This document shows positions 1 through 64,000 of a stretch of DNA of 64,000 bases, piece after piece. This stretch comes from an uncultured Rhodobiaceae bacterium (GTDB lineage Bacteria; Pseudomonadota; Alphaproteobacteria; Rhizobiales; TMED25). The DNA lies in assembly GCA_913045225.1 (NCBI GenBank), contig CAJWPC010000004.1, forward strand, positions 148,821 to 212,820, read 5' to 3'. The notes under the pieces are model-generated. The model saw only the letters and a list, made by a program, of their open reading frames with translations, did not search any database and had not been told where the DNA came from. Positions within the stretch are counted from its first letter, which is position 1. Every line of letters begins with the position of its first letter. The position numbers and the translations under genes were made by a program.

Positions 1-873
1 AAGTCTAATTTTTTTATTAAGAATATCAAACCACAGCTGTCTGCGTTTAGCCTCTGATAAACCTGAGTGCCATTCCCCAACTTGATTTTTAAATCGACTT
101 CTAAAAATTTTTAAAAACTCCTGTGTTAAAGTTATTTCAGGTAGCATAATTAAAACTTGCTTTCCCTCCTTTAATATTCTGGTTGCCGCCTCGAGGTATA
201 GCTCCGTTTTGCCAGATCCAGTTATTCCGTCAATTAACGTAACTTTCTGTTGCTTGAGAGAAGTACTAATCTTCTCCATCGCATAATTTTGCTCTTGGGT
301 AAAATCAATATTCGTTTCGAGATAAATCTTTTCTTCTACCTCTACAAATGACTCTGACTCTTTCAATATACCATTTCTAATCATTCTTTTTATTATGTCA
401 TTTGAGAGACCTGAGATTGAGATGATTCTATTTCTCTCTAGTGTTTCATGCACTCGCAGTAGTTCAATCACCGTCTCTTGTTTTTGTGTTATTTTTGACG
501 TATGTAAAGGATTAAGCGTGTAATAAATTTTTTTCTTTCCTTGCTTTTCAAAGAATTGTTTTTTAAATGATGCTTTAAGAGCAAGCCCGAGTGGGACCAT
601 ATAATACGTCGAAACCCAGTTTAAAAAACTTAACAAGTCTGTAGGCAGAGAAATGCAATCATCCCCTATTTTTTTGCTAATTATCGGCTTAATTTTCTCT
701 CTATCAAAATTTGTTAAATGCTCATCTTGAGACCATACGACCCCATATAGCTCGCGATTTCTGAATGAAACTTTTACGATGGTGCCGATCTCTAGGGCCT
801 CAGTATATGAGTAAGTGAACGGATAATTTATATTTATTGGTAAAAGTACTGACAAGAGATGAGGATGTTTCAT
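1..873 (-). CDS. priA: primosomal protein N' (5' part; runs off window start)
   Basis: Not in the ORF track. Read manually from ATG at 873: MKHPHLLSVLLPININYPFTY..., with Walker A IDGITGSGKTELY near 195-235. Sits next to tal/xerC as in Rhizobiales. Confidence 0.9.
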   Translation of the reverse strand, partial: MKHPHLLSVLLPININYPFTYSYTEALEIGTIVKVSFRNRELYGVVWSQDEHLTNFDREKIKPIISKKIGDDCISLPTDLLSFLNWVSTYYMVPLGLALKASFKKQFFEKQGKKKIYYTLNPLHTSKITQKQETVIELLRVHETLERNRIISISGLSNDIIKRMIRNGILKESESFVEVEEKIYLETNIDFTQEQNYAMEKISTSLKQQKVTLIDGITGSGKTELYLEAATRILKEGKQVLIMLPEITLTQEFLKIFRSRFKNQVGEWHSGLSEAKRRQLWFDILNKKIRL

Positions 874-1010
874 TTAACAAGGATATTTTTATGAATATTT
901 AACTAAGTTATAATAATTATAAAATACTATTGGTAAGTCTACGTAAATTTGATAAGTTTGTCATTTGGTTTATATAGATATTTCTGATATTTAACCTGGT
1001 TGGAGATAAT

Positions 1011-1667
1011 ATGAAATTTTTTGTCGATACTGCTGAAATAAAAGAAATAAGAGAACTTTCAGAGATGAACCTAGTTGATGGAGTTACTACAAATCCATCA
1101 TTGATTGCAAAATCAGGTAATGATATTAAAGAAACAATAAAAAATATCTGTGAAATAGTGCCAGGTCCAGTTAGTGCTGAAGTTACCGCGACTGACATAA
1201 ACGGAATGATCGAAGAGGGAAAGATCCTTCACGGCTTAGCACGAAATGTTGTTGTCAAGATTCCACTAACATGGGAGGGTCTCGATGCATGTAATAAATT
1301 TACTGAGTTAAATATCCCCACCAATGTTACACTTTGTTTTTCTGCTCCCCAAGCATTACTTGCAGCAAAGGCAGGCGCAACTTACGTATCCCCATTTATT
1401 GGTAGGCTTGATGATACAGGTATAAACGGAGTCGATCTTATTGGCGAAATTAGAGCGATTTATGACAACTATGACGATCTCAATACCATGATTTTAGCGG
1501 CATCCATTAGAAATATCAATCATGTTAAACAGGTTGCGATGATTGGAGCCGATGTTGCAACAATACCTCCAAAAATATTAAAGGAACTAGTGAAGCATCC
1601 ACTCACTGATATTGGCTTATCAAACTTTTTAAATGATTGGGCTTCAACGGGTCAAAAGATAAGATAG
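1011..1667 (+). CDS. tal: transaldolase / fructose-6-phosphate aldolase family
   Basis: [20 protein letters not shown] (Schiff-base Lys), [13 protein letters not shown]; GGAG RBS upstream. Confidence 0.93.
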
Positions 1668-1681
1668 ATTGCAACTAGCAC

Positions 1682-2677
1682 ATGAGTAATATTTTCAAGA
1701 TAGAACTAGCTAAAGATGACTTAAATCAGGCGTTGAATACTTGGATAAGCCACTTAAAAAATGAGAAAAGAGTATCATCACATACAGTCGACGCTTACTA
1801 CAGAGATATTAACTCATTCATACATTTCTTAATTGAGCACATAGGGGGACCTTTGTCGTTGCGAAATCTTGAGACTCTTATTGCCACAGATTTCAGAGCT
1901 TTCATGGCTAGAAAAAAAAGGGATGGAAATAGTACAAGAACGATTGCAAGATTGATGTCGAGCATAAGATCTCTTTTCGAATATTTTGAAAAAATTGAAA
2001 TTATAAAAAATAATGCGATAAATAATATTAGAATGCCGAAGTTACCACAAAGTATTCCAAAACCCCTTACGTATGAGCAGGCAAAAGATCTGATCATTGA
2101 CACACAAAATCCTGATATTAATGAGAAGTCTCCAGATTGGGTCCAAATTAGAAATAAATGTATTTTTCTTCTGCTGTATGGATGTGGCCTAAGAATAAGC
2201 GAGGCTCTGGAGTTAAATATAAAAGATGCACCCATTGAAGAATGGCAGGATACTATCCGAGTGAGAGGAAAGGGGAATAAATATCGAGAAGTTCCGTTGT
2301 TGTCTGATATAAAAGAAAATATAAAGAAATATATAGAACTATATCCAAAGAAATATAATTTTGATGACCCTTTATTTATCGGGATAAGAGGAGATAGGCT
2401 AAGTCCCCGCATTGTGCAAATAATCATGCAAAAAATGAGAGCTAGCCTTAATTTACCTGAAAATGCGACGCCACACTCTTTGAGGCATTCATATGCAACA
2501 CACCTACTACAAGCAGGAGTCGACCTTCGTTCTATACAAGAGTTACTTGGTCATGCAAGTTTGTCTACAACACAGATGTATACAAAGGTAAATCAGAAGC
2601 AATTACTCGATGTCCACCAAAAAGCTCATCCTAGAAATAAGGCACGTCATCTCAAACTAGTCTCTGATAACTCGTAA
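1682..2677 (+). CDS. xerC: tyrosine recombinase XerC
   Basis: Catalytic R (GLRISE), K (GKGNK), HSLRH, LGHASL, Y (TQMYT); core context beside tal/priA. Confidence 0.88.
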   Translation: MSNIFKIELAKDDLNQALNTWISHLKNEKRVSSHTVDAYYRDINSFIHFLIEHIGGPLSLRNLETLIATDFRAFMARKKRDGNSTRTIARLMSSIRSLFEYFEKIEIIKNNAINNIRMPKLPQSIPKPLTYEQAKDLIIDTQNPDINEKSPDWVQIRNKCIFLLLYGCGLRISEALELNIKDAPIEEWQDTIRVRGKGNKYREVPLLSDIKENIKKYIELYPKKYNFDDPLFIGIRGDRLSPRIVQIIMQKMRASLNLPENATPHSLRHSYATHLLQAGVDLRSIQELLGHASLSTTQMYTKVNQKQLLDVHQKAHPRNKARHLKLVSDNS

Positions 2678-3547
2678 TTATTTGATATTTTTGAGGGTCG
2701 ATCCGAGCATTGCGGGTGAACTTGACATAACAATTCCAGCGCTTTTCATTGCATCTATTTTCGTTTCTGCGGAGCCTGAATTACCATCTACAATGGCGCC
2801 AGCATGGCCCATACGCCTTCCAGGAGGGGCTGTAAGACCTGCAATAAATCCAATAATGGGTTTACCTTTTTTGTTTTTTCTTATAAATTCAGCTGCTTCC
2901 TCTTCCGCTGATCCACCAATTTCACCAATCATAATTATTGCCTCTGTCTTCGGGTCAGAATAAAACCTATCAATAACTTCGATGAAGTCTATCCCTTTTA
3001 TTGGGTCACCTCCTATACCAACACAAGTCGACTGTCCATAACCTACAGCTGTAGTTTGTGCAACAGCCTCATAAGTAAGTGTTCCAGAGCGAGAGACAAT
3101 ACCAATTGAACCAGCACGGTGTATATGCCCTGGCATGATCCCGATCTTACACTCTCCGGGCGTTATAATTCCAGGACAATTAGGGCCCACTAGAATAGAA
3201 TTTGACTTATTGAGAACTGCTCTCACCTCCAGCATATCGAGAACAGGTATGCCTTCTGTGATGCAGACAATAATTTCTATCTCAGCACCTATTGCTTCAA
3301 TTATTGCCGCGGCAGCAAATTGTGGTGGAACATAAATTACAGACGCATTTGCACCTGTGCTCGTAACGGCATCAACGACATTATCGAAAATCGGAAGATT
3401 TAAATGCTCAGCACCACCTTTACCTGGAGTTACCCCACCAACTAACTGCGTTCCATATTCAATTGCTTGTTGTGAGTGGAATGTTCCGTGCTTACCAGTA
3501 AATCCCTGGCAAATAACTTTTGTATTATTATTTACTAAGATGGACAT
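2678..3547 (-). CDS. sucD: succinyl-CoA ligase alpha subunit
   Basis: [33 protein letters not shown] phospho-His motif. Confidence 0.97.
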
Positions 3548-3553
3548 TATTCA

Positions 3554-4723
3554 TCATACCTTTGATACTGCATCAACTATCTTTTTGGCAGCCTCGTCTA
3601 AATCATTTGCGGATATAATATTCAAACCAGACTCTTTCAGATATTTTTTACCTAAATCCACATTGGTACCCTCCAATCTCACAACCAATGGTATAGATAA
3701 ATTTAGCTCGCTTGCAGTCTCTATTATTCCTTGTGCAATTATTTCGCAGCGCATTATTCCGCCGAATATATTAACAAGTATTCCCTTCACATTTTTATCA
3801 CTTAGGATAATTTTAAATGCATTCATAACTTGCTCTTTGGTAGCGCCGCCGCCCACATCTAAAAAATTTGCTGGCTCCTCTCCATATAACTTTATAATAT
3901 CCATTGTTGCCATTGCCAAACCTGCACCATTTACCATGCAGCCAATTGTACCATCAAGCTTTACGTAACTTAATCCGTGATTTGAAGCCTCAATTTCTAG
4001 GGGATCTTCCTCCTCAGGATCTCTCAAGCTCAAAATATCTTGATGTCGAAAAAGAGCATTTGAATCAAAATTCATTTTTGCATCTAGGCAGATCAAATGA
4101 CCTTCAGTGGATAAGACAAAGGGATTAATTTCAATTAGACTCGCATCTTTTTCTACAAATAATAAAAGTAAATTATTTAAAACAGCCGTTAATTTTCCTT
4201 TGTGTGCAGTATCAAGGTTTAAAATCCTCAAAACTTCATCAATGTTTTCACTATTGAGTTCCGTTCTGGATGCGTCCAGATATATTTTAGCTATCTTTTC
4301 TGGATTTTTATCAGCAACCTCTTCAATGTCCATTCCTCCCTCTGATGAAGCTATCAGACATATTGCTTTAGTCTTCCTATCAATTAGATAGGATAAATAA
4401 AATTCTCTATCAATGTTGCAGCCATCTTCTATATATACCCTTTTTACTACTTTACCGTCGGGTCCAGTTTGGTTTGTTACAAGTTTCATCCCTAACATTT
4501 TATTAAAAGCTAATTTTACCTCATCAAAATTATCAACAACCTTAACGCCGCCGCCTTTGCCCCTACCACCAGCATGAATCTGAGCTTTTACAACCCACTT
4601 TGGGCCCTGAAGGATATCAATATGTTCATCTAATTCTTTGGAATTAAAAGCTGTAAACCCATTTAATACGGGTACTTTATACTCTCTTAAAAGCTGTTTT
4701 GCTTGATGTTCATGTATATTCAT
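3554..4723 (-). CDS. sucC: succinyl-CoA ligase beta subunit
   Basis: MNIHEHQAK, KAQIHAGGRGKGGGV, NGAGLAMATMD, NFLDVGGGA. Confidence 0.97.
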   Translation of the reverse strand: MNIHEHQAKQLLREYKVPVLNGFTAFNSKELDEHIDILQGPKWVVKAQIHAGGRGKGGGVKVVDNFDEVKLAFNKMLGMKLVTNQTGPDGKVVKRVYIEDGCNIDREFYLSYLIDRKTKAICLIASSEGGMDIEEVADKNPEKIAKIYLDASRTELNSENIDEVLRILNLDTAHKGKLTAVLNNLLLLFVEKDASLIEINPFVLSTEGHLICLDAKMNFDSNALFRHQDILSLRDPEEEDPLEIEASNHGLSYVKLDGTIGCMVNGAGLAMATMDIIKLYGEEPANFLDVGGGATKEQVMNAFKIILSDKNVKGILVNIFGGIMRCEIIAQGIIETASELNLSIPLVVRLEGTNVDLGKKYLKESGLNIISANDLDEAAKKIVDAVSKV

Positions 4724-4750
4724 TAAAAATTACTTATTTCAATATGAAAA

Positions 4751-5737
<987 letters not shown>

Positions 5738-6847
5738 TTATTCTGAAATTATACTATCCAAATAGTCTGACGATTGCATTTCTTCCAAACGTGATACAGT
5801 TCTCTGAAAGATATTAGCATCTTTTCCGCCAATCAAAATATCTTTTGGATGGGTCTCTGCTAATATAAACAATATCTTTTTATTTTCATAAAATGTATCT
5901 ATCAAATTTATAAACCTTTTTGTTTCGTTTCTTTTTTTCGAGTCCAATTTCGGCACATTTGAAATAAAGATAATATTATAGTTATTAGATATTGCGAGGT
6001 AATCAGCAACCCCAAGAGGTTTTACGCATAATTCGTCAAATGAGAAGTTTGCGAACTTTCCTGCAGACACTGAGACTTCTATCTCCCTTCCCTTTAGGGG
6101 TATAGACCTACTTGTAACTTCTATACTACCAATTAGGTTTTGCCAAGCCTCATGAAAATTTTTTTTATTTTGTCCATTGATTGGGGAAAAATATACTCTT
6201 TTATTTTTAATTCTATCTATCCTGTAATCTTTCTCAGCTTGAAGATTATAAATTTCCATATTCTCTTCTAATTTATCGATGAAAGGAATAAATGTATCCC
6301 TATTCAATCCCTCTGAGTATAAATTCCTTGGATGAATATTTGATGTTGCAATAATTAATATACCCATTTCAAATAAAATCTTGAATAGCCTACCCAATAT
6401 CATTGCGTCAGCAATATCTTCTACTTGAAATTCATCAAAGCAGAGGAGTTTACAATCTTTTTCTATTAATTTAGCAACCATCAAAACAGGATCACTATCA
6501 CCATTTCTTGATACCCCGTTTTTTTTTCTCCAAATAAAGATTTGCTCATGAACCTCATTCATGAATTCATTGAAATGAACCCGCCTCTTTTGCGAAATAT
6601 CAATATTATTGTAAAATAGATCCATTATCATGGATTTACCACGTCCCACTTGACCGTATATATACATCCCGAGAGGTCTATTCATTTTCTTATTGATGAT
6701 TCTTTTTAGTAGAGACTGCTTAGTATAAGCTATAAATTCTTCGCTTTTCTCTGCGAGAATATTTATTAATTCATATTGTTTTTGATCAAATTGAATTTCT
6801 TTGTCTTTTACCAGTTGCTCAAATTTATCACTAATGGTTAAATTCAT
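5738..6847 (-). CDS. zapE: AFG1/ZapE family ATPase
   Basis: YGQVGRGKS Walker A, CFDEFQVEDIADAM, FQRTVSRLEEM; conserved position upstream of mdh. Confidence 0.93.
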   Translation of the reverse strand: MNLTISDKFEQLVKDKEIQFDQKQYELINILAEKSEEFIAYTKQSLLKRIINKKMNRPLGMYIYGQVGRGKSMIMDLFYNNIDISQKRRVHFNEFMNEVHEQIFIWRKKNGVSRNGDSDPVLMVAKLIEKDCKLLCFDEFQVEDIADAMILGRLFKILFEMGILIIATSNIHPRNLYSEGLNRDTFIPFIDKLEENMEIYNLQAEKDYRIDRIKNKRVYFSPINGQNKKNFHEAWQNLIGSIEVTSRSIPLKGREIEVSVSAGKFANFSFDELCVKPLGVADYLAISNNYNIIFISNVPKLDSKKRNETKRFINLIDTFYENKKILFILAETHPKDILIGGKDANIFQRTVSRLEEMQSSDYLDSIISE

Positions 6848-6927
6848 AATTCAATATACAGTTTTATTCTAGAATTAAGATAAGCACGTATGTGTTAATT
6901 TTATATGATAATCATGATGTCGAGGCA

Positions 6928-6957
6928 ATAAAAAAGGGCTATTAAATAGCCCTTTTA
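6928..6957 (-). terminator. intrinsic terminator hairpin, probably bidirectional
   Basis: Inverted repeat AAAAGGGCTAT-taa-ATAGCCCTTTT (6932-6956) flanked by A/T tracts, ~25 bp downstream of the 73-aa ORF. Confidence 0.75.
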
Positions 6958-6980
6958 TATTTGCATATTTTTATAAAAGA

Positions 6981-7202
6981 TTAGTTAAACGATTGACCGT
7001 AAGTTGCAAACTCGTCAAGCAATTCAATCTCTACAGTTTTACTACCAATTTCAATCGGTCCTTCCACCTGATTTGTTCTCATGAGCTCGCCACCTGTACC
7101 TGAGTCAGCAGACCTATCTGTACCAGCTTGTTGCATAACAAAATATCCAAGCACAGCTACGGCAACAACTACAATAACTCCTATTACTAACTTGTTATTC
7201 AT
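6981..7202 (-). CDS. small single-pass membrane or secreted hypothetical protein (73 aa)
   Basis: Strong RBS AAGGAAGG, N-terminal hydrophobic helix LVIGVIVVVAVAVLGYFV, followed by a terminator. Confidence 0.75.
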   Translation of the reverse strand: MNNKLVIGVIVVVAVAVLGYFVMQQAGTDRSADSGTGGELMRTNQVEGPIEIGSKTVEIELLDEFATYGQSFN

Positions 7203-7286
7203 GGTAACCTTCCTTATTTTACATTCAACTACATCAACACTATAAAATAAGATTACAATAACTTTACAAAAAATTCAATTCAATTT

Positions 7287-7823
7287 CTAATATTTGAAAT
7301 TATCTGTTACATCATTTAAATCTGTTTTGTACGCAACGGATCTTCGCACGTAACTCTTTTGTGCTCTTTCCATCATAGCTTTATGTTTTTCCTGAACTTC
7401 ACCAATTATTTTTCCGGGCGCGCCGAGCACAATTGAGTTATCTGGAATCTCTTTATTTTCCGCAATAAAAGAATTTGCCCCTATCAAACAACCTTTCCCA
7501 ATTTTTGCCCCATTGAGAATAATTGATCCAATTCCCACCAGTGAACCGTCACCAATTGTACATCCATGTATCATAGCCATGTGACCCACAGTAACATTTT
7601 GCCCAATATATAAACCAAAGCCTGGGTCAGTATGAGCTACAGATCCATCTTGTATATTTGAGCCTTTACCTACATGTATTTTTTCATTATCACCCCTCAA
7701 TACAGCATTCCACCAGATACTCGTCTCCTCCTCTAAGATGACACTACCAATTATCACAGCGTTTGGCGCAACCCAGCTTTTATTGTCAATCTGAGGCAGT
7801 TTATTTTGATATTCATAAATCAT
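7287..7823 (-). CDS. gamma carbonic anhydrase family (hexapeptide-repeat) protein
   Basis: LRGD, NIQDGSVAH, TVGHMAMIHGC Zn-binding His pattern. Confidence 0.9.
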   Translation of the reverse strand: MIYEYQNKLPQIDNKSWVAPNAVIIGSVILEEETSIWWNAVLRGDNEKIHVGKGSNIQDGSVAHTDPGFGLYIGQNVTVGHMAMIHGCTIGDGSLVGIGSIILNGAKIGKGCLIGANSFIAENKEIPDNSIVLGAPGKIIGEVQEKHKAMMERAQKSYVRRSVAYKTDLNDVTDNFKY

Positions 7824-7824
7824 T

Positions 7825-9153
7825 TTAATCTCCAGTTTTCATCAATCTATTATCAATTATATGCAAGTATGAACCAAATACATTTTGATTTATTAAACCA
7901 TATTTTCTTTGAGCATCATTTTTGTCCAGACTTTCGAAAAGATGTTGTCCTGACTCTTTCATGATTGATGAATAATGGTATTCATGGCACATGTAAGCAT
8001 TCTCTTTGGCAAAACAGTTTGACTCTTTTACCTTAACTTCTCTATAGCCGAGACTTAATTTCCTCTTATTAAAGCTTGTGACTAAACTCAAAAGCCCCAA
8101 CATGGCATGCTCTTTGTTATCCTTATCAATAATTGACTTTCCTAAAACCATATAGCCACCACACTCTCCATAGATAAATTTTCTTTGTTTAGCTGCACTT
8201 TTCATAGAATTCATAAAGTTATTGCAATTTGCCAATTTTTCGCAATTTAACTCAGGGTAGCCCCCTGGGAGATATATACCGGTACAATTGACCGATGGAC
8301 CTTCATCATGCAGTGGAGAAAAAAAATCTACTTCACGCCCTTCCTTTGTCCATTGTCTTAATGTGTTATCATAGATAAAAGAAAAAGACGGGTCTTTTGC
8401 AATGGAAATTCTCTGACCGAGATCAATCGAAGCCTTACCTGACTCTCTAATTTTAGTTTCTTGATCGTCATCTACGATATTTGATAATTTGATGATCTCT
8501 TCAATGTCTATATATTTTTCTATTAGATTAGCTGCACAATTAATTAAATATTGGTAATTTTCAACATGCTCAGCTAAGAAAAGCCCTAAATGACGCCTGG
8601 GGAAAATTAAATCATCTGATTTCGGTAGATATCCTAAAACCTTTATTTTACTTTTCTCTAGCTCTTCATTTATCAAATTATAATGTCTTTCACTTGAGAT
8701 ATTATTTAAAATAACACCGATAAAATTAATTTCAGTATCGTAATTCATTATGCCCTTACATATTGCTGCTAAGGTTTGAGATTGACCGCTTGCATCAAGG
8801 ATAAGCAGAACAGGAATTTTAAATTTTTTTACAAACTCTGCAGTTGAAGATGACTGGTTTTTTGTGCCATCGAAGAGACCCATTACGCCTTCAATAATAT
8901 GAACATCATTCTTTTGAGTTGACTCATGAATAAGATACCTAATTTTTTCTTCGGTCATTGCCCAAGTATCATAATTATATACAGCTCTATTTGTTATATA
9001 TCTTGTATATGTTGGATCAATGTAATCGGGTCCAATTTTGCCCGCAGATACATTATAGCCGTTATTGATAAGGGATTTAATCAATGCTGACGTGAAAACC
9101 GTCTTCCCACTACCGGTCATCGAAGAAGAAATACATAGTTTAGTTGATGGCAT
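7825..9153 (-). CDS. cobB: cobyrinate a,c-diamide synthase
   Basis: GSGKT, GPDYID, EGVMGLFDG, RHLGL, GGYPE, ECGGY, HEYHYS. Confidence 0.93.
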   Translation of the reverse strand: MPSTKLCISSSMTGSGKTVFTSALIKSLINNGYNVSAGKIGPDYIDPTYTRYITNRAVYNYDTWAMTEEKIRYLIHESTQKNDVHIIEGVMGLFDGTKNQSSSTAEFVKKFKIPVLLILDASGQSQTLAAICKGIMNYDTEINFIGVILNNISSERHYNLINEELEKSKIKVLGYLPKSDDLIFPRRHLGLFLAEHVENYQYLINCAANLIEKYIDIEEIIKLSNIVDDDQETKIRESGKASIDLGQRISIAKDPSFSFIYDNTLRQWTKEGREVDFFSPLHDEGPSVNCTGIYLPGGYPELNCEKLANCNNFMNSMKSAAKQRKFIYGECGGYMVLGKSIIDKDNKEHAMLGLLSLVTSFNKRKLSLGYREVKVKESNCFAKENAYMCHEYHYSSIMKESGQHLFESLDKNDAQRKYGLINQNVFGSYLHIIDNRLMKTGD

Positions 9154-9934
9154 CTTTTATAACATTTTGAATTAATTTTGATCTTAATCCAACGACGGGA
9201 CCAAGAACAACAATTGCAGGCGCCTTAATTTGATTTTTTTCAATATCACTATTTATATTAATCAAGTTTGACTCAAGTATTCTTTCAGATGGTAGTGTTG
9301 CATCTTGTATTACCGCGACACAATCTTGAGATGACCTGCCTTCCTTTATCAGTCTTTGGGCAATTATAGGTAAGTGTTTTATTGCCATATACATGACAAC
9401 AACAGGAATCTTTGCAACAGCCTGCCAATTAATATCGTCTGGCATCTCACCATTTGTATTATGACCTGTTAAAAATAAGATAGAAGAGTTTGTATTTCTT
9501 GATGTCGCTGGAATTGAAGCTGAAGCCATTCCTCCGATGGATGATGTAATACCAGGAATGACACGGTATGAAATATTATTTTCATTCAAAGTAAAAGATT
9601 CTTCAGCACCTCTCGCAAAAACAAATGGATCTCCTCCCTTTAACCTTAGCACCCTTTGACCATCTTTAGCGTGTTGAATTATAAGTTTGGAAATATCGGT
9701 TTGATTATGGGATGGTTTACCCCCTCTCTTTCCTGCATAAATTAGAGTAGCATCCTCTTTTGCAAATTTTAAAATTTCATTAGAAACTAGTGCGTCGTAT
9801 ATAATTACATCTGCTTTTGATAGTGCATACACCGCAAATATTGTTAATAATTTTACGTCTCCGGGACCCGCGCCGACGAGCCAGACCTCTCCGCTATTGA
9901 ATTCTGGTAATTTTAATTTATCGAATATTTGCAT
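9140..9934 (-). CDS. cobA: uroporphyrinogen-III C-methyltransferase
   Basis: VGAGPGD, YDALV, RLKGGDPFVFARGAEE. Confidence 0.93.
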   Translation of the reverse strand: MQIFDKLKLPEFNSGEVWLVGAGPGDVKLLTIFAVYALSKADVIIYDALVSNEILKFAKEDATLIYAGKRGGKPSHNQTDISKLIIQHAKDGQRVLRLKGGDPFVFARGAEESFTLNENNISYRVIPGITSSIGGMASASIPATSRNTNSSILFLTGHNTNGEMPDDINWQAVAKIPVVVMYMAIKHLPIIAQRLIKEGRSSQDCVAVIQDATLPSERILESNLININSDIEKNQIKAPAIVVLGPVVGLRSKLIQNVIKDAIN

Positions 9935-9963
9935 TTAAAAAAATTGAAATTATTATTATCTTT

Positions 9964-11049
9964 ATGTTACAGAAAAATCTACGTAGAGGATGGACAACCG
10001 GCGCGTGCGCAACAGCTGCTTCAAAAGCGGCATTCATAGGGCTTGTGACAGGTAAATGCCCCGATATAGTTACTATTAAATTACCCAATGGCCAATCCCC
10101 TAAATTTAATATAGCATATCAAGATGTAACTCAGCAATCAGTGAGTGCTGGAGTGATAAAGGATGCTGGGGACGATCCCGATGTTACCGACGGCTTACTC
10201 ATTATCTCGAAAATAGTTAAAAGGAATGATCAGAACGGTATTTATTTTAAGGCCGGTAATGGTGTCGGTACCGTAACACTCCCCGGATTACCCCTAGACG
10301 TTGGAGAGCCAGCAATAAATCCTGGACCTAGGAAGATGATTGAGGATAATTTGAAGAAATTATCCATTGCCAAGAATAATCTGAATGTAGATATTATTAT
10401 TGAGGTGCCAGAGGGCAAAGAGATTTCAAAACAAACATGGAATGAAAGACTTGGAATTATTAATGGTATTTCAATATTAGGTACAACCGGCATTGTTATT
10501 CCATTTTCCTGCTCTGCTTGGATTCACTCAATACATCGCGGCATTGATGTGGCAATCAAAACAAATACACTGCATATTGCAGCGTGTACGGGCTCAGTCT
10601 CTGAGAAAGCAGCAAAAAAAGAATATAACTTACCCCCCCAATCTATGATTGATATGGGTGATTTTGTGGGCGGTATGTTAAAGTATCTAAAAAAGAATAC
10701 TGTGCCAAGAGTTACAATCGCAGGAGGCTTTGCAAAATTATTAAAATTATCACAAGGCGAAATGGATTTACACTCAAGTAGGAGTCAGGTAAATTTAGAA
10801 AAACTCAGATCAGAGATCAAAAAATTAGACCCAAATAATTCTGATCATGTTGAACTCAGAAAAATTAGTACCGCTAACCAATGTTTGTCTATACTTGGTC
10901 CAAAAAAATATGAGCTGGCGAAGAATGTTGCGGTCGCTGCACAGGATGTGGTAGTTAAGTACCTCAAAAAAGATAGTGTCTCAATTGATATTATGATTGT
11001 TGATCGAACAGGGGATATTTTAGCGAAAATCGAGAGCAGAGATGCATAA
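9964..11049 (+). CDS. cbiD: cobalt-precorrin-5B C1-methyltransferase
   Basis: LRRGWTTGACATAA, KDAGDDPDVT, GISILGTTGIV, DLHS. Confidence 0.95.
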   Translation: MLQKNLRRGWTTGACATAASKAAFIGLVTGKCPDIVTIKLPNGQSPKFNIAYQDVTQQSVSAGVIKDAGDDPDVTDGLLIISKIVKRNDQNGIYFKAGNGVGTVTLPGLPLDVGEPAINPGPRKMIEDNLKKLSIAKNNLNVDIIIEVPEGKEISKQTWNERLGIINGISILGTTGIVIPFSCSAWIHSIHRGIDVAIKTNTLHIAACTGSVSEKAAKKEYNLPPQSMIDMGDFVGGMLKYLKKNTVPRVTIAGGFAKLLKLSQGEMDLHSSRSQVNLEKLRSEIKKLDPNNSDHVELRKISTANQCLSILGPKKYELAKNVAVAAQDVVVKYLKKDSVSIDIMIVDRTGDILAKIESRDA

Positions 11050-11788
11050 GATCCTTATAATTGGAGGGACGTCCGAGAGTAATAAGTTGGCAGACTCTCT
11101 ATCAGACTCTTTTATTACAATACTCTCACTTCAGGGTAATACTGAGAAACCAAGATTAGGCAATTACTTGAGTAGAATTGGTGGTTTCGGTGGTGTAGAA
11201 GGATTGAAGGATTATCTATCAAGTGAACTTATAGATGCGGTTGTTGATGCATCCCATCCATACTCTAAACAAATATCGAACAATGTTTTAGCTGCTACGA
11301 AAGATTTAAATATAAAACTTTACCAATTGCATAGACCGGCTTGGAAAAAAACCCCATTAGACTCTTGGTTTGAGGCTTCGAGTTTTATTGAAGCTAGTTT
11401 TATAACTAACAGTCTTCCAAGAAATTCACGTATTTTCTTAACAATCGGCAAAAAAAATTTAGAAATATTTGAAAAATCTCACAAATGGATGATGGTTAGA
11501 ACCATAGATAAATATCAAAAATTTATTAGTAAAGGAAAGAAGTATATAGTAGGTCGAGGTCCATTTCGTATCGCAAGTGAGCTAATTAACATGCGGAATA
11601 ATAAAATAACTCATCTTGTGACACGTAATAGTGGCAGCGCAGAAACATATGCAAAAATCTACGCCTGTCGAGTACTAAATATACCCATAATAATGATAGG
11701 TAGGGAAAATGATGACGCGGCAAGAAAGAGTTCTTCAATAGAAACTATTAAGACTAATTTACTTGTTCATTTTGGTCTAAATAAGTGA
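11042..11788 (+). CDS. cobK: (cobalt-)precorrin-6A reductase
   Basis: IIGGTSE, GGFGG, DASHPY, RPAW, RGPF. Confidence 0.92.
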   Translation: MHKILIIGGTSESNKLADSLSDSFITILSLQGNTEKPRLGNYLSRIGGFGGVEGLKDYLSSELIDAVVDASHPYSKQISNNVLAATKDLNIKLYQLHRPAWKKTPLDSWFEASSFIEASFITNSLPRNSRIFLTIGKKNLEIFEKSHKWMMVRTIDKYQKFISKGKKYIVGRGPFRIASELINMRNNKITHLVTRNSGSAETYAKIYACRVLNIPIIMIGRENDDAARKSSSIETIKTNLLVHFGLNK

Positions 11789-12522
11789 TTAAAATTTTCG
11801 TCATAAAGTACGCTATTTATATCTGATTTCTTTTTAAAATTCTTTCCAGTAATTATGAGTGCGGTTCTTGTTATTTTTTTTTCTCGAACCTTTGAAGCAA
11901 TATTATCCAATCGATCTAATATAATTTGCTGATCTGGCCAACCTATCCTGTATAGTACTGCAACAAGCGCATCATCTCCTAGAATTGGAGTTAGTTCACG
12001 ATAAATATAATTTAACCTCCTGATCGATAGATGAATAACTAAAGTCGCACCTGTTTTAGCAAAGGTTTTCAGATCTTCACCCTCTGGCATCGGTGTTGAA
12101 CCAAATGAGGTTCTTGTTAGTACTACACTTTGAACTTGACCTGGTGCAGTCAGTTCAGTTTTCAACTGCGCTGCCGCCTCTACATAAGCGGGGATACCAG
12201 GGACTATTTGGAAATCTATATTGTGTTTCTGAAGAAGGTTTATTTGCTCTGATAAAGCTCCATAAACGCTCACATCACCTGAATGAACCCGCGCAACATC
12301 CACATTTAATTCTTTTGCTCTGATATATAATTGTTCGATCTGTTTCATGGTTAGATCTGATGTATCAATTAACTTCGCTTCTTTTGGCACAATTGACAAT
12401 ATTTCCCTCGGTACAAGAGAACCTGCATATAAGCACATTTTAGTTTTACTGAGTATTTTATGCGCCTTTAGCGTGAGTAGATCAGGGTCCCCTGGACCTG
12501 CACCAATAAAAAAAATCCTCAT
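11767..12522 (-). CDS. cobM: precorrin-4 C11-methyltransferase
   Basis: FIGAGPGDPDLLT, YAGSLV, RVHSGD, IHLS. Confidence 0.94.
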   Translation of the reverse strand: MRIFFIGAGPGDPDLLTLKAHKILSKTKMCLYAGSLVPREILSIVPKEAKLIDTSDLTMKQIEQLYIRAKELNVDVARVHSGDVSVYGALSEQINLLQKHNIDFQIVPGIPAYVEAAAQLKTELTAPGQVQSVVLTRTSFGSTPMPEGEDLKTFAKTGATLVIHLSIRRLNYIYRELTPILGDDALVAVLYRIGWPDQQIILDRLDNIASKVREKKITRTALIITGKNFKKKSDINSVLYDENFNHLFRPK

Positions 12523-14321
12523 GCAATACCCCTATTTTTTTCTAATTTATAACCCCTTGGTGTGTATACATTGGTTGACTCTTTGTTTTTCGTGAAGCTC
12601 TTTGTTTGGGATGAACCAATGATTAAAACAGTGAACATATCAATGCTGTCGGATTTAATTTCACGGAGTTTTAAACATTGAATAAATTCTTTTTTTCTTC
12701 CAACATTTTTTGCAATTACAACAGGTGTATCAGATGATCTGACAGATTGAATATGATCTAGTACAGTTTTAAAGAAATACTTTCTCTTGCTGGATGTTGG
12801 GTTATATATGCCCAAAACAAAATCTCCCTTTAGAGCTGCATGGAGCCTGTCTAATATGACGTTTTCTGGAGTTAATAAATTTGATAATGATATTATGCAA
12901 AAATCATTTCCAAATGGCGCCCCAACCTTTGCTGATGCAGCTTGAAATGCTGATATACCTGGTGTCATTTTGATATCAATATCGGTTTCATTTTCTTCAT
13001 TGTCCAAAATCTCATATACGATAGATCCCATAGCAAATATGCCGGGGTCACCTGAACACACTAAAGCCACGTTATTTCCCTGCCTTGCAAGAGAAATAGC
13101 CTTTAACGCCCGCTCCTCTTCTTGTCCAATTGGATAACGATAATACTTTTTATTTCTTCTTTTCTTGATTTGATCAAGGTAACCTGAAAAACCAATATAA
13201 TGGGTTGACTCATCAAGAATATTATTAACCTCGATTGTCCTCCAAGCATCGCTTCCTGGCCCAAGACCAATAATAGACAGCGTCCCATTTTGTGTGCTTG
13301 GAAGGTTTTTTATAACCTGGCGACTACATGCAACTGCACACGTAGCCTCAGCTGATTTATTTTTTTCAACTATCAGCTTGGATGACTTGCCAGCTGCTAC
13401 TAATGCGGCAGCCTCAGCAACACTGTGAGATCCTACGGTCCTAAAAACATACTCGGAAGAATTTGCTAACTGAGGACTTATCTTGTTTAGCTCACTTGCT
13501 TTAAAGTGAATAATTGGTTTATTTAAATATTGACCCAGTTTATTTATTGCACGCTCATTTTTTTTTAAATCTATAGTTGCAATCGCTTTAACGGAGTGAA
13601 TTGATAAGTCTTTCTTTTCAAGTGTATCTAAAACAAGTTTTTTCAATTTGACATAGGATGCGCCTGAAACAGTTCCAATCCCAATGATAAGTTTTTGAGG
13701 TCGATAAACAAGTAATTCTTTATTTGGCTTTATCGATGAATTAATCGAAAATTTGATTTCGAGTTTCGACGAACCGGAAACTCTAATCTTTTTGCTTTTA
13801 AGCCAGCTATATGCAGGCACATTTTTTAATGAACGTCTATCTAGTAGCGCCGAAATGAATTCCTTGTAATTACAATCTGGATCTAATACAAATCCAGGCG
13901 GTGGGTTATCAGGAGAAACTCCTAAAAAAGTATCGCTTTGTGTCGTAATGACTGGCTTAGAATTTAAAATTGTTGCAAGTTTAGTTGCTAATTCATTCGC
14001 CCCAGAATGAGTATCTAATAATGGTACTGTATATTTACCGTCTGGTGATAATGCTACTATGCAAGAACCATTATGTTTTTTTGGAAGCTTTCCCTCCAGC
14101 GATCTTATAATAATTGGTATTGAACAAATTGCTATTATATTAGTTTTTTCTTTTTGAAGTAACTGAATGTGCTTTGCTAGGTTTTTGAATGTGACATCTA
14201 CCTTTGCATCAATGATGTTCAAACCATGAATTTGGCAATTTTCAATTTTTTTTAGGACAAGCACTGCCAGATCCAGGTTGAGTTTCGATACAACAATTAC
14301 AGCTGTCTTTGGATTTTTCAT
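12519..14321 (-). CDS. cobJ: CbiG-CobJ fusion (cobalt-precorrin-5A hydrolase / precorrin-3B C17-methyltransferase)
   Basis: N-terminal CbiG motifs (GANELA, PVITT, SVAEAAAL); C-terminal CobJ motifs (GLGPG, CSGDPGIFAMG, DFCIISLS, YNP, TPRGY). Confidence 0.92.
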   Translation of the reverse strand: MKNPKTAVIVVSKLNLDLAVLVLKKIENCQIHGLNIIDAKVDVTFKNLAKHIQLLQKEKTNIIAICSIPIIIRSLEGKLPKKHNGSCIVALSPDGKYTVPLLDTHSGANELATKLATILNSKPVITTQSDTFLGVSPDNPPPGFVLDPDCNYKEFISALLDRRSLKNVPAYSWLKSKKIRVSGSSKLEIKFSINSSIKPNKELLVYRPQKLIIGIGTVSGASYVKLKKLVLDTLEKKDLSIHSVKAIATIDLKKNERAINKLGQYLNKPIIHFKASELNKISPQLANSSEYVFRTVGSHSVAEAAALVAAGKSSKLIVEKNKSAEATCAVACSRQVIKNLPSTQNGTLSIIGLGPGSDAWRTIEVNNILDESTHYIGFSGYLDQIKKRRNKKYYRYPIGQEEERALKAISLARQGNNVALVCSGDPGIFAMGSIVYEILDNEENETDIDIKMTPGISAFQAASAKVGAPFGNDFCIISLSNLLTPENVILDRLHAALKGDFVLGIYNPTSSKRKYFFKTVLDHIQSVRSSDTPVVIAKNVGRKKEFIQCLKLREIKSDSIDMFTVLIIGSSQTKSFTKNKESTNVYTPRGYKLEKNRGIA

Positions 14322-15013
14322 CAGTTTAACTTATGATTTTTAATTATAATTATTGAGAAGTATTCAATCACCTCATCTGAGATCATACTCAGACGATCAG
14401 AGTATTGGTGCGCTTGGTCGATCTGACTAATATACATAGAAGTCTCTAGTAGACCCAAATCCGTAGCTATTTTTTTTATTTTTTTAAGATGCTTGGCAAC
14501 CTTTATTATTATCGTTGTATTTGACTTGGAAATTTTATCCCTTATAAGAAACTCATCCGTCCCTGCTGTAATTATACTTATTGAGTCATCGCCTTGCCCC
14601 ATGAAATCATCCAGATGGACAAATGCAGACATTATGGATGAAATTCCTGAAACTACCTTTACTTGGTGACTTTCCTTCAATAAGTCTCGGATTGTAATGA
14701 AAGAGCCAAAAAATAGAGGGTCCCCTTCGCATAATACCCCGACATCAACTTGTTTATTTAGATACTCTTTTATTTGGTTCGCAAAGTTTTGATAAGCGGC
14801 CACCTTTGCCTCATTAGGGAATAGAGGAATGTTCATTTCGATCAATTTTGCGTCAGTTCTTATATGTGAACGCGCAATATCCAGAGCGATGCTATTTTTA
14901 CCAAAGGATGGGTAAAAAACGATTTTTAGCTGCTCAAGGATTTCCGTTGCTTTTACAGTTAATAATTTCGGGTCTCCTGGCCCAACTCCAATGCCATAAG
15001 CCTTACCGAGCAT
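14321..15013 (-). CDS. cobI: precorrin-2 C20-methyltransferase
   Basis: MLGKAYGIGVGPGDP, LCEGDPLFFGS, EYFS; start moved from 15079 to ATG 15013. Confidence 0.9.
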   Translation of the reverse strand: MLGKAYGIGVGPGDPKLLTVKATEILEQLKIVFYPSFGKNSIALDIARSHIRTDAKLIEMNIPLFPNEAKVAAYQNFANQIKEYLNKQVDVGVLCEGDPLFFGSFITIRDLLKESHQVKVVSGISSIMSAFVHLDDFMGQGDDSISIITAGTDEFLIRDKISKSNTTIIIKVAKHLKKIKKIATDLGLLETSMYISQIDQAHQYSDRLSMISDEVIEYFSIIIIKNHKLN

Positions 15014-16229
15014 CTGGTCCTTTCTTATATTTCCATTGCGTGACATGCATCTGTTGATCCCATGCATGTAATTTGCCAATTTTTTTTAGGTTAGAGACTG
15101 AATATTTTGATAATTCACCACCATAAACCTTGTACATACCAATCAAGAGGCTCTCAGTTTCAGCTGTAACACCATTTGCTACAATTATTCCTGTCTGCTT
15201 CAAGCAGTCTAATGACTTATTTATAATCTTATCTCCCTTATCTGAAGCAAGACCCCCACCAATAAATATCCTGTCTGGCTTTTCCAATATTTCTAATATA
15301 TCTGGCGCAGATTCGTGTAAGACTGTTATATTTTTGATTGCAAATTTTTTTATATTTTCTCTTATAAAACCAATTCTTTTCTTATTTTGTTCAATCGTAT
15401 ATATTTTTGCAGCATTGTTTATCAATGACCACTCAATGGATATAGATCCAGAACCACCACCAATATCCCACATAATAGAATTATTTAATGGCTCTAATTT
15501 TGAAATCGTTATCGCTCTAATCTCACTTTTTGTGATTTGCCCATCATTTTTATATAATGAGTCAGCTAACCCGACTGAATTTGGATAAAAATTCGTATCT
15601 TTTGAAGTACGAATATCAATAAAAACTGAATTTAAATTAGCACAACTAAAATTATGACAATCTTTGATAATTTTTTTTGTAATTTTCTCGTCATTCCTGC
15701 CAACATTTTCAAAAATATAAATTAAACTACTCTCGAAGTTCAAATCTTTTAATAACTTAATGATTTTAGTTGGAGTATTCTTGTCATGAGATAAAACAAA
15801 TAACTTACTATTTGGCTGTAAATAACTAATTATCGAGTTGAAATCTCTTCCATGAAGGGAGACTGCATCCACATCTTTAATGTTTTGTCCAATTTTTGCG
15901 CAACATAATGATAATATCGAAGGGCTTGGCAATATATCCACTTCGTCGATTGAAAAAAATTCCATAACTAGATTCCCAACACCATAAAAAAGTGGGTCAC
16001 CCGTTGCTAAAATACATATTTTTTTATTCTTTATATTTTTTATCTTCTTGAGATCATTCCTAATATTTTTTGACCATGACTTTTTTTTGATATTTGCGGG
16101 AATATCTTCTAGATGTCTTTCAGCTCCGAATATTAAATCTGCGGAAAAGATTAATTCTTTGTGACTGGTTGGCAATGTATCAATACCTCCAGCGCCTAAT
16201 CCAATTAATTGTATTTTTCTATTTGTCAT
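15003..16229 (-). CDS. cobL: precorrin-6Y C5,15-methyltransferase (decarboxylating), CbiE/CbiT fusion
   Basis: ATGDPLFYGVG, SLHGR, GQITKSEIR, WDIGGGSGS, FIGGG. Confidence 0.92.
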   Translation of the reverse strand: MTNRKIQLIGLGAGGIDTLPTSHKELIFSADLIFGAERHLEDIPANIKKKSWSKNIRNDLKKIKNIKNKKICILATGDPLFYGVGNLVMEFFSIDEVDILPSPSILSLCCAKIGQNIKDVDAVSLHGRDFNSIISYLQPNSKLFVLSHDKNTPTKIIKLLKDLNFESSLIYIFENVGRNDEKITKKIIKDCHNFSCANLNSVFIDIRTSKDTNFYPNSVGLADSLYKNDGQITKSEIRAITISKLEPLNNSIMWDIGGGSGSISIEWSLINNAAKIYTIEQNKKRIGFIRENIKKFAIKNITVLHESAPDILEILEKPDRIFIGGGLASDKGDKIINKSLDCLKQTGIIVANGVTAETESLLIGMYKVYGGELSKYSVSNLKKIGKLHAWDQQMHVTQWKYKKGPDAR

Positions 16230-16854
16230 CAATCAACAAACTTATCGCATTAATTGTTGCTGAGGCCATAGCACTTCCGCCTCGTCTCCCGCGGATAGTT
16301 ATAATATTTAACCCAGTTGATTGATAAAAATTTATAAGCTCCTCTTTCGCTTCAACCGCACCAACGAAGCCCAATGGCATTCCAATGACTAGACTTGGCT
16401 TTATATTGTATTCACTAATTATTTCTAATACCCTGAACAATGCGGTAGGTGCGTTACCAACAACAAGGATAGAGTTAGACATCCCCTCTTTCCAATGCTC
16501 GACCGCAGCAGCTGACCTTGTTGTATTTAATTTTTTTGCTATACCAACAACATCTTCATCGCCAATATGACAGTAAATTCTGCTCAATTTTATATTTTTC
16601 TCAATTATTCCAGCTGCGACCATCTTACTGTCAACGTATATTTTTTCACCCAATTTCATGGCGCCAATTCCACTTTCAATTGCATTCTCAGAAATAAAAA
16701 TATCCTCTACAATTGATACATCACCACAAGAATGTATTATTCTTGTCACTATTTTTTTTTCTTGATCATTAAAGCCTGTTAGATCAACTTCAGATGATAT
16801 AGTATCAAATGACTTTTTATATATTTCAGTGGGCTCTCTTATGTATTGTTGCAT
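16219..16854 (-). CDS. cobH: precorrin-8X methylmutase
   Basis: IYKKSF, RIIHSCG, TRSAAA, GNAPTAL, GFVGAVEAK, GRRGGS. Confidence 0.95.
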   Translation of the reverse strand: MQQYIREPTEIYKKSFDTISSEVDLTGFNDQEKKIVTRIIHSCGDVSIVEDIFISENAIESGIGAMKLGEKIYVDSKMVAAGIIEKNIKLSRIYCHIGDEDVVGIAKKLNTTRSAAAVEHWKEGMSNSILVVGNAPTALFRVLEIISEYNIKPSLVIGMPLGFVGAVEAKEELINFYQSTGLNIITIRGRRGGSAMASATINAISLLIDDK

Positions 16855-16859
16855 GATTT

Positions 16860-17906
16860 CTATTTTTTAAGGGTTACTGGACCTAGTGGATGGTCCGCAT
16901 GCGGGTAGGGATGATGATGAGAATGATCATGGGTGTGATCATGGGTGTGATCATGGGTGTGATCATGGGTGTGACCACGCGATTGACCACCCCCTTCAAC
17001 ATGGTGATGGTGACTTTCTTGAGCCAATCCAACCTCATCCTCAAAACCTAAAACTTGTTCTCGATATTTGCAAAGTTGACAATTCATATTTATGTCACCA
17101 TCAATTACATCAATTACTCTATCACAAAAAGTCTCTACCACTTTTGGATGATCGTTAAGATAGGGCGCTTTTAAAAACTCTATGTTGCTATGAACTTTAC
17201 TTACCTCATCTACGGATTTATATATTCTATCGACAAGGATCCCAGTAAATAAAAAATAGGGGAATACAATAATTCTTTTGTATCCAACCTGAACAATCTT
17301 CTCAAGGGCAGGTGATACGAGTGGAAAAGTAACACCGGAGTAAGCTGTTTCAGCCCAACCAAACCCGATGCCTTCCCATAGTAATCGTGTAATCTTTGAT
17401 ATATTTGAGTTTGCATCCGGATCAGATGCTCCCCTACCAACGACCAAAAGCATCGAGTCATGTTTATCAATCTTTAATTTCGCACTATCAATAGACTCAA
17501 TTATCCTTTCGGATGCCGCCTTGATCATCAGATTATCTATACCCAATTCCCTACTGTATGTGATCTTGAGTTTTGGATATTTGTAGTTGTATGTATTTAG
17601 CACAGACGGTATATCATTTTTAGCATGGCCGGCGGCAAATAACATTGCTGGCAATGCGACTATTTCAGTAACACCAGCCTCTCTTAGTTTATCTAATCCA
17701 TCGCTTATAATAGGCTTTGCAAATTCTAAATAACCAAACTCTATTGGTATATTTGGTAGCAATGTTTTTAATCTGAAAACTAAATTCGCAAATTCAGCTA
17801 CAGCCGGCTCACTGCGGCTTCCATGTCCGCAAAGCATAATACCCCGCTTGGGCTTACCAACATTGAAATAGCTTGCTATTTTTTGTCTCTTTGATTCCGG
17901 TAACAT
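16860..17906 (-). CDS. cbiX: sirohydrochlorin cobaltochelatase CbiX, long form with Fe-S motif and His-rich tail
   Basis: CGHGSR, AAGHAKNDIP, GRGASD, MNCQLCKYR (MxCxxC), His-rich C-terminus. Confidence 0.92.
   Translation of the reverse strand: MLPESKRQKIASYFNVGKPKRGIMLCGHGSRSEPAVAEFANLVFRLKTLLPNIPIEFGYLEFAKPIISDGLDKLREAGVTEIVALPAMLFAAGHAKNDIPSVLNTYNYKYPKLKITYSRELGIDNLMIKAASERIIESIDSAKLKIDKHDSMLLVVGRGASDPDANSNISKITRLLWEGIGFGWAETAYSGVTFPLVSPALEKIVQVGYKRIIVFPYFLFTGILVDRIYKSVDEVSKVHSNIEFLKAPYLNDHPKVVETFCDRVIDVIDGDINMNCQLCKYREQVLGFEDEVGLAQESHHHHVEGGGQSRGHTHDHTHDHTHDHTHDHSHHHPYPHADHPLGPVTLKK
16925..16972. repeat. 12-bp tandem repeat GATCATGGGTGT x4, encoding (HTHD)4 in CbiX
   Basis: Four perfect copies read directly at 16925, 16937, 16949 and 16961. 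Confidence 0.95.
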
Positions 17907-18141
17907 CTTACACCTTCAATAAATATCTTAAGAGCAAATATGGAGAGATTAATATTATTAAGGTCTCTATTTAACTCCCGGCTTGGGTCAGTCTCCAGAG
18001 TAATAATTACTTTTTGTAATACCAACCTTTATATTCTATAAGAATATTTAAAAAAAACCATATATCAATTTATAAATTGGTTATTTTTTTTATTAATTAA
18101 TTCATATATAAATATTCTATACATTTAAATAGAACCCGAGC

Positions 18142-19362
18142 GTGATGCCAAAGGACAGAAATTCAATAGTTGTAAAAATAGGTGGTGTAGCCATTGGTGG
18201 TGGTGAGCCGATTGTCATTCAATCAATGACAAATACAGATACCGCTGATATAAAAAAAACAACTCAACAGATAATTGAATTGTATGAAGAAGGATCAGAA
18301 ATTGTCCGAATAACAGTTGACCGAGAGGAAGCTGCCAAAGCGGTTCCATTTATAAGAGAAGGTTTAGATAAAGCTGGCTATTCTATTCCCTTAGTTGGTG
18401 ATTTTCATTACATCGGTCATAAATTATTAAAAGATTACCCCGATTGTGCGAAGACCTTAGATAAGTACAGGATAAACCCAGGAAATGTTGGCTTTAAAAA
18501 TAAAAAAGATAAGCAGTTTTCTGAAATCATAGAAATAGCGTGTAAAAACGATAAGCCCATAAGAATTGGCGCTAATTGGGGTAGTATTGATCAGGAATTG
18601 TTGACCCTTTTAATGGATGAAAATAACCGAGCTGAAGTGAAAAAAAGCTCAGCCGAAATATTACGCGATGCACTGATTAAATCAGTAATCTATTCCGCGA
18701 GTAGGGCAGAAGAAATTGGAATGGAGAAATCAAAGATAATTCTTTCAGCAAAAGTAAGCAATGTTTCAGAACTTATAAAAGTTTACACAAGCCTAGCAGA
18801 AAAAACTGTATACCCTCTACACCTCGGTCTGACTGAGGCTGGGATGGGTATGAGAGGAATTGTATCCTCAGTCTCGGCACTATCAATTTTAATAAATCAA
18901 AATATTGGTGACACAATAAGAGTATCACTAACACCTAGACCTAACGAAAATCGTATTGAGGAAGTCAAGGTTGCAAAAGAAATACTCCAATCCTTGGGAA
19001 TTAGGGCTTACCGGCCTGATGTTGTTGCATGTCCAGGATGTGGTAGAACAACTTCAACCGTATTTCAAGAACTTGCGATTGATATTGAAAAATATATTGA
19101 GAAAGAAATGCCGAAATGGAGTAAACTTTATGTCGGCGTTGATCAACTAAAGGTTGCTGTTATGGGCTGCATTGTAAATGGACCAGGGGAGTCAAAACAT
19201 GCGAATATTGGGATTTCACTACCTGGGACTGGCGAAGAACCTGCAGCGCCAGTATTTGTTGATGGAAATAAGTTCAAAATACTCAGAGGTAAAAATATAG
19301 CAGATGATTTTAAAAAAATTCTGTATAATTACATCGATGAGAACTATGAAAAAAATATTTAG
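18142..19362 (+). CDS. ispG: 4-hydroxy-3-methylbut-2-en-1-yl diphosphate synthase
   Basis: [40 protein letters not shown]; start GTG 18142 or ATG 18145. Confidence 0.97.
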
Positions 19363-19370
19363 GCTCAGAA

Positions 19371-20186
19371 ATGTATACTAATAATGAATTAAAATCCGTT
19401 ACCCTAAATACTCTGAGAGATTTAAAATCAAAAGGTGAGAAAATTGCGTGCCTTACAGCCTATGACGCAACTTTTGCAAATTTAGTCGACAAGGCGGGAA
19501 CAGAAATAATTCTTGTTGGTGACTCCCTAGGAATGGTGGTGCAGGGACATAAAACAACGGTACCAGTTAAAATTGAAGATATGATTTATCACACAAAAAT
19601 CGTTGCATCATCGGTGAATTATTCTTTCTTAATTTCTGATATGCCCTTTATGAGTTTTTATAATGCCAATGTTGCCCTTGATAATGCAAAAAGACTGATG
19701 CAGGATGGTGGAGCACAAATGGTAAAATTAGAAGGGAATAGGTCTCAAATAAATATTATTGAAAAGCTAGCGCTTTCAGATATACCGATATGCGCACACA
19801 TTGGATTGAGACCGCAATCAGTAAATAAGATGGGAGGTTATAAAGTTCAGGGCAAGAGTTCAAATGAGGCAAATGCACTCATTCAAGAAGCAAAGAAAAT
19901 AGAGGACTCAGGCGCTGATCTATTACTTCTTGAATGTGTTTCCTCACAAACAGCAAAAGAACTAGCAAGTGAGATATCCATACCAATAATTGGCATCGGC
20001 GCAGGTTTAGAAGTTGATGGGCAAATACTAGTTCTTTACGATATTTTGGGTATTTCTCAAGGTCAATTACCAAAGTTCTCAAAGAATTACATGGATGGAA
20101 ATAACACAATAGAGGATGCAATAAAGCAATACATTCAAGAAGTTAAAACACTAAAATACCCCACAGATAAACACTCGTTCAAATAG
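19371..20186 (+). CDS. panB: 3-methyl-2-oxobutanoate hydroxymethyltransferase
   Basis: LTAYDA, LVGDSLG, DMPF, VKLEG, IGIGAG, DGQILV. Confidence 0.96.
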   Translation: MYTNNELKSVTLNTLRDLKSKGEKIACLTAYDATFANLVDKAGTEIILVGDSLGMVVQGHKTTVPVKIEDMIYHTKIVASSVNYSFLISDMPFMSFYNANVALDNAKRLMQDGGAQMVKLEGNRSQINIIEKLALSDIPICAHIGLRPQSVNKMGGYKVQGKSSNEANALIQEAKKIEDSGADLLLLECVSSQTAKELASEISIPIIGIGAGLEVDGQILVLYDILGISQGQLPKFSKNYMDGNNTIEDAIKQYIQEVKTLKYPTDKHSFK

Positions 20187-20187
20187 A

Positions 20188-21045
20188 ATGCTAATAGTTT
20201 CTGAAAATTTATCAGATTTAAGAGCTGAGGTTCTTTCTTGGAAACAAAATAATGAAGTAGTTGGTTTTGTTCCAACTATGGGAAATCTACATGAAGGACA
20301 TTTAAGTTTAATAAGCAAAATAAGACGGTGCGGCGCGACAAAAACTATTGTTTCCATTTATGTAAATCCAAAACAATTTGGCCCTGAAGAAGACTATTCA
20401 AAATACCCGAGAACTCTTGATGAAGATATTAAGCTACTTAAAAAATTAAATGTTGATTGTGTTTTTTGCCCAAGTGATAAGGAGATTTACCCTCCCAACG
20501 AAAAAAATCTAATCACGACTAATAACCCCAGTCTTATGAACGAGCTATGCGGGCGACAGAGGCCAGGGCATTTTTATGGAGTCCTGTTAGTTGTGAATAA
20601 ATTAATGAACATCGTTCGACCTGACATTGCGATATTTGGGCAGAAAGATTACCAACAATATATTCTTATAAAGGACATGGTCCAGCAACTATTTACATCA
20701 ATTGATATTGTTCTTGCCCCCATTATCAGGGAAAATGATGGTTTAGCAATGTCATCAAGAAATAGCTATCTAAATCCTGATCAGCGCTCAAAAGCGGTAT
20801 ATTTATATGAGTCGCTTGTTAGAGCAAGCAAAAAAATTTATAAAAATGCCGGGGATTATATGTCAATTCTAGATACGGAAATAGAGAGACTCAATAAAGA
20901 CGATTTAAATGTTGATTATTTAGAACTCAGAAAAACCGATAATCTAAGTAATGTTGAAGATTATAAAAATATAAGTGGTCAATATATATTACTTGGCGCA
21001 ATAAGGCTTGGGGAAACAAGATTGATTGATAATATTATTTTATGA
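20188..21045 (+). CDS. panC: pantoate--beta-alanine ligase
   Basis: VPTMGNLHEGH, RPGHF, FGQKDYQQ, GLAMSSRN, RLIDN. Confidence 0.96.
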   Translation: MLIVSENLSDLRAEVLSWKQNNEVVGFVPTMGNLHEGHLSLISKIRRCGATKTIVSIYVNPKQFGPEEDYSKYPRTLDEDIKLLKKLNVDCVFCPSDKEIYPPNEKNLITTNNPSLMNELCGRQRPGHFYGVLLVVNKLMNIVRPDIAIFGQKDYQQYILIKDMVQQLFTSIDIVLAPIIRENDGLAMSSRNSYLNPDQRSKAVYLYESLVRASKKIYKNAGDYMSILDTEIERLNKDDLNVDYLELRKTDNLSNVEDYKNISGQYILLGAIRLGETRLIDNIIL

Positions 21046-21918
21046 TCTTCTATTTGGTAGACTTTCGCATAATGTAATTAGTGGCCGTGCTTTTGATCCA
21101 TATTTTTCTAAAATAACCTTCGCTTCTTTTATATAATTTTGCATAAGTTTTTTTGCTTCCTCTATCCCATAATGGTCCACATAAGTTGCTTTATCCATTT
21201 TTTGATCCTTATTTACGGATTTACCTGCCTCTGTTAGTGTTGACTCCACATCAATAAGGTCATCGCTTATTTGAAATATCAAACCAAACAGCTTCCCAAA
21301 CTCAAATAATTTCTCTTCATCATCACTCCCACTGCCTGCAATAATCGGTCCAGCTGTGAATGCAAAACAGAAGAGATCTCCCGTCTTCATTTGTTGCATT
21401 TTTTTTATACTTTCGATAGACGCCTCTGCTGGATTGAGTCTAAGATCAAGCATTTGTCCACCAACCATGCCTTTCCCCCCACTATACAATGCCAAGTTAT
21501 TTATTAACTTAACCCTACATTCAGCTGACAAATCTTTTTCTCCAGAAATCAATTCAAATGCTAGTGAGATTAGTGCATCCCCGACTAATATTGCAGTCGC
21601 TTCATCATACTTTTTATGTAAAGTCAGCTCGCCCCTCCGGTAATCGTCATCATCCATTGCGGGGAGGTCGTCATGTATGAGTGAATATGTATGGATACAT
21701 TCCAATGCTAGTGCAATTTGAAGTATTTTTGTATAATGAATACCAAAAAGTGCACACGACTCTGCTAAAAGGATAGCCCTTACTTTTTTTCCCTTATTCA
21801 CAAAAATATACTTGATTGGTTCGACTAACGTCGCAGGAAACCCAGAAATGCCAATCTTTCTGATAAGCAGTTGATCAATCTCTGATCGCAAAATATTATA
21901 GCTCTTGCCTAGAGTCAT
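21040..21918 (-). CDS. ispA: polyprenyl (farnesyl) diphosphate synthase
   Basis: SLIHDDLPAMDDDDYRRG, GGQMLD, KTG, FQISDDLID; start placed at ATG 21918. Confidence 0.92.
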   Translation of the reverse strand: MTLGKSYNILRSEIDQLLIRKIGISGFPATLVEPIKYIFVNKGKKVRAILLAESCALFGIHYTKILQIALALECIHTYSLIHDDLPAMDDDDYRRGELTLHKKYDEATAILVGDALISLAFELISGEKDLSAECRVKLINNLALYSGGKGMVGGQMLDLRLNPAEASIESIKKMQQMKTGDLFCFAFTAGPIIAGSGSDDEEKLFEFGKLFGLIFQISDDLIDVESTLTEAGKSVNKDQKMDKATYVDHYGIEEAKKLMQNYIKEAKVILEKYGSKARPLITLCESLPNRRS

Positions 21919-22053
21919 AATCTTATAGATATAAATAATAAAATAGTCATTAATAAAAAATTTGAATTTAATATATATTAATGATGACAAATAATAAATG
22001 AATATGTATATGTAATAAATCTTATTTAATTTTATAAATTGGAGTTATTGATT

Positions 22054-22236
22054 ATGGCGGTCCCAAGAACGAAGGTAACCAAATCAAAAAGAGGTATGCG
22101 CAGATCAACTGACTTTCTGAAAAGTCAGGCTTATGTTGAAGATAAATCAACTGGTGAGTTGCATAGACCACACCATCTCGATTTAAAAACTGGAATGTAC
22201 CGAGGAAAACAAATATTAGAGCCTAAGGGGGAATAG
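22054..22236 (+). CDS. rpmF: 50S ribosomal protein L32
   Basis: [18 protein letters not shown]...GELHRPHH...GMYRGKQIL; ATG 22054 after GGAG. Confidence 0.96.
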
Positions 22237-22246
22237 AGGGCTGTAG

Positions 22247-23032
22247 TTATTTGGAAACCCTTCTTTCAACTAACATTTTCTTAATACTAGCAATTGCTTT
22301 TGCAGGATTTAGTCCTTTAGGGCATGCTTTTGCACAGTTCATGATAGTGTGACAGCGATATAATTTAAATGGATCTTCCAACTTATCAAGTCGTTCATCT
22401 CTTTCATCGTCCCTGCTATCAATTATCCAACGATAAGCTTGAAGTAAGGCAGCCGGACCAAGATATTTATCAGAATTCCACCAATAACTTGGGCATGAAG
22501 TTGAACAGCATGCGCACATGATACACTCATATAAACCGTCAAGTTGCTCTCTGTCCTCTTTTGATTGAAGCCACTCTTCATTTGGATCTTCCTTCTTAGT
22601 GTGCAACCAAGGTTCAACAGATTTATGCTGTTCAAAAAAATTCTTTAGGTCTGGAACCAAATCTTTAATTACTTTTTGATGAGGCAGCGGATAAATGCTC
22701 ACTGCGCCCTTAACGTCCTCAATTGCTGTTGTGCAAGCCAATCTGTTAACACCATCAATATTCATTGCACATGAGCCACATACTCCTTCACGGCAAGATC
22801 TACGAAAAGTTAAAGAAGTGTCAATATCGCTTTTAATCTTCATCAAAGCATCTAAAACCATTGGGCCACAATCTTCAGTATCGATATAGTATGTGTCAAT
22901 GGATGGGTTTTGATTATCCTCTGGATTCCATCTATATACTCTAAATTCACGAATATTATTTTCGTTTTGTGGTTTGGGCCACTTCTTTCCTTCTGTAATT
23001 TTGGAATTTCTTGGGAGTGCTAATTCAACCAT
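22247..23032 (-). CDS. sdhB: succinate dehydrogenase iron-sulfur subunit
   Basis: [32 protein letters not shown]. Confidence 0.98.
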
Positions 23033-23039
23033 GCTTATC

Positions 23040-24854
23040 TTAATATACCCTCTCTTTTGGTGGAATATAGGCTACTTCATTGCTCAGAGTATATTCATGC
23101 ACAGGCCTATAATCTATTGTGGTAGTTCTCTCATCATTATCTATCCACGCCAGCGTATGCTTCATCCAATTCTTATCATCTCTTTCTGTATAATCTTCGC
23201 GGGCATGCGAGCCACGACTTTCTTTTCTATTTGCTGCACTTTCAACAGTAACAACAGACTGTACAATTAAGTTATCCCACTCAAGAGCTTCTACTAGATC
23301 CGTATTCCATATTAGTGATCTATCATTAATCTTGATATCGTCAAGACCGTTCCAAGTTTTATTAATGAGGTCTTTTCCTTCATCTAAAACTTCGCCTGTT
23401 CTAAACACAGCACAGTTATTTTGCATTATTTTTTGCATTTGGGATCGTAATTCGGAGGTTGAAGTATTGCCATCTGCATATCTAAACTTATCGAGTCTTT
23501 CTAGAGCATTCAGTCCAGCGTTATCAGGAAGTGGTGGCTGATTAGCATTTGCTGTCGTTGTATCTGCAGCTCTCAGCCCTGCGGCTCTACCAAAAACGAC
23601 CAAATCTATGAGGGAGTTTGAGCCTAGTCTGTTTGCGCCATGGACCGAAACGCAAGCTGCTTCCCCGATAGCCATTAATCCATCAACAACACAGTCGGGA
23701 TCCCCGTTGATTTTTGTGAGGACTTCCCCGTGGAAATTTGTAGGAATTCCACCCATATTATAATGAACTGTTGGTAATACAGGGATCGGCTCTTTTGTTA
23801 CGTCAACCCCTGAGAATATTTTAGCTGTTTCTGATATCCCTGGCAATCTTTCAGCAAGTACTTCAGGTGCTAAATGCTCGAGATGGAGATGAATGTGATC
23901 TTTATCTTTGCCGACACCTCTACCTTCTCTAATTTCAATCGTCATGGATCTCGAGACCACATCTCTACTTGCTAAGTCTTTGGCTGATGGAGCGTATCTT
24001 TCCATAAATCTCTCACCTTCTGAGTTTGTTAGATATCCACCTTCGCCTCTTGATCCTTCTGTTATTAAGCAACCAGCCCCATATATTCCCGTTGGATGAA
24101 ACTGAACAAATTCCATATCCTGTAATGGTAAGCCAGCTCTGAGAACCATAGCATTTCCATCTCCCGTGCATGAGTGCGCAGATGTCGCTGAAAAATAAGC
24201 GCGTCCATAGCCACCTGTGGCAAGGATTGTTTTCTGTGCTTGAAATCTATGGATTGTACCGTCTTCCAAACATAGCGCTACTACGCCAAGGCAGGCTCCA
24301 TTTTTATCCATTATTAGGTCAATAGCAAAGTATTCTATAAAAAACTCCGCTGAATTACTTATTGCTTTACCGTAAAGCGTGTGCAACATTGCATGGCCTG
24401 TTCGGTCTGCAGCAGCACATGTTCTTTGTGCAATTCCTTCACCATAATGTGTTGTCATACCACCGAATGGTCTTTGGTAGATTTTCCCATCTTCTCTTCT
24501 GCTAAATGGTAATCCAAAATGTTCGAGTTCATATACTGCTTGGGGAGCTTCTTTACATAGATATTCAATTGCGTCTTGATCACCAAGCCAGTCTGCACCT
24601 TTCACGGTATCATACATATGCCATTTCCAATCATCCTCACCCATATTTCCTAGTGCAGCAGCTACCCCACCTTGTGCAGCTACAGTATGACTTCTTGTTG
24701 GAAATAGTTTTGTAACACATGCTGTTTTTAGACCTGCCTCAGAGCATCCAAGCGTGGCTCTCAAACCTGCCCCTCCAGCGCCAACAACGACCACATCATA
24801 AGTATGGTCAACAAAAGTGTACTCTCTTCCGTTTATATTATGCGTGTTTGACAT
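23040..24854 (-). CDS. sdhA: succinate dehydrogenase flavoprotein subunit
   Basis: [19 protein letters not shown]-His motif, [17 protein letters not shown]. Confidence 0.98.
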
Positions 24855-24885
24855 TATGTAAATTTATCCCTTCAAATTGTGTAAA

Positions 24886-25212
24886 TTATAAAGTTAATAG
24901 TGAATATGTACACCCAATAATAACGATTGAAACGAAGATATTGTTTAATAAAAGTGCCAATTTTAAATTTTTATTTTCGTGAATATAGTCCTCAATTATC
25001 ATTTGCATACCTAATTTCATATGGAAAGCAAAATTAAACGTTAGGAGTAACGAGAGAAAAAGAATTAATGGTTTTTGGAAGAGGCTTGTAACTCCATCAT
25101 AACTCATTCCAGGTATTGTAAATATTAAATACAAAAGAAAAATCAAGATTGGAATGTTTAAGACTGCTGTAATTCTTTGCAAAATAAAATGTCTCGTTGG
25201 TGAATGTGTCAT
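24886..25212 (-). CDS. sdhD: succinate dehydrogenase membrane anchor
   Basis: QRITAV, HMKLGMQMIIEDYIH. Confidence 0.93.
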   Translation of the reverse strand: MTHSPTRHFILQRITAVLNIPILIFLLYLIFTIPGMSYDGVTSLFQKPLILFLSLLLTFNFAFHMKLGMQMIIEDYIHENKNLKLALLLNNIFVSIVIIGCTYSLLTL

Positions 25213-25225
25213 AGATTTTATCCCA

Positions 25226-25600
25226 CTATATAATGAAGAAAACGAGCCAGTAAATTAAAGTTAAAAGTACCCCGCCAAGCAGTGTAATCGCTGCCAGCTG
25301 ATCAACTGTTTTTACCTCAAAGCCTTTACCAATGTCCCAAATAAAATGTCGAAGCCCCCCAAGCATGTGATGGAATATGGCCCACGTTATTCCTAAAATA
25401 ATTAACTTCCCAATCCATGACCCAATTACAGTTGAAAAGATTACATAATATTGTTCCCCAAGTGCTAGTGAAGCTAAAAAAAACATAAAAATTATCATAG
25501 AGAAATAGAGCGCCCCACCGGTTATCCGATGCGCAATCGACATAAGTAAACTTAATTTAAATTTGTAAATTGATAAATGTGGGGATAATGGTTTGTTCAT
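25226..25600 (-). CDS. sdhC: succinate dehydrogenase cytochrome b556 subunit
   Basis: PLSPHLSIY, SIAHRITG, HMLGGLRHFIWD. Confidence 0.95.
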   Translation of the reverse strand: MNKPLSPHLSIYKFKLSLLMSIAHRITGGALYFSMIIFMFFLASLALGEQYYVIFSTVIGSWIGKLIILGITWAIFHHMLGGLRHFIWDIGKGFEVKTVDQLAAITLLGGVLLTLIYWLVFFII

Positions 25601-25668
25601 TTGATCTTTATTAAATTAATCACAGTATATTTATAATTGTTCTAATTCAAAATTCCATAAAAATTTTT

Positions 25669-26685
25669 CTAGCCAACGTATTTTTTGTTAAGTAGTAACT
25701 CTGCAATTTGAACAGCATTAAGCGCAGCGCCTTTTCGAAGATTATCTGAAACAACCCACATAGCAAGACCATTCTCTACCGTTATGTCTTCACGGACCCT
25801 GCTTACAAAAGTTGCATAATCGCCAACACACTCGATCGGTGTTACATATTTTTCATCTTCGGGATCATCCACTAGCATAACACCTGGTGAGTCTCTTAGA
25901 ATTGCTCGTGCTTTTTCAGGGCTGATTGATTTCTCAAATTCAATATTGACTGCCTCGGAATGGCCAACAAAAACGGGGACTCTTACACAAGTGGCAGTCA
26001 GCTTAATACTTTTATCTATGATTTTCTTTGTCTCAGATAACATCTTCCATTCCTCTTTTGTAAAACCGTCATCATGAAAAATATCTATGTGGGGTATGAC
26101 ATTGAAAGCGATTTGTCTTGTAAAGTTTTCGGGCTCTGCTACCTGATTTACAAAAATACCTTTTGTTTGATTAAATAGTTCTTCCATTGCTGCATTGCCA
26201 GCCCCTGACACTGATTGATATGTCGAAACGACAACCCTTTTAATCTTCGCAAAATCATGAAGAGGTTTTAGCACTACAACTAATTGTGAGGTCGAACAAT
26301 TTGGATTTGCAATAATTCCCCTTTTTTTATAATACTTTATATCATCTGGATTGACTTCTGGAACTATCAGTGGGACATCATCGTGATACCTCCAAAATGA
26401 GGAATTATCAATTACGATAGCCCCTGCAGAAGCTGCGATAGGTCCCCACTTTTCTGATATTTTTGAGCCTGCAGAAAAAAGAGCGATGTCAATGTCCGAA
26501 AAATCGAAAGTTTCAAGATTTTTCACTTTTAGGGTTTTATCACCATAAGATAGCTCTCTACCCATTGACTTTCTGGATGCGAGTGCCACAACTTCGTCAC
26601 AAGGAAACATCCTCTCGTCAAGAATATTTAATATCTCTCTACCAACATTTCCTGTTGCACCAACAACCGCGATCTTTATTGACAT
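25669..26685 (-). CDS. asd: aspartate-semialdehyde dehydrogenase
   Basis: GATGNVG, ANPNCST, TYQSVSGAG, DNLRKGAALN. Confidence 0.97.
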   Translation of the reverse strand: MSIKIAVVGATGNVGREILNILDERMFPCDEVVALASRKSMGRELSYGDKTLKVKNLETFDFSDIDIALFSAGSKISEKWGPIAASAGAIVIDNSSFWRYHDDVPLIVPEVNPDDIKYYKKRGIIANPNCSTSQLVVVLKPLHDFAKIKRVVVSTYQSVSGAGNAAMEELFNQTKGIFVNQVAEPENFTRQIAFNVIPHIDIFHDDGFTKEEWKMLSETKKIIDKSIKLTATCVRVPVFVGHSEAVNIEFEKSISPEKARAILRDSPGVMLVDDPEDEKYVTPIECVGDYATFVSRVREDITVENGLAMWVVSDNLRKGAALNAVQIAELLLNKKYVG

Positions 26686-26695
26686 GGTTTCTTAC

Positions 26696-27805
26696 TCAAG
26701 CTCTTGAATTCATTTCTGCAATTATTGCGTCGGTTATCGCTTTTGTACCAACCTTTTTCATTCCATCTTGCATTATGTCTGGTGTTCTAATACCTTGATC
26801 TAATGCTGCAGAAATCGAGTCCTCTATCATCTTTGCCTCTTCAGTTAGGTTAAATGAATAGCGTAAAGCCATTGCAAAAGATGCGATCTCGGCGATTGGG
26901 TTTGCTATCCCTTGTCCAGAAATGTCTGGAGCAGAGCCATGAACAGGTTCATACATCGCATTCCTTTTGTCCGTATTTGGATTAACAGCTCCAAGAGATG
27001 CTGAAGGCAGCATTCCCATAGATCCTGTAAGCATAGCAGCTTCATCCGATAGTATATCACCAAACAAGTTGTCTGCGACAATAAGATCAAACTGTTTTGG
27101 TTTTCTGACAAGCTGCATAGCGCATGCATCAGCTAACATATGCTCGAGTTCCATTTCTGGATATTCGTTCTTGTGGACTTCGGAGACGACATTATTCCAA
27201 AAAACACCTGAAATCATTACATTTCTCTTTTCTGTGGAAGTTACTTTTCCTTTTCGGGTTTTAGCAAGATCGAAAGCGACGCGAGCTATCCTCTCAATCT
27301 CACTGGTAGTATATACCTGAGTATCTACAGCCCTTTTTTGACCATCGGGAAGGTCAGTAATCTCTTTTGGTTCACCAAAATACACCCCACCGGTTAACTC
27401 TCTCAATATCAATATATCAAGTCCTTCAACAAGCTCCTTTTTTAGGCTTGATGCTTCCGCGAGCGCTTTGTAGCAAATTGCGGGTCTTAGGTTGGCAAAT
27501 AAATCGAGCTCTTTTCGAAGTCTCAAGAGGCCAGCCTCTGGTCTCACCTCAAATGGCACATTATCCCACTTTGGCCCACCCACTGCACCGAATATTACTG
27601 CATCGGATTTATGAGCAAGATCCATAGCTTCATCCGAGATTGACTGGCCATGCTCATCATATGCGGCACCACCAACGAGATCTTTTTCAATTTCAAATTT
27701 ATGGTTAGAGTTCATATTGAACCATTCAATTACCCTCTCAACTTCATTTATTACTTCCGGTCCTATTCCATCCCCGGGAAGCATTAGCAAATTGTATGAA
27801 CTCAT
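26696..27805 (-). CDS. leuB: 3-isopropylmalate dehydrogenase
   Basis: GDGIGPE, LFANLRP, NLFGDILSDEA, EPVHGSAPD. Confidence 0.97.
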   Translation of the reverse strand: MSSYNLLMLPGDGIGPEVINEVERVIEWFNMNSNHKFEIEKDLVGGAAYDEHGQSISDEAMDLAHKSDAVIFGAVGGPKWDNVPFEVRPEAGLLRLRKELDLFANLRPAICYKALAEASSLKKELVEGLDILILRELTGGVYFGEPKEITDLPDGQKRAVDTQVYTTSEIERIARVAFDLAKTRKGKVTSTEKRNVMISGVFWNNVVSEVHKNEYPEMELEHMLADACAMQLVRKPKQFDLIVADNLFGDILSDEAAMLTGSMGMLPSASLGAVNPNTDKRNAMYEPVHGSAPDISGQGIANPIAEIASFAMALRYSFNLTEEAKMIEDSISAALDQGIRTPDIMQDGMKKVGTKAITDAIIAEMNSRA

Positions 27806-27837
27806 TACTTACCTCAATATTTCCACGTTTAGTATTA

Positions 27838-28443
27838 TTAAACCCATGGTCTTTGACTTTTAATTTTATCCTCGTAACTTCTAATTTCGCTATTTTTTTC
27901 GAGGGTTAGCGCGATATCATCTAGACCATTTAGCAAGCAGTGTTTAAGAAATTTATCGATCTTAAAGTTAATTTTGTTGCCATCAGAGGTTGTAATCTCT
28001 TGACTTTCAAGGTCAACTGTGAGAGTGGCATTAGATCCCCTCTCTGTTTCCTCCATCAGGAGACTAACCTCTGTTTCATCAAGAACGATAGGTAGCATGC
28101 CATTTTTGAAACAGTTATTGTAAAATATATCAGCAAATGACGTGGAAATAACAACCTTAATACCGTAGTCAAGAAGCGCCCAAGGTGCGTGCTCCCTGCT
28201 TGACCCACAGCCGAAGTTATCCCCCGCGACAAGTATTTTAGCATTTCTGTATTGAGACTTATTTAAGACAAAATCTTCATTTTCTGTTCCATCATCATTA
28301 TAGCGTAACTCAGAAAATAAGCCTTTACCCAATCCTGTTCTTTCGATTGTTTTCAAATATTGCTTTGGAATTATTTTATCTGTATCAACATTCACTTCAG
28401 GTAATGGAGCAGCAACAGCAGTAATATTTTTAAACTTTTCCAT
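27838..28443 (-). CDS. leuD: 3-isopropylmalate dehydratase small subunit
   Basis: [28 protein letters not shown]. Confidence 0.97.
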
Positions 28444-28453
28444 AAATATCTTC

Positions 28454-29863
28454 CTACTTTACAAAATCTCTTACATCAACGAAACGGCCAGCGATAGCTG
28501 CAGCGGCTGCCATCGCAGGAGACACAAGGTGGGTTCTTCCTCGAAACCCCTGTCTTCCTTCGAAATTTCTATTGGAGGTAGAAGCACATCTCTGCCCTGG
28601 CAAAAGCTTATCTGGATTCATGGCAAGGCACATCGAGCATCCGGGCTCTCTCCACTCAAATCCAGCTGCCATGAAAATTTTATCAAGACCTTCATTTATT
28701 GCTTGCTCCTTTACCAAACCTGATCCAGGTACTATCATTGCATTTAAATTTTCATTCACATGGTGACCCTCTACCACCTTGGCAACCTCTCTTAAGTCCT
28801 CAATTCTTCCATTAGTACAGGACCCTATAAATATAACATCTAACTCAATATCTTTTATTTTAGTACCAGGCTTCAAATCCATATATTCAAGTGCACTTTT
28901 CTTTGTCTCTTTTCTAATTTCATCATCTATGCCTTCTGGATCTGGAACCTCACCATTAATTGATACCACATCTTCAGGGCTAGTCCCCCATGTGACAACT
29001 GGTGGTAGAGCAGCCGCATCAAGATATACATCTCTATCGAAATATGCATCCTTATCAGAATTAAGTGCATTCCAATAATCCACCGCTCTGTCAAAATCAT
29101 CCCCTTTTGGCGACCTTGGTCGATCTTTAATATAAGAAAAAGTCTTTTCATCAGGGCCTATCAGCCCAGCCCTTGCGCCACCCTCAATGGACATGTTACA
29201 GACCGTCATTCTTCCTTCCATAGAAAGGTCAGAAATCGCTTTACCTGTATATTCAATTACAGATCCTGTTCCACCGCCAGCTCCGATCTCACCAATAATG
29301 GAGAGAATAATGTCTTTTGCGGTTACTCCATCTGGAGCTGTTCCGCCAACATTGACTCTAAAATTTTTTGCCTTTCTTTGAATTAGGGTTTGGGTAGCAA
29401 GAATGTGTTCAACTTCAGATGTGCCAATGCCCATCGCAAGTGCTCCGAAAGCGCCATGTGTAGACGTATGGCTGTCACCGCACATTATTGTTGTTCCTGG
29501 CAATGTAAAACCTTGTTCAGGTCCTACAACATGAACAATGCCTTGTCTTATATCTAACTCATTAAAATACTCAACACCGAATTCTTTACAGTTTTTCTCA
29601 AGGGCTTCCACTTGTATTCTTGATTCTTCATCCTCAATACCATTTTTACGATCAGTAGTAGGAACATTGTGATCTACGACAGCAAGTGTCTTTTCTGGAC
29701 ACCTAACCTTCCTTTTGGTCATCCTCAGACCTTCAAATGCTTGTGGTGAAGTCACCTCGTGGACCAAATGCCTGTCTATATAAATAAGTGATGTTCCATC
29801 ATCATTTGTGTTTACAAGATGGTCATCCCATATTTTATCATAAATAGTTCTTGATTTGCTCAT
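28454..29863 (-). CDS. leuC: 3-isopropylmalate dehydratase large subunit
   Basis: [42 protein letters not shown]. Confidence 0.97.
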
Positions 29864-29901
29864 TTCACTGTATCCAAAATTTGTTGTTTATTCTAAAAAA
29901 A

Positions 29902-30942
29902 TTATTTTAAACCCTCAATGTATTTCTTGAGAATATTTAGTGCGTTTGACAAGTCTTTTTTATCTATCATTTCTGTTACTGTATGAATATATCTTGTTCC
30001 TACTACTATTGCTATAGCTTTTGCTCCGGATCCGGCCTGCTGACCTGCGGCTCCATCCTGGCCACCCCGGCTTAGTATTGTCCTCTGATAAGAAATCTTA
30101 CTTTTTTCTGCTAATTTAACAAATTCTTCAACCAGATCATTATCAGATATAAAAGAAGAGTCTTTTATGTGTAAACCAAAGCCTTTCCCGTGCTGAGTGA
30201 TCCAATCTTTTTCAGGAACACCTGGTGTATCACAGGCTAGAGTTGTATCAACTCCGATCGCTATATCTGGTTTGACATTAAATGAGGCCGTCTTTGCCCC
30301 TCTCAATCCCACCTCTTCTTGGGTTGTAAACACAACAACGAGATCATTACTTAGTTCAATCTTATTCTCATAAAAATACTTCGCAATTTCAATACCGATC
30401 CAACATGCAATCCTGTTATCAAGCGCCTTTGAAACAATTTTCTCAGGCATATCTAGAAAAGGCTCATCCATGACAACGAAATCACCAATTTTTATTTTAT
30501 CCTTAGCTTTCTCACCCAGGCCTGTATCTATGAAGAATTCATCTGGCTCTGGAATTTTTTTTCGGTCTGCAGGACTTTGGGTGTGTACCGGCTTTCCTTG
30601 TGGATTCATTACGGCTCGGATATCCTCTTTTTCTGTACAAATTAGCACCCTTCTTGAAAATAGATTTCTTGGATCAAAGCCACCAACCGGATCAACAAAT
30701 ACAAATCCTTTGCTGTTTATATGACTCACAAGAAATCCAATCTCGTCCATATGGCAGAGCAGTAATATTTTCTTTTTATTTTTTTTCTTTGAGTTTATTT
30801 TGCAGATTAATGAGCCAAGCGGATCAATTTCAATCTCATCAAAATAGTCTTTTACATGTTTGTGTATGAAATTTCTTATTCGTACCTCCCTACCCGCTAC
30901 AGAGGGAGTCTCGCACAATTCTTTTAGAAGTTTATAATTCAA
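29902..30942 (-). CDS. M42 family metallopeptidase (TET-like aminopeptidase)
   Basis: HMDEIG, KALDNR, QEEVGLRGA, RYIH; TTG start with GAGG RBS. Confidence 0.9.
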   Translation of the reverse strand: MNYKLLKELCETPSVAGREVRIRNFIHKHVKDYFDEIEIDPLGSLICKINSKKKNKKKILLLCHMDEIGFLVSHINSKGFVFVDPVGGFDPRNLFSRRVLICTEKEDIRAVMNPQGKPVHTQSPADRKKIPEPDEFFIDTGLGEKAKDKIKIGDFVVMDEPFLDMPEKIVSKALDNRIACWIGIEIAKYFYENKIELSNDLVVVFTTQEEVGLRGAKTASFNVKPDIAIGVDTTLACDTPGVPEKDWITQHGKGFGLHIKDSSFISDNDLVEEFVKLAEKSKISYQRTILSRGGQDGAAGQQAGSGAKAIAIVVGTRYIHTVTEMIDKKDLSNALNILKKYIEGLK

Positions 30943-30972
30943 AGTGAAATCCTCGTTTATTGGTTACAGGAT

Positions 30973-31398
30973 TTATTTTGATTCATTCTCTTCGCCTGTG
31001 GCCTCGGGTTGAGATGCTTCTTTTCCTTTTTGACGATTTACGTCAATCTTTTCAGCTATTCGAGCAGATTTGCCTCTCCTATCTCTTAGATAGTATAGTT
31101 TTGCTCTTCTTACCTTACCTTTTTTTACCACAGAGATAGACTCGATAGTTGGAGAATATACAGGAAAAACTCTTTCAACTCCTTCACCGTATGAAATCTT
31201 TCTCACTGTGAAGCTTTCATTAATACCTGAACCAGATCTTCCAATGACAACGCCTTCATAGGCTTGAACTCTTTCTCTGGTACCTTCGCTAATTTTAACA
31301 TTCACTCGAACGGTATCTCCGGGAGCAAAATCTGGTATTTGTTTGCTTTCCCTTAGCTTGTCTAACTGTTCTTTTTCAAGTTCTTGTATTAAATTCAT
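30973..31398 (-). CDS. rplS: 50S ribosomal protein L19
   Basis: [32 protein letters not shown]; start placed at ATG 31398. Confidence 0.97.
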
Positions 31399-31592
31399 TT
31401 TAACATCCAACTAAGCATGACTTATTCCTGCTATCATTATACTATTGACTGGCAGTTGTCGATAATTTAACAGTGCCAAAATCTACTCATATTAACAAGA
31501 TTATAGAATCTATGTTTATGCGTGAGATATTTTGTGTTTATATAATTAAATGACTAAAATGTATATAATTTATTTTAAAAAATAAGATTCGA

Positions 31593-32990
31593 ATGAAATT
31601 TAATAATATAAGAGAAATTATCAACTCCATCAAAAGCAAAGAGCTGTCCCCAAGGGAAGTTACCGAATATTACTTGAATAGAATTTCAGAGCACAATCAC
31701 AAATTCAATGCATTCATAACAATACTCGAAGACGAAGCCCTGAAAAGGGCAAAAGACGCAGAAAGTGAAATCTTAAATGGGGTATACAAGGGTCCCCTTC
31801 ATGGCATCCCATATGCTGCAAAAGATATAATTAACACCGCAGGAACTCGTACCACAAATGGATCAGCTTTGTATAAGGACTTTATTCCAGAGCATGATGC
31901 ATACTGTATATCTAAGATGAACGATGCAGGTGCTATATTACTAGGCAAAACAAATACTCATCAATACGCAGCAGCCTCTACAACTATAAATGCACATTTT
32001 GGGACAACGAGAAATCCACACAACCCACTAAAAATTGTCGGGGGCTCCAGTGGTGGTTCTGCCGCTGCAGTGGCGAGTAAATTTGTTCCCATCTCACTTG
32101 GAACTGACACAGGAGGATCTATTCGGACTCCATCATCACTATGCGGTATTGTGGGTCTGAAGCCAACCCATGGCGCAATCAGCCTCAGTGGGGTTTTTCC
32201 AAACTCACCGAGTATAGACCACGTTGGACCAATGTGCGAATCTGTTTATTCCACAGCCTTGGCCTACAGCGCCTTGGAGGGATATGACCAAAATGACATG
32301 AAATCAGTTGAGCATAAAAAAATTGATTTGTCACAACTTGAAAGTGATATTAAGGGTCTCAAAATTGCGATATGTCCTGACATATATCAAAACCAAGAAC
32401 TAGATGGTGAGGTAGAAGGTTCATATGAACACGCAAAATCTTTACTCGAAGATCTTGGCGCCAGCATAACAACAATCAATTTTGAGGATGTGGATATAAT
32501 ACAAGATTTATTCTATGGCATCGCAGGCCCGGAATTCACAAAAGTTCACATCAAACAGTATTCTGAAAATCCTGAAAGTTTTGATCCTGATGTTCGAAAG
32601 AGAATGGAATGGTCCGTAAAAGTAGATATAGATGATTATCTGACGGCACTTGATAACAAAATCAAAATGACAAGATTGATTGAAAATAAAATTAAAAAAT
32701 TTGACGCATTAATAACACCGGCCACACCTTTTACAGCGCCACTGATAGAGGACCTTAACGCAAAAATAAATCAGAAAAATTATGATTATTCAGCTAATTA
32801 TCATAGACAGTTCTTTAGTCCCTTTAATGTTACGGGCTTACCGGCTTTGGTCTTACCAATTGGAAGGGATAAGTCAAATATGCCAATTGCAATGCAAATT
32901 GTAGGCAAGAAATGGGACGAAAGTAAAATACTTCAAATAGCCTATAACATTGAAGCTAATATTATGTATAATAACAACATCAGTTTTTAG
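31593..32990 (+). CDS. amidase-signature family enzyme
   Basis: Ser-cisSer-Lys triad motifs AAKD, GGSSGGS, GTDTGGSIR; no gatB/gatC nearby. Confidence 0.9.
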   Translation: MKFNNIREIINSIKSKELSPREVTEYYLNRISEHNHKFNAFITILEDEALKRAKDAESEILNGVYKGPLHGIPYAAKDIINTAGTRTTNGSALYKDFIPEHDAYCISKMNDAGAILLGKTNTHQYAAASTTINAHFGTTRNPHNPLKIVGGSSGGSAAAVASKFVPISLGTDTGGSIRTPSSLCGIVGLKPTHGAISLSGVFPNSPSIDHVGPMCESVYSTALAYSALEGYDQNDMKSVEHKKIDLSQLESDIKGLKIAICPDIYQNQELDGEVEGSYEHAKSLLEDLGASITTINFEDVDIIQDLFYGIAGPEFTKVHIKQYSENPESFDPDVRKRMEWSVKVDIDDYLTALDNKIKMTRLIENKIKKFDALITPATPFTAPLIEDLNAKINQKNYDYSANYHRQFFSPFNVTGLPALVLPIGRDKSNMPIAMQIVGKKWDESKILQIAYNIEANIMYNNNISF

Positions 32991-32999
32991 GAGATTAAT

Positions 33000-33686
33000 A
33001 TGGAAATAATAGACTTAAGCCGTGAGCTATATCACCGCACCCCACAATACCCAGGACAGCCTCCTATCATTCATGGTGTTTGGAAAAGTCACGAAGAAGC
33101 TTTTGCAGACTCTGGCAATATCCAAGGGAACTCCGTGCATTATTTTTCAATGCCTGACCATGGGGGGACACACATTGATGCCCCAAGACATTTTAGTATT
33201 GATGGAACGCCAATTAATGAATATCCACTTGAAAATTGTATTGTGAAAGGTATTTGTATCGATTTACGACACGTAGAACCAAAATCAGAGATAACGTCCT
33301 CAGATTTGGAAGAAGCCGTTAAAAAAACAGGCCAACCGATTCCAGAAAATGGAACTTTACTACTTTGCACAGGCCATCACGAGAGGACTTTCCCATCAGC
33401 TGCTTATTCAACCGATAACCCTGGAGTGAATATTGAGGCAACAAAATGGATCGCAGAACAGGGTTTCGTTCATTTTGGTATCGACTCGATGAGACCGGGC
33501 CCAATTGGAGATGTAAACTCGCTCGTACATAAAATATGTCATGAGGTAAATATCACACATCTGGAGAGCTTATGTAATCTCGAGAAACTGATTGGGAGGG
33601 GGGAATTCACATTCATTTGTCTACCGTTAGCTTGGAGGGGTGGAACAGGCTCGCCAGTAAGGGCGGTAGCAGTTTTTGATATGTAA
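33000..33686 (+). CDS. cyclase family metallohydrolase (kynurenine formamidase / isatin hydrolase-like)
   Basis: HGGTHIDAPRH fits HxGTHxDxPxH; ESLCNL; GSPVRAVA. Confidence 0.9.
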   Translation: MEIIDLSRELYHRTPQYPGQPPIIHGVWKSHEEAFADSGNIQGNSVHYFSMPDHGGTHIDAPRHFSIDGTPINEYPLENCIVKGICIDLRHVEPKSEITSSDLEEAVKKTGQPIPENGTLLLCTGHHERTFPSAAYSTDNPGVNIEATKWIAEQGFVHFGIDSMRPGPIGDVNSLVHKICHEVNITHLESLCNLEKLIGRGEFTFICLPLAWRGGTGSPVRAVAVFDM

Positions 33687-33692
33687 GATCCA

Positions 33693-34241
33693 ATGAGCCC
33701 ACAACCAAAACCACCGAGAAGGGTAATTGTAGGAAACAGGGAGGATGGCCGATCTTATGTTGTGTCAGATACTGAAAACCCCTACCAGTATAATCGAGGT
33801 GGTGGTTCAACAATCTATTTTAATGAAATCTGGACATTTGATAACTGCCCGGTTGATATATCAAATCATTCAGACGGCGCAGATAGACCGCTCTCTCACT
33901 CACCACCATTAAATGGCGCACACTTTAGAGTTATTGAGTCAAAGAAAGAAGATAATAAAAAAATTGACCAAGAAAAAGCAGATAAATTTTTTGCGTCGAT
34001 GAATAGAACAGGACTCTCTGAAAAAATGAAGAGTGAGAAGCATTGGAATATGCATCGCACCCGCACGGTTGATTATGGTGTTGTGACAAAGGGCAAAAGA
34101 ACCCATGTTTTACCCGAAGACGAATTAGTCATGTATGAGGGTGACATAATTGTTCAGCTTGGTCATTTTCATTCATGGGATAATAGTCATGGGCCAAACG
34201 AAATGCTCTTTATTATGATTGGTGGTGATGATAATGACTGA
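33693..34241 (+). CDS. cupin domain protein
   Basis: RRVIVG N-terminus, MHRTRTVDYGVV, GDIIVQLGHFHSWDN. Confidence 0.82.
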   Translation: MSPQPKPPRRVIVGNREDGRSYVVSDTENPYQYNRGGGSTIYFNEIWTFDNCPVDISNHSDGADRPLSHSPPLNGAHFRVIESKKEDNKKIDQEKADKFFASMNRTGLSEKMKSEKHWNMHRTRTVDYGVVTKGKRTHVLPEDELVMYEGDIIVQLGHFHSWDNSHGPNEMLFIMIGGDDND

Positions 34242-34773
34242 CATAAGGCGAATAGTAATTGGGCAACTTCCAAATGGCGAAATAAAAAGAATAAGTGATG
34301 GAATTGCTGAAGATGCCATTACCGATAATGCTAGACCAGGATATAAATCAACAAAAATATGGGCGACATTACGAAGCCCTGCTAATTTTGGTAATGACGC
34401 GAAAGAGGAAAGTGACAGTTACCCACACACCCTGATACCTCCAAAATCAGGATCAATATGTAGATTTGTGACTTTCCCCCCTGAAAATGAGTACATTAAT
34501 AAAGTTACAAGAGAGGATGTCAAAAATTTTTACAAATCCATTAATTCAATCGAACTCTTCAGTGCCAAAAATTTAAAGCATCCATACATGCACAAAAATA
34601 ATTCTCTAGATTATATTTACGTAATGAAAGGCTCCATCTTTTTAATTTTAGACGAAGATCAAGTTCAGCTAAATCAGGGTGATACCATAGTCAATCTTGG
34701 AGGAAATCACGCCTGGAGTAATAGAACAGATAGTGTATGTGAACTTTTTATTTCCTCGCATAGCAGCTATTAA
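34234..34773 (+). CDS. cupin domain protein (same family as upstream gene)
   Basis: RRIVIG N-terminus, MHKNNSLDYIYV, GDTIVNLGGNHAWSNR; ATG 34234 overlaps the upstream gene end. Confidence 0.82.
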   Translation: MTDIRRIVIGQLPNGEIKRISDGIAEDAITDNARPGYKSTKIWATLRSPANFGNDAKEESDSYPHTLIPPKSGSICRFVTFPPENEYINKVTREDVKNFYKSINSIELFSAKNLKHPYMHKNNSLDYIYVMKGSIFLILDEDQVQLNQGDTIVNLGGNHAWSNRTDSVCELFISSHSSY

Positions 34774-34774
34774 A

Positions 34775-35674
34775 TCAGACTGATCTACTCTCTCTCCACC
34801 ATATTGCAAGACCTGCTAATATGACAAGACATGCCCCAAAAATAGTTTGCGAACTCGGTAGTTGATTAAAAATATAATATCCCATAATTGTTGATCCAAT
34901 GATTTGTAAATATAGAAATGGTGCAATAATTGACGATGGAGTTATCCTGAATGCCTGCGTTAGTAGTAAATTTGTTATAATTGATCCAAAAGCTATAACT
35001 GCCAGTAAAAACCATTGGAATGTATCTGGCATCACAAGTGCAACGCGATCATATCCTGTAATACCACCAAAAATGAATATAGCTGTCATCATGATAACTG
35101 CTGTAATTGCCGTATAATATTGAAACACGGGAAGTCTTGCTGCATTTGCCCATTTTCTTGCCATCAATGCTGAGAGACCGTGAAATAATGCCGCTAAGGC
35201 TGGAAATACTGCACCCCATCCAACATCATCAAAATTTGGTCCGATCACAAGCAGAGCTCCACCCATTCCAGCCAAAACAGCAATCCACCTATAAATGCCG
35301 ACTTTTTCTCTCAATAGTATAGATGACAAAGCAGTTATAATGATGGGTTGTATGAAAAAAATAGCAACAGCATCCACAAGTGGGAGGACTGATAATCCGG
35401 CATAGACACATAATGTCCCAAGACTTGCAAGAATGCCTCTCACTAATAACGGCCAGCTAGGTTTGGCGATCCACTCCTCTTTTGGAAGATACAAATATAT
35501 ATAAACGCTCAATACTACAACATGCAGCATGAATCTAGTAAAAGAAACCTGCGGAGGCGCCATGGCATCGCCGAGAAGTTTTACAGATGCCTCAATAAAT
35601 GGCACTGTCAGAATGAAACCAAAGGTGAATAGTGTACCCTTAGTTGAGTCATCAATAATTTTTATTTGAGCCAT
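34775..35674 (-). CDS. DMT/EamA family transporter
   Basis: About 10 hydrophobic segments, LLREKVGIYRW, IAPFLYLQII, GLAIWWRE. Confidence 0.88.
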   Translation of the reverse strand: MAQIKIIDDSTKGTLFTFGFILTVPFIEASVKLLGDAMAPPQVSFTRFMLHVVVLSVYIYLYLPKEEWIAKPSWPLLVRGILASLGTLCVYAGLSVLPLVDAVAIFFIQPIIITALSSILLREKVGIYRWIAVLAGMGGALLVIGPNFDDVGWGAVFPALAALFHGLSALMARKWANAARLPVFQYYTAITAVIMMTAIFIFGGITGYDRVALVMPDTFQWFLLAVIAFGSIITNLLLTQAFRITPSSIIAPFLYLQIIGSTIMGYYIFNQLPSSQTIFGACLVILAGLAIWWRESRSV

Positions 35675-35691
35675 TTTTTCAGATTATAAAT

Positions 35692-36795
35692 TTACAATTT
35701 AATACTGTATTGATTTAATTTATCTTCATCAATATTTATTCCGAGGCCAGGACCGTCGTCGGGAGTGATTATGTGGCCTTCAATAACTTTGACTGGATTT
35801 TCTGCTATATCATCTGACAAATATTGACTAGATAAACTCGCATCCCAGTCAAGAGATGGTAGCGCTCTGGTGAAGTGGGCTATCGCCGCACTTCCAATTG
35901 ATGTGTTTGCAGCTTTTCCAGCAAGATTTATATGCATGTCATATGAATGCATCAGATTTGCAGCTTCAAATAATTGCGCGACGCCTCCAAATTTGATCAT
36001 TTTGAGACTACCGCCATTTGCCGCCTTACGATCATAATGTATCTTTATATCATCAATATTGTGGATTCCTTCATCCACACCAATAGGTGCATACGATCTT
36101 GCGTTGCATTCCACCATTGTATCAATATCTTTTCCAGTTACCGGCTGTTCAAAAAAGTCCAATCCGATATCACCCGTCTTTGAAGCAAAAATTAATGCGT
36201 CGCTTCTATTAAAACCCTGGTTGGCATCCGCTGAAAGCGTATAATTATGATCAAGAATTCTCTGGGCCTGATATGATCTCTCTATATCCTCGTGAACATT
36301 ATTTGTGCCTACTTTAACCTTGAAAGAAACAAAACCTTGGTCGACTTTTTCTGCCAGCAACTTAAACTCATCATCACCACCAGCAACCAGCCAAATCATT
36401 GGAACCTTATCTCTCTTAGCTCCGCCGAGAGTTTCGTATAGTGGTTTATCCTCTGATTTACCAAATAGATCATATAATGCCATATCAATTGCAGATTTAG
36501 CACCTGAGTTTCCGTAGATTGTTGATGATATTACGTCTTTAATATCACTTTGTTGCAGAATTTCTTTTCCCAGTAATCTATCTTTCATAAAATCAATTGC
36601 AGCAACCATACCGCGAGATGTTTCACCGTTAAAAAAAGGGGCATAAGGGGCCTCACCCCAACCAACTTTTCCGTTATTCGCGGTTATTTTTACAACTGTA
36701 TTATCGCAATGCTCAATATGGACACCTGACATTTTTAGTGGCACCAAAAGCGGTACCTGAATTATGTATGTCTCAATATTTTTTATTTTAAACAT
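35692..36795 (-). CDS. enolase-superfamily enzyme (MLE-subgroup-like), copy 1
   Basis: GWGEA, KVKVG, DANQG, EQP, DEG, LKMIKFGG, GPGLG. Confidence 0.88.
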   Translation of the reverse strand: MFKIKNIETYIIQVPLLVPLKMSGVHIEHCDNTVVKITANNGKVGWGEAPYAPFFNGETSRGMVAAIDFMKDRLLGKEILQQSDIKDVISSTIYGNSGAKSAIDMALYDLFGKSEDKPLYETLGGAKRDKVPMIWLVAGGDDEFKLLAEKVDQGFVSFKVKVGTNNVHEDIERSYQAQRILDHNYTLSADANQGFNRSDALIFASKTGDIGLDFFEQPVTGKDIDTMVECNARSYAPIGVDEGIHNIDDIKIHYDRKAANGGSLKMIKFGGVAQLFEAANLMHSYDMHINLAGKAANTSIGSAAIAHFTRALPSLDWDASLSSQYLSDDIAENPVKVIEGHIITPDDGPGLGINIDEDKLNQYSIKL

Positions 36796-36807
36796 ATACA
36801 AGCGGTA

Positions 36808-37878
36808 TCATAATTTGATTGTATTATTCAACTTCGCAGACTCTTCCATTGCAAGTGTAATTATTAAATTCTTTCTTGCATCTTTGGGTGTTGCAATTGG
36901 GCATGGTCGATCCATTGATAAGTGGTCTAACCAGACTCGAGTCTCATCAGCCACAGGACCCCAATAATCTCCAAGATGCCAATTTCCGGGGGTTGAGCTT
37001 GATAAAAATGCAGTATTAAACTCAAGATCGGGAATATAGGCATGAGGTATTCCGTTATTTGTAATTAACAACTCATCTGTATGATCATCATTTAGAATTA
37101 ATGCCCCATCATCACCATATACCTCAAATCTTACACCCATACCTAACTGTGGAGAGTGCGAAGGAAGCGCAAAAAATACGCCTAAGTTTACGATTGCACC
37201 ATTATCAAATTTGATTAAACTCCATGTAGTATCATTTACATCAAATCCTGCTTCTCGAAAAACTGTTCCCGCACCTCGAGCAGTGACTTCAACTGGCTCA
37301 ATGCCATCAAGATACCAACATGCAACATCAACCCAATACGTTAGAACATCTACCACAGGCGTCGCCGTACTTGACCTCTTCAATATTTCAATGCCTTGTG
37401 CACGTGTATTACAAGCCCGCGCCGAAATAGATAGGATATTTCCAATTCGTCCTTCAAGCAGCTGATCTTTACCTGAGAGATATCTTCTTTTGAAACGTTG
37501 GGCATAACCGACTCTGAATAATGTTCCTGTCTCTTCAGATTTTTTTATCATTTTATCAGCCTCATCAACCGAAAGTGCGATTGGTTTTTCAACTAAAACC
37601 GGCTTACCTAATTCAAGCGCATGCATTACTGAGTCAAAATGCTCATGCTCACTTGTCGACACAATCACAACATTGACATTCGGATCTGAGATTAATTCAT
37701 GATTGTCATTTGTAAATTTTTGAGCATTGGATTTGGCTGCGAGTTTTTTTGCATTTTCAATATTTATATCTGAGACTCCTAAATAATTTACTGCAGGGTG
37801 ACCAGATGCTAAGATCGCTCTCAGAGATCCAATCCTTCCAGAACCAATAACTGCTAAACCAAGTTCTTTCTGGGACAT
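36808..37878 (-). CDS. Gfo/Idh/MocA family oxidoreductase
   Basis: IGSGRIG, VLVEKP, GYAQRF. Confidence 0.88.
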   Translation of the reverse strand: MSQKELGLAVIGSGRIGSLRAILASGHPAVNYLGVSDINIENAKKLAAKSNAQKFTNDNHELISDPNVNVVIVSTSEHEHFDSVMHALELGKPVLVEKPIALSVDEADKMIKKSEETGTLFRVGYAQRFKRRYLSGKDQLLEGRIGNILSISARACNTRAQGIEILKRSSTATPVVDVLTYWVDVACWYLDGIEPVEVTARGAGTVFREAGFDVNDTTWSLIKFDNGAIVNLGVFFALPSHSPQLGMGVRFEVYGDDGALILNDDHTDELLITNNGIPHAYIPDLEFNTAFLSSSTPGNWHLGDYWGPVADETRVWLDHLSMDRPCPIATPKDARKNLIITLAMEESAKLNNTIKL

Positions 37879-37879
37879 T

Positions 37880-38911
37880 TTAAATTTTACCTTTAAGTGA
37901 GCTTATGACATCCTCTACGAGGTTTTTTGATGATGTCACTTCACCTGCATAAATCCTCTTTGTCACTTCGACAATTTTATCATTAATTGGAGTTTCAATG
38001 CCAAGTTTTTGGCCGCCTTCAGATACCCATCCATTGATAAGGTCAACTTCACTTAGGCGTCCTTTCCTGTGATCTTGCAGTACGGTATTTAATGCCGTAG
38101 GACCGACATGTTTTGTGATAGTATCAAGTAAGAGTTCCTGGACTCTGTTTGATGTATTAATTTCTTCTTGGGTTAATCCCATAATTGGCTCTAATTTATA
38201 ACCAAGACCTTCACCAACCTTAAGCGCTTCCTCTCCGGCCTTCAGCATAAGGTCTCTCATACCATCCATTTCAAAAGCTTCAGCAGGCCGCAGATCCCCA
38301 ATGGCCTTTATCCCCATTCCCATTGCATTAACAATTAATTTCATCCATTTTGCTGATAAAATTGCATCACTTATCCCGACTTTGCCAGCAAATTTCAGTA
38401 CTTCTTCAACATCTGCAATTCTACTTTTCATTTCAGGGGTCAGCGCACCAAGACCAAACCACGTTCCCTCAGGGGGAGTATTTCTTTTGACTGACCCTGG
38501 GTCAAACAATTCAGACGATAGCTCAGCAACACATCCTATGGTCCTGTGCGGCCCAACTATTTCAGAAATTTGTTCTGCCATCATACAATTTTGAACCCCT
38601 ACCAAGATTCCATCGTCAGCTAAGTATGGCTTTATTAGTTCGCATGTCCAAGCCGTATCATATGCTTTGACAAAAACTAGGACAATGTCAAACTTCTCGG
38701 TAAATGTTGCTACATCGCATAAATGATAGGCATCAACATTGACTTCTAATGTTCGGTTCGGCATTTCAATCTTAAGTCCATCCTTTCGCATCTTTTCAAC
38801 ATGCTCAGGCCACTGATCGATCATTTTTACATCCAAACCATTACTAATTAGATCTGCAGAAACGCAGCTACCATTGGCGCCAGTACCGATTATTGCAATT
38901 TTCTTTTTCAT
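37880..38911 (-). CDS. ketopantoate reductase (ApbA/PanE)-family dehydrogenase
   Basis: IIGTGANG, VKAYD, KWMKLIVN, LQDHRKGRLSEVDLING; start moved to ATG 38911. Confidence 0.85.
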   Translation of the reverse strand: MKKKIAIIGTGANGSCVSADLISNGLDVKMIDQWPEHVEKMRKDGLKIEMPNRTLEVNVDAYHLCDVATFTEKFDIVLVFVKAYDTAWTCELIKPYLADDGILVGVQNCMMAEQISEIVGPHRTIGCVAELSSELFDPGSVKRNTPPEGTWFGLGALTPEMKSRIADVEEVLKFAGKVGISDAILSAKWMKLIVNAMGMGIKAIGDLRPAEAFEMDGMRDLMLKAGEEALKVGEGLGYKLEPIMGLTQEEINTSNRVQELLLDTITKHVGPTALNTVLQDHRKGRLSEVDLINGWVSEGGQKLGIETPINDKIVEVTKRIYAGEVTSSKNLVEDVISSLKGKI

Positions 38912-38978
38912 CTTTATCCTCATCCCATTTTCACAAAGTAGTAGACAGCATTTACAAATAATGCCATGTAATAAAATC

Positions 38979-40208
38979 ATGGTCTACAATAAATTAAAAC
39001 TTATTTTTATTATTATATTACCATTTGGAGTGGGCTATTTATTGTCTTTCTTCCTGCGAAATACGAATGCAATATTAGCCCCGGAATTAACACAAACATT
39101 TTCACTAAATGCAACTGAGATTGGTTTTTTAACAAGTATTTTTTTCTTCGCTGGGGCCGCCCAATATATTCCTCTTGCCATTCTTTTGGATAAATATGGT
39201 CCAAAAAAAATATATATTGGCGAGATTATCCTAGCAATAATTGGATGCATCATCACAACATATGCCGATAGTTATTTAATGCTTGTTATTGGTCGGGCCT
39301 TTCTCGGCTTGGGTATTGGATCTTGCCTGACCACAGCGTTAAAATCCGTAACAATATGGTTTCCCAGTCAATTTTGGGCAACTGCAAACGGTATGATATT
39401 ATTTAGCGGTTCCATTGGCGCTATATTATCCACCAAGCCTCTACAAATATTCATGAACTTCTATGAATGGAGAGATCTATTTTTCATAGGTTTTATAATC
39501 TGCCTAATACTACTTTCCGTGGTTATCCTATCAATGCCCAACAAAAAAAGTGAAAACCAATCCAGTGATGAGTCTAATTTTTACGTCTATATGCAGATCA
39601 TAAAAAATAAAAATTTTTATACACTCGCACCCGTCTCAGCTCTAGGTTTAGCAAGTTTTTTTACTATTCAAGGGCTATGGGCAAATGGATGGATGGCTGA
39701 TGTTGCCGGTCTGTCGCAAGAAGAAATTGGCTTGAGACTCTTAATTGTTGCTGTAGCAATGTCCTTTGGAACACTCGGCAATGGTGCCTTAGTAGATTAT
39801 TTATCTAAAAAGGGTGTCGACAGAGCAAAATACCTTGCTACAGGATTGATGATGCTTTTTATTGTTCAAATTTTCTTTGCACTAAATATTGATACAGATG
39901 GCTATTGGCAATGGGTCATTTTAGGACTTACTGGAAATATAGGTGTTTTAGTGCATCCCATACTTAATAAAACATACCCCCCAGGCTATTCAGCAAGATC
40001 CATATCAACCATCGCCGTCTCAACATTCTTATTGGTTTTTATTATTCAGTTCGGCATTGGTTATATATTAGATATATGGGGACCCAATGAATTTGGTGCC
40101 TATCCGGTGGTTGCTTATAATTATGCGTTTGGTATGTTAATAATTATTGAGATTTTATTCTTTGGTTGGATGTTGTTAAACATACGCAGGCTTAAAATAA
40201 ATTTTTGA
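38979..40208 (+). CDS. MFS transporter
   Basis: About 12 TM segments, LLDKYGPKK motif A, GRAFLGLG; start moved to ATG 38979. Confidence 0.88.
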   Translation: MVYNKLKLIFIIILPFGVGYLLSFFLRNTNAILAPELTQTFSLNATEIGFLTSIFFFAGAAQYIPLAILLDKYGPKKIYIGEIILAIIGCIITTYADSYLMLVIGRAFLGLGIGSCLTTALKSVTIWFPSQFWATANGMILFSGSIGAILSTKPLQIFMNFYEWRDLFFIGFIICLILLSVVILSMPNKKSENQSSDESNFYVYMQIIKNKNFYTLAPVSALGLASFFTIQGLWANGWMADVAGLSQEEIGLRLLIVAVAMSFGTLGNGALVDYLSKKGVDRAKYLATGLMMLFIVQIFFALNIDTDGYWQWVILGLTGNIGVLVHPILNKTYPPGYSARSISTIAVSTFLLVFIIQFGIGYILDIWGPNEFGAYPVVAYNYAFGMLIIIEILFFGWMLLNIRRLKINF

Positions 40209-40219
40209 ACCAAAATCAC

Positions 40220-41314
40220 ATGTTAAAGATTAAAGAAATTACAATTCACAATATTGCCCTCCCTCTCCAAGAGACAATACGTATGTCGAAAGTTATAATT
40301 GAAAAAAGTAATAGCATACTTGTAAAAGTTAAAAGTACTGATGATATCTCGGGATGGGGTGAGGCAGCTTCATCTCTATCTATGACTGGGGAGAGTGCAG
40401 CCGGAATGATATTGGCCCTTGAATATATTAAAAATGAGATCATAAATAAGGAAATAGAGAGTATTGGGGAGATATATGAACTGATACAACGATCAATCTA
40501 TGGAAACTACGCTGCAAAATCCGCTATAGAAGTTGCATTGGTAGATCTATTAGCCAAAACTCAGAAAAAAACTTTCTCTGAACTAATTGGAATAAAGCAG
40601 CGAGAAGAACTTCCCATTATTTGGCGTATTGCAGGGGCGAAAAATGAGACGGATGAAGCAAAAAAAATGAAAGATGATGGCTTTTCTGCATTTAAAATAA
40701 AAGTGGGAGCAAATACAATCCCTGAAGATTTATCAAGGGCTGAAAATTTAAGACGGGTGCTGGGTGAACATATCCAACTTACAGCAGACGCTAATGCAGG
40801 ATATTCATCAAAAGATGCTTTAGATCTATGCTCGAAGATAGATGGTGCTGTCCTGGATTATATGGAGCAGCCAGTAAATGGCTACGATGTTGAGACCATG
40901 AAAAAATGTAATTCTCTTATGGATATTCCACTTAGCGCAGATGAAGGAATACACTCACAATCAGATCTTATTCTTCACAAAAAAATGGATGCAGCTGATG
41001 GTGCGAGTTTAAAATTAATAAAATTTGGTGGAATTAAAGCTTTACTCTTAGCTGTCGATTATATGAAAGAGCAGAATATGCATGTGAATATTAGTGGTAA
41101 AGCTGGAGACTCATCCGTTAGTGCTGCTACGATAGGTCACATATCTCATGTAGCAAGTAAGCTTGATTGGTTCAGCAATGTCAGCATCCAATATCTCGCT
41201 GACGATATCATCAAAAACCCTATGACTATTCAAGATGGGAAAATTATACTAAAATCAGGTCCAGGGCTTGGTATAGAAATCGACGAGAATAAAGTTGAAA
41301 AATATAAAATATAG
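40220..41314 (+). CDS. enolase-superfamily enzyme (MLE-subgroup-like), copy 2
   Basis: GWGEA, KIKVG, DANAG, EQP, DEG, LKLIKFGG, GPGLG; collinear with copy 1. Confidence 0.88.
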   Translation: MLKIKEITIHNIALPLQETIRMSKVIIEKSNSILVKVKSTDDISGWGEAASSLSMTGESAAGMILALEYIKNEIINKEIESIGEIYELIQRSIYGNYAAKSAIEVALVDLLAKTQKKTFSELIGIKQREELPIIWRIAGAKNETDEAKKMKDDGFSAFKIKVGANTIPEDLSRAENLRRVLGEHIQLTADANAGYSSKDALDLCSKIDGAVLDYMEQPVNGYDVETMKKCNSLMDIPLSADEGIHSQSDLILHKKMDAADGASLKLIKFGGIKALLLAVDYMKEQNMHVNISGKAGDSSVSAATIGHISHVASKLDWFSNVSIQYLADDIIKNPMTIQDGKIILKSGPGLGIEIDENKVEKYKI

Positions 41315-41324
41315 GGATGTATAA

Positions 41325-41945
41325 ATGTTGCATATAAAAGGCAGAAAAACTTCTGGTAATGTGATGAAAGTGACATGGATATTGGAGGAGTTAAAAATAC
41401 CATACGAAAGAGAAGATGTTGGCGGTAAGTTTGGCAAGAATGATGAACAAGATTACTTAGATCTAAATCCAATGGGGCTCGTACCAACACTTATTGACGG
41501 TGATATTATCCTCTGGGAGTCAAATACAATTGTGCGCTACATCGCAAATAAATTTAGTTCCGGTGACTTATCACCAGTCGATGATGGGGAAAGAGCTATT
41601 TTAGAACTTTGGATGGACTGGCAATTATTTGCAATAAACCCAATGATGAGACCTATCTATCATGGAATGATAAGGACTAAGCCCGAAGATAGGAACTGGG
41701 ATGAGATCAATAGGAATATTATGCGTGGAAATGAATTATGGGCGATATTAGACAAACATCTCGAAGATAAAGAATATATCGGTGGTAATAAGTTAACCAT
41801 TGCTGATTTTCCAGTCGGACCTGTCATTCATCGCTATCACTCTATTGTCGAGGACAGACCAGTAACACCAAATATCGATAGATGGTACAATAATTTGAAA
41901 GAGTCCGAAGCATACCAAAAAATTGTCATGATACCCCTTGAATAA
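41325..41945 (+). CDS. glutathione S-transferase family protein
   Basis: GRKTSGNVMKV, NPMGLVPTL, LWESNTIVRY, TIADF. Confidence 0.9.
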   Translation: MLHIKGRKTSGNVMKVTWILEELKIPYEREDVGGKFGKNDEQDYLDLNPMGLVPTLIDGDIILWESNTIVRYIANKFSSGDLSPVDDGERAILELWMDWQLFAINPMMRPIYHGMIRTKPEDRNWDEINRNIMRGNELWAILDKHLEDKEYIGGNKLTIADFPVGPVIHRYHSIVEDRPVTPNIDRWYNNLKESEAYQKIVMIPLE

Positions 41946-41946
41946 T

Positions 41947-43044
41947 CTATTCAAGAAGGGCATTAATCCCATATTTATCTGCAATTTTTTCTAATTGTTC
42001 ATAAACAGCTGGTGTAATTGGAATACCCAGTTTCGTATTCTCTTCTATTGCCATAGCTTCAGGTTCACCATGAATATAAACTTTATCTTGGCCGGGCTCT
42101 TTTTTTGCATTTCTGATAATGTCATACGTTGCGTCCATCTCTTTTTGAATTTCCTTGGGGTCCCGAAATCCATCAAGCCTAATCGCTCCCATCAGGTGAC
42201 CCATAGCGGGTCTCTCAGTACCGCGCGCACCTTTAATTCGATCGGCAAAAGATGTTCCGGTAATAGCACCGCATAGAAGCTCAACCATCAAGTTTAAACC
42301 GTAACCTTTATGGCCACCTCTATCCATTCCAGCCCCTCCAAGTGGGAGCAGAGGTGCTCCATAAGTTAGTACGCCATTGTCATCTAAAACGGGTTCATCA
42401 CCCGTTGGAGATACCCATCCTTCTGTGATGTCCCTACCTTCACGCAAAGCCGTCTCAATTTTTCCAACTGCAACTGTAGTTGTTGCCATATCCAACAGGA
42501 AATTTGTATAGTCACCACCCGGTATCGCAACAGACATTGGATTGGTGCCAAGCATAGACTCTCGCGCATAAGTTGGCGTCATTCTGCCGCCACTATTTGA
42601 CATAGAAATGCCTATAAAACCTCTGCGCATGGCAATATCCGACCAATAACCAGCAAAACCAAAATGGCTGGAGTTAGCAACCCCGACAAATCCTGTTCCA
42701 TACTCTTCAGCAACCTCCATAGCCTTTTGCATCGCTTTGTTTGCAGCAATTATTCCAATAGCATTATCTGCATCAAGGAGCCCTGTTGTTTTTGTATTCA
42801 TTTTTAAATCAAAGTTTGGGTGGAGATTTAATGTACCCTTTTCAAGCCTCACAATAAAGTAACTCAAACGCGCAGCCCCATGACTTCTTACGCCTCTCAG
42901 ATCTGCTCCCACTAAAACATCGCCAACAAGATCAGCATCATCAGGTTCAACCCCAACTCTTATGAGTGCTGTCGATAAAAAATTTTTTACGACCGATGGG
43001 TCATATCTTTTTGTTCCCTTTGGTAATGGCGATGTTTCAACCAT
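41947..43044 (-). CDS. Ldh_2 family (malate/L-lactate/sulfolactate/ureidoglycolate dehydrogenase-like) oxidoreductase
   Basis: GVRSHG, NSSHFG, LGTNP, LDMATT, GHKGYGL. Confidence 0.9.
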   Translation of the reverse strand: MVETSPLPKGTKRYDPSVVKNFLSTALIRVGVEPDDADLVGDVLVGADLRGVRSHGAARLSYFIVRLEKGTLNLHPNFDLKMNTKTTGLLDADNAIGIIAANKAMQKAMEVAEEYGTGFVGVANSSHFGFAGYWSDIAMRRGFIGISMSNSGGRMTPTYARESMLGTNPMSVAIPGGDYTNFLLDMATTTVAVGKIETALREGRDITEGWVSPTGDEPVLDDNGVLTYGAPLLPLGGAGMDRGGHKGYGLNLMVELLCGAITGTSFADRIKGARGTERPAMGHLMGAIRLDGFRDPKEIQKEMDATYDIIRNAKKEPGQDKVYIHGEPEAMAIEENTKLGIPITPAVYEQLEKIADKYGINALLE

Positions 43045-43131
43045 AATCTAGCTCCTTCAAAAAATAGACAGTAAAGATACAAATCTGTTATAATATATTT
43101 TAAAAATTTATCTTTAGGAAGGGATTTGATA

Positions 43132-44769
43132 ATGAAAAAAAGGTCGGGCGCACATGTATTAGTTGAGTCGCTAGTCAACGAAGGGCTAACTACTATATTC
43201 GGAATACCTGGCGTTGATACCTTAAGTGTTTATGATGCCTTCCTTGATCATCCATCGGTAAGAGCTATCAATGTTAGGCATGAACAAAGCGCTGTTTTTA
43301 TGGCTGATGGATTTTACCGTGCATCAGGAAATATAGGTGTTGCTCTTACAAGTGGTGGCCCAGGCGCATTAAATACACTCACTGCAATGGGCACCGCTCA
43401 TAATGACTCATCAGCGATACTGCATATTCTCAATGATAATCCTGCCCACGTGCGAGCAAAGGGACGAGGCTATTTTCATGATGTGAGAGATCAATACGGA
43501 ATATTTAGACCTGTTATTGATTTTGGTTATCAAGCAACAATGCCACATGAAATCCCCGACTCGATTAGAACGGCAATGACGGCCCTGAAAAGCAGAAGGC
43601 CAAAACCCTCACTAGTTGAGATTGGCGGCGATGCATTTAAGATTGCTACAGATATTGCTGTTGGTGACAAATCGTCGAGCCACAGAAGAAAAGCAAGTGA
43701 TGAGGAATTGAGTCAAATGATAGACGCACTATCAAATTCGAAAAAACCAATAATTTGGTCTGGCGGTGGCGTCGTTCATGCAGATGCATCAGAAGAATGT
43801 ATTAAATTTGCAGAAAGCCTTAATGCACCTGTAATTACATCTCAAACAGGAAAAGGCTCTGTACCATTCAACCATCCTTTACATGTTGGAAATTGGAGTA
43901 ATGAAAAACCAGTGAGAGAATTTATTGATGACACCGATCTTGTCATCATACTTGGTAGCCGCTTATCTTACTTCCCAACGGGTGGCTGGACATTAAAGTT
44001 TCCAGGTAAAGTCATCCAAATCGATATTGACCCAGCTGAGCTTGGCAGAAACCATCCAGTACATGTTGGCGTGGTTAGCGATTTAAAAAATGCGCTCACA
44101 AGACTCAATAAACATATTAAAAATAGAAAAATCAAATTCAATACCAGTGAACGCAAACCTGAAATAAAAGCGTTGATTGATAAAATCCATACAGCATTAG
44201 GTAAACCTGTTGAAGTTGACGTTCTCGATCAATTAAGATCAGCTTTGCCACATGAAACAATCGTATTTAATGATCCAACAACTATCGTTTTTTGGATGCG
44301 CTCCTATTGGAAAACATACCTGCCAAGAACATGGTTCGTTCCATCAGGTTTTGGAACGCTCGGCTTTGCCCTGCCATCTGCTATCGGGGCGAAGGTTGCA
44401 AAACCAGATGTACCGGTTGTAGCTATGCACGGTGATGCAGGTGTCATGTTTACAATCCAAGATCTTATGACAGCTGTAGAACACAACATACCCGTTATTC
44501 TTTTTGTATTCAACGATCAAGGCTATGGTGTAGAAAGACGCCATCAAGACCATCTCTATGGGAGAAGAAGTGGTGTTGATATTCAATCACCTGATTTTGT
44601 TGGACTCGCCAAATCATTTGGCGCGCATGGTGTAAGAGTTGATGATCTATCTAAAGTTGGGGAAGCTGTTAGCGAGGTCTTAAATATCAATAAGCCAACC
44701 TTGATAGAAGTACCGTGTGATTTCAAACATCCAGGATATGGCTCCTTCATTGATTGGTCAAAGCAGTAA
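43132..44769 (+). CDS. thiamine diphosphate-dependent enzyme (decarboxylase / AHAS-like family)
   Basis: FGIPG, RHEQ catalytic Glu, GPGALN, HGDAG...FND ThDP motif; no ilvH partner. Confidence 0.88.
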   Translation: MKKRSGAHVLVESLVNEGLTTIFGIPGVDTLSVYDAFLDHPSVRAINVRHEQSAVFMADGFYRASGNIGVALTSGGPGALNTLTAMGTAHNDSSAILHILNDNPAHVRAKGRGYFHDVRDQYGIFRPVIDFGYQATMPHEIPDSIRTAMTALKSRRPKPSLVEIGGDAFKIATDIAVGDKSSSHRRKASDEELSQMIDALSNSKKPIIWSGGGVVHADASEECIKFAESLNAPVITSQTGKGSVPFNHPLHVGNWSNEKPVREFIDDTDLVIILGSRLSYFPTGGWTLKFPGKVIQIDIDPAELGRNHPVHVGVVSDLKNALTRLNKHIKNRKIKFNTSERKPEIKALIDKIHTALGKPVEVDVLDQLRSALPHETIVFNDPTTIVFWMRSYWKTYLPRTWFVPSGFGTLGFALPSAIGAKVAKPDVPVVAMHGDAGVMFTIQDLMTAVEHNIPVILFVFNDQGYGVERRHQDHLYGRRSGVDIQSPDFVGLAKSFGAHGVRVDDLSKVGEAVSEVLNINKPTLIEVPCDFKHPGYGSFIDWSKQ

Positions 44770-44794
44770 GCGTTCGATTTAGCCCAGATATTTA

Positions 44795-45421
44795 ATGGAT
44801 CTAATACTCATATCTCAAATAATAATTGTTTGCTTGCTTGGTGCCATGTCGCCAGGACCCAGCATGGTCGTTGTTATAAATAATGCCATCACAAAGAGCC
44901 GGGTTAATGGTATCATAGCCGCAATTGCTCATGGCATTGGAATTGCTATTTATGCATTATTTGCAGTTTTGGGGATTGGGCTGATCATTCAAACAAGCTC
45001 CCTGATTTTTAATGGATTACAAGTCCTATCGATTGCTTTTTTATTTTATCTTGGGGTTCAGTCGCTGAGAAATACAGACCAAATTGATTTTGAAGATACA
45101 TCAGTAAAAAGTGGGGTCACTTCGTTTGCCCAAGGTTTTGCAATCTCAATACTTAATCCCAAAATCTTTATCTGGTTTGTGGCTATTTACTCTCAATTCA
45201 TGTCGATAGATAACAATTTAACTCTAAATGCTACACTAGTTATTACAGCCGGAATTGTTGATACTCTCTGGTATGTACTTCTCGTTTATTTGGTGACCAC
45301 CGGAATGATATTTGAACTAATAAAAAGTAATTACCGTTTTATAAATAAGTTCATTGGAATTTTGTTTGTAATTTTATCTGTTGGTCTAGGTTTAAATGCA
45401 CTAGTCAATTTCACGCTTTAA
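44795..45421 (+). CDS. LysE/RhtB family exporter
   Basis: AMSPGP, ILNPK, about 6 TM segments. Confidence 0.9.
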   Translation: MDLILISQIIIVCLLGAMSPGPSMVVVINNAITKSRVNGIIAAIAHGIGIAIYALFAVLGIGLIIQTSSLIFNGLQVLSIAFLFYLGVQSLRNTDQIDFEDTSVKSGVTSFAQGFAISILNPKIFIWFVAIYSQFMSIDNNLTLNATLVITAGIVDTLWYVLLVYLVTTGMIFELIKSNYRFINKFIGILFVILSVGLGLNALVNFTL

Positions 45422-45442
45422 ATAATGAGGTAAATTTTCGTA

Positions 45443-46120
45443 ATGGCTTTCATTTTTATTGGTCTTGCAATTTACGTACTTCCTATTCTTGTATTTCACT
45501 ATACCATTAATAAGTATGATAATGAGCTCGATGGAATGCCATTTACAGCGCAGGAGCTTGGTCAAGATATATTGAATGATTTTGAAATAAAAAACGTCGA
45601 TATTGAGCCAACAGAAATCGGTGACCATTACGACCCTGATAGAAAAAAAATCAGAATAAAAAAATATAGGTTAAACCGTAAAAGCCTTACTGCTCTATCG
45701 ATTATAACGCATGAGATTGGCCATGCCATTCAAGATAAAGAAGGATATGAGCCCCTATCAAGGCGTCAAAAGATCATTAAAAGTACGACGTGGATATCAA
45801 GACTTGCAGGGGGTATAATGTATATCGGTATTGGGCCCATCATTGCAACTGGGCTGATACCACTTATTAAAATTGCTGGGGTCCTCGTTGCACTTAGTAT
45901 AATTATAAATGTTGTTTTACATCTCATTACTCTGGATGTTGAATTTGATGCCAGCTATAAGAGGGCACTACCAATTCTTAGGGAGAAAATACCGAGTGAG
46001 TACCATAAGGCTTGTAATACGGTCCTGACCGCCGCTGCATTTACCTATGTTGTGGGATCACTGGCAAGTTTTTTAAGTTTAAGATATGCTTGGCCAATTA
46101 TAAGAAAAATTTTAAGATAA
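45443..46120 (+). CDS. membrane zinc metallopeptidase (YugP-like)
   Basis: DHYDP, HEIGHAIQD, TLDVEFDAS, AAAFTYV. Confidence 0.88.
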   Translation: MAFIFIGLAIYVLPILVFHYTINKYDNELDGMPFTAQELGQDILNDFEIKNVDIEPTEIGDHYDPDRKKIRIKKYRLNRKSLTALSIITHEIGHAIQDKEGYEPLSRRQKIIKSTTWISRLAGGIMYIGIGPIIATGLIPLIKIAGVLVALSIIINVVLHLITLDVEFDASYKRALPILREKIPSEYHKACNTVLTAAAFTYVVGSLASFLSLRYAWPIIRKILR

Positions 46121-46125
46121 AAAAA

Positions 46126-47187
46126 TTATGCTTTTTTAACGTTATCGGACATAGATTTACCCTGTTGAATAGCATATTCCTGCAAGTCAGCCACTTTATC
46201 AGTCTCATCAACAATCTCATCACCCAATATTGTCTCAATAACATCTTCCATAGTTATAATGCCAGCAACCCCATTATATTCGTCAATGACAAGAGCAATA
46301 TGCTCGTGGTTTTTAATAAAATCATTGAACATTTTTAGCATATTGTGGGTTTCCGGCACTGTGATAATATTTCTCTTGAAGTCCTTCAGCTGTTTATGAT
46401 TTTCATCATCTAGTAAGTGCTCTAAGACCTCGTCTTTTAAAACATAACCAATGATATTTTCTGACTCTTTACTTTCTTCAAGGAGAATTCGGCTGAAAAT
46501 CAATTCCTCTTGAAGCTCATAAAATTCATTCGCATACATATCTGCTGGCTCTGATACGATCACAGATCTTGGTGTCATTACATCTTTAACTTGAACAGTT
46601 TTGAAGTGAAGCAGGTTATAAATAAGCTTGCTTTCAACTTCATCAAGCTCACCTTCGCTCGATCCTATATCGGCCATAGCTAGAAAATCGGCCCTTGAAA
46701 AGATCTCTTTATTATCATTATTTTTCATTAGGAACTTTTTCGTATAAACCTGCAAAAACCAAATCACGGGCATAAGAATAATTAGAAGAAACTGAACGCT
46801 CTTTGCCGTGAAAGGGGCAAGTCTTTTCCAATTATTCGCTCCTATTGTTTTTGGCGTTATTTCTGAGAAAACGAGTATGGCAAACGTCATCGCTATTGGG
46901 ACAAATAGGGCTGTCACCGTGATATGGTTTGGCCAAAGTTTGGACGCTTCTTTCCCAACACCAATCGCGCAAAATGTATTGGCAATCGTATTTAGCGTTA
47001 AAATTGCTGATAATGGTTTATCAATATTATTTTTGAATTCGTTAAGAAGCTTACCTGTTCGAGTGCCCTCATTTAATTTCGCTTGCGTGTAAGAAGGAGT
47101 AGTACTCAGAAGGGCAGCTTCGAGCATAGAACAGAAAAAAGATATTCCTATTGCAGCAATCAAATAAACTATTAAGGCTGTATACAT
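46126..47187 (-). CDS. CNNM (DUF21)-CBS domain protein, CorB/hemolysin-like
   Basis: FFCSMLEAALLS, FSEITPK, VMTPR, VIDEYNG..GIITMEDVIE. Confidence 0.9.
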   Translation of the reverse strand: MYTALIVYLIAAIGISFFCSMLEAALLSTTPSYTQAKLNEGTRTGKLLNEFKNNIDKPLSAILTLNTIANTFCAIGVGKEASKLWPNHITVTALFVPIAMTFAILVFSEITPKTIGANNWKRLAPFTAKSVQFLLIILMPVIWFLQVYTKKFLMKNNDNKEIFSRADFLAMADIGSSEGELDEVESKLIYNLLHFKTVQVKDVMTPRSVIVSEPADMYANEFYELQEELIFSRILLEESKESENIIGYVLKDEVLEHLLDDENHKQLKDFKRNIITVPETHNMLKMFNDFIKNHEHIALVIDEYNGVAGIITMEDVIETILGDEIVDETDKVADLQEYAIQQGKSMSDNVKKA

Positions 47188-47305
47188 TTATTTGATAGTT
47201 AAACTTTCTGCTTATTATAAGAAAAAGATTTCATCCAATGCATTTTAACCAAATTTAATTTAGATTCAATAATAATAATTTTAAATTTACTTTTTGAGAT
47301 GTTAG

Positions 47306-48148
47306 CTACTTATAAATATCATAGATAATTTTATTAAATTCTTCAGGTTCTTCAAATTGAACCCAGTGACCTGTATTATCAATAACATGACAATTTACCT
47401 CGGGAATGAGCTCTTTCATCCTATCTTTAGCATTACCAATTCCATTGATTAGAGTCACATCAAACTCACCCCAAATAATATCAATGGGCTTGTCAACCCC
47501 CAATAATCTAGCTGGCAGATCGTGAGTTGCAACAATATCAAGGCTGCGTACCTTACCTCCGCGTGTATTAAGAGTCTGAACTGTGATCGCCAAATCATCA
47601 ATCTTTTCATCTTTGTGTAACATCATGACTGATAAATTAAAACGTTGTGCCTCAAATAATTCTTCCTTCGAATTTACGTCTCTCCAACTTTTCATCTTTG
47701 GTCGCTTGAATGGCATATTACCTGTTCTATTATATCCAACGAGCGTTAATCGTAAGACTTTCTCACGGGCAAATTTCATCATATGAGATCCAATGGCAGA
47801 GCCAAATGAGAAGCCTACTATATTGTATTGTTCATCGGGTAATAATTCGTCGAGTGCATCCACCAATATTTGTGCGTATTGATCTAGCGTTGGAAGATAT
47901 GGTAATAATTCAGACTCACCAAAGCCCGGCATATCGGGAACTACTATTCGAAATTTTTTTGATAGTTCGTATATATTGTTTAACCAGTGCATCCATGACC
48001 CATACCCACCGTGCAGCATAACTAATATCGGACCAACCTCGCCCCATTGACGGAATGAAATTTCAGTGTTCTCATTCGTTTTTATAAAAACCTGTGAGGA
48101 GGCATCTTTTAATGACTGGATTTTTTGATTGTAATCTAGCTCTATCAT
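47306..48148 (-). CDS. alpha/beta fold hydrolase
   Basis: HGGYG, DMPGFGES, GFSFG nucleophile elbow, GHWVQFE. Confidence 0.9.
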   Translation of the reverse strand: MIELDYNQKIQSLKDASSQVFIKTNENTEISFRQWGEVGPILVMLHGGYGSWMHWLNNIYELSKKFRIVVPDMPGFGESELLPYLPTLDQYAQILVDALDELLPDEQYNIVGFSFGSAIGSHMMKFAREKVLRLTLVGYNRTGNMPFKRPKMKSWRDVNSKEELFEAQRFNLSVMMLHKDEKIDDLAITVQTLNTRGGKVRSLDIVATHDLPARLLGVDKPIDIIWGEFDVTLINGIGNAKDRMKELIPEVNCHVIDNTGHWVQFEEPEEFNKIIYDIYK

Positions 48149-48290
48149 ATAAATTACATAAACAATTTATTTATTATTGTATAGAATAATATGGTAAATT
48201 ATATTCGAATAGTCACATCACTTACCCATTGAGGATAAAATTCGTTACCCTGCATTACACAGCAAGTATTTCAGATACTATTTTCTTGGT

Positions 48291-49463
48291 ATGGCGCCAT
48301 CTATGCAAGCAGTGTGGATCACCCGACTCGTAATGAGCTGGATTGCCTGGGATCTTACAGGTTCAAGTGCTTATGTTGGTTTGCTGTCTTTTTTCTTGTT
48401 CGTACCATACATCACAACAATACCTTTTTTTGGGGTACTATTAGACCGGATCGAACCTCTGAGAACTGCTATCATAGCTCAGATAATACAAGCATTGGCG
48501 GCATTCACTATTTTTCTAATGCACATTACAGATAGCCTATCCATATTTTCATTGTGCACGGTAGCTGTAATAATTGGTACAGCAAATAGTGCACAAGGCT
48601 CTGCGAGGCAGACAATCGTACCTCGCATTGTTGATAAACCAACAATTGCAAATGCAGTTGCCTTCAATGCAATGAACTTTCAAATTGCAAGAATTATTGG
48701 ACCGAGCGTTGGAGGTATCCTCATTGGTTTAATTGGAACGAAATATACCATCTTGTTTTCTTCATTCTTTTTCCTGCCAGCATTGATAACCCTACCAATG
48801 ATTGTGTTAACACCGAAGCAAGGTGAAAGTATAAAGAAAGAGTCAAACTTTATTTCAGAATTGGTAGATGGAGCAAGATTTGCGCACAGAAATGCTGTTA
48901 TTTTTGAGTGTATAGTTTTAACATTTATTTCATCAGTCATTATTCGCGGTTGCCATGAATTACTTCCCGCATTAGCTGATGGCAAATTCAATATGGGTGT
49001 TGAGGGTCTTGGTCAAATTATGGCTGCAGCTGGAGCTGGGGCTTTAATTTCTTCATTTTTAATTGCATCAAGAAAAAAAACCTACAATGATAATGGGATT
49101 CCAATGATTGCGAGGATTTCCCTTATTTTGGGTTTATTATTTGTTACGATACTTGGCTATGTTGATAATTGGTATTTAGCAATTCTTGCTGCCTTTATAA
49201 GCGGAGCATGCGTTACAAATGTTGCTATCGATATGCAATCAACCGTGCAAATGCAACTAACCGATACCTACAGGGCCAGAGTCGCAAGTCTCTGGCTTGC
49301 AACCGCTATTGGTGGCAGCGGTCTTGGCTCAATATTGAATGGAATATTTTCCGATGTATTTGGAATTACTGAGACATTTATTTTTGTCGGGCTTATCGGG
49401 GTATTGGCAGTAATCTTGACTCAAGCATGGTTACATACAAAAAATAGGGAAATTGGAGTATGA
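48291..49463 (+). CDS. MFS transporter (MFS_3/EntS-like); true start probably upstream near 48228
   Basis: WDLTGS, GVLLDRIE, ARIIGPSVGG, YRARVASL; homologous-looking sequence continues in frame upstream of the ATG. Confidence 0.85.
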   Translation: MAPSMQAVWITRLVMSWIAWDLTGSSAYVGLLSFFLFVPYITTIPFFGVLLDRIEPLRTAIIAQIIQALAAFTIFLMHITDSLSIFSLCTVAVIIGTANSAQGSARQTIVPRIVDKPTIANAVAFNAMNFQIARIIGPSVGGILIGLIGTKYTILFSSFFFLPALITLPMIVLTPKQGESIKKESNFISELVDGARFAHRNAVIFECIVLTFISSVIIRGCHELLPALADGKFNMGVEGLGQIMAAAGAGALISSFLIASRKKTYNDNGIPMIARISLILGLLFVTILGYVDNWYLAILAAFISGACVTNVAIDMQSTVQMQLTDTYRARVASLWLATAIGGSGLGSILNGIFSDVFGITETFIFVGLIGVLAVILTQAWLHTKNREIGV

Positions 49464-50665
49464 TGAGCGCCAACAAAATCAAGCAAGATGCCCCAATGTC
49501 TGTGTTATTCACTATGTTGTTTGCTGGGCAAATTGCCTCTACAATTTTCTTGCCCGGCCTTCCATCAATTGCCGCTGAATTAAATATTCCAAGATCAATT
49601 GTTCAAACAATGGTGCCTGTCTATCTCGCGGCATTTGCTTCGACCCAACTAATAATTGGACCACTATCTGATAAATTTGGGAGAAAACCAATTGTTTTGT
49701 TGGGAATATTACTTTTTACGATTGCAAGTTACTTATGCGCCAATGCAGATGATATTCACACTCTCTTGCTTTGTCGGGTTGCACAGGCCACAGGGGCATG
49801 TTCCACTCTAGTAATTAGCAGAGCAATAATTAGAGATACCTCAGAAGGCTTAGCTGCTGCGAAAGCAATGTCCTATGTTGCAATTGCCATGGCAATTGGA
49901 CCTATACTAGCCCCCTTTATTGGTGGTTTTTTAACAGGTTGGTTTGATTGGAGAGCTACATTCCTTTTCACCTCACTTACTGGTTTGATTGTTTTAGTTC
50001 TTATTTTCTTCAATTTGAAAGAAACGCTACCAAAAGAGATGCGGGATCCACCAAAAGTAACAACTCTTCTAACTAACTACAGAGATTTACTAAAGAATGT
50101 AAAATTTACGTCCTACAGTATGATCGTAGCATTTGCAAGTGGGGCCATGCAGGCATACGTCGTAGCGTCTCCAATTATTTTTATTGTTATTATGGGTGTT
50201 TCTCCTGAAGTTTTTGGTTTTTATGTCATGATTATGCCATCTCTTTTTGTTCTTGCTACTTTCATTTCAAGAAAGATGTTGGATTACATTACTGTTGACC
50301 AAATTGTAATTATTGGAGGACTCTTTAGCTGCTCAGGCGGGGTTCTGCAGTTATTTTTCGGAATAAGTGAGGTGGAAACACCTCTTCCCGTTCTGATTGC
50401 ATTTGCAATTTCGAATTTCGGTACAGGACTATTGCTTGGAAATTGCTATGCAGCGGCACTCAATTCGGTGAAACCAGAAGTTGCAGGCTCAGCATCTGCT
50501 TTGGGTGGGTTTCTTCACTTTGGTTGGGGTGCCTTGATAACCATCACCCTTGCTAATATTCATATGACATCATCATTTGTATTTAGCGTCGCCCAGCTAA
50601 CGACAACAACTCTTGCTTTAATAACAATTATCGTATTAAATTTTGTATTCGTTAAATCTTCATGA
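49460..50665 (+). CDS. MFS transporter, Bcr/CflA (DHA1) family
   Basis: FLPGLP, GPLSDKFGRKP, SRAIIRD, GPILAPFIGG, LKET. Confidence 0.9.
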   Translation: MMSANKIKQDAPMSVLFTMLFAGQIASTIFLPGLPSIAAELNIPRSIVQTMVPVYLAAFASTQLIIGPLSDKFGRKPIVLLGILLFTIASYLCANADDIHTLLLCRVAQATGACSTLVISRAIIRDTSEGLAAAKAMSYVAIAMAIGPILAPFIGGFLTGWFDWRATFLFTSLTGLIVLVLIFFNLKETLPKEMRDPPKVTTLLTNYRDLLKNVKFTSYSMIVAFASGAMQAYVVASPIIFIVIMGVSPEVFGFYVMIMPSLFVLATFISRKMLDYITVDQIVIIGGLFSCSGGVLQLFFGISEVETPLPVLIAFAISNFGTGLLLGNCYAAALNSVKPEVAGSASALGGFLHFGWGALITITLANIHMTSSFVFSVAQLTTTTLALITIIVLNFVFVKSS

Positions 50666-50672
50666 AAAGTAG

Positions 50673-52106
50673 ATGAATATATTTAATAGCTACCAGAACA
50701 CTGAGCCAAAGTTCAGAACAATAACCACACTCATTATGCCACTCGTGATGGTATCTGTCATAATGGCTGAGTGGTCAGGGTCTTATATTTCTTATGTAAT
50801 ATCGGCTCTTTTAATTTTGTTATACCTCTCAATGTCTCTGAATGATCTGTCCCTATCGAGAAAATTATTTATAGTCCTTGGCTCTATTTTGACTTTAGTT
50901 TCTATTCTTGTATTACCTGACTGGACCAAGGTATCTATAGAGGCTCTTACAAAATCAACTTTTGTAGCAACCTTTTTTTTATCGCTTTGCTGTTTGAGGA
51001 AAGCCGCCTCATCGTCACCCGCAATGGAGAAGTGTGGGCGGTACCTGGCTGAACAAAAAACTTCAATAAGATACCTTACATTAACGTTCGGTGGGCATAT
51101 GTTTGGTGTTATACTGAGTTTTGGCTCGATTTCTTTGCTTGGTAGCCTGGCTGAGAAAGGCAGCAGTGAGATAAAAGACCCCGACTCTCGCGCGTTAAAT
51201 AGAAAAGCAATGCTTCTGGCGGTTCAACGTGGTTTCGTGGCCATGACATGTTGGTCTCCCCTAACATTCTCAATAGCCATAACAACGTCCGTTATTCCAA
51301 ATACGACATGGACTGGAGCTGCTCTATCTTGCATTATTAGCGCTATAATTCTGATAACTGTTGGCTGGTTTCTTGACTACGTAGCGACTCGGAAGGTTAA
51401 ATCAAGAATGCAAATCCCAGACCTGAAAACTTCAGGAACGTGGCATACTTTGATACCATTAGCTTTTATTTTTATCACTCTATTGGGTATTATCTTTACT
51501 CTCATGAACTATACGAATCTTAACGCGGTACCAGTTGTTATGTTTGTGGTGCCCATTTACAGTATAATTTGGATTGCATATCAAAATACAGGTAACACAA
51601 AGAAAATAATCTATAACACGGCGCATAGAGTTGATGAGTTCATCAATGAAGATATCTATAATTATAAGCAAGAGCTTATTGTGCTGATCATGGCTGCATT
51701 TATTGGGATAATGGGATCGAGCTTAATTAATCACTTTGCAGGAGAGAGCATAAGTTTTTTAAATGGCATCCCAGCTCCCATAATACTCATTGCTATTGTA
51801 TGGATTATGCCCGTATGTGGACAAATTGGAATGAATCCCATACTTGCTGTTTATATGATTGGACCATTAATTCCATCTGCAGAAATAATGGGGGTCCCTC
51901 CAAATAGTATCATTGTAGCTCTGTGCGCGGGCTGGGCAATAACAGGGATAAGCTCGCCTTTTACAGCATCAACTTTATTGATCGCTAAATTAGGTCGTGT
52001 GACACCGCATTATGCGGGCTTGAACTGGAACGGTTTATTTACAATTATTGGTGGCGTGCTATTATCAATATGGGTTATAATCGCAAACAAATTTGTTGTT
52101 ATTTAA
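50673..52106 (+). CDS. multi-pass membrane protein, possible transporter (477 aa)
   Basis: About 13 hydrophobic segments; QRGF..CWSP, IGMNPI and SSPFTAS loops; no family recognised with confidence. Confidence 0.7.
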   Translation: MNIFNSYQNTEPKFRTITTLIMPLVMVSVIMAEWSGSYISYVISALLILLYLSMSLNDLSLSRKLFIVLGSILTLVSILVLPDWTKVSIEALTKSTFVATFFLSLCCLRKAASSSPAMEKCGRYLAEQKTSIRYLTLTFGGHMFGVILSFGSISLLGSLAEKGSSEIKDPDSRALNRKAMLLAVQRGFVAMTCWSPLTFSIAITTSVIPNTTWTGAALSCIISAIILITVGWFLDYVATRKVKSRMQIPDLKTSGTWHTLIPLAFIFITLLGIIFTLMNYTNLNAVPVVMFVVPIYSIIWIAYQNTGNTKKIIYNTAHRVDEFINEDIYNYKQELIVLIMAAFIGIMGSSLINHFAGESISFLNGIPAPIILIAIVWIMPVCGQIGMNPILAVYMIGPLIPSAEIMGVPPNSIIVALCAGWAITGISSPFTASTLLIAKLGRVTPHYAGLNWNGLFTIIGGVLLSIWVIIANKFVVI

Positions 52107-52294
52107 TGGATTTTATATTTACTTACAAATGGTATATTCTGGGCGCAATATTAGGGATTATTCATTTATCACTATTTCTCTATAAAGGAAAAGGGGAAAT
52201 TCCAGGACCAGTGCAATTCTTATTATATGGTGCAATCCTTGGAGCTCTTGTCTATGGATGGCTAATATCAATTATCGTTAAGTATTTTTTTTAA
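52106..52294 (+). CDS. small two-helix membrane protein (62 aa)
   Basis: ATG overlaps the upstream stop (TAATG); two hydrophobic helices, each containing GAILG; fills the operon gap exactly. Confidence 0.7.
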   Translation: MDFIFTYKWYILGAILGIIHLSLFLYKGKGEIPGPVQFLLYGAILGALVYGWLISIIVKYFF

Positions 52295-52305
52295 AGGAGT
52301 AATGC

Positions 52306-53145
52306 ATGAAATACCCCCCAGTTCATATAAATGATGTTCCCATATCAAAAATGGAAGAAAAAAACGGGTGGAACATATCTGAATTCAGACTACCAATAAC
52401 AGGTGAGTCGGGATCGTCGACAACTGTTTTTCACTCAATATTCAAACCAGGTTCTACTCATAGCAAACATCTACACTCTCGATGCCCAGAGATAGCGATG
52501 TATCTCAAAGGGCATGGGGTTGTGGGACAAGGCAGTGAGAGAACAAATGTAAGAGCTGGACATTTTAGAGTTATGCCAAAAAACTCAGAGCACTTCTTCC
52601 ACAATGAAACAACTGACTCAGATGCTGAAGTTATTGGATTTTACATTGGTGCAAAAGATGTAGAAGATACGGGTTATGAATACTGCGGTCCTGTCACAGA
52701 AGAGGATTTGAAAAAAGAAAGGACTGGTTTCAATGAGGGTATATTAGTTCATATTGACGATATAGAGCCCGAAAAGATGGATGAAGGTGATGGATGGTCA
52801 ATAACAGATTTTCGCCTTCCGATAAGTAAAAAAAATGGCTCAACTACAACAGTCTTTAATGCTAAATTTATGCCAGGTGCAATTCATAAAAAACATATGC
52901 ATACAAATTGTGAGGAAATTTATTATATCGTGTCAGGCAAGGGTATTGCAGGGGCTGGTGGTGAAAAAACATACATTGAAGCTGGACATTTTCATTATAT
53001 ACCAAAAGGTGTTGAGCATTGGCTTTACAACACGAGTGAAACTGACCCAATTCATGCTGTTGGTTTGTATATTGGATCAGGAAGCGTCGAAGAAACTGGA
53101 TATGTCTATCTGGGGGATGTTACAAGTGAAGATTTGATAATATAA
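52306..53145 (+). CDS. bicupin (two tandem cupin domains)
   Basis: Internal duplication GWNISEFRLPI / GWSITDFRLPI; HLHSRCPE...SEH and HMHTNCEE...VEH; AAGGAG RBS. Confidence 0.85.
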   Translation: MKYPPVHINDVPISKMEEKNGWNISEFRLPITGESGSSTTVFHSIFKPGSTHSKHLHSRCPEIAMYLKGHGVVGQGSERTNVRAGHFRVMPKNSEHFFHNETTDSDAEVIGFYIGAKDVEDTGYEYCGPVTEEDLKKERTGFNEGILVHIDDIEPEKMDEGDGWSITDFRLPISKKNGSTTTVFNAKFMPGAIHKKHMHTNCEEIYYIVSGKGIAGAGGEKTYIEAGHFHYIPKGVEHWLYNTSETDPIHAVGLYIGSGSVEETGYVYLGDVTSEDLII

Positions 53146-53166
53146 AATGTAGATGAGGGAGATAAA

Positions 53167-54147
53167 ATGAGATTTGTATATTTTAATGACTACAAGTTAG
53201 GGGTTTTAAAGGGAGACAACGTTGTTGATATCACTGAACAACTATCCGATATACCGGTGAGAGATAACAGAGACCTGATTAATGGTTTAATAGAAAATTA
53301 TGACAAGTATAAAGCTTCTTTGGAACAATTTGTAGCAGTAAACGATGGCATTCCAAGTAATGAGGTACAATTAAGGAGTCCCTGCCCACGTCCAAATAAT
53401 ATTGATTGTATGGCTGTAAATTACATGGAAGATGGTACTAGGTCTGAGCCTGCTCCAATCAATGCTTTCCATAAAGCAACAAATACAGTTATCGGTGACG
53501 GAGATACAATGGAATTAACAGATATACCGGCATCAATATTTGAGGGAGAGGCGGAGCTCGCACTTGTTATAGGAAAGAAGGCAGAAAATGTTAGTGAAGA
53601 GAACGCAATGGATTATGTTTTCGGCTACACAAATATAATTGATGGATCTGCAAGAGGCCTTATTACATCGAATTTTTTCTTTCAGATGAAATCACGGGCA
53701 ACATATACTCCAATTGGACCATGTTTAGTTACCAAGGATGAAATAGATGATCCTCAAAACCTACAAGTAGTTCTAAGAAATAACGGTGTGGTAATGCAAA
53801 ACTTTAATACAGACGATATGGCACATAAAATTCCAAGATGTATTTCATGGTTAAGCTCAATACATACATTAGAGCCTGGAGATATTATAGCTACAGGTAC
53901 AAACCATCGAGGACTTAATCCATTCATGGATGGTGATAAAATTGAATTGGAAATAGAGCACATTGGAACTCTCAATTTTAATGTTAGAGATCCCCTTAAA
54001 AGAACTTGGGAACGAGTTACCAGAAAAACCCATATTGAAGATCGAGGGCTTGAAGGTGCTCATACGCCTCAGCTAACAGGAAAGTACGCCAAGGGCGAAA
54101 CTGCAAAAACATCCAATGAAAAAGACAGGAAGCTGACGAGTATTTAA
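53167..54147 (+). CDS. fumarylacetoacetate hydrolase family protein
   Basis: AVNY, EGEAELALVIG, GYTNIID, IGPCLVT, LEPGDIIATGT. Confidence 0.9.
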   Translation: MRFVYFNDYKLGVLKGDNVVDITEQLSDIPVRDNRDLINGLIENYDKYKASLEQFVAVNDGIPSNEVQLRSPCPRPNNIDCMAVNYMEDGTRSEPAPINAFHKATNTVIGDGDTMELTDIPASIFEGEAELALVIGKKAENVSEENAMDYVFGYTNIIDGSARGLITSNFFFQMKSRATYTPIGPCLVTKDEIDDPQNLQVVLRNNGVVMQNFNTDDMAHKIPRCISWLSSIHTLEPGDIIATGTNHRGLNPFMDGDKIELEIEHIGTLNFNVRDPLKRTWERVTRKTHIEDRGLEGAHTPQLTGKYAKGETAKTSNEKDRKLTSI

Positions 54148-54149
54148 TA

Positions 54150-55241
54150 TTATTCTATATTAAACAACTTTAATGCGGTCTGTCCGACAACATTTTTCTT
54201 TTGTGCATCAGTCAAGTTACTATCTACAATGTGTTGAACTGGGAAATACTCTGCCATGTCATATGGATAGTCTGTTCCCAGCACAACATGGTCATCCCCA
54301 TAATTATTGACCAGATACTCGAGCTGCTCATGCGTGAACACAGTGGTATCAAAATACAACTTCTTCAAATAACTAGTTGGAGGATTAGGTAAATCACCAT
54401 AAGAGTCCTTCCGTGCTCCCCATGAATGGTCAATTCGACCGGAGTACGCAGGTAAAAATCCTCCCCCGTGAACTCCTAAAATTTTTAGATTTTTGTATCT
54501 TTCAAGAAGTCCGTTAAAAATTATATAATGTAAGGCAACTGTCGTATCTAATGGGTTGCCAATTACATTGGTAAAGTAGTAATTTCCAAATCTCTTCCCA
54601 TGAGAAAAACCTAATGGGTGTAGCATTACTGCAAGATCATATTCTTCAACTTTTGCCCAGAATTTATCTAATGAGTCATCAGATATTTCCATGCCATTTA
54701 CATTTGTCAGGATCTGTAAACCCTTGAGATTTGTCTCTTTCTTTATGTAATCAAGTGTATCTAAAGCTATATCCAACTCTTGTAATGGAACAGTTCCAAG
54801 ACCTACAAATTTGTCCGGGTGGGCATCAACCCACTTCATCATGCCATCATTAACAATTCGCGATACTTTATTCGCGTCCTCGCCTCTTGCCATATAGTAG
54901 CATTGGTTCGGAACAGAAGCGATAACCTGTTTATCAATACCTTGCGTTTCTAAAACTTGAAGACGGTCCGGAATGCTGGATAATGCAACCGTCCTATCAG
55001 TATCCTGAATCTGTTGAATTTCAAGTGTCTCTGGACTGGAGTCATGTACAAATGGAATGTCCCCCAAATTGTATAAGGGGCTAATAAAATCATGAGCTTC
55101 CGGTATTAGAACATGGGCGTGAGTATCGATTACAATTGAGTCCATATCTATTTTACGGGTAGATACGTTCCTTGCTGAAGTTGGACCATACCTGTTTGGA
55201 CTATCACCTAGTTTAGGTGTATCAATTACACTGTGAGACAT
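54150..55241 (-). CDS. amidohydrolase_2 family protein (ACMSD/decarboxylase-like)
   Basis: IDTHAH, MLHP, HGGG, GTDYPY; start moved to ATG 55241 (AAGG RBS). Confidence 0.88.
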   Translation of the reverse strand: MSHSVIDTPKLGDSPNRYGPTSARNVSTRKIDMDSIVIDTHAHVLIPEAHDFISPLYNLGDIPFVHDSSPETLEIQQIQDTDRTVALSSIPDRLQVLETQGIDKQVIASVPNQCYYMARGEDANKVSRIVNDGMMKWVDAHPDKFVGLGTVPLQELDIALDTLDYIKKETNLKGLQILTNVNGMEISDDSLDKFWAKVEEYDLAVMLHPLGFSHGKRFGNYYFTNVIGNPLDTTVALHYIIFNGLLERYKNLKILGVHGGGFLPAYSGRIDHSWGARKDSYGDLPNPPTSYLKKLYFDTTVFTHEQLEYLVNNYGDDHVVLGTDYPYDMAEYFPVQHIVDSNLTDAQKKNVVGQTALKLFNIE

Positions 55242-55312
55242 TTTGATTACCTTTAAAAATTCAATTATGTTATAAGTTTGATACATATTATCTAAAAGAG
55301 AAATAAAGGGAA

Positions 55313-56692
55313 ATGAAAAAAAATATTTTGCATAATAAATCAATTGAAGAATTTCATACTGATTTATTATCTGGAAAAACTTCAATATTTGAAGTTGCTG
55401 AAGAAGTGGTAGAAAATTATAATCATAGTGAAGCCAGCAAGAGTGCATTTGTAGAATTTAATAATGAAGAGATTGAGAAATTAGCCTCTACAATTAGCAG
55501 GAGTGACAGCAATCATTTTGCATTTCTTGGGGTTCCTGTATCAATAAAAGATCTTTACGGTGTCAATGGTTACAAGACAAGAGCTGGAACTCCGAAAGAG
55601 CTCCCAAGTAAGTGGGAAGTACAAGGGCCAATTATCAATACCCTGACATCCCACCACTCTCTAATTACAGGAAAAACACATACCGTTGAATTCGCCTTTG
55701 GTGGCGTTGGGATGAACCCACATTGGGGAACGCCAATAAATCCTTGGGATGAGACAGAGCATCGAGTCCCAGGTGGTTCTAGCTCAGGCGCTGGTGTCAG
55801 TTTGTGTACAGGAACTGCAGCCCTTGCATTAGGCACTGATACTGCTGGCTCTGTAAGAATACCAGCTTCTGTGACTGGAAATGTGGGACTGAAAACAACA
55901 AAAAATAGATGGTCGACGGAAGGAATTGTTCCGCTGAGTAGCAGCTTTGATACACCGGGCATACTTACCCATACAGTCGATGACTGCATCTATGCCTTTA
56001 AAGAACTCGATAAAACAAGCTTATATAACAAAAAAGACAAAGGGCTTAACGTTGACCCTAGTATTGATTTCACTTTTACAACATACGATTGGTTCTTCGA
56101 TAAATGTGATGACCAAATAAGCAGTGAGATAAATGCTGCAATCAAAAAGATTGAGGGAAATGGTAAGTATAAGAAAGTAAATGAACTAAATGAAATTGAC
56201 AATTCATACAACTTATTTACAAAAGGCGGCCTAGCAGCAGCTGAGTTTGCAGCATTCATAAATGGTGAGATGAGGGATCTAAAAGCGACTTTAGATCCTA
56301 ATGTGGCCTTTCGTATCAAAGATATGGACTCATTTACAGCGATGGAGTATTTAGAACGAAAAAATGATCTTGAAACAATGAGTTACTCAATCAATAAAAA
56401 GTTTGAAGAATTTGATATAATTGTAACACCAACTGTCCCAATAACAGCGCCAATAACGTCATATTTAGAAGACTCAAAGAAATACTCAGAGGCTAATGGC
56501 TTAATGCTCCGAAATACTTCACCTGTAAATCTTCTTGGCTTATGTGCCATAACAATCCCTGTAGCACTTGATGGAAGTGGAATACCAATCGGGGTACAAT
56601 TGATAGCGCCAGCATTTGATGAAATGAAGTTACTCTCAATAGCTCTAAGAATTGAGAATTCGCTCGGTAATAAGTATAAAAATTTGATATAA
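55313..56692 (+). CDS. amidase-signature family enzyme, second copy
   Basis: SIKD, GKTHTVEFAFG, GGSSSGA, GTDTAGSVRIP. Confidence 0.9.
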   Translation: MKKNILHNKSIEEFHTDLLSGKTSIFEVAEEVVENYNHSEASKSAFVEFNNEEIEKLASTISRSDSNHFAFLGVPVSIKDLYGVNGYKTRAGTPKELPSKWEVQGPIINTLTSHHSLITGKTHTVEFAFGGVGMNPHWGTPINPWDETEHRVPGGSSSGAGVSLCTGTAALALGTDTAGSVRIPASVTGNVGLKTTKNRWSTEGIVPLSSSFDTPGILTHTVDDCIYAFKELDKTSLYNKKDKGLNVDPSIDFTFTTYDWFFDKCDDQISSEINAAIKKIEGNGKYKKVNELNEIDNSYNLFTKGGLAAAEFAAFINGEMRDLKATLDPNVAFRIKDMDSFTAMEYLERKNDLETMSYSINKKFEEFDIIVTPTVPITAPITSYLEDSKKYSEANGLMLRNTSPVNLLGLCAITIPVALDGSGIPIGVQLIAPAFDEMKLLSIALRIENSLGNKYKNLI

Positions 56693-56703
56693 TTAGACCA
56701 ATT

Positions 56704-57543
56704 TTATATCTTATCTTCGACAAATTGGATTATATCATCCGAAATATCAGGTCTTATATTCAACCAAAGTTTCCAAGAAAGCGCCGCTTGATTCAATAAC
56801 ATTGGTACGCCATTTAAAATTTGACATCCGCGACTCTTCGCATCAATTAATAGTTTTGTTTCTAATGGATTATAGACCAGATCAATAACCGATAAGCCTT
56901 GCTGCATTGAGGAAAAGTCCAGTGTGAAATCATTTTTGCCCTTCATTCCTTGACTCGTGCAGTTTATAATAAGATTAAACTGTGAGACACTATCATTTAA
57001 TTTCTGCCAGTCCATATAGCGGATCTTATCATTAAAAACCTTTTCTAGTGATGCGAGGCGATCCGATGATCTATTCGTTACTGTAACCTGACCAGTTGAT
57101 TTCATCAAAAAAGAATAAATTACAGCTCTTGATGCCCCGCCGGCACCAATTACCAAAACATTCATATTACTGAAATCAAGATCTCTATTGAATGATGCAA
57201 GACCATTCATAAATCCATCAGCGTCCGTGTTATACCCAACAAGCTTTTTATTCTCCACAGTGATACAGTTTATGGCCCCAATTACCCTCGCGCTATCACT
57301 GACCTCGTCCATATAATCAAATACTCGGACTTTATGCGGTATTGTCACGTTCAAGCCTCTGTACAGATGTACCTTATCACAAAATAAACGATCAAGACCT
57401 GCATCATCCACTTCAAGTATTTCATAAGTTCCAGATATCCTGTGTAGTTTAAGCCAATACTCATGTATTTGTGGGGACAACGTGTGGGATAATGGAAAAC
57501 CAATAATACCTAACTTTAAATTATTTTCATCTATGGAATTCAT
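56704..57543 (-). CDS. aroE: shikimate dehydrogenase
   Basis: HTLSP, NVTIPHK, NTDADGF, GAGGAS, DLVYNP; start moved to ATG 57543. Confidence 0.93.
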   Translation of the reverse strand: MNSIDENNLKLGIIGFPLSHTLSPQIHEYWLKLHRISGTYEILEVDDAGLDRLFCDKVHLYRGLNVTIPHKVRVFDYMDEVSDSARVIGAINCITVENKKLVGYNTDADGFMNGLASFNRDLDFSNMNVLVIGAGGASRAVIYSFLMKSTGQVTVTNRSSDRLASLEKVFNDKIRYMDWQKLNDSVSQFNLIINCTSQGMKGKNDFTLDFSSMQQGLSVIDLVYNPLETKLLIDAKSRGCQILNGVPMLLNQAALSWKLWLNIRPDISDDIIQFVEDKI

Positions 57544-57628
57544 ACTCTTATGCTTATTTTTTTGTTTATGTATATTAAATATAATATATTTATACTTTAT
57601 AAATATGTTTAAACGAAATGGAATAGAT

Positions 57629-58078
57629 ATGAATTTTTTCAAAAGTCTTTTTAAAAATAATACCCCCAAACCGGAAACACAATCATTTCAGGCAAGTAAT
57701 CTCCAAACTGCAATATCAAAAATATTAGTTAGAACTGCAAAAATTGATGATGAATTTCATATTCTGGAAGAGAAAAAAATATTAGAATTATTGCAATCAT
57801 ATTTTGAGCTCAATGCCGATGATGCGCAATCGCTAATGGAGATAGCAATCAAAGAGGAGGAAAATGCAACTGATCTATACGCATATACAAATGTGATTAA
57901 GAAAGAGCTTACCCTGAATGAAAGAAAAAAAATTATTGAAATGATGTGGCAAATTATCACAACAGATGAAAACTTTGATCCTTATGAAAATAACCTTGTT
58001 TGGCGAGTCGCCGAATTAATTGGAATAAGTACGCGTGAAAGAGTTCAAATCAAAAAGGATTACTTAAGCAAGATATGA
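57629..58078 (+). CDS. TerB family protein
   Basis: AKIDDEF..LE, DLYAYT, MMWQII, ENNLVWRVAELIG; start placed at ATG 57629. Confidence 0.8.
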   Translation: MNFFKSLFKNNTPKPETQSFQASNLQTAISKILVRTAKIDDEFHILEEKKILELLQSYFELNADDAQSLMEIAIKEEENATDLYAYTNVIKKELTLNERKKIIEMMWQIITTDENFDPYENNLVWRVAELIGISTRERVQIKKDYLSKI

Positions 58079-58755
58079 GTAATCAGGTACTTATTATACT
58101 TCACCAAGCAACGTCTACCCCAGGTAGAATTGGGACATTGCTAAAATCAAGAGGGTATAATTTAATTATTAAGAGACCAGCTCTTGGAGATAAATTGCCT
58201 GATACTCTCGAGGGTGATTATGCAGCAGCCATAATGTTTGGCGGTCCGATGAGTGCCAATGATAAAGATGACTTTATTCGTTACGAGAAAGATTGGATCC
58301 AGCTCCCACTAAAAGAAGATATCCCATTTCTTGGTATTTGTCTTGGAGCGCAATTGTTGGCTTGCAGTATTGGGGGGTCTATAAAGATAAAAGATCATGT
58401 TGAAATAGGTTACTACCCAATAAGACCAACTGCTTATGGGGAAAAAATTATTGATTGGCCACCCTTTGTTCATCAATGGCATCGTGAATGGATGCAACCA
58501 CCAGACGATGCAAAAATATTAGCTATCGGTCAAGGTGAAGAACCGCAAGCTTTTCAATACTCCAAACGTGCCTATGGCATACAGTTTCACAGTGAACTCA
58601 CACTGGCTATGGTAAATCGATGGCTGGTCAAAGCTGAGCACAGACTCACACTGAATGGAGCGCAGCAAAGAGAAAAGCATTTTGAGGGCCGGTATATGCA
58701 TGATAATCATGTAAAAACTTGGCTTAACAATTTTTTTGATTTATTATTAAAATAA
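58075..58755 (+). CDS. class I glutamine amidotransferase-like protein
   Basis: FGGPMSAND, LGICLGAQ, QFHSE triad; ATGA overlap with the TerB gene. Confidence 0.9.
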   Translation: MSNQVLIILHQATSTPGRIGTLLKSRGYNLIIKRPALGDKLPDTLEGDYAAAIMFGGPMSANDKDDFIRYEKDWIQLPLKEDIPFLGICLGAQLLACSIGGSIKIKDHVEIGYYPIRPTAYGEKIIDWPPFVHQWHREWMQPPDDAKILAIGQGEEPQAFQYSKRAYGIQFHSELTLAMVNRWLVKAEHRLTLNGAQQREKHFEGRYMHDNHVKTWLNNFFDLLLK

Positions 58756-58784
58756 TACATTTGGTAGATTGAAAGGAATGAGTA

Positions 58785-59159
58785 ATGAAGACAGCAAGTT
58801 CAGAACTTGAAGCGGCCAACAAGATGGTCCCAAAAATAGATGTCGCAGACGGTATCGAAAAGCACAAAGAGGGTAAATCAGTCTTTATTGATGTTCGAGA
58901 TGGCTTGGAAATAAATAAATCCGGAACAATAAAAGGCGCGCTTAGGATCCCTCGAGGCTTCATTGAGTTTGCCGCAGATCCAAGCACGCCTCACCACAAC
59001 GAAAATCTTCAAAAAGATGCTGATATTGTACTTGTTTGTGGTGCAGGGGGTATGGCAGCTTTGACCGGTCGGACCCTTATTGAAATGGGATATGAGTCTG
59101 TATCAAATGTTGGTGGCTTTTCTTCCTGGAAAGATGGGGGCGGGCCAATAGAAGAATAG
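58785..59159 (+). CDS. rhodanese-like domain protein
   Basis: IDVRD, GTIKGA..IPRG.IEF, VCGAGGMA active-site loop, GGFSSW. Confidence 0.9.
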   Translation: MKTASSELEAANKMVPKIDVADGIEKHKEGKSVFIDVRDGLEINKSGTIKGALRIPRGFIEFAADPSTPHHNENLQKDADIVLVCGAGGMAALTGRTLIEMGYESVSNVGGFSSWKDGGGPIEE

Positions 59160-59212
59160 GTAGTATTTTTTGCATCGATTTTTTTGAAATGAAGTTTTAA
59201 TGGGGATTTATC

Positions 59213-59407
59213 ATGACTAAATATACATGTGAAGAATGTGGAATGAGTATCGGTTCTATGACATGCGGTCAATGTGACCAAGAGCTGACACATAGTACAA
59301 TTGTGAAGCCAGATGGAAGTAATGTTCATATAGCAGAATGCCCTGAAGGCCATGGAAAAATAAAGTCTCCGATGTGCTGTGGGCAGGATATGACTTGTAA
59401 GGTTTAA
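59213..59407 (+). CDS. small Cys-rich metal-binding protein (64 aa)
   Basis: CEEC, CGQC, CPEGH, CCGQDM; GGGGA RBS; co-directional with rhodanese. Confidence 0.78.
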   Translation: MTKYTCEECGMSIGSMTCGQCDQELTHSTIVKPDGSNVHIAECPEGHGKIKSPMCCGQDMTCKV

Positions 59408-59446
59408 TCAGCATATATTAGAAATTACTATCTCTAATTTTATAGT

Positions 59447-60505
59447 TCAATATCCCGAATGCCACTTGTGTAAACCTAAATCAGCTTCAGAAAATCTCTC
59501 CTTACCCATAAATTGCTGATGCCAATAAGGGTAGAGTAAATTTGGTCGACTTACCTCGTTAAGCTTACCCAATTCCTCATCTGTCAGAATAAGATCAGAT
59601 GCGGGTATATTCTCCTTGAACTGCTCTTCGTTTCTTCCACCAACAGTCAATGAAGCAACAGTTGGTCGACTCAATAACCAAGCAAGTGACACTTGTGATG
59701 GTGGTATCGATCTTTGCTGAGATATTTCAATGATAACATCAATTATATCATATAGTTTTTCTTCGTCATAAATCGGAGGGTTTTTCCATTTTCTCTCAAA
59801 ATGTCTTGAGCCAGATGGACCGGACTCACCTCTTCTAAACTTGCCAGTTAACAAACCTCCAGCAAGCGGACTCCAGACAATTGTACCAATTTTCTCGGAT
59901 ATGCCGATGGGAATTAACTCATTTTCAGCCTCTCTTGCTTGTAAAGAGTAATGTATTTGTTGGCATATGAATCTTTGTCGGTGACTCTTATCGGCTGCGG
60001 CCAGTGCTTTCATTAGATGCCATCCTGAAAAATTAGAGCAGCCAATATATCTAACCTTACCTGTTCGAACTAAACTGTCAAAAGCTTCTGCGATCTCATC
60101 TATGGGGGTCATTCCATCCCACTTATGTGCTAGGTATACATCTAGTCTATCTGTCTGTAACCTTCTCAAACTTGCTTCACAAGCCGATATTATGTGGTGC
60201 CTAGAAAGACCGAGATCATTTGGGCCATCTCCCATTGGATTCCAAACTTTAGAGGCAATAATAAGGTTATCCCTCTTCCCTTTTATTGCCTCACCAAGGA
60301 TTTCTTCTGATGCCCCCTTTGCATAACCGTCAGATGTATCAATAAAATTTATTCCTTCATCAATACAAAAATCAATATTCCTTTTTGCCTCTTTTATCCC
60401 AAGCGAAAAAAGAGGTTGAGATGGGTCGCCTTTCCCATAATTCATCGTCCCAATTGATAAATTAGATACTTTAAGCCCTGAATTCCCCAACAAATTATAC
60501 TTCAT
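59447..60505 (-). CDS. aldo/keto reductase
   Basis: LGNSGLKVS, FIDTSDGY, SLRRLQTD, GKVRYIGCSN, WSPLAGG. Confidence 0.92.
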   Translation of the reverse strand: MKYNLLGNSGLKVSNLSIGTMNYGKGDPSQPLFSLGIKEAKRNIDFCIDEGINFIDTSDGYAKGASEEILGEAIKGKRDNLIIASKVWNPMGDGPNDLGLSRHHIISACEASLRRLQTDRLDVYLAHKWDGMTPIDEIAEAFDSLVRTGKVRYIGCSNFSGWHLMKALAAADKSHRQRFICQQIHYSLQAREAENELIPIGISEKIGTIVWSPLAGGLLTGKFRRGESGPSGSRHFERKWKNPPIYDEEKLYDIIDVIIEISQQRSIPPSQVSLAWLLSRPTVASLTVGGRNEEQFKENIPASDLILTDEELGKLNEVSRPNLLYPYWHQQFMGKERFSEADLGLHKWHSGY

Positions 60506-60597
60506 TTTATATTCCCTTTCATAAAATCAACGTGTAGCATTGATCAAATATTCCATTCAATTAAATACTATTATACTTTTTTAAGACTTGTAAAGAT

Positions 60598-62154
60598 TTA
60601 TGGCTCGTGAATATCTTCTTCTTGGACAACACCTGGGTCATCCGGGACAGCTATTTCTTCGGAAATTGCAGGTTCTTTTATCTCTTTATTCTTTTTATCT
60701 ACTTTTCCGGATTTAATTTTGCTATCTTTTTCTTCAACTATTTCTGTGACCTCTATAATGTCATCTTCCACATTATTTTCTTGCAACTCTTGGGATAGTC
60801 TATTGCCCTGAAGCATCTTACTTCTCATAAAATTGCTTATGTAATTGTTATCTATATCTAGTGTTTTTATTCTATGATCACCCCATTCGAAAGACTTAAT
60901 TTCTCCTGTATCAGGTATGCACGGTAGCCAAACATCTGATGAGTAATCATCTGCACTCCAGTTTGTGTCATATCGAGCATTCATCGCTTTTCTCATCCAA
61001 TCCCGAGATTTTGCATTTCCCTTAAATAAATGTGAGTCAATTTCAGCTAAGAGTTCATAAATTCTCCTGCTTGTATTTTCATTAATATATTTCTCAATAA
61101 CTTGTTTTGCCTTATCGAAATTTTTCACGTCAATATAAGCTCTGCATAAAGCAACATCCCCCTCTATACCCGAAATTTTTGTTTTCTTAATTAATCCTTC
61201 AATTTTCTCAACTCTTTGTTTCGGCGAGGCGCCTGGATTCACATAACTTAAAAGATAAGCAAGGTCCTCGTGTTGTATTGACTTCCATGTATCAGTAATA
61301 ATCTTCTCTGCTCTGGCTCTCTCTCCTTGCTCAGATAAAATACGTGCGGCAGTAATCACCGCAATAATCTGACTTTTATTTAGTTTAATTGCATCTAACG
61401 CCAAACTTATTGCCTCTGATGGGTTCTGCTCTTCAAGTAAAAGTGCGTGCGACGTTAAAATAATCGATTTATGTAAATTATATTTTTTTCGGGAAATCAA
61501 TTTATGAGCTAGCATCTTGTCAAGAACCTCGCTAGCACTTTTCCAATTTTGAGTAACTAAGTAGCATTTCAATAGCTCGTCGATAACCCATGGCTCGGCA
61601 CTATTATATGTCTCGGCATCTTTTAATAGCTCAATTGATTTTTGCGGATTTTTTGAATTCTTTGAGAGAGTGTACAGTCCCCTGTAACTGAGCATCTTTG
61701 TGGTTTCAATCTTTCCCATTTGCTGGAAAATTTTATTGAGTGCAACATTATCCTTCTTTAAGCTTGCGTTTTGTGCTTTAAGTAACAAGACCATAATATC
61801 TGATGTATTTTTCTTTATCCTATCGATTTTTTTTATTTCAATCTCAGCGGCATTTATATTACCCGCTGAAGCATGAACAAGTCCCTTCATTATTGCGTTC
61901 TGCACCTTTTCATTGGATCGTGCTTCTTTAATCAACTGTATTTTTCTCGGTAACTGATAAATATAGGAAAAAGATAACCACAATAATATTGACAATACAA
62001 TTATCGCTACCGATGAAATGATGAAAAATAGCGGAGAAATTTTTACTTCATAATCACCAAGTATAAAGAGGACTTCCCCAGAAAAAGAGGCGAGCCAATT
62101 AAAAGAATATATCATTGCGATTATTGCAAATAATATCGTAAATATTTTAATCAT
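60598..62154 (-). CDS. hemY: HemY-like membrane-anchored TPR protein (COG3898)
   Basis: N-terminal TM pair, helical repeats, C-terminal PDDPG; order hemD-COG4223-hemY. Confidence 0.8.
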   Translation of the reverse strand: MIKIFTILFAIIAMIYSFNWLASFSGEVLFILGDYEVKISPLFFIISSVAIIVLSILLWLSFSYIYQLPRKIQLIKEARSNEKVQNAIMKGLVHASAGNINAAEIEIKKIDRIKKNTSDIMVLLLKAQNASLKKDNVALNKIFQQMGKIETTKMLSYRGLYTLSKNSKNPQKSIELLKDAETYNSAEPWVIDELLKCYLVTQNWKSASEVLDKMLAHKLISRKKYNLHKSIILTSHALLLEEQNPSEAISLALDAIKLNKSQIIAVITAARILSEQGERARAEKIITDTWKSIQHEDLAYLLSYVNPGASPKQRVEKIEGLIKKTKISGIEGDVALCRAYIDVKNFDKAKQVIEKYINENTSRRIYELLAEIDSHLFKGNAKSRDWMRKAMNARYDTNWSADDYSSDVWLPCIPDTGEIKSFEWGDHRIKTLDIDNNYISNFMRSKMLQGNRLSQELQENNVEDDIIEVTEIVEEKDSKIKSGKVDKKNKEIKEPAISEEIAVPDDPGVVQEEDIHEP

Positions 62155-62177
62155 TTTAACACGGTGCCATGCATAAA

Positions 62178-63275
62178 TTAACTTAGATCATATATTTCTT
62201 TTAAATGTTTTATTTCATTTAAATACAAGGTTCGATTATTAATATTAGTAAGTAATGCCTCGGCATCACTATCGAAATTTAGGCCTTTTATTATATCTAC
62301 GACCTCGTCAAGATTGTCATTATAAATACTTGCCTTAATTTCCTCAATTACAGCATATTCTAAAGTCTTATTTTTTTTCTTGATAGAAATTTGATTTTCT
62401 AAAATACCAAAAATTTTTGACCTTATACCGCTATCTCCTCTGTAGAGAATAATATCTTCTTCGAGCAATAATTCTAACTCAAACACTAACTCATTGGGTG
62501 TAGGAATAGTTTTATCTGATAGTTCCATCAGATTGCTGAAGGCTTCAACATCATTATCGATACTTATCAGCAGGTCGACTTCGTTTCGAAAATCTTTTTT
62601 ACCAGCAACATTCTTTTCAATTCTATCTATAACTATTGCTGCAATATTCTTTTTATTCTTATCACTCTCTAAATTATTCCTCGGTTCATTTTCCTTTGAT
62701 TCAAAAAATTTTTCTTGAGTTTCATCCGAAATCACCTCAGAGTTTATTGATTTCCCCAATAATTGAATGTTATCCATATAGATCTCTTCAGTAAGTAATG
62801 CGTTGTCTTGTGATTTTAATTTTTTCTGATTTTCAGAATTGATATATTGCATAAGTTGATTATTTGTATTTGAAATAATGTCATTTTTTTCTGAAATCAC
62901 CTTAAGCATTTCGCTTAACTCTATCATCTGAGACTCTAACCTGAGTAATGCCTGATCTTTTCTCTCAAGATCCAAAAGTAATTGATTATTGTTACTTATT
63001 TGAGTCTCAATTTTATCAATTTTTTTATTTTGTTCAGAAATAACCTCATTTTTCAAAATCGTGAAGTTAGCCAAATCTGGGTTTGATTTGAAAAAGAGGT
63101 AAGACGGTAATGCAAAAATTAGAAGAAATCCCAAGCCAATAAAGAACTTCCTATTTAATTTAATCTTTAAGAGGGCAAATCTCTTCGAGGCTGCCTTGGA
63201 TTTGGACCCACTACCCTCTTGTTGATCTATGGTAACTTTTGGCTTTATCTGTTTTTTTCGAGTATTAGCATTCAT
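62178..63275 (-). CDS. COG4223 / mitofilin (Mic60)-like membrane-anchored coiled-coil protein
   Basis: Single TM FFIGLGFLLIFALP, long coiled coil, position between hemD and hemY; sequence highly diverged. Confidence 0.6.
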   Translation of the reverse strand: MNANTRKKQIKPKVTIDQQEGSGSKSKAASKRFALLKIKLNRKFFIGLGFLLIFALPSYLFFKSNPDLANFTILKNEVISEQNKKIDKIETQISNNNQLLLDLERKDQALLRLESQMIELSEMLKVISEKNDIISNTNNQLMQYINSENQKKLKSQDNALLTEEIYMDNIQLLGKSINSEVISDETQEKFFESKENEPRNNLESDKNKKNIAAIVIDRIEKNVAGKKDFRNEVDLLISIDNDVEAFSNLMELSDKTIPTPNELVFELELLLEEDIILYRGDSGIRSKIFGILENQISIKKKNKTLEYAVIEEIKASIYNDNLDEVVDIIKGLNFDSDAEALLTNINNRTLYLNEIKHLKEIYDLS

Positions 63276-63293
63276 GAAATACAAAAAATTATC

Positions 63294-63989
63294 TTACAAT
63301 AAATCTAAAATCGCATCTTCTGTTGGCTCAGTCAGAATTTTTGATTGAATCCCTTCAGCTTGGAGCATGGATGCAATATTCTTTGATATACAATATGCCA
63401 TAATTATTGACGTTTTATTACCTAAATTATATTTCTTTAAGGCCTCCAAAAAAATTACTGCAGTTCTAAGTGAAAAAATTATAACAGATATTTGTTTACC
63501 TATATTAAACTCTTTTAGCGCTTCCTTATTAAAAAAAATCTTTTCCCTTGCAGTATACGCAACAGAATCGTCAATTTCGATGTTTGTACCTCGAAAAATT
63601 GATTTAAAATCAACTGTGACATCACGACCTCTCAGGTACAATATCTTAGTATCATTAATTGGAGTATATGACCTAAGTGCATCTAATAAATCATTCACGC
63701 TTTCATGAAAAATATATTCATTATCGGGAGCAAACTCTTTGACTTCAGCGTAGGTTGATCTACCGCAGGCATGAACTTTTTTTTTTGAGAATGTTGGGTT
63801 TTTTTTGACCAGCGATCTTACCGCATGCCTACTGGTAAACAAAACCCGGTCATAGTTTGAGAAATTTATATTTCTTTTCTTATATAAGATCTCAAGAAGT
63901 GGATTTATTAAGCACTCAACCCCGCGTAACTCAAAATAATCTTGCATCCGTTTTGAGTCTGCTAATGGTCTGGTAATAATGAGCTTCAT
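63294..63989 (-). CDS. hemD: uroporphyrinogen-III synthase
   Basis: LIITRP, LFTSRHAV, CGRST, LYLRG, FSLRTA, CIS. Confidence 0.88.
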   Translation of the reverse strand: MKLIITRPLADSKRMQDYFELRGVECLINPLLEILYKKRNINFSNYDRVLFTSRHAVRSLVKKNPTFSKKKVHACGRSTYAEVKEFAPDNEYIFHESVNDLLDALRSYTPINDTKILYLRGRDVTVDFKSIFRGTNIEIDDSVAYTAREKIFFNKEALKEFNIGKQISVIIFSLRTAVIFLEALKKYNLGNKTSIIMAYCISKNIASMLQAEGIQSKILTEPTEDAILDLL

Positions 63990-64000
63990 ATTATGTTATT

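Follow-up and report, generated by a model that had tools for sequence, protein, structure and literature searches.

The window, i.e., the whole 64-kb stretch of DNA analyzed, contains a block of genes at positions 31593-56692, bounded on the left by rplS (30973..31410, - strand; PF01245, E 1e-49) and on the right by aroE (56704..57669, - strand; TIGR00507, 218 bits, cut-off 200), both of which lie outside the block. The first-pass annotation had placed 25 genes here; the block itself was recovered, but 24 non-nested ORFs of at least 90 amino acids (g01 to g24) were counted between rplS and aroE. All intergenic gaps are 199 bp or shorter. Based on strand switches and gap sizes (1-25 bp inside units, 68-199 bp at divergent or unit starts), the genes form about 10 transcription units (TU). 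Two enzyme-rich stretches, g01-g13 and g21-g24, are separated by 7.3 kb (g14-g20), and the GC content of the block (0.36-0.43) is slightly above that of the window ends.

The enzyme families proposed for this interval were borne out by Pfam and NCBIfam searches. These are two amidase-signature enzymes at opposite ends of the block (g01 and g24), a KynB-type cyclase (g02), three cupins (the bicupin g21, g04 with a sub-threshold Cupin_2 match, and g03 by similarity to g04 and to Atlas clusters), two MR/MLE paralogs (g06 and g10), three kinds of NAD(P) dehydrogenase (Gfo/Idh/MocA g07, ApbA/PanE-like g08 and Ldh_2 g12), a ThDP enzyme (g13), a glutathione S-transferase (GST, g11), an alpha/beta hydrolase (g17), an FAH-family protein (g22) and an ACMSD-like protein (g23). 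As also proposed, the 24 block proteins showed no domain of a regulator, an integrase, or a Rieske or flavin oxygenase, and neither a tRNA nor an Rfam element was detected in the window. Instead of "at least five transporters", seven membrane proteins were identified in addition to a membrane Zn-peptidase: EamA, three MFS proteins, LysE, CNNM/CBS and the unassigned 10-TM protein g20. Three of the seven belong to families named for exporters (LysE, MFS_3/EntS-like and Bcr/CflA).

The first unit, TU1, starts with the amidase-signature gene g01 (31593..32990, + strand), whose product has a GGSSGG motif and the AtzE family as best NCBIfam match (346 bits, cut-off 461). It is followed by g02 (33000..33686, + strand; PF04199, E 4e-33) coding for a cyclase-family metal hydrolase of the KynB/isatin-hydrolase type, in which the metal motif HGGTHIDAPRH is intact. 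Its PDB matches are a cyclase-phosphotriesterase, a kynurenine formamidase and an isatin hydrolase, and it scores 70 bits with the arylformamidase model (cut-off 223). The cupin-like g03 (33693..34241, + strand) gave no match in the Pfam search; its Atlas neighbours are Cupin_2 clusters (score 0.96), it shows the conserved pattern H..MH..DY..GD..H.W, and it is about 30% identical to its paralog g04 (34219..34773, + strand), which reaches 26 bits for Cupin_2, just below the cut-off of 27.2. The g01 ortholog lies beside the cyclase gene in G015, G016 and G017. In G006 and G014 g03 and g04 are jointly missing while g01-g02 persist, and the two hydrolases are therefore independent of the adjacent cupin pair.

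Furthermore, two divergent operons each carry an MR/MLE enzyme. TU2 (- strand) begins with g08 (37880..38980; PF02558 and PF08546), an ApbA/PanE-like 2-oxoacid reductase scoring 142.5 bits against 141.35 for TIGR00745. It is followed by the Gfo/Idh/MocA oxidoreductase g07 (36808..37878; PF01408), the MLE-subgroup enolase-superfamily enzyme g06 (35692..36801; PF13378 and PF02746) and, as last gene, the EamA/DMT transporter g05 (34775..35674; PF00892, 8 hydrophobic segments). g06 scores 188 bits with the muconate cycloisomerase model (335), has 2p88 as best PDB match and carries a KVK motif at residue 161. TU3 (+ strand) comprises the MFS transporter g09 (38874..40208; PF07690), the MR/MLE enzyme g10 (40205..41314), which is 41% identical to g06, and the GST g11 (41325..41945; PF02798), which reaches 41 bits with the maiA model (cut-off 171). 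Coverage in more distant relatives is 0.91-0.97 for g08 and 0.92-0.96 for g09; the true start of g08 probably lies about 20 codons inside the ORF and that of g09 probably near 38979.

TU4 consists of g12 (41947..43044, - strand; PF02615, E 1e-101) coding for an Ldh_2-family 2-hydroxyacid or imine oxidoreductase, which scores 250 bits with the sulfolactate dehydrogenase model (500) and 198 with AllD (356). TU5 starts with g13 (43126..44769, + strand) coding for a ThDP-dependent enzyme with three TPP domains, whose closest models are 2-oxoacid decarboxylases (AruI-like; PRK07524, 400 bits against 500) and which is 84-92% identical across two genera. Among 195 genomes from other families of the order, none had a relative of g12 at E<=1e-70, and among 300 other Alphaproteobacteria none had a relative of g13 at E<=1e-120.

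The middle 7.3 kb consists mainly of efflux-type and housekeeping membrane genes. TU5 continues with g14, a LysE-type amino-acid exporter (44795..45421, + strand; PF01810), and g15, a membrane Zn-metallopeptidase (45443..46120, + strand; PF04298), followed by g16, a CNNM/CBS (CorC-type) transport protein (46126..47187, - strand; PF01595 and PF00571) with NCBIfam matches including CorC and the polyamine exporter PaeA. These three genes are variable: all are missing from G013 and G015, and g14 also from G014. The alpha/beta hydrolase g17 (47306..48148, - strand; PF00561) has a GFSFG elbow and is found close to g18-g19 in G016 and G017. TU7 encodes an MFS_3 protein of the EntS-like antiporter family (g18, 48291..49463, + strand; PF05977, TIGR00900) and a Bcr/CflA-family efflux MFS (g19, 49460..50665, + strand; TIGR00710, 256 bits, above the cut-off of 201). 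The membrane protein g20 (50673..52106, + strand), with 10 hydrophobic segments, gave no match in the Pfam and NCBIfam searches; it is possibly a carboxylate carrier of the ion-transporter superfamily, a lead given by one Atlas neighbour named "citrate transporter-like".

TU8 comprises g21 and g22. The bicupin g21 (52306..53145, + strand; 279 aa, two Cupin_2 domains) keeps the His/His/Glu/His metal site in both domains; in 14 aligned sequences H55, E62, H96, H197 and H238 are invariant, and H57, H199 and E204 are kept in at least 90%. Its structure model (pLDDT 94) has oxalate decarboxylase, MncA and the quercetinase YxaG as nearest folds, at 14-16% identity. g22 (53167..54147, + strand; PF01557) is an FAH-family hydrolase or decarboxylase matching the C-terminal half of HpaG in the PDB (E 2e-46). 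The two genes adjoin in all four genera, including G015, G016 and G017. Finally, g23 (TU9, 54150..55244, - strand) codes for an ACMSD-like Amidohydro_2 decarboxylase (E 7e-43 to human ACMSD), which matches the human enzyme at HxH, His, HGGG, GR..H and GTDYP. Its long ORF reaches to 55448 (432 aa) and overlaps g24 by 135 nt; as only some 85% of the long ORF is covered by the more distant orthologs, translation probably starts at 55244, giving 364 aa. The second amidase-signature enzyme g24 (TU10, 55313..56692, + strand; PF01425, E 7e-68) has a GGSSSG motif and scores 311 bits against 447 for PRK07056.

The enzyme matches fall below the NCBIfam equivalog cut-offs, and the block enzymes are therefore regarded as orphans. 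Their families have undergone expansion in the 1.34-Mb, 99%-complete genome, with ten Gfo, eight ThDP, six Amidohydro_2, four PanE-like, four amidase and three MLE copies. Only a single Rieske protein is encoded in the whole genome, and tryptophan dioxygenase (TDO), 3-HAO and intradiol dioxygenases were not found in it, in agreement with the earlier statement that the kynurenine and beta-ketoadipate routes are not matched.

Gene order was compared with relatives. Of the 65 window ORFs examined, 61 have collinear matches in G013 and 58 in G015, which belongs to a different genus, and the collinearity takes in all that lies left of rplS and right of aroE. As the whole window is collinear, the conserved order of the block is not special and gives little evidence of coupling. 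Two genera share a fixed order of g01 to g24, and a third shares it for g11-g22. In this third genus, G016 (2.2 Mb) keeps cyclase-amidase-rplS as well as the series from GST over ThDP, hydrolase, MFS, MFS and g20 to bicupin and FAH, with a second GST in the place of g12. In G017 (4.1 Mb, same family) the block orthologs are spread over three contigs. On C4, g09-g13 and g17-g19 are located near rplS, with insertions of a TAXI-TRAP transporter, another GST and a cupin; C3 carries g01 and g02; and on C5, g21 and g22 are found at 1.73 Mb, with EPSP synthase and histidinol dehydrogenase between them and a g24 ortholog. The g07 ortholog lies alone on C5 at 0.32 Mb, 1.4 Mb from g21 and g22, and has no MLE or PanE neighbours in G016 either. 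An ortholog of g23 was found in neither G016 nor G017, the best match in G017 (40%) being at paralog level. Four sub-modules are kept together in G017: amidase and cyclase, bicupin and FAH, MFS-MLE-GST/Ldh_2/ThDP, and hydrolase-MFS-MFS. The ancestral order may have been either scattered as in G017 or contiguous.

Between genera (G000 and G015), identity is 84% for the ThDP enzyme, 80% for the cyclase, 78% each for bicupin and Gfo and 70% for g23, compared with 84% for leuC and 42% for aroE; judged by these sequences, the block enzymes are under strong constraint. Outside the family, a neighbouring FAH, Amidohydro_2 or amidase gene was seen at 0 of 12 loci with bicupin homologs (55-68% identity), a bicupin at 0 of 11 loci with g23 homologs, and a Gfo neighbour at 0 of 3 with MLE1 homologs, whereas cyclase homologs have an amidase within 3.5 kb at 3 of 9 loci. 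One of these three (L128) also carries a divergently transcribed Cupin_2 gene, whose product shows no pairwise similarity to g03 or g04. With the exception of the bicupin, the extra-family homologs are at most 46% identical and maybe not orthologs, so that absent co-occurrence is weak evidence. The first-pass annotation had named scattered orthologs that do not co-occur recurrently as evidence against its pathway; such scatter is largely seen for the block as a whole and not for the four small sub-modules.

Taken together, we consider it probable (about 0.6) that the interval belongs to the collinear core chromosome shared by the streamlined OCS116 genera, and is neither an island nor a single pathway. 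It would contain at least four separable enzyme modules besides the membrane genes in the middle. Whereas the module boundaries, motifs, families and phyletic pattern were observed, we infer all substrates and reaction orders given here. Module 1 (g01-g02, with or without g03-g04) would combine a formamidase/isatin-hydrolase type Zn hydrolase with an amidase-signature enzyme, and two successive C-N hydrolyses could yield first formate or an acyl group, then ammonia. Module 2 (g08-g05 and g09-g11) would consist of two divergent operons that each encode a carrier of their own and an MLE-subgroup enzyme acting as racemase, cycloisomerase or dehydratase, the former operon with NAD(P) oxidoreductases and the latter with a GST. 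In module 3, the oxidoreductase g12, putatively acting on a 2-hydroxyacid or a cyclic imine, and the neighbouring ThDP 2-oxoacid decarboxylase g13 may convert a hydroxyacid via the oxoacid to an aldehyde and CO2. Module 4 (g21-g22), with the putative carboxylate carrier g20 upstream, may perform an oxidative or decarboxylative carboxylate conversion, after which a 2,4-dioxo acid would undergo C-C hydrolysis. The putative ACMSD-type non-oxidative decarboxylase g23 and the amidase g24 would each be a single-gene unit. Most likely, the modules would act on different carboxylates and amides of low molecular weight from dissolved organic matter, which would fit a lineage multiplying promiscuous families across a small genome.

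Against such a mosaic, a coherent single scheme can be arranged from decarboxylation, cupin ring cleavage, deformylation, deamidation and C-C hydrolysis. The 25 kb had been described as one or two largely hydrolytic, oxygenase-poor routes which release N and C from an amide- or N-heterocycle-bearing acid. Such a route could run, for example, in the order ACMSD-type decarboxylase, cupin, cyclase-type deformylase, amidase and FAH. The needed chemistries are all present with intact active sites, and the cupins would be the sole ring-cleavage candidates in a genome without classical ring oxygenases. The cyclase-amidase pair also recurs at distant loci, with a cupin gene at L128. An N-heterocycle could possibly be degraded by a cupin, a formamidase and an amidase. 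The order fixed in two genera could reflect co-regulation by position in genomes without local regulators. However, this description does not hold up well against the roughly 10 units, the 7.3 kb of other genes between the enzyme stretches, the window-wide collinearity and the scatter in G017 with its missing g23 ortholog. The loss of g03/g04 without g01-g02, the dissimilar cupin of L128 and the bicupin's lack of the expected neighbours at all 12 outside loci also weigh against it, and we regard joint routes as rather unlikely.

A role mainly in detoxification, metabolite repair and export, rather than nutrient catabolism, is less probable still. Small molecules that are harmful or damaged would be inactivated by the GST, the alpha/beta hydrolase, the amidases and the decarboxylases, and expelled by the LysE, EntS-like, Bcr/CflA, EamA and CNNM proteins. 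This would agree with the exporter-named families and the PaeA match, with a block in which no binding-protein-dependent uptake system was found, and with the TRAP uptake system of the G017 g09-g13 module being absent from the streamlined genomes; but g09, EamA and g20 stand at the beginning or end of enzyme operons, a usual position for substrate carriers, combinations of dehydrogenase, MLE, ThDP and FAH are typical of carbon catabolism, and the very high enzyme conservation fits central nutrient use in an oligotroph. Horizontal acquisition as a genomic island is very improbable: the bicupin's nearest extra-family records are titled Betaproteobacteria, Burkholderiales, Nitrospinota, Streptomyces and Chitinophaga, close g12 and g13 relatives are missing from the 195 genomes of the order and the 300 of the class, and GC is slightly raised, yet the block has the same location and gene order in two genera, and to some extent in a third, within an equally collinear window, and lacks integrase and tRNA; any transfers would be ancient and would have involved single genes, never the whole block.

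Several known systems resemble parts of the block. In the gentisate pathway, a bicupin gentisate 1,2-dioxygenase acts with a GST-type maleylpyruvate isomerase and an FAH-type fumaryl- or maleylpyruvate hydrolase. The combination of g21, g22 and g11 is similar, and g22 aligns with a solved maleylpyruvate hydrolase over residues 1-273 (E 3e-38). Unlike in this pathway, no gentisate dioxygenase chain is among the g21 sequence matches at E<=0.001 or its listed fold matches, g21 has 279 aa and other nearest folds, and g11 stays far below the maiA cut-off and lies 10 kb off in another unit. The kynurenine/3-hydroxyanthranilate route (TDO, KynB, 3-HAO, ACMSD) is echoed by the KynB-type metal motif of g02 and by the ACMSD metal ligands, catalytic His and GR..H arginine of g23, but neither TDO nor 3-HAO was found in the genome, g02 is far below the arylformamidase cut-off, and g23 is one of six paralogs.

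The divergent Ldh_2 and ThDP genes g12 and g13 resemble sulfolactate dehydrogenase/sulfopyruvate decarboxylase or the AruI step of the arginine transaminase pathway. g13 is best matched by 2-oxoacid decarboxylase models and an unnamed ThDP subfamily, but both proteins score under the equivalog cut-offs, and genes for a transaminase, an aldehyde dehydrogenase or sulfite handling are not present next to them. G015 and G017 retain the pair, whereas G016 has the second GST for g12.

Finally, the maleamate branch of nicotinate and picolinate degradation uses the 2,5-dihydroxypyridine dioxygenase NicX/PicD, the N-formylmaleamate deformylase NicD/PicE and the maleamate amidase NicF/PicF, with the Amidohydro_2 decarboxylase PicC upstream. 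The block differs from it, as its candidates (cupins, the PF04199 hydrolase and amidase-signature enzymes) belong to other families than NicX, NicD and NicF, a hydroxylase to make the diol is absent, and its parts fall into more than one operon and lie dispersed in G017. What the two share is the logic, in which a hydroxylated heteroaromatic acid is decarboxylated, its ring is opened by a dioxygenase to give an N-formyl amide, and deformylation and deamidation follow; the block likewise has g23 as Amidohydro_2 decarboxylase, g02 as formamidase-type hydrolase, and g01 and g24 as amidases.

Between rplS (30973-31410, minus strand), which forms the left boundary, and aroE (56704-57669, minus strand), which forms the right one, 24 non-nested ORFs of at least 90 aa were counted at 31593-56692 (g01 to g24 from left to right), and not the 25 genes of the first-pass annotation. 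The enzyme families it had named were all recovered by Pfam and NCBIfam searches of the block proteins. These are amidase-signature enzymes at both block ends (g01 and g24), a PF04199 cyclase/KynB-type hydrolase (g02), two small cupin paralogs (g03 and g04) and a bicupin (g21), the MR/MLE enzymes g06 and g10, oxidoreductases of the Gfo/Idh/MocA (g07), ApbA/PanE-like (g08) and Ldh_2 (g12) types, a ThDP enzyme (g13), a GST (g11), an alpha/beta hydrolase (g17), a FAH-family enzyme (g22) and an ACMSD-like Amidohydro_2 protein (g23). The transporters, put at five or more before, amount to seven transporter-type membrane proteins (EamA, three MFS, LysE, CNNM/CBS and an unassigned 10-TM protein), to which a membrane Zn-peptidase is added. 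As had been stated, no regulator, integrase, Rieske protein or flavin oxygenase was found by Pfam among the 24 proteins, and neither tRNA nor Rfam elements were detected in the 64-kb window.

The active-site motifs of the two amidases (GGSSGG and GGSSSG) and of the cyclase g02 (HGGTHIDAPRH) are intact, and both MLE proteins contain the KxK motif. The bicupin g21 carries a His/His/Glu/His site in each half; in an alignment of 14 sequences, its residues H55, E62, H96, H197 and H238 never vary, and H57, H199 and E204 hardly do. Aligned to human ACMSD, g23 matches at the HxH, His, HGGG, GR..H and GTDYP positions, which in ACMSD comprise the metal ligands, the catalytic histidine and the arginine of GR..H. 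Taken at full length, the g23 ORF (54150-55448) overlaps the start of g24 (55313-56692) by 135 nt. Its true start is probably the ATG at 55244, leaving a divergent intergenic region of 68 bp, because more distant orthologs align only from about residue 66 and one RNA-library contig ends at 55224.

Of the sequencing rows containing part of the stretch, 17 of 20 are recorded as RNA, all with small shares. Contigs of four marine metatranscriptome runs (three studies) cover 21 to 27 of the 30 bins over 36700-56699 and match parts of most genes with 92-100% identity; on g23 lie the longest pieces (871-1195 nt, from runs X1, X3 and X4). These are Logan contigs, in which DNA carry-over is possible, depth cannot rank genes and empty bins are meaningless, and the matches indicate presence in RNA libraries only, being neither a proof of transcription nor an operon map.

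Strand changes and spacing divide the block into about ten transcription units, namely g01-g04, g08-g05, g09-g11, g12, g13-g15, g17 with g16, g18-g20, g21-g22, g23 and g24. The middle 7.3 kb (g14-g20) encodes LysE, the Zn-peptidase, CNNM/CBS, the alpha/beta hydrolase, an EntS-like MFS, a Bcr/CflA efflux MFS and an unassigned membrane protein, and is not enzyme-rich catabolism. The genes g14-g16 are absent from G013, a relative of another species, and from G015, which belongs to a different genus, and g14 is also absent from the relative G014. All seven relatives in which one contig spans rplS to aroE share the synteny of the block, with 24 of 24 genes present in G001, G007 and G012, 22 in G006 and 21 in G013, G014 and G015. 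This fixed gene order is not special, because the remaining window is also syntenic: in total, 61 of its 65 ORFs are collinear in G013 and 58 of 65 in G015. Conservation of gene order in streamlined genomes is no evidence of common function. A genomic island is very unlikely, since no integrase was found among the 24 proteins and no tRNA in the window, and the block occupies the same place in all seven of these relatives. The EamA gene g05 (34775-35674) is 99% identical between the source genome G000 and G013, where its neighbors show 66-89%, and reaches only 73-75% in G006, G010 and G014, which looks like a recent exchange of a single gene between species.

The block falls apart where the general synteny is broken. 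This is seen in G017, a 4.1-Mb genome of the same family with about 60% GC. On its contig C4, orthologs of g09-g13 and g17-g19 are located near rplS, together with an inserted TAXI-TRAP transporter, a second GST and a cupin. Contig C3 carries the orthologs of g01 (47%) and g02 (77%) 2.8 kb apart. On contig C5 the orthologs of g21 (67%) and g22 (66%) lie side by side at 1.73 Mb, with the g24 ortholog 6.4 kb away behind genes for EPSP synthase and histidinol dehydrogenase, and the g07 ortholog (68%) stands alone at 0.32 Mb. No g23 ortholog was found in G017, the best match of 40% being at the level of paralogs. In the third genus, represented by G016 (2.2 Mb, about 49% GC), two gene strings remain: cyclase-amidase-rplS-M42-leuC and GST-GST-ThDP-hydrolase-MFS-MFS-g20-bicupin-FAH; its g07 ortholog has neither an MLE nor a PanE neighbor.

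Further observations were made in these genomes. Next after the cyclase ortholog on C3 of G017 come genes for an acyl-CoA-dehydrogenase-like protein and for a peptidase of the M24 creatinase/prolidase type (locus L157, 10365-12801), both missing from the streamlined genomes. The acyl-CoA-dehydrogenase fold also occurs in flavin monooxygenases. These partners could hint at the original substrate. The local GC content, read at loci L157-L159 (G017), L161-L162 (G016) and in the window, drops with genome size from about 60% (4.1 Mb) over 49% (2.2 Mb) to about 37% (1.3 Mb), which is a steep streamlining gradient within one family.

Four groups survive all comparisons: amidase and cyclase (g01-g02), bicupin and FAH (g21-g22, with g20 upstream in three genera), MFS-MLE-GST with Ldh_2 and ThDP (g09-g13), and hydrolase-MFS-MFS (g17-g19). 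The PanE-Gfo-MLE-EamA operon (g08-g05) turned up in no genera other than the two with small genomes. The pair g03/g04 is lost in G006 and G014, which keep g01-g02 and a third paralog of 32-33% identity. This speaks against a dependence of the hydrolases on these cupins. A single co-inherited gene cluster is not supported, as the G017 orthologs are distributed over C3, C4 and C5 and only the four small groups stay together. By the first-pass annotation, scattered orthologs without recurrent co-occurrence would refute its pathway; this is largely what is seen for the block as a whole, though not for the four small groups.

Outside the family, close relatives of the block enzymes are scarce. For g13, none of 300 other Alphaproteobacteria has a match at E<=1e-120, a strict threshold that speaks to close orthologs only, and g12 is likewise without a match at E<=1e-70 in 195 genomes that belong to the order but not to the family. 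Matches were obtained for g23 in 10 of 300 genomes (E<=1e-40, identity at most 44%, the unpublished G280 among them), for g02 in 7 of 300 (E<=1e-30, at most 46%) and for g06 in 2 of 300 (E<=1e-70, 41-44%). By these searches, close relatives of the block enzymes appear to be restricted to the family. Two genomes of the alphaproteobacterial family f156 (G173 and G326) recur in every class-wide search with matches, carrying three to four copies of g23 homologs, one to three of g02 and a g06 homolog, which suggests that this set of enzymes is shared by a second lineage.

The neighborhoods are not retained there either. Bicupin homologs with 55-68% identity are found in records titled Betaproteobacteria, Burkholderiales, Nitrospinota, Streptomyces and Chitinophaga, with no FAH, Amidohydro_2 or amidase beside them in 12 loci, several of these being short or cut off at the gene. 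The other neighbors vary, the only recurrent one being a TctC-type receptor (9 of 12 loci). Such receptors are common in Betaproteobacteria, which make up the majority of these loci, and their presence therefore only hints at a carboxylate substrate. A bicupin is found near none of the g23 homologs in 11 loci; two of these have a distant FAH at least 8 kb away and two an adjoining Ldh_2-like gene. The g06 homologs have no Gfo neighbor in three loci. Cyclase homologs have an amidase within 3.5 kb in three of nine loci, one of which (L128) adds a Cupin_2 gene; this cupin was rejected as counterpart of g03/g04, as it has no detectable sequence relation to either. A tandem paralog of the bicupin with 34-37% identity lies directly upstream in L066 (9099-9938, titled Nitrospinota) and in L158 of G017 (8674-9504). 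Copies of the bicupin region with 95-99% identity are present in public records titled uncultured OCS116 cluster bacterium or named as Rhodobiaceae or Hyphomicrobiales MAGs. With about ten units, a middle that is not rich in catabolic enzymes, ordinary synteny, the scattered orthologs in G017 and neighbors not kept outside the family, the 25-kb pathway is not supported.

The label "orphan" holds, as the enzymes all score below the curated NCBIfam cut-offs with the exception of g08; the cut-off was reached for three models only, namely an ApbA/PanE subfamily (g08, by one bit), Bcr/CflA efflux (g19) and aroE. The source genome (99.2% complete) has no match to tryptophan 2,3-dioxygenase (PF03301; control positive in 2 of 14 genomes), 3-hydroxyanthranilate 3,4-dioxygenase (PF06052, also without match in g03 and g04) or intradiol dioxygenase (PF00775), and its single Rieske protein has 194 aa. 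The kynurenine/3-HAA and beta-ketoadipate pathways are therefore excluded. In addition, g02 reaches 70 of the 223 bits required for arylformamidase (TIGR03035), its metal motif being nonetheless present, the two MLE proteins reach 188 and 172 of 335 bits for muconate cycloisomerase (TIGR02534), and the enol-lactonase model PcaD gives 51 against 256 bits. The models for allantoin/ureide degradation are not reached, with g12 at 198/356 and 182/496 bits for the AllD (ureidoglycolate dehydrogenase) models and the ureidoglycine aminohydrolase ura-cupin model at 30 against 200 bits. Regarding gentisate, no dioxygenase of this name is found among the 27 sequence matches of g21 or the fold matches listed, and g11 reaches 41 of 171 bits for maleylpyruvate isomerase (maiA, TIGR01262). 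FAH protein g22 matches a solved maleylpyruvate hydrolase with E 3e-38, matches the C-terminal half of HpaG better and stays below all NCBIfam cut-offs. The reported mismatch is thus borne out for the kynurenine and beta-ketoadipate gene sets, and the gentisate and allantoin models are not reached. Cyanuric acid/AtzE is not matched either: the best AtzE-family model (NF006631) gives 346 of 461 bits, and no AtzD-, AtzG- or AtzH-type gene is named in the Pfam or NCBIfam matches of the block.

For g23 no NCBIfam match was obtained. The folds matched by the g21 model are generic bicupins throughout (oxalate decarboxylase, MncA, quercetinase and seed globulins; 9-16% identity) and do not point to a substrate. 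Chain 8F9X is identified as a cyclase-phosphotriesterase of Ruegeria pomeroyi in PMC12135135. A paper search for BbmA and thiamine gave nothing relevant among the matches listed.

The source genome comprises 1.34 Mb in 13 contigs (99% complete; window GC about 37%) and encodes ten Gfo, eight ThDP, six Amidohydro_2 (ACMSD-like, g23 being one of them), four PanE-like, four amidase and three MLE proteins. The lineage has multiplied these enzyme families, and since this is seen genome-wide, numerous small routes running in parallel are favored over a single long one. Mini-clusters outside the window consist of Amidohydro_2-Gfo-Gfo-MLE (C4:48403-56182; MLE 54% identical to g06), Amidohydro_2-Gfo-PanE-like (C2:195988-199637) and Gfo-amidase-GST-Gfo (C1:269480-278269). 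Between genera, the block enzymes show the same degree of conservation as leuC and therefore matter to the organism. With such numbers of Gfo, ThDP and ACMSD-like proteins in so small a genome, its niche must rely on them.

What remains is a picture of four well-delimited orphan modules and g23 in an understudied, abundant marine clade. OCS116 bacteria are widespread, uncultured members of the bacterioplankton; the name is absent from the titles and abstracts of the literature matches listed, and no genome-centred study was found among them. Each module would form a short conversion of two to four steps with its own carrier. The cyclase g02 may hydrolyze a formyl or acyl amide, and g01 subsequently the resulting primary amide, releasing ammonia. 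In the next module, g12 would oxidize a 2-hydroxy acid (or reduce a cyclic imine), and g13 would decarboxylate a 2-oxo acid with the help of ThDP. In a metal-dependent cupin reaction g21 would convert a carboxylate, and g22 would then, as FAH enzymes do, hydrolyze a C-C bond of a 2,4-dioxo acid or decarboxylate such an acid; the TctC receptors, together with a "citrate-transporter-like" lead for g20, weakly suggest a carboxylate. A non-oxidative decarboxylation is conceivable for g23, and both MLE operons may couple racemization, cycloisomerization or dehydration of an acid to NAD(P) oxidoreduction. A smaller, better-defined set of targets (amidase and cyclase; bicupin and FAH; MFS-MLE-GST/Ldh_2/ThDP; g23) replaces the 25-kb pathway, and the substrates of these enzymes would tell which dissolved organic compounds OCS116 removes.

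It is rather improbable that g01-g04, g20-g22, g23 and g24 together form a route with few oxygenases by which OCS116 would process hydroxylated carboxylates of the pyridine or benzoate type, and in which a cupin pair, a KynB-type deformylase and an amidase would be joined by a carrier, a Mn/Fe bicupin and FAH, an ACMSD-type decarboxylase and the second amidase. As candidates for the roles of NicX, NicD and NicF in the maleamate branch, Pfam shows in the 24 proteins only folds of the cupin, PF04199, alpha/beta hydrolase and amidase-signature kinds. If real, such a route would differ in the enzyme family of each step from the known nicotinate/picolinate (maleamate) and gentisate pathways.
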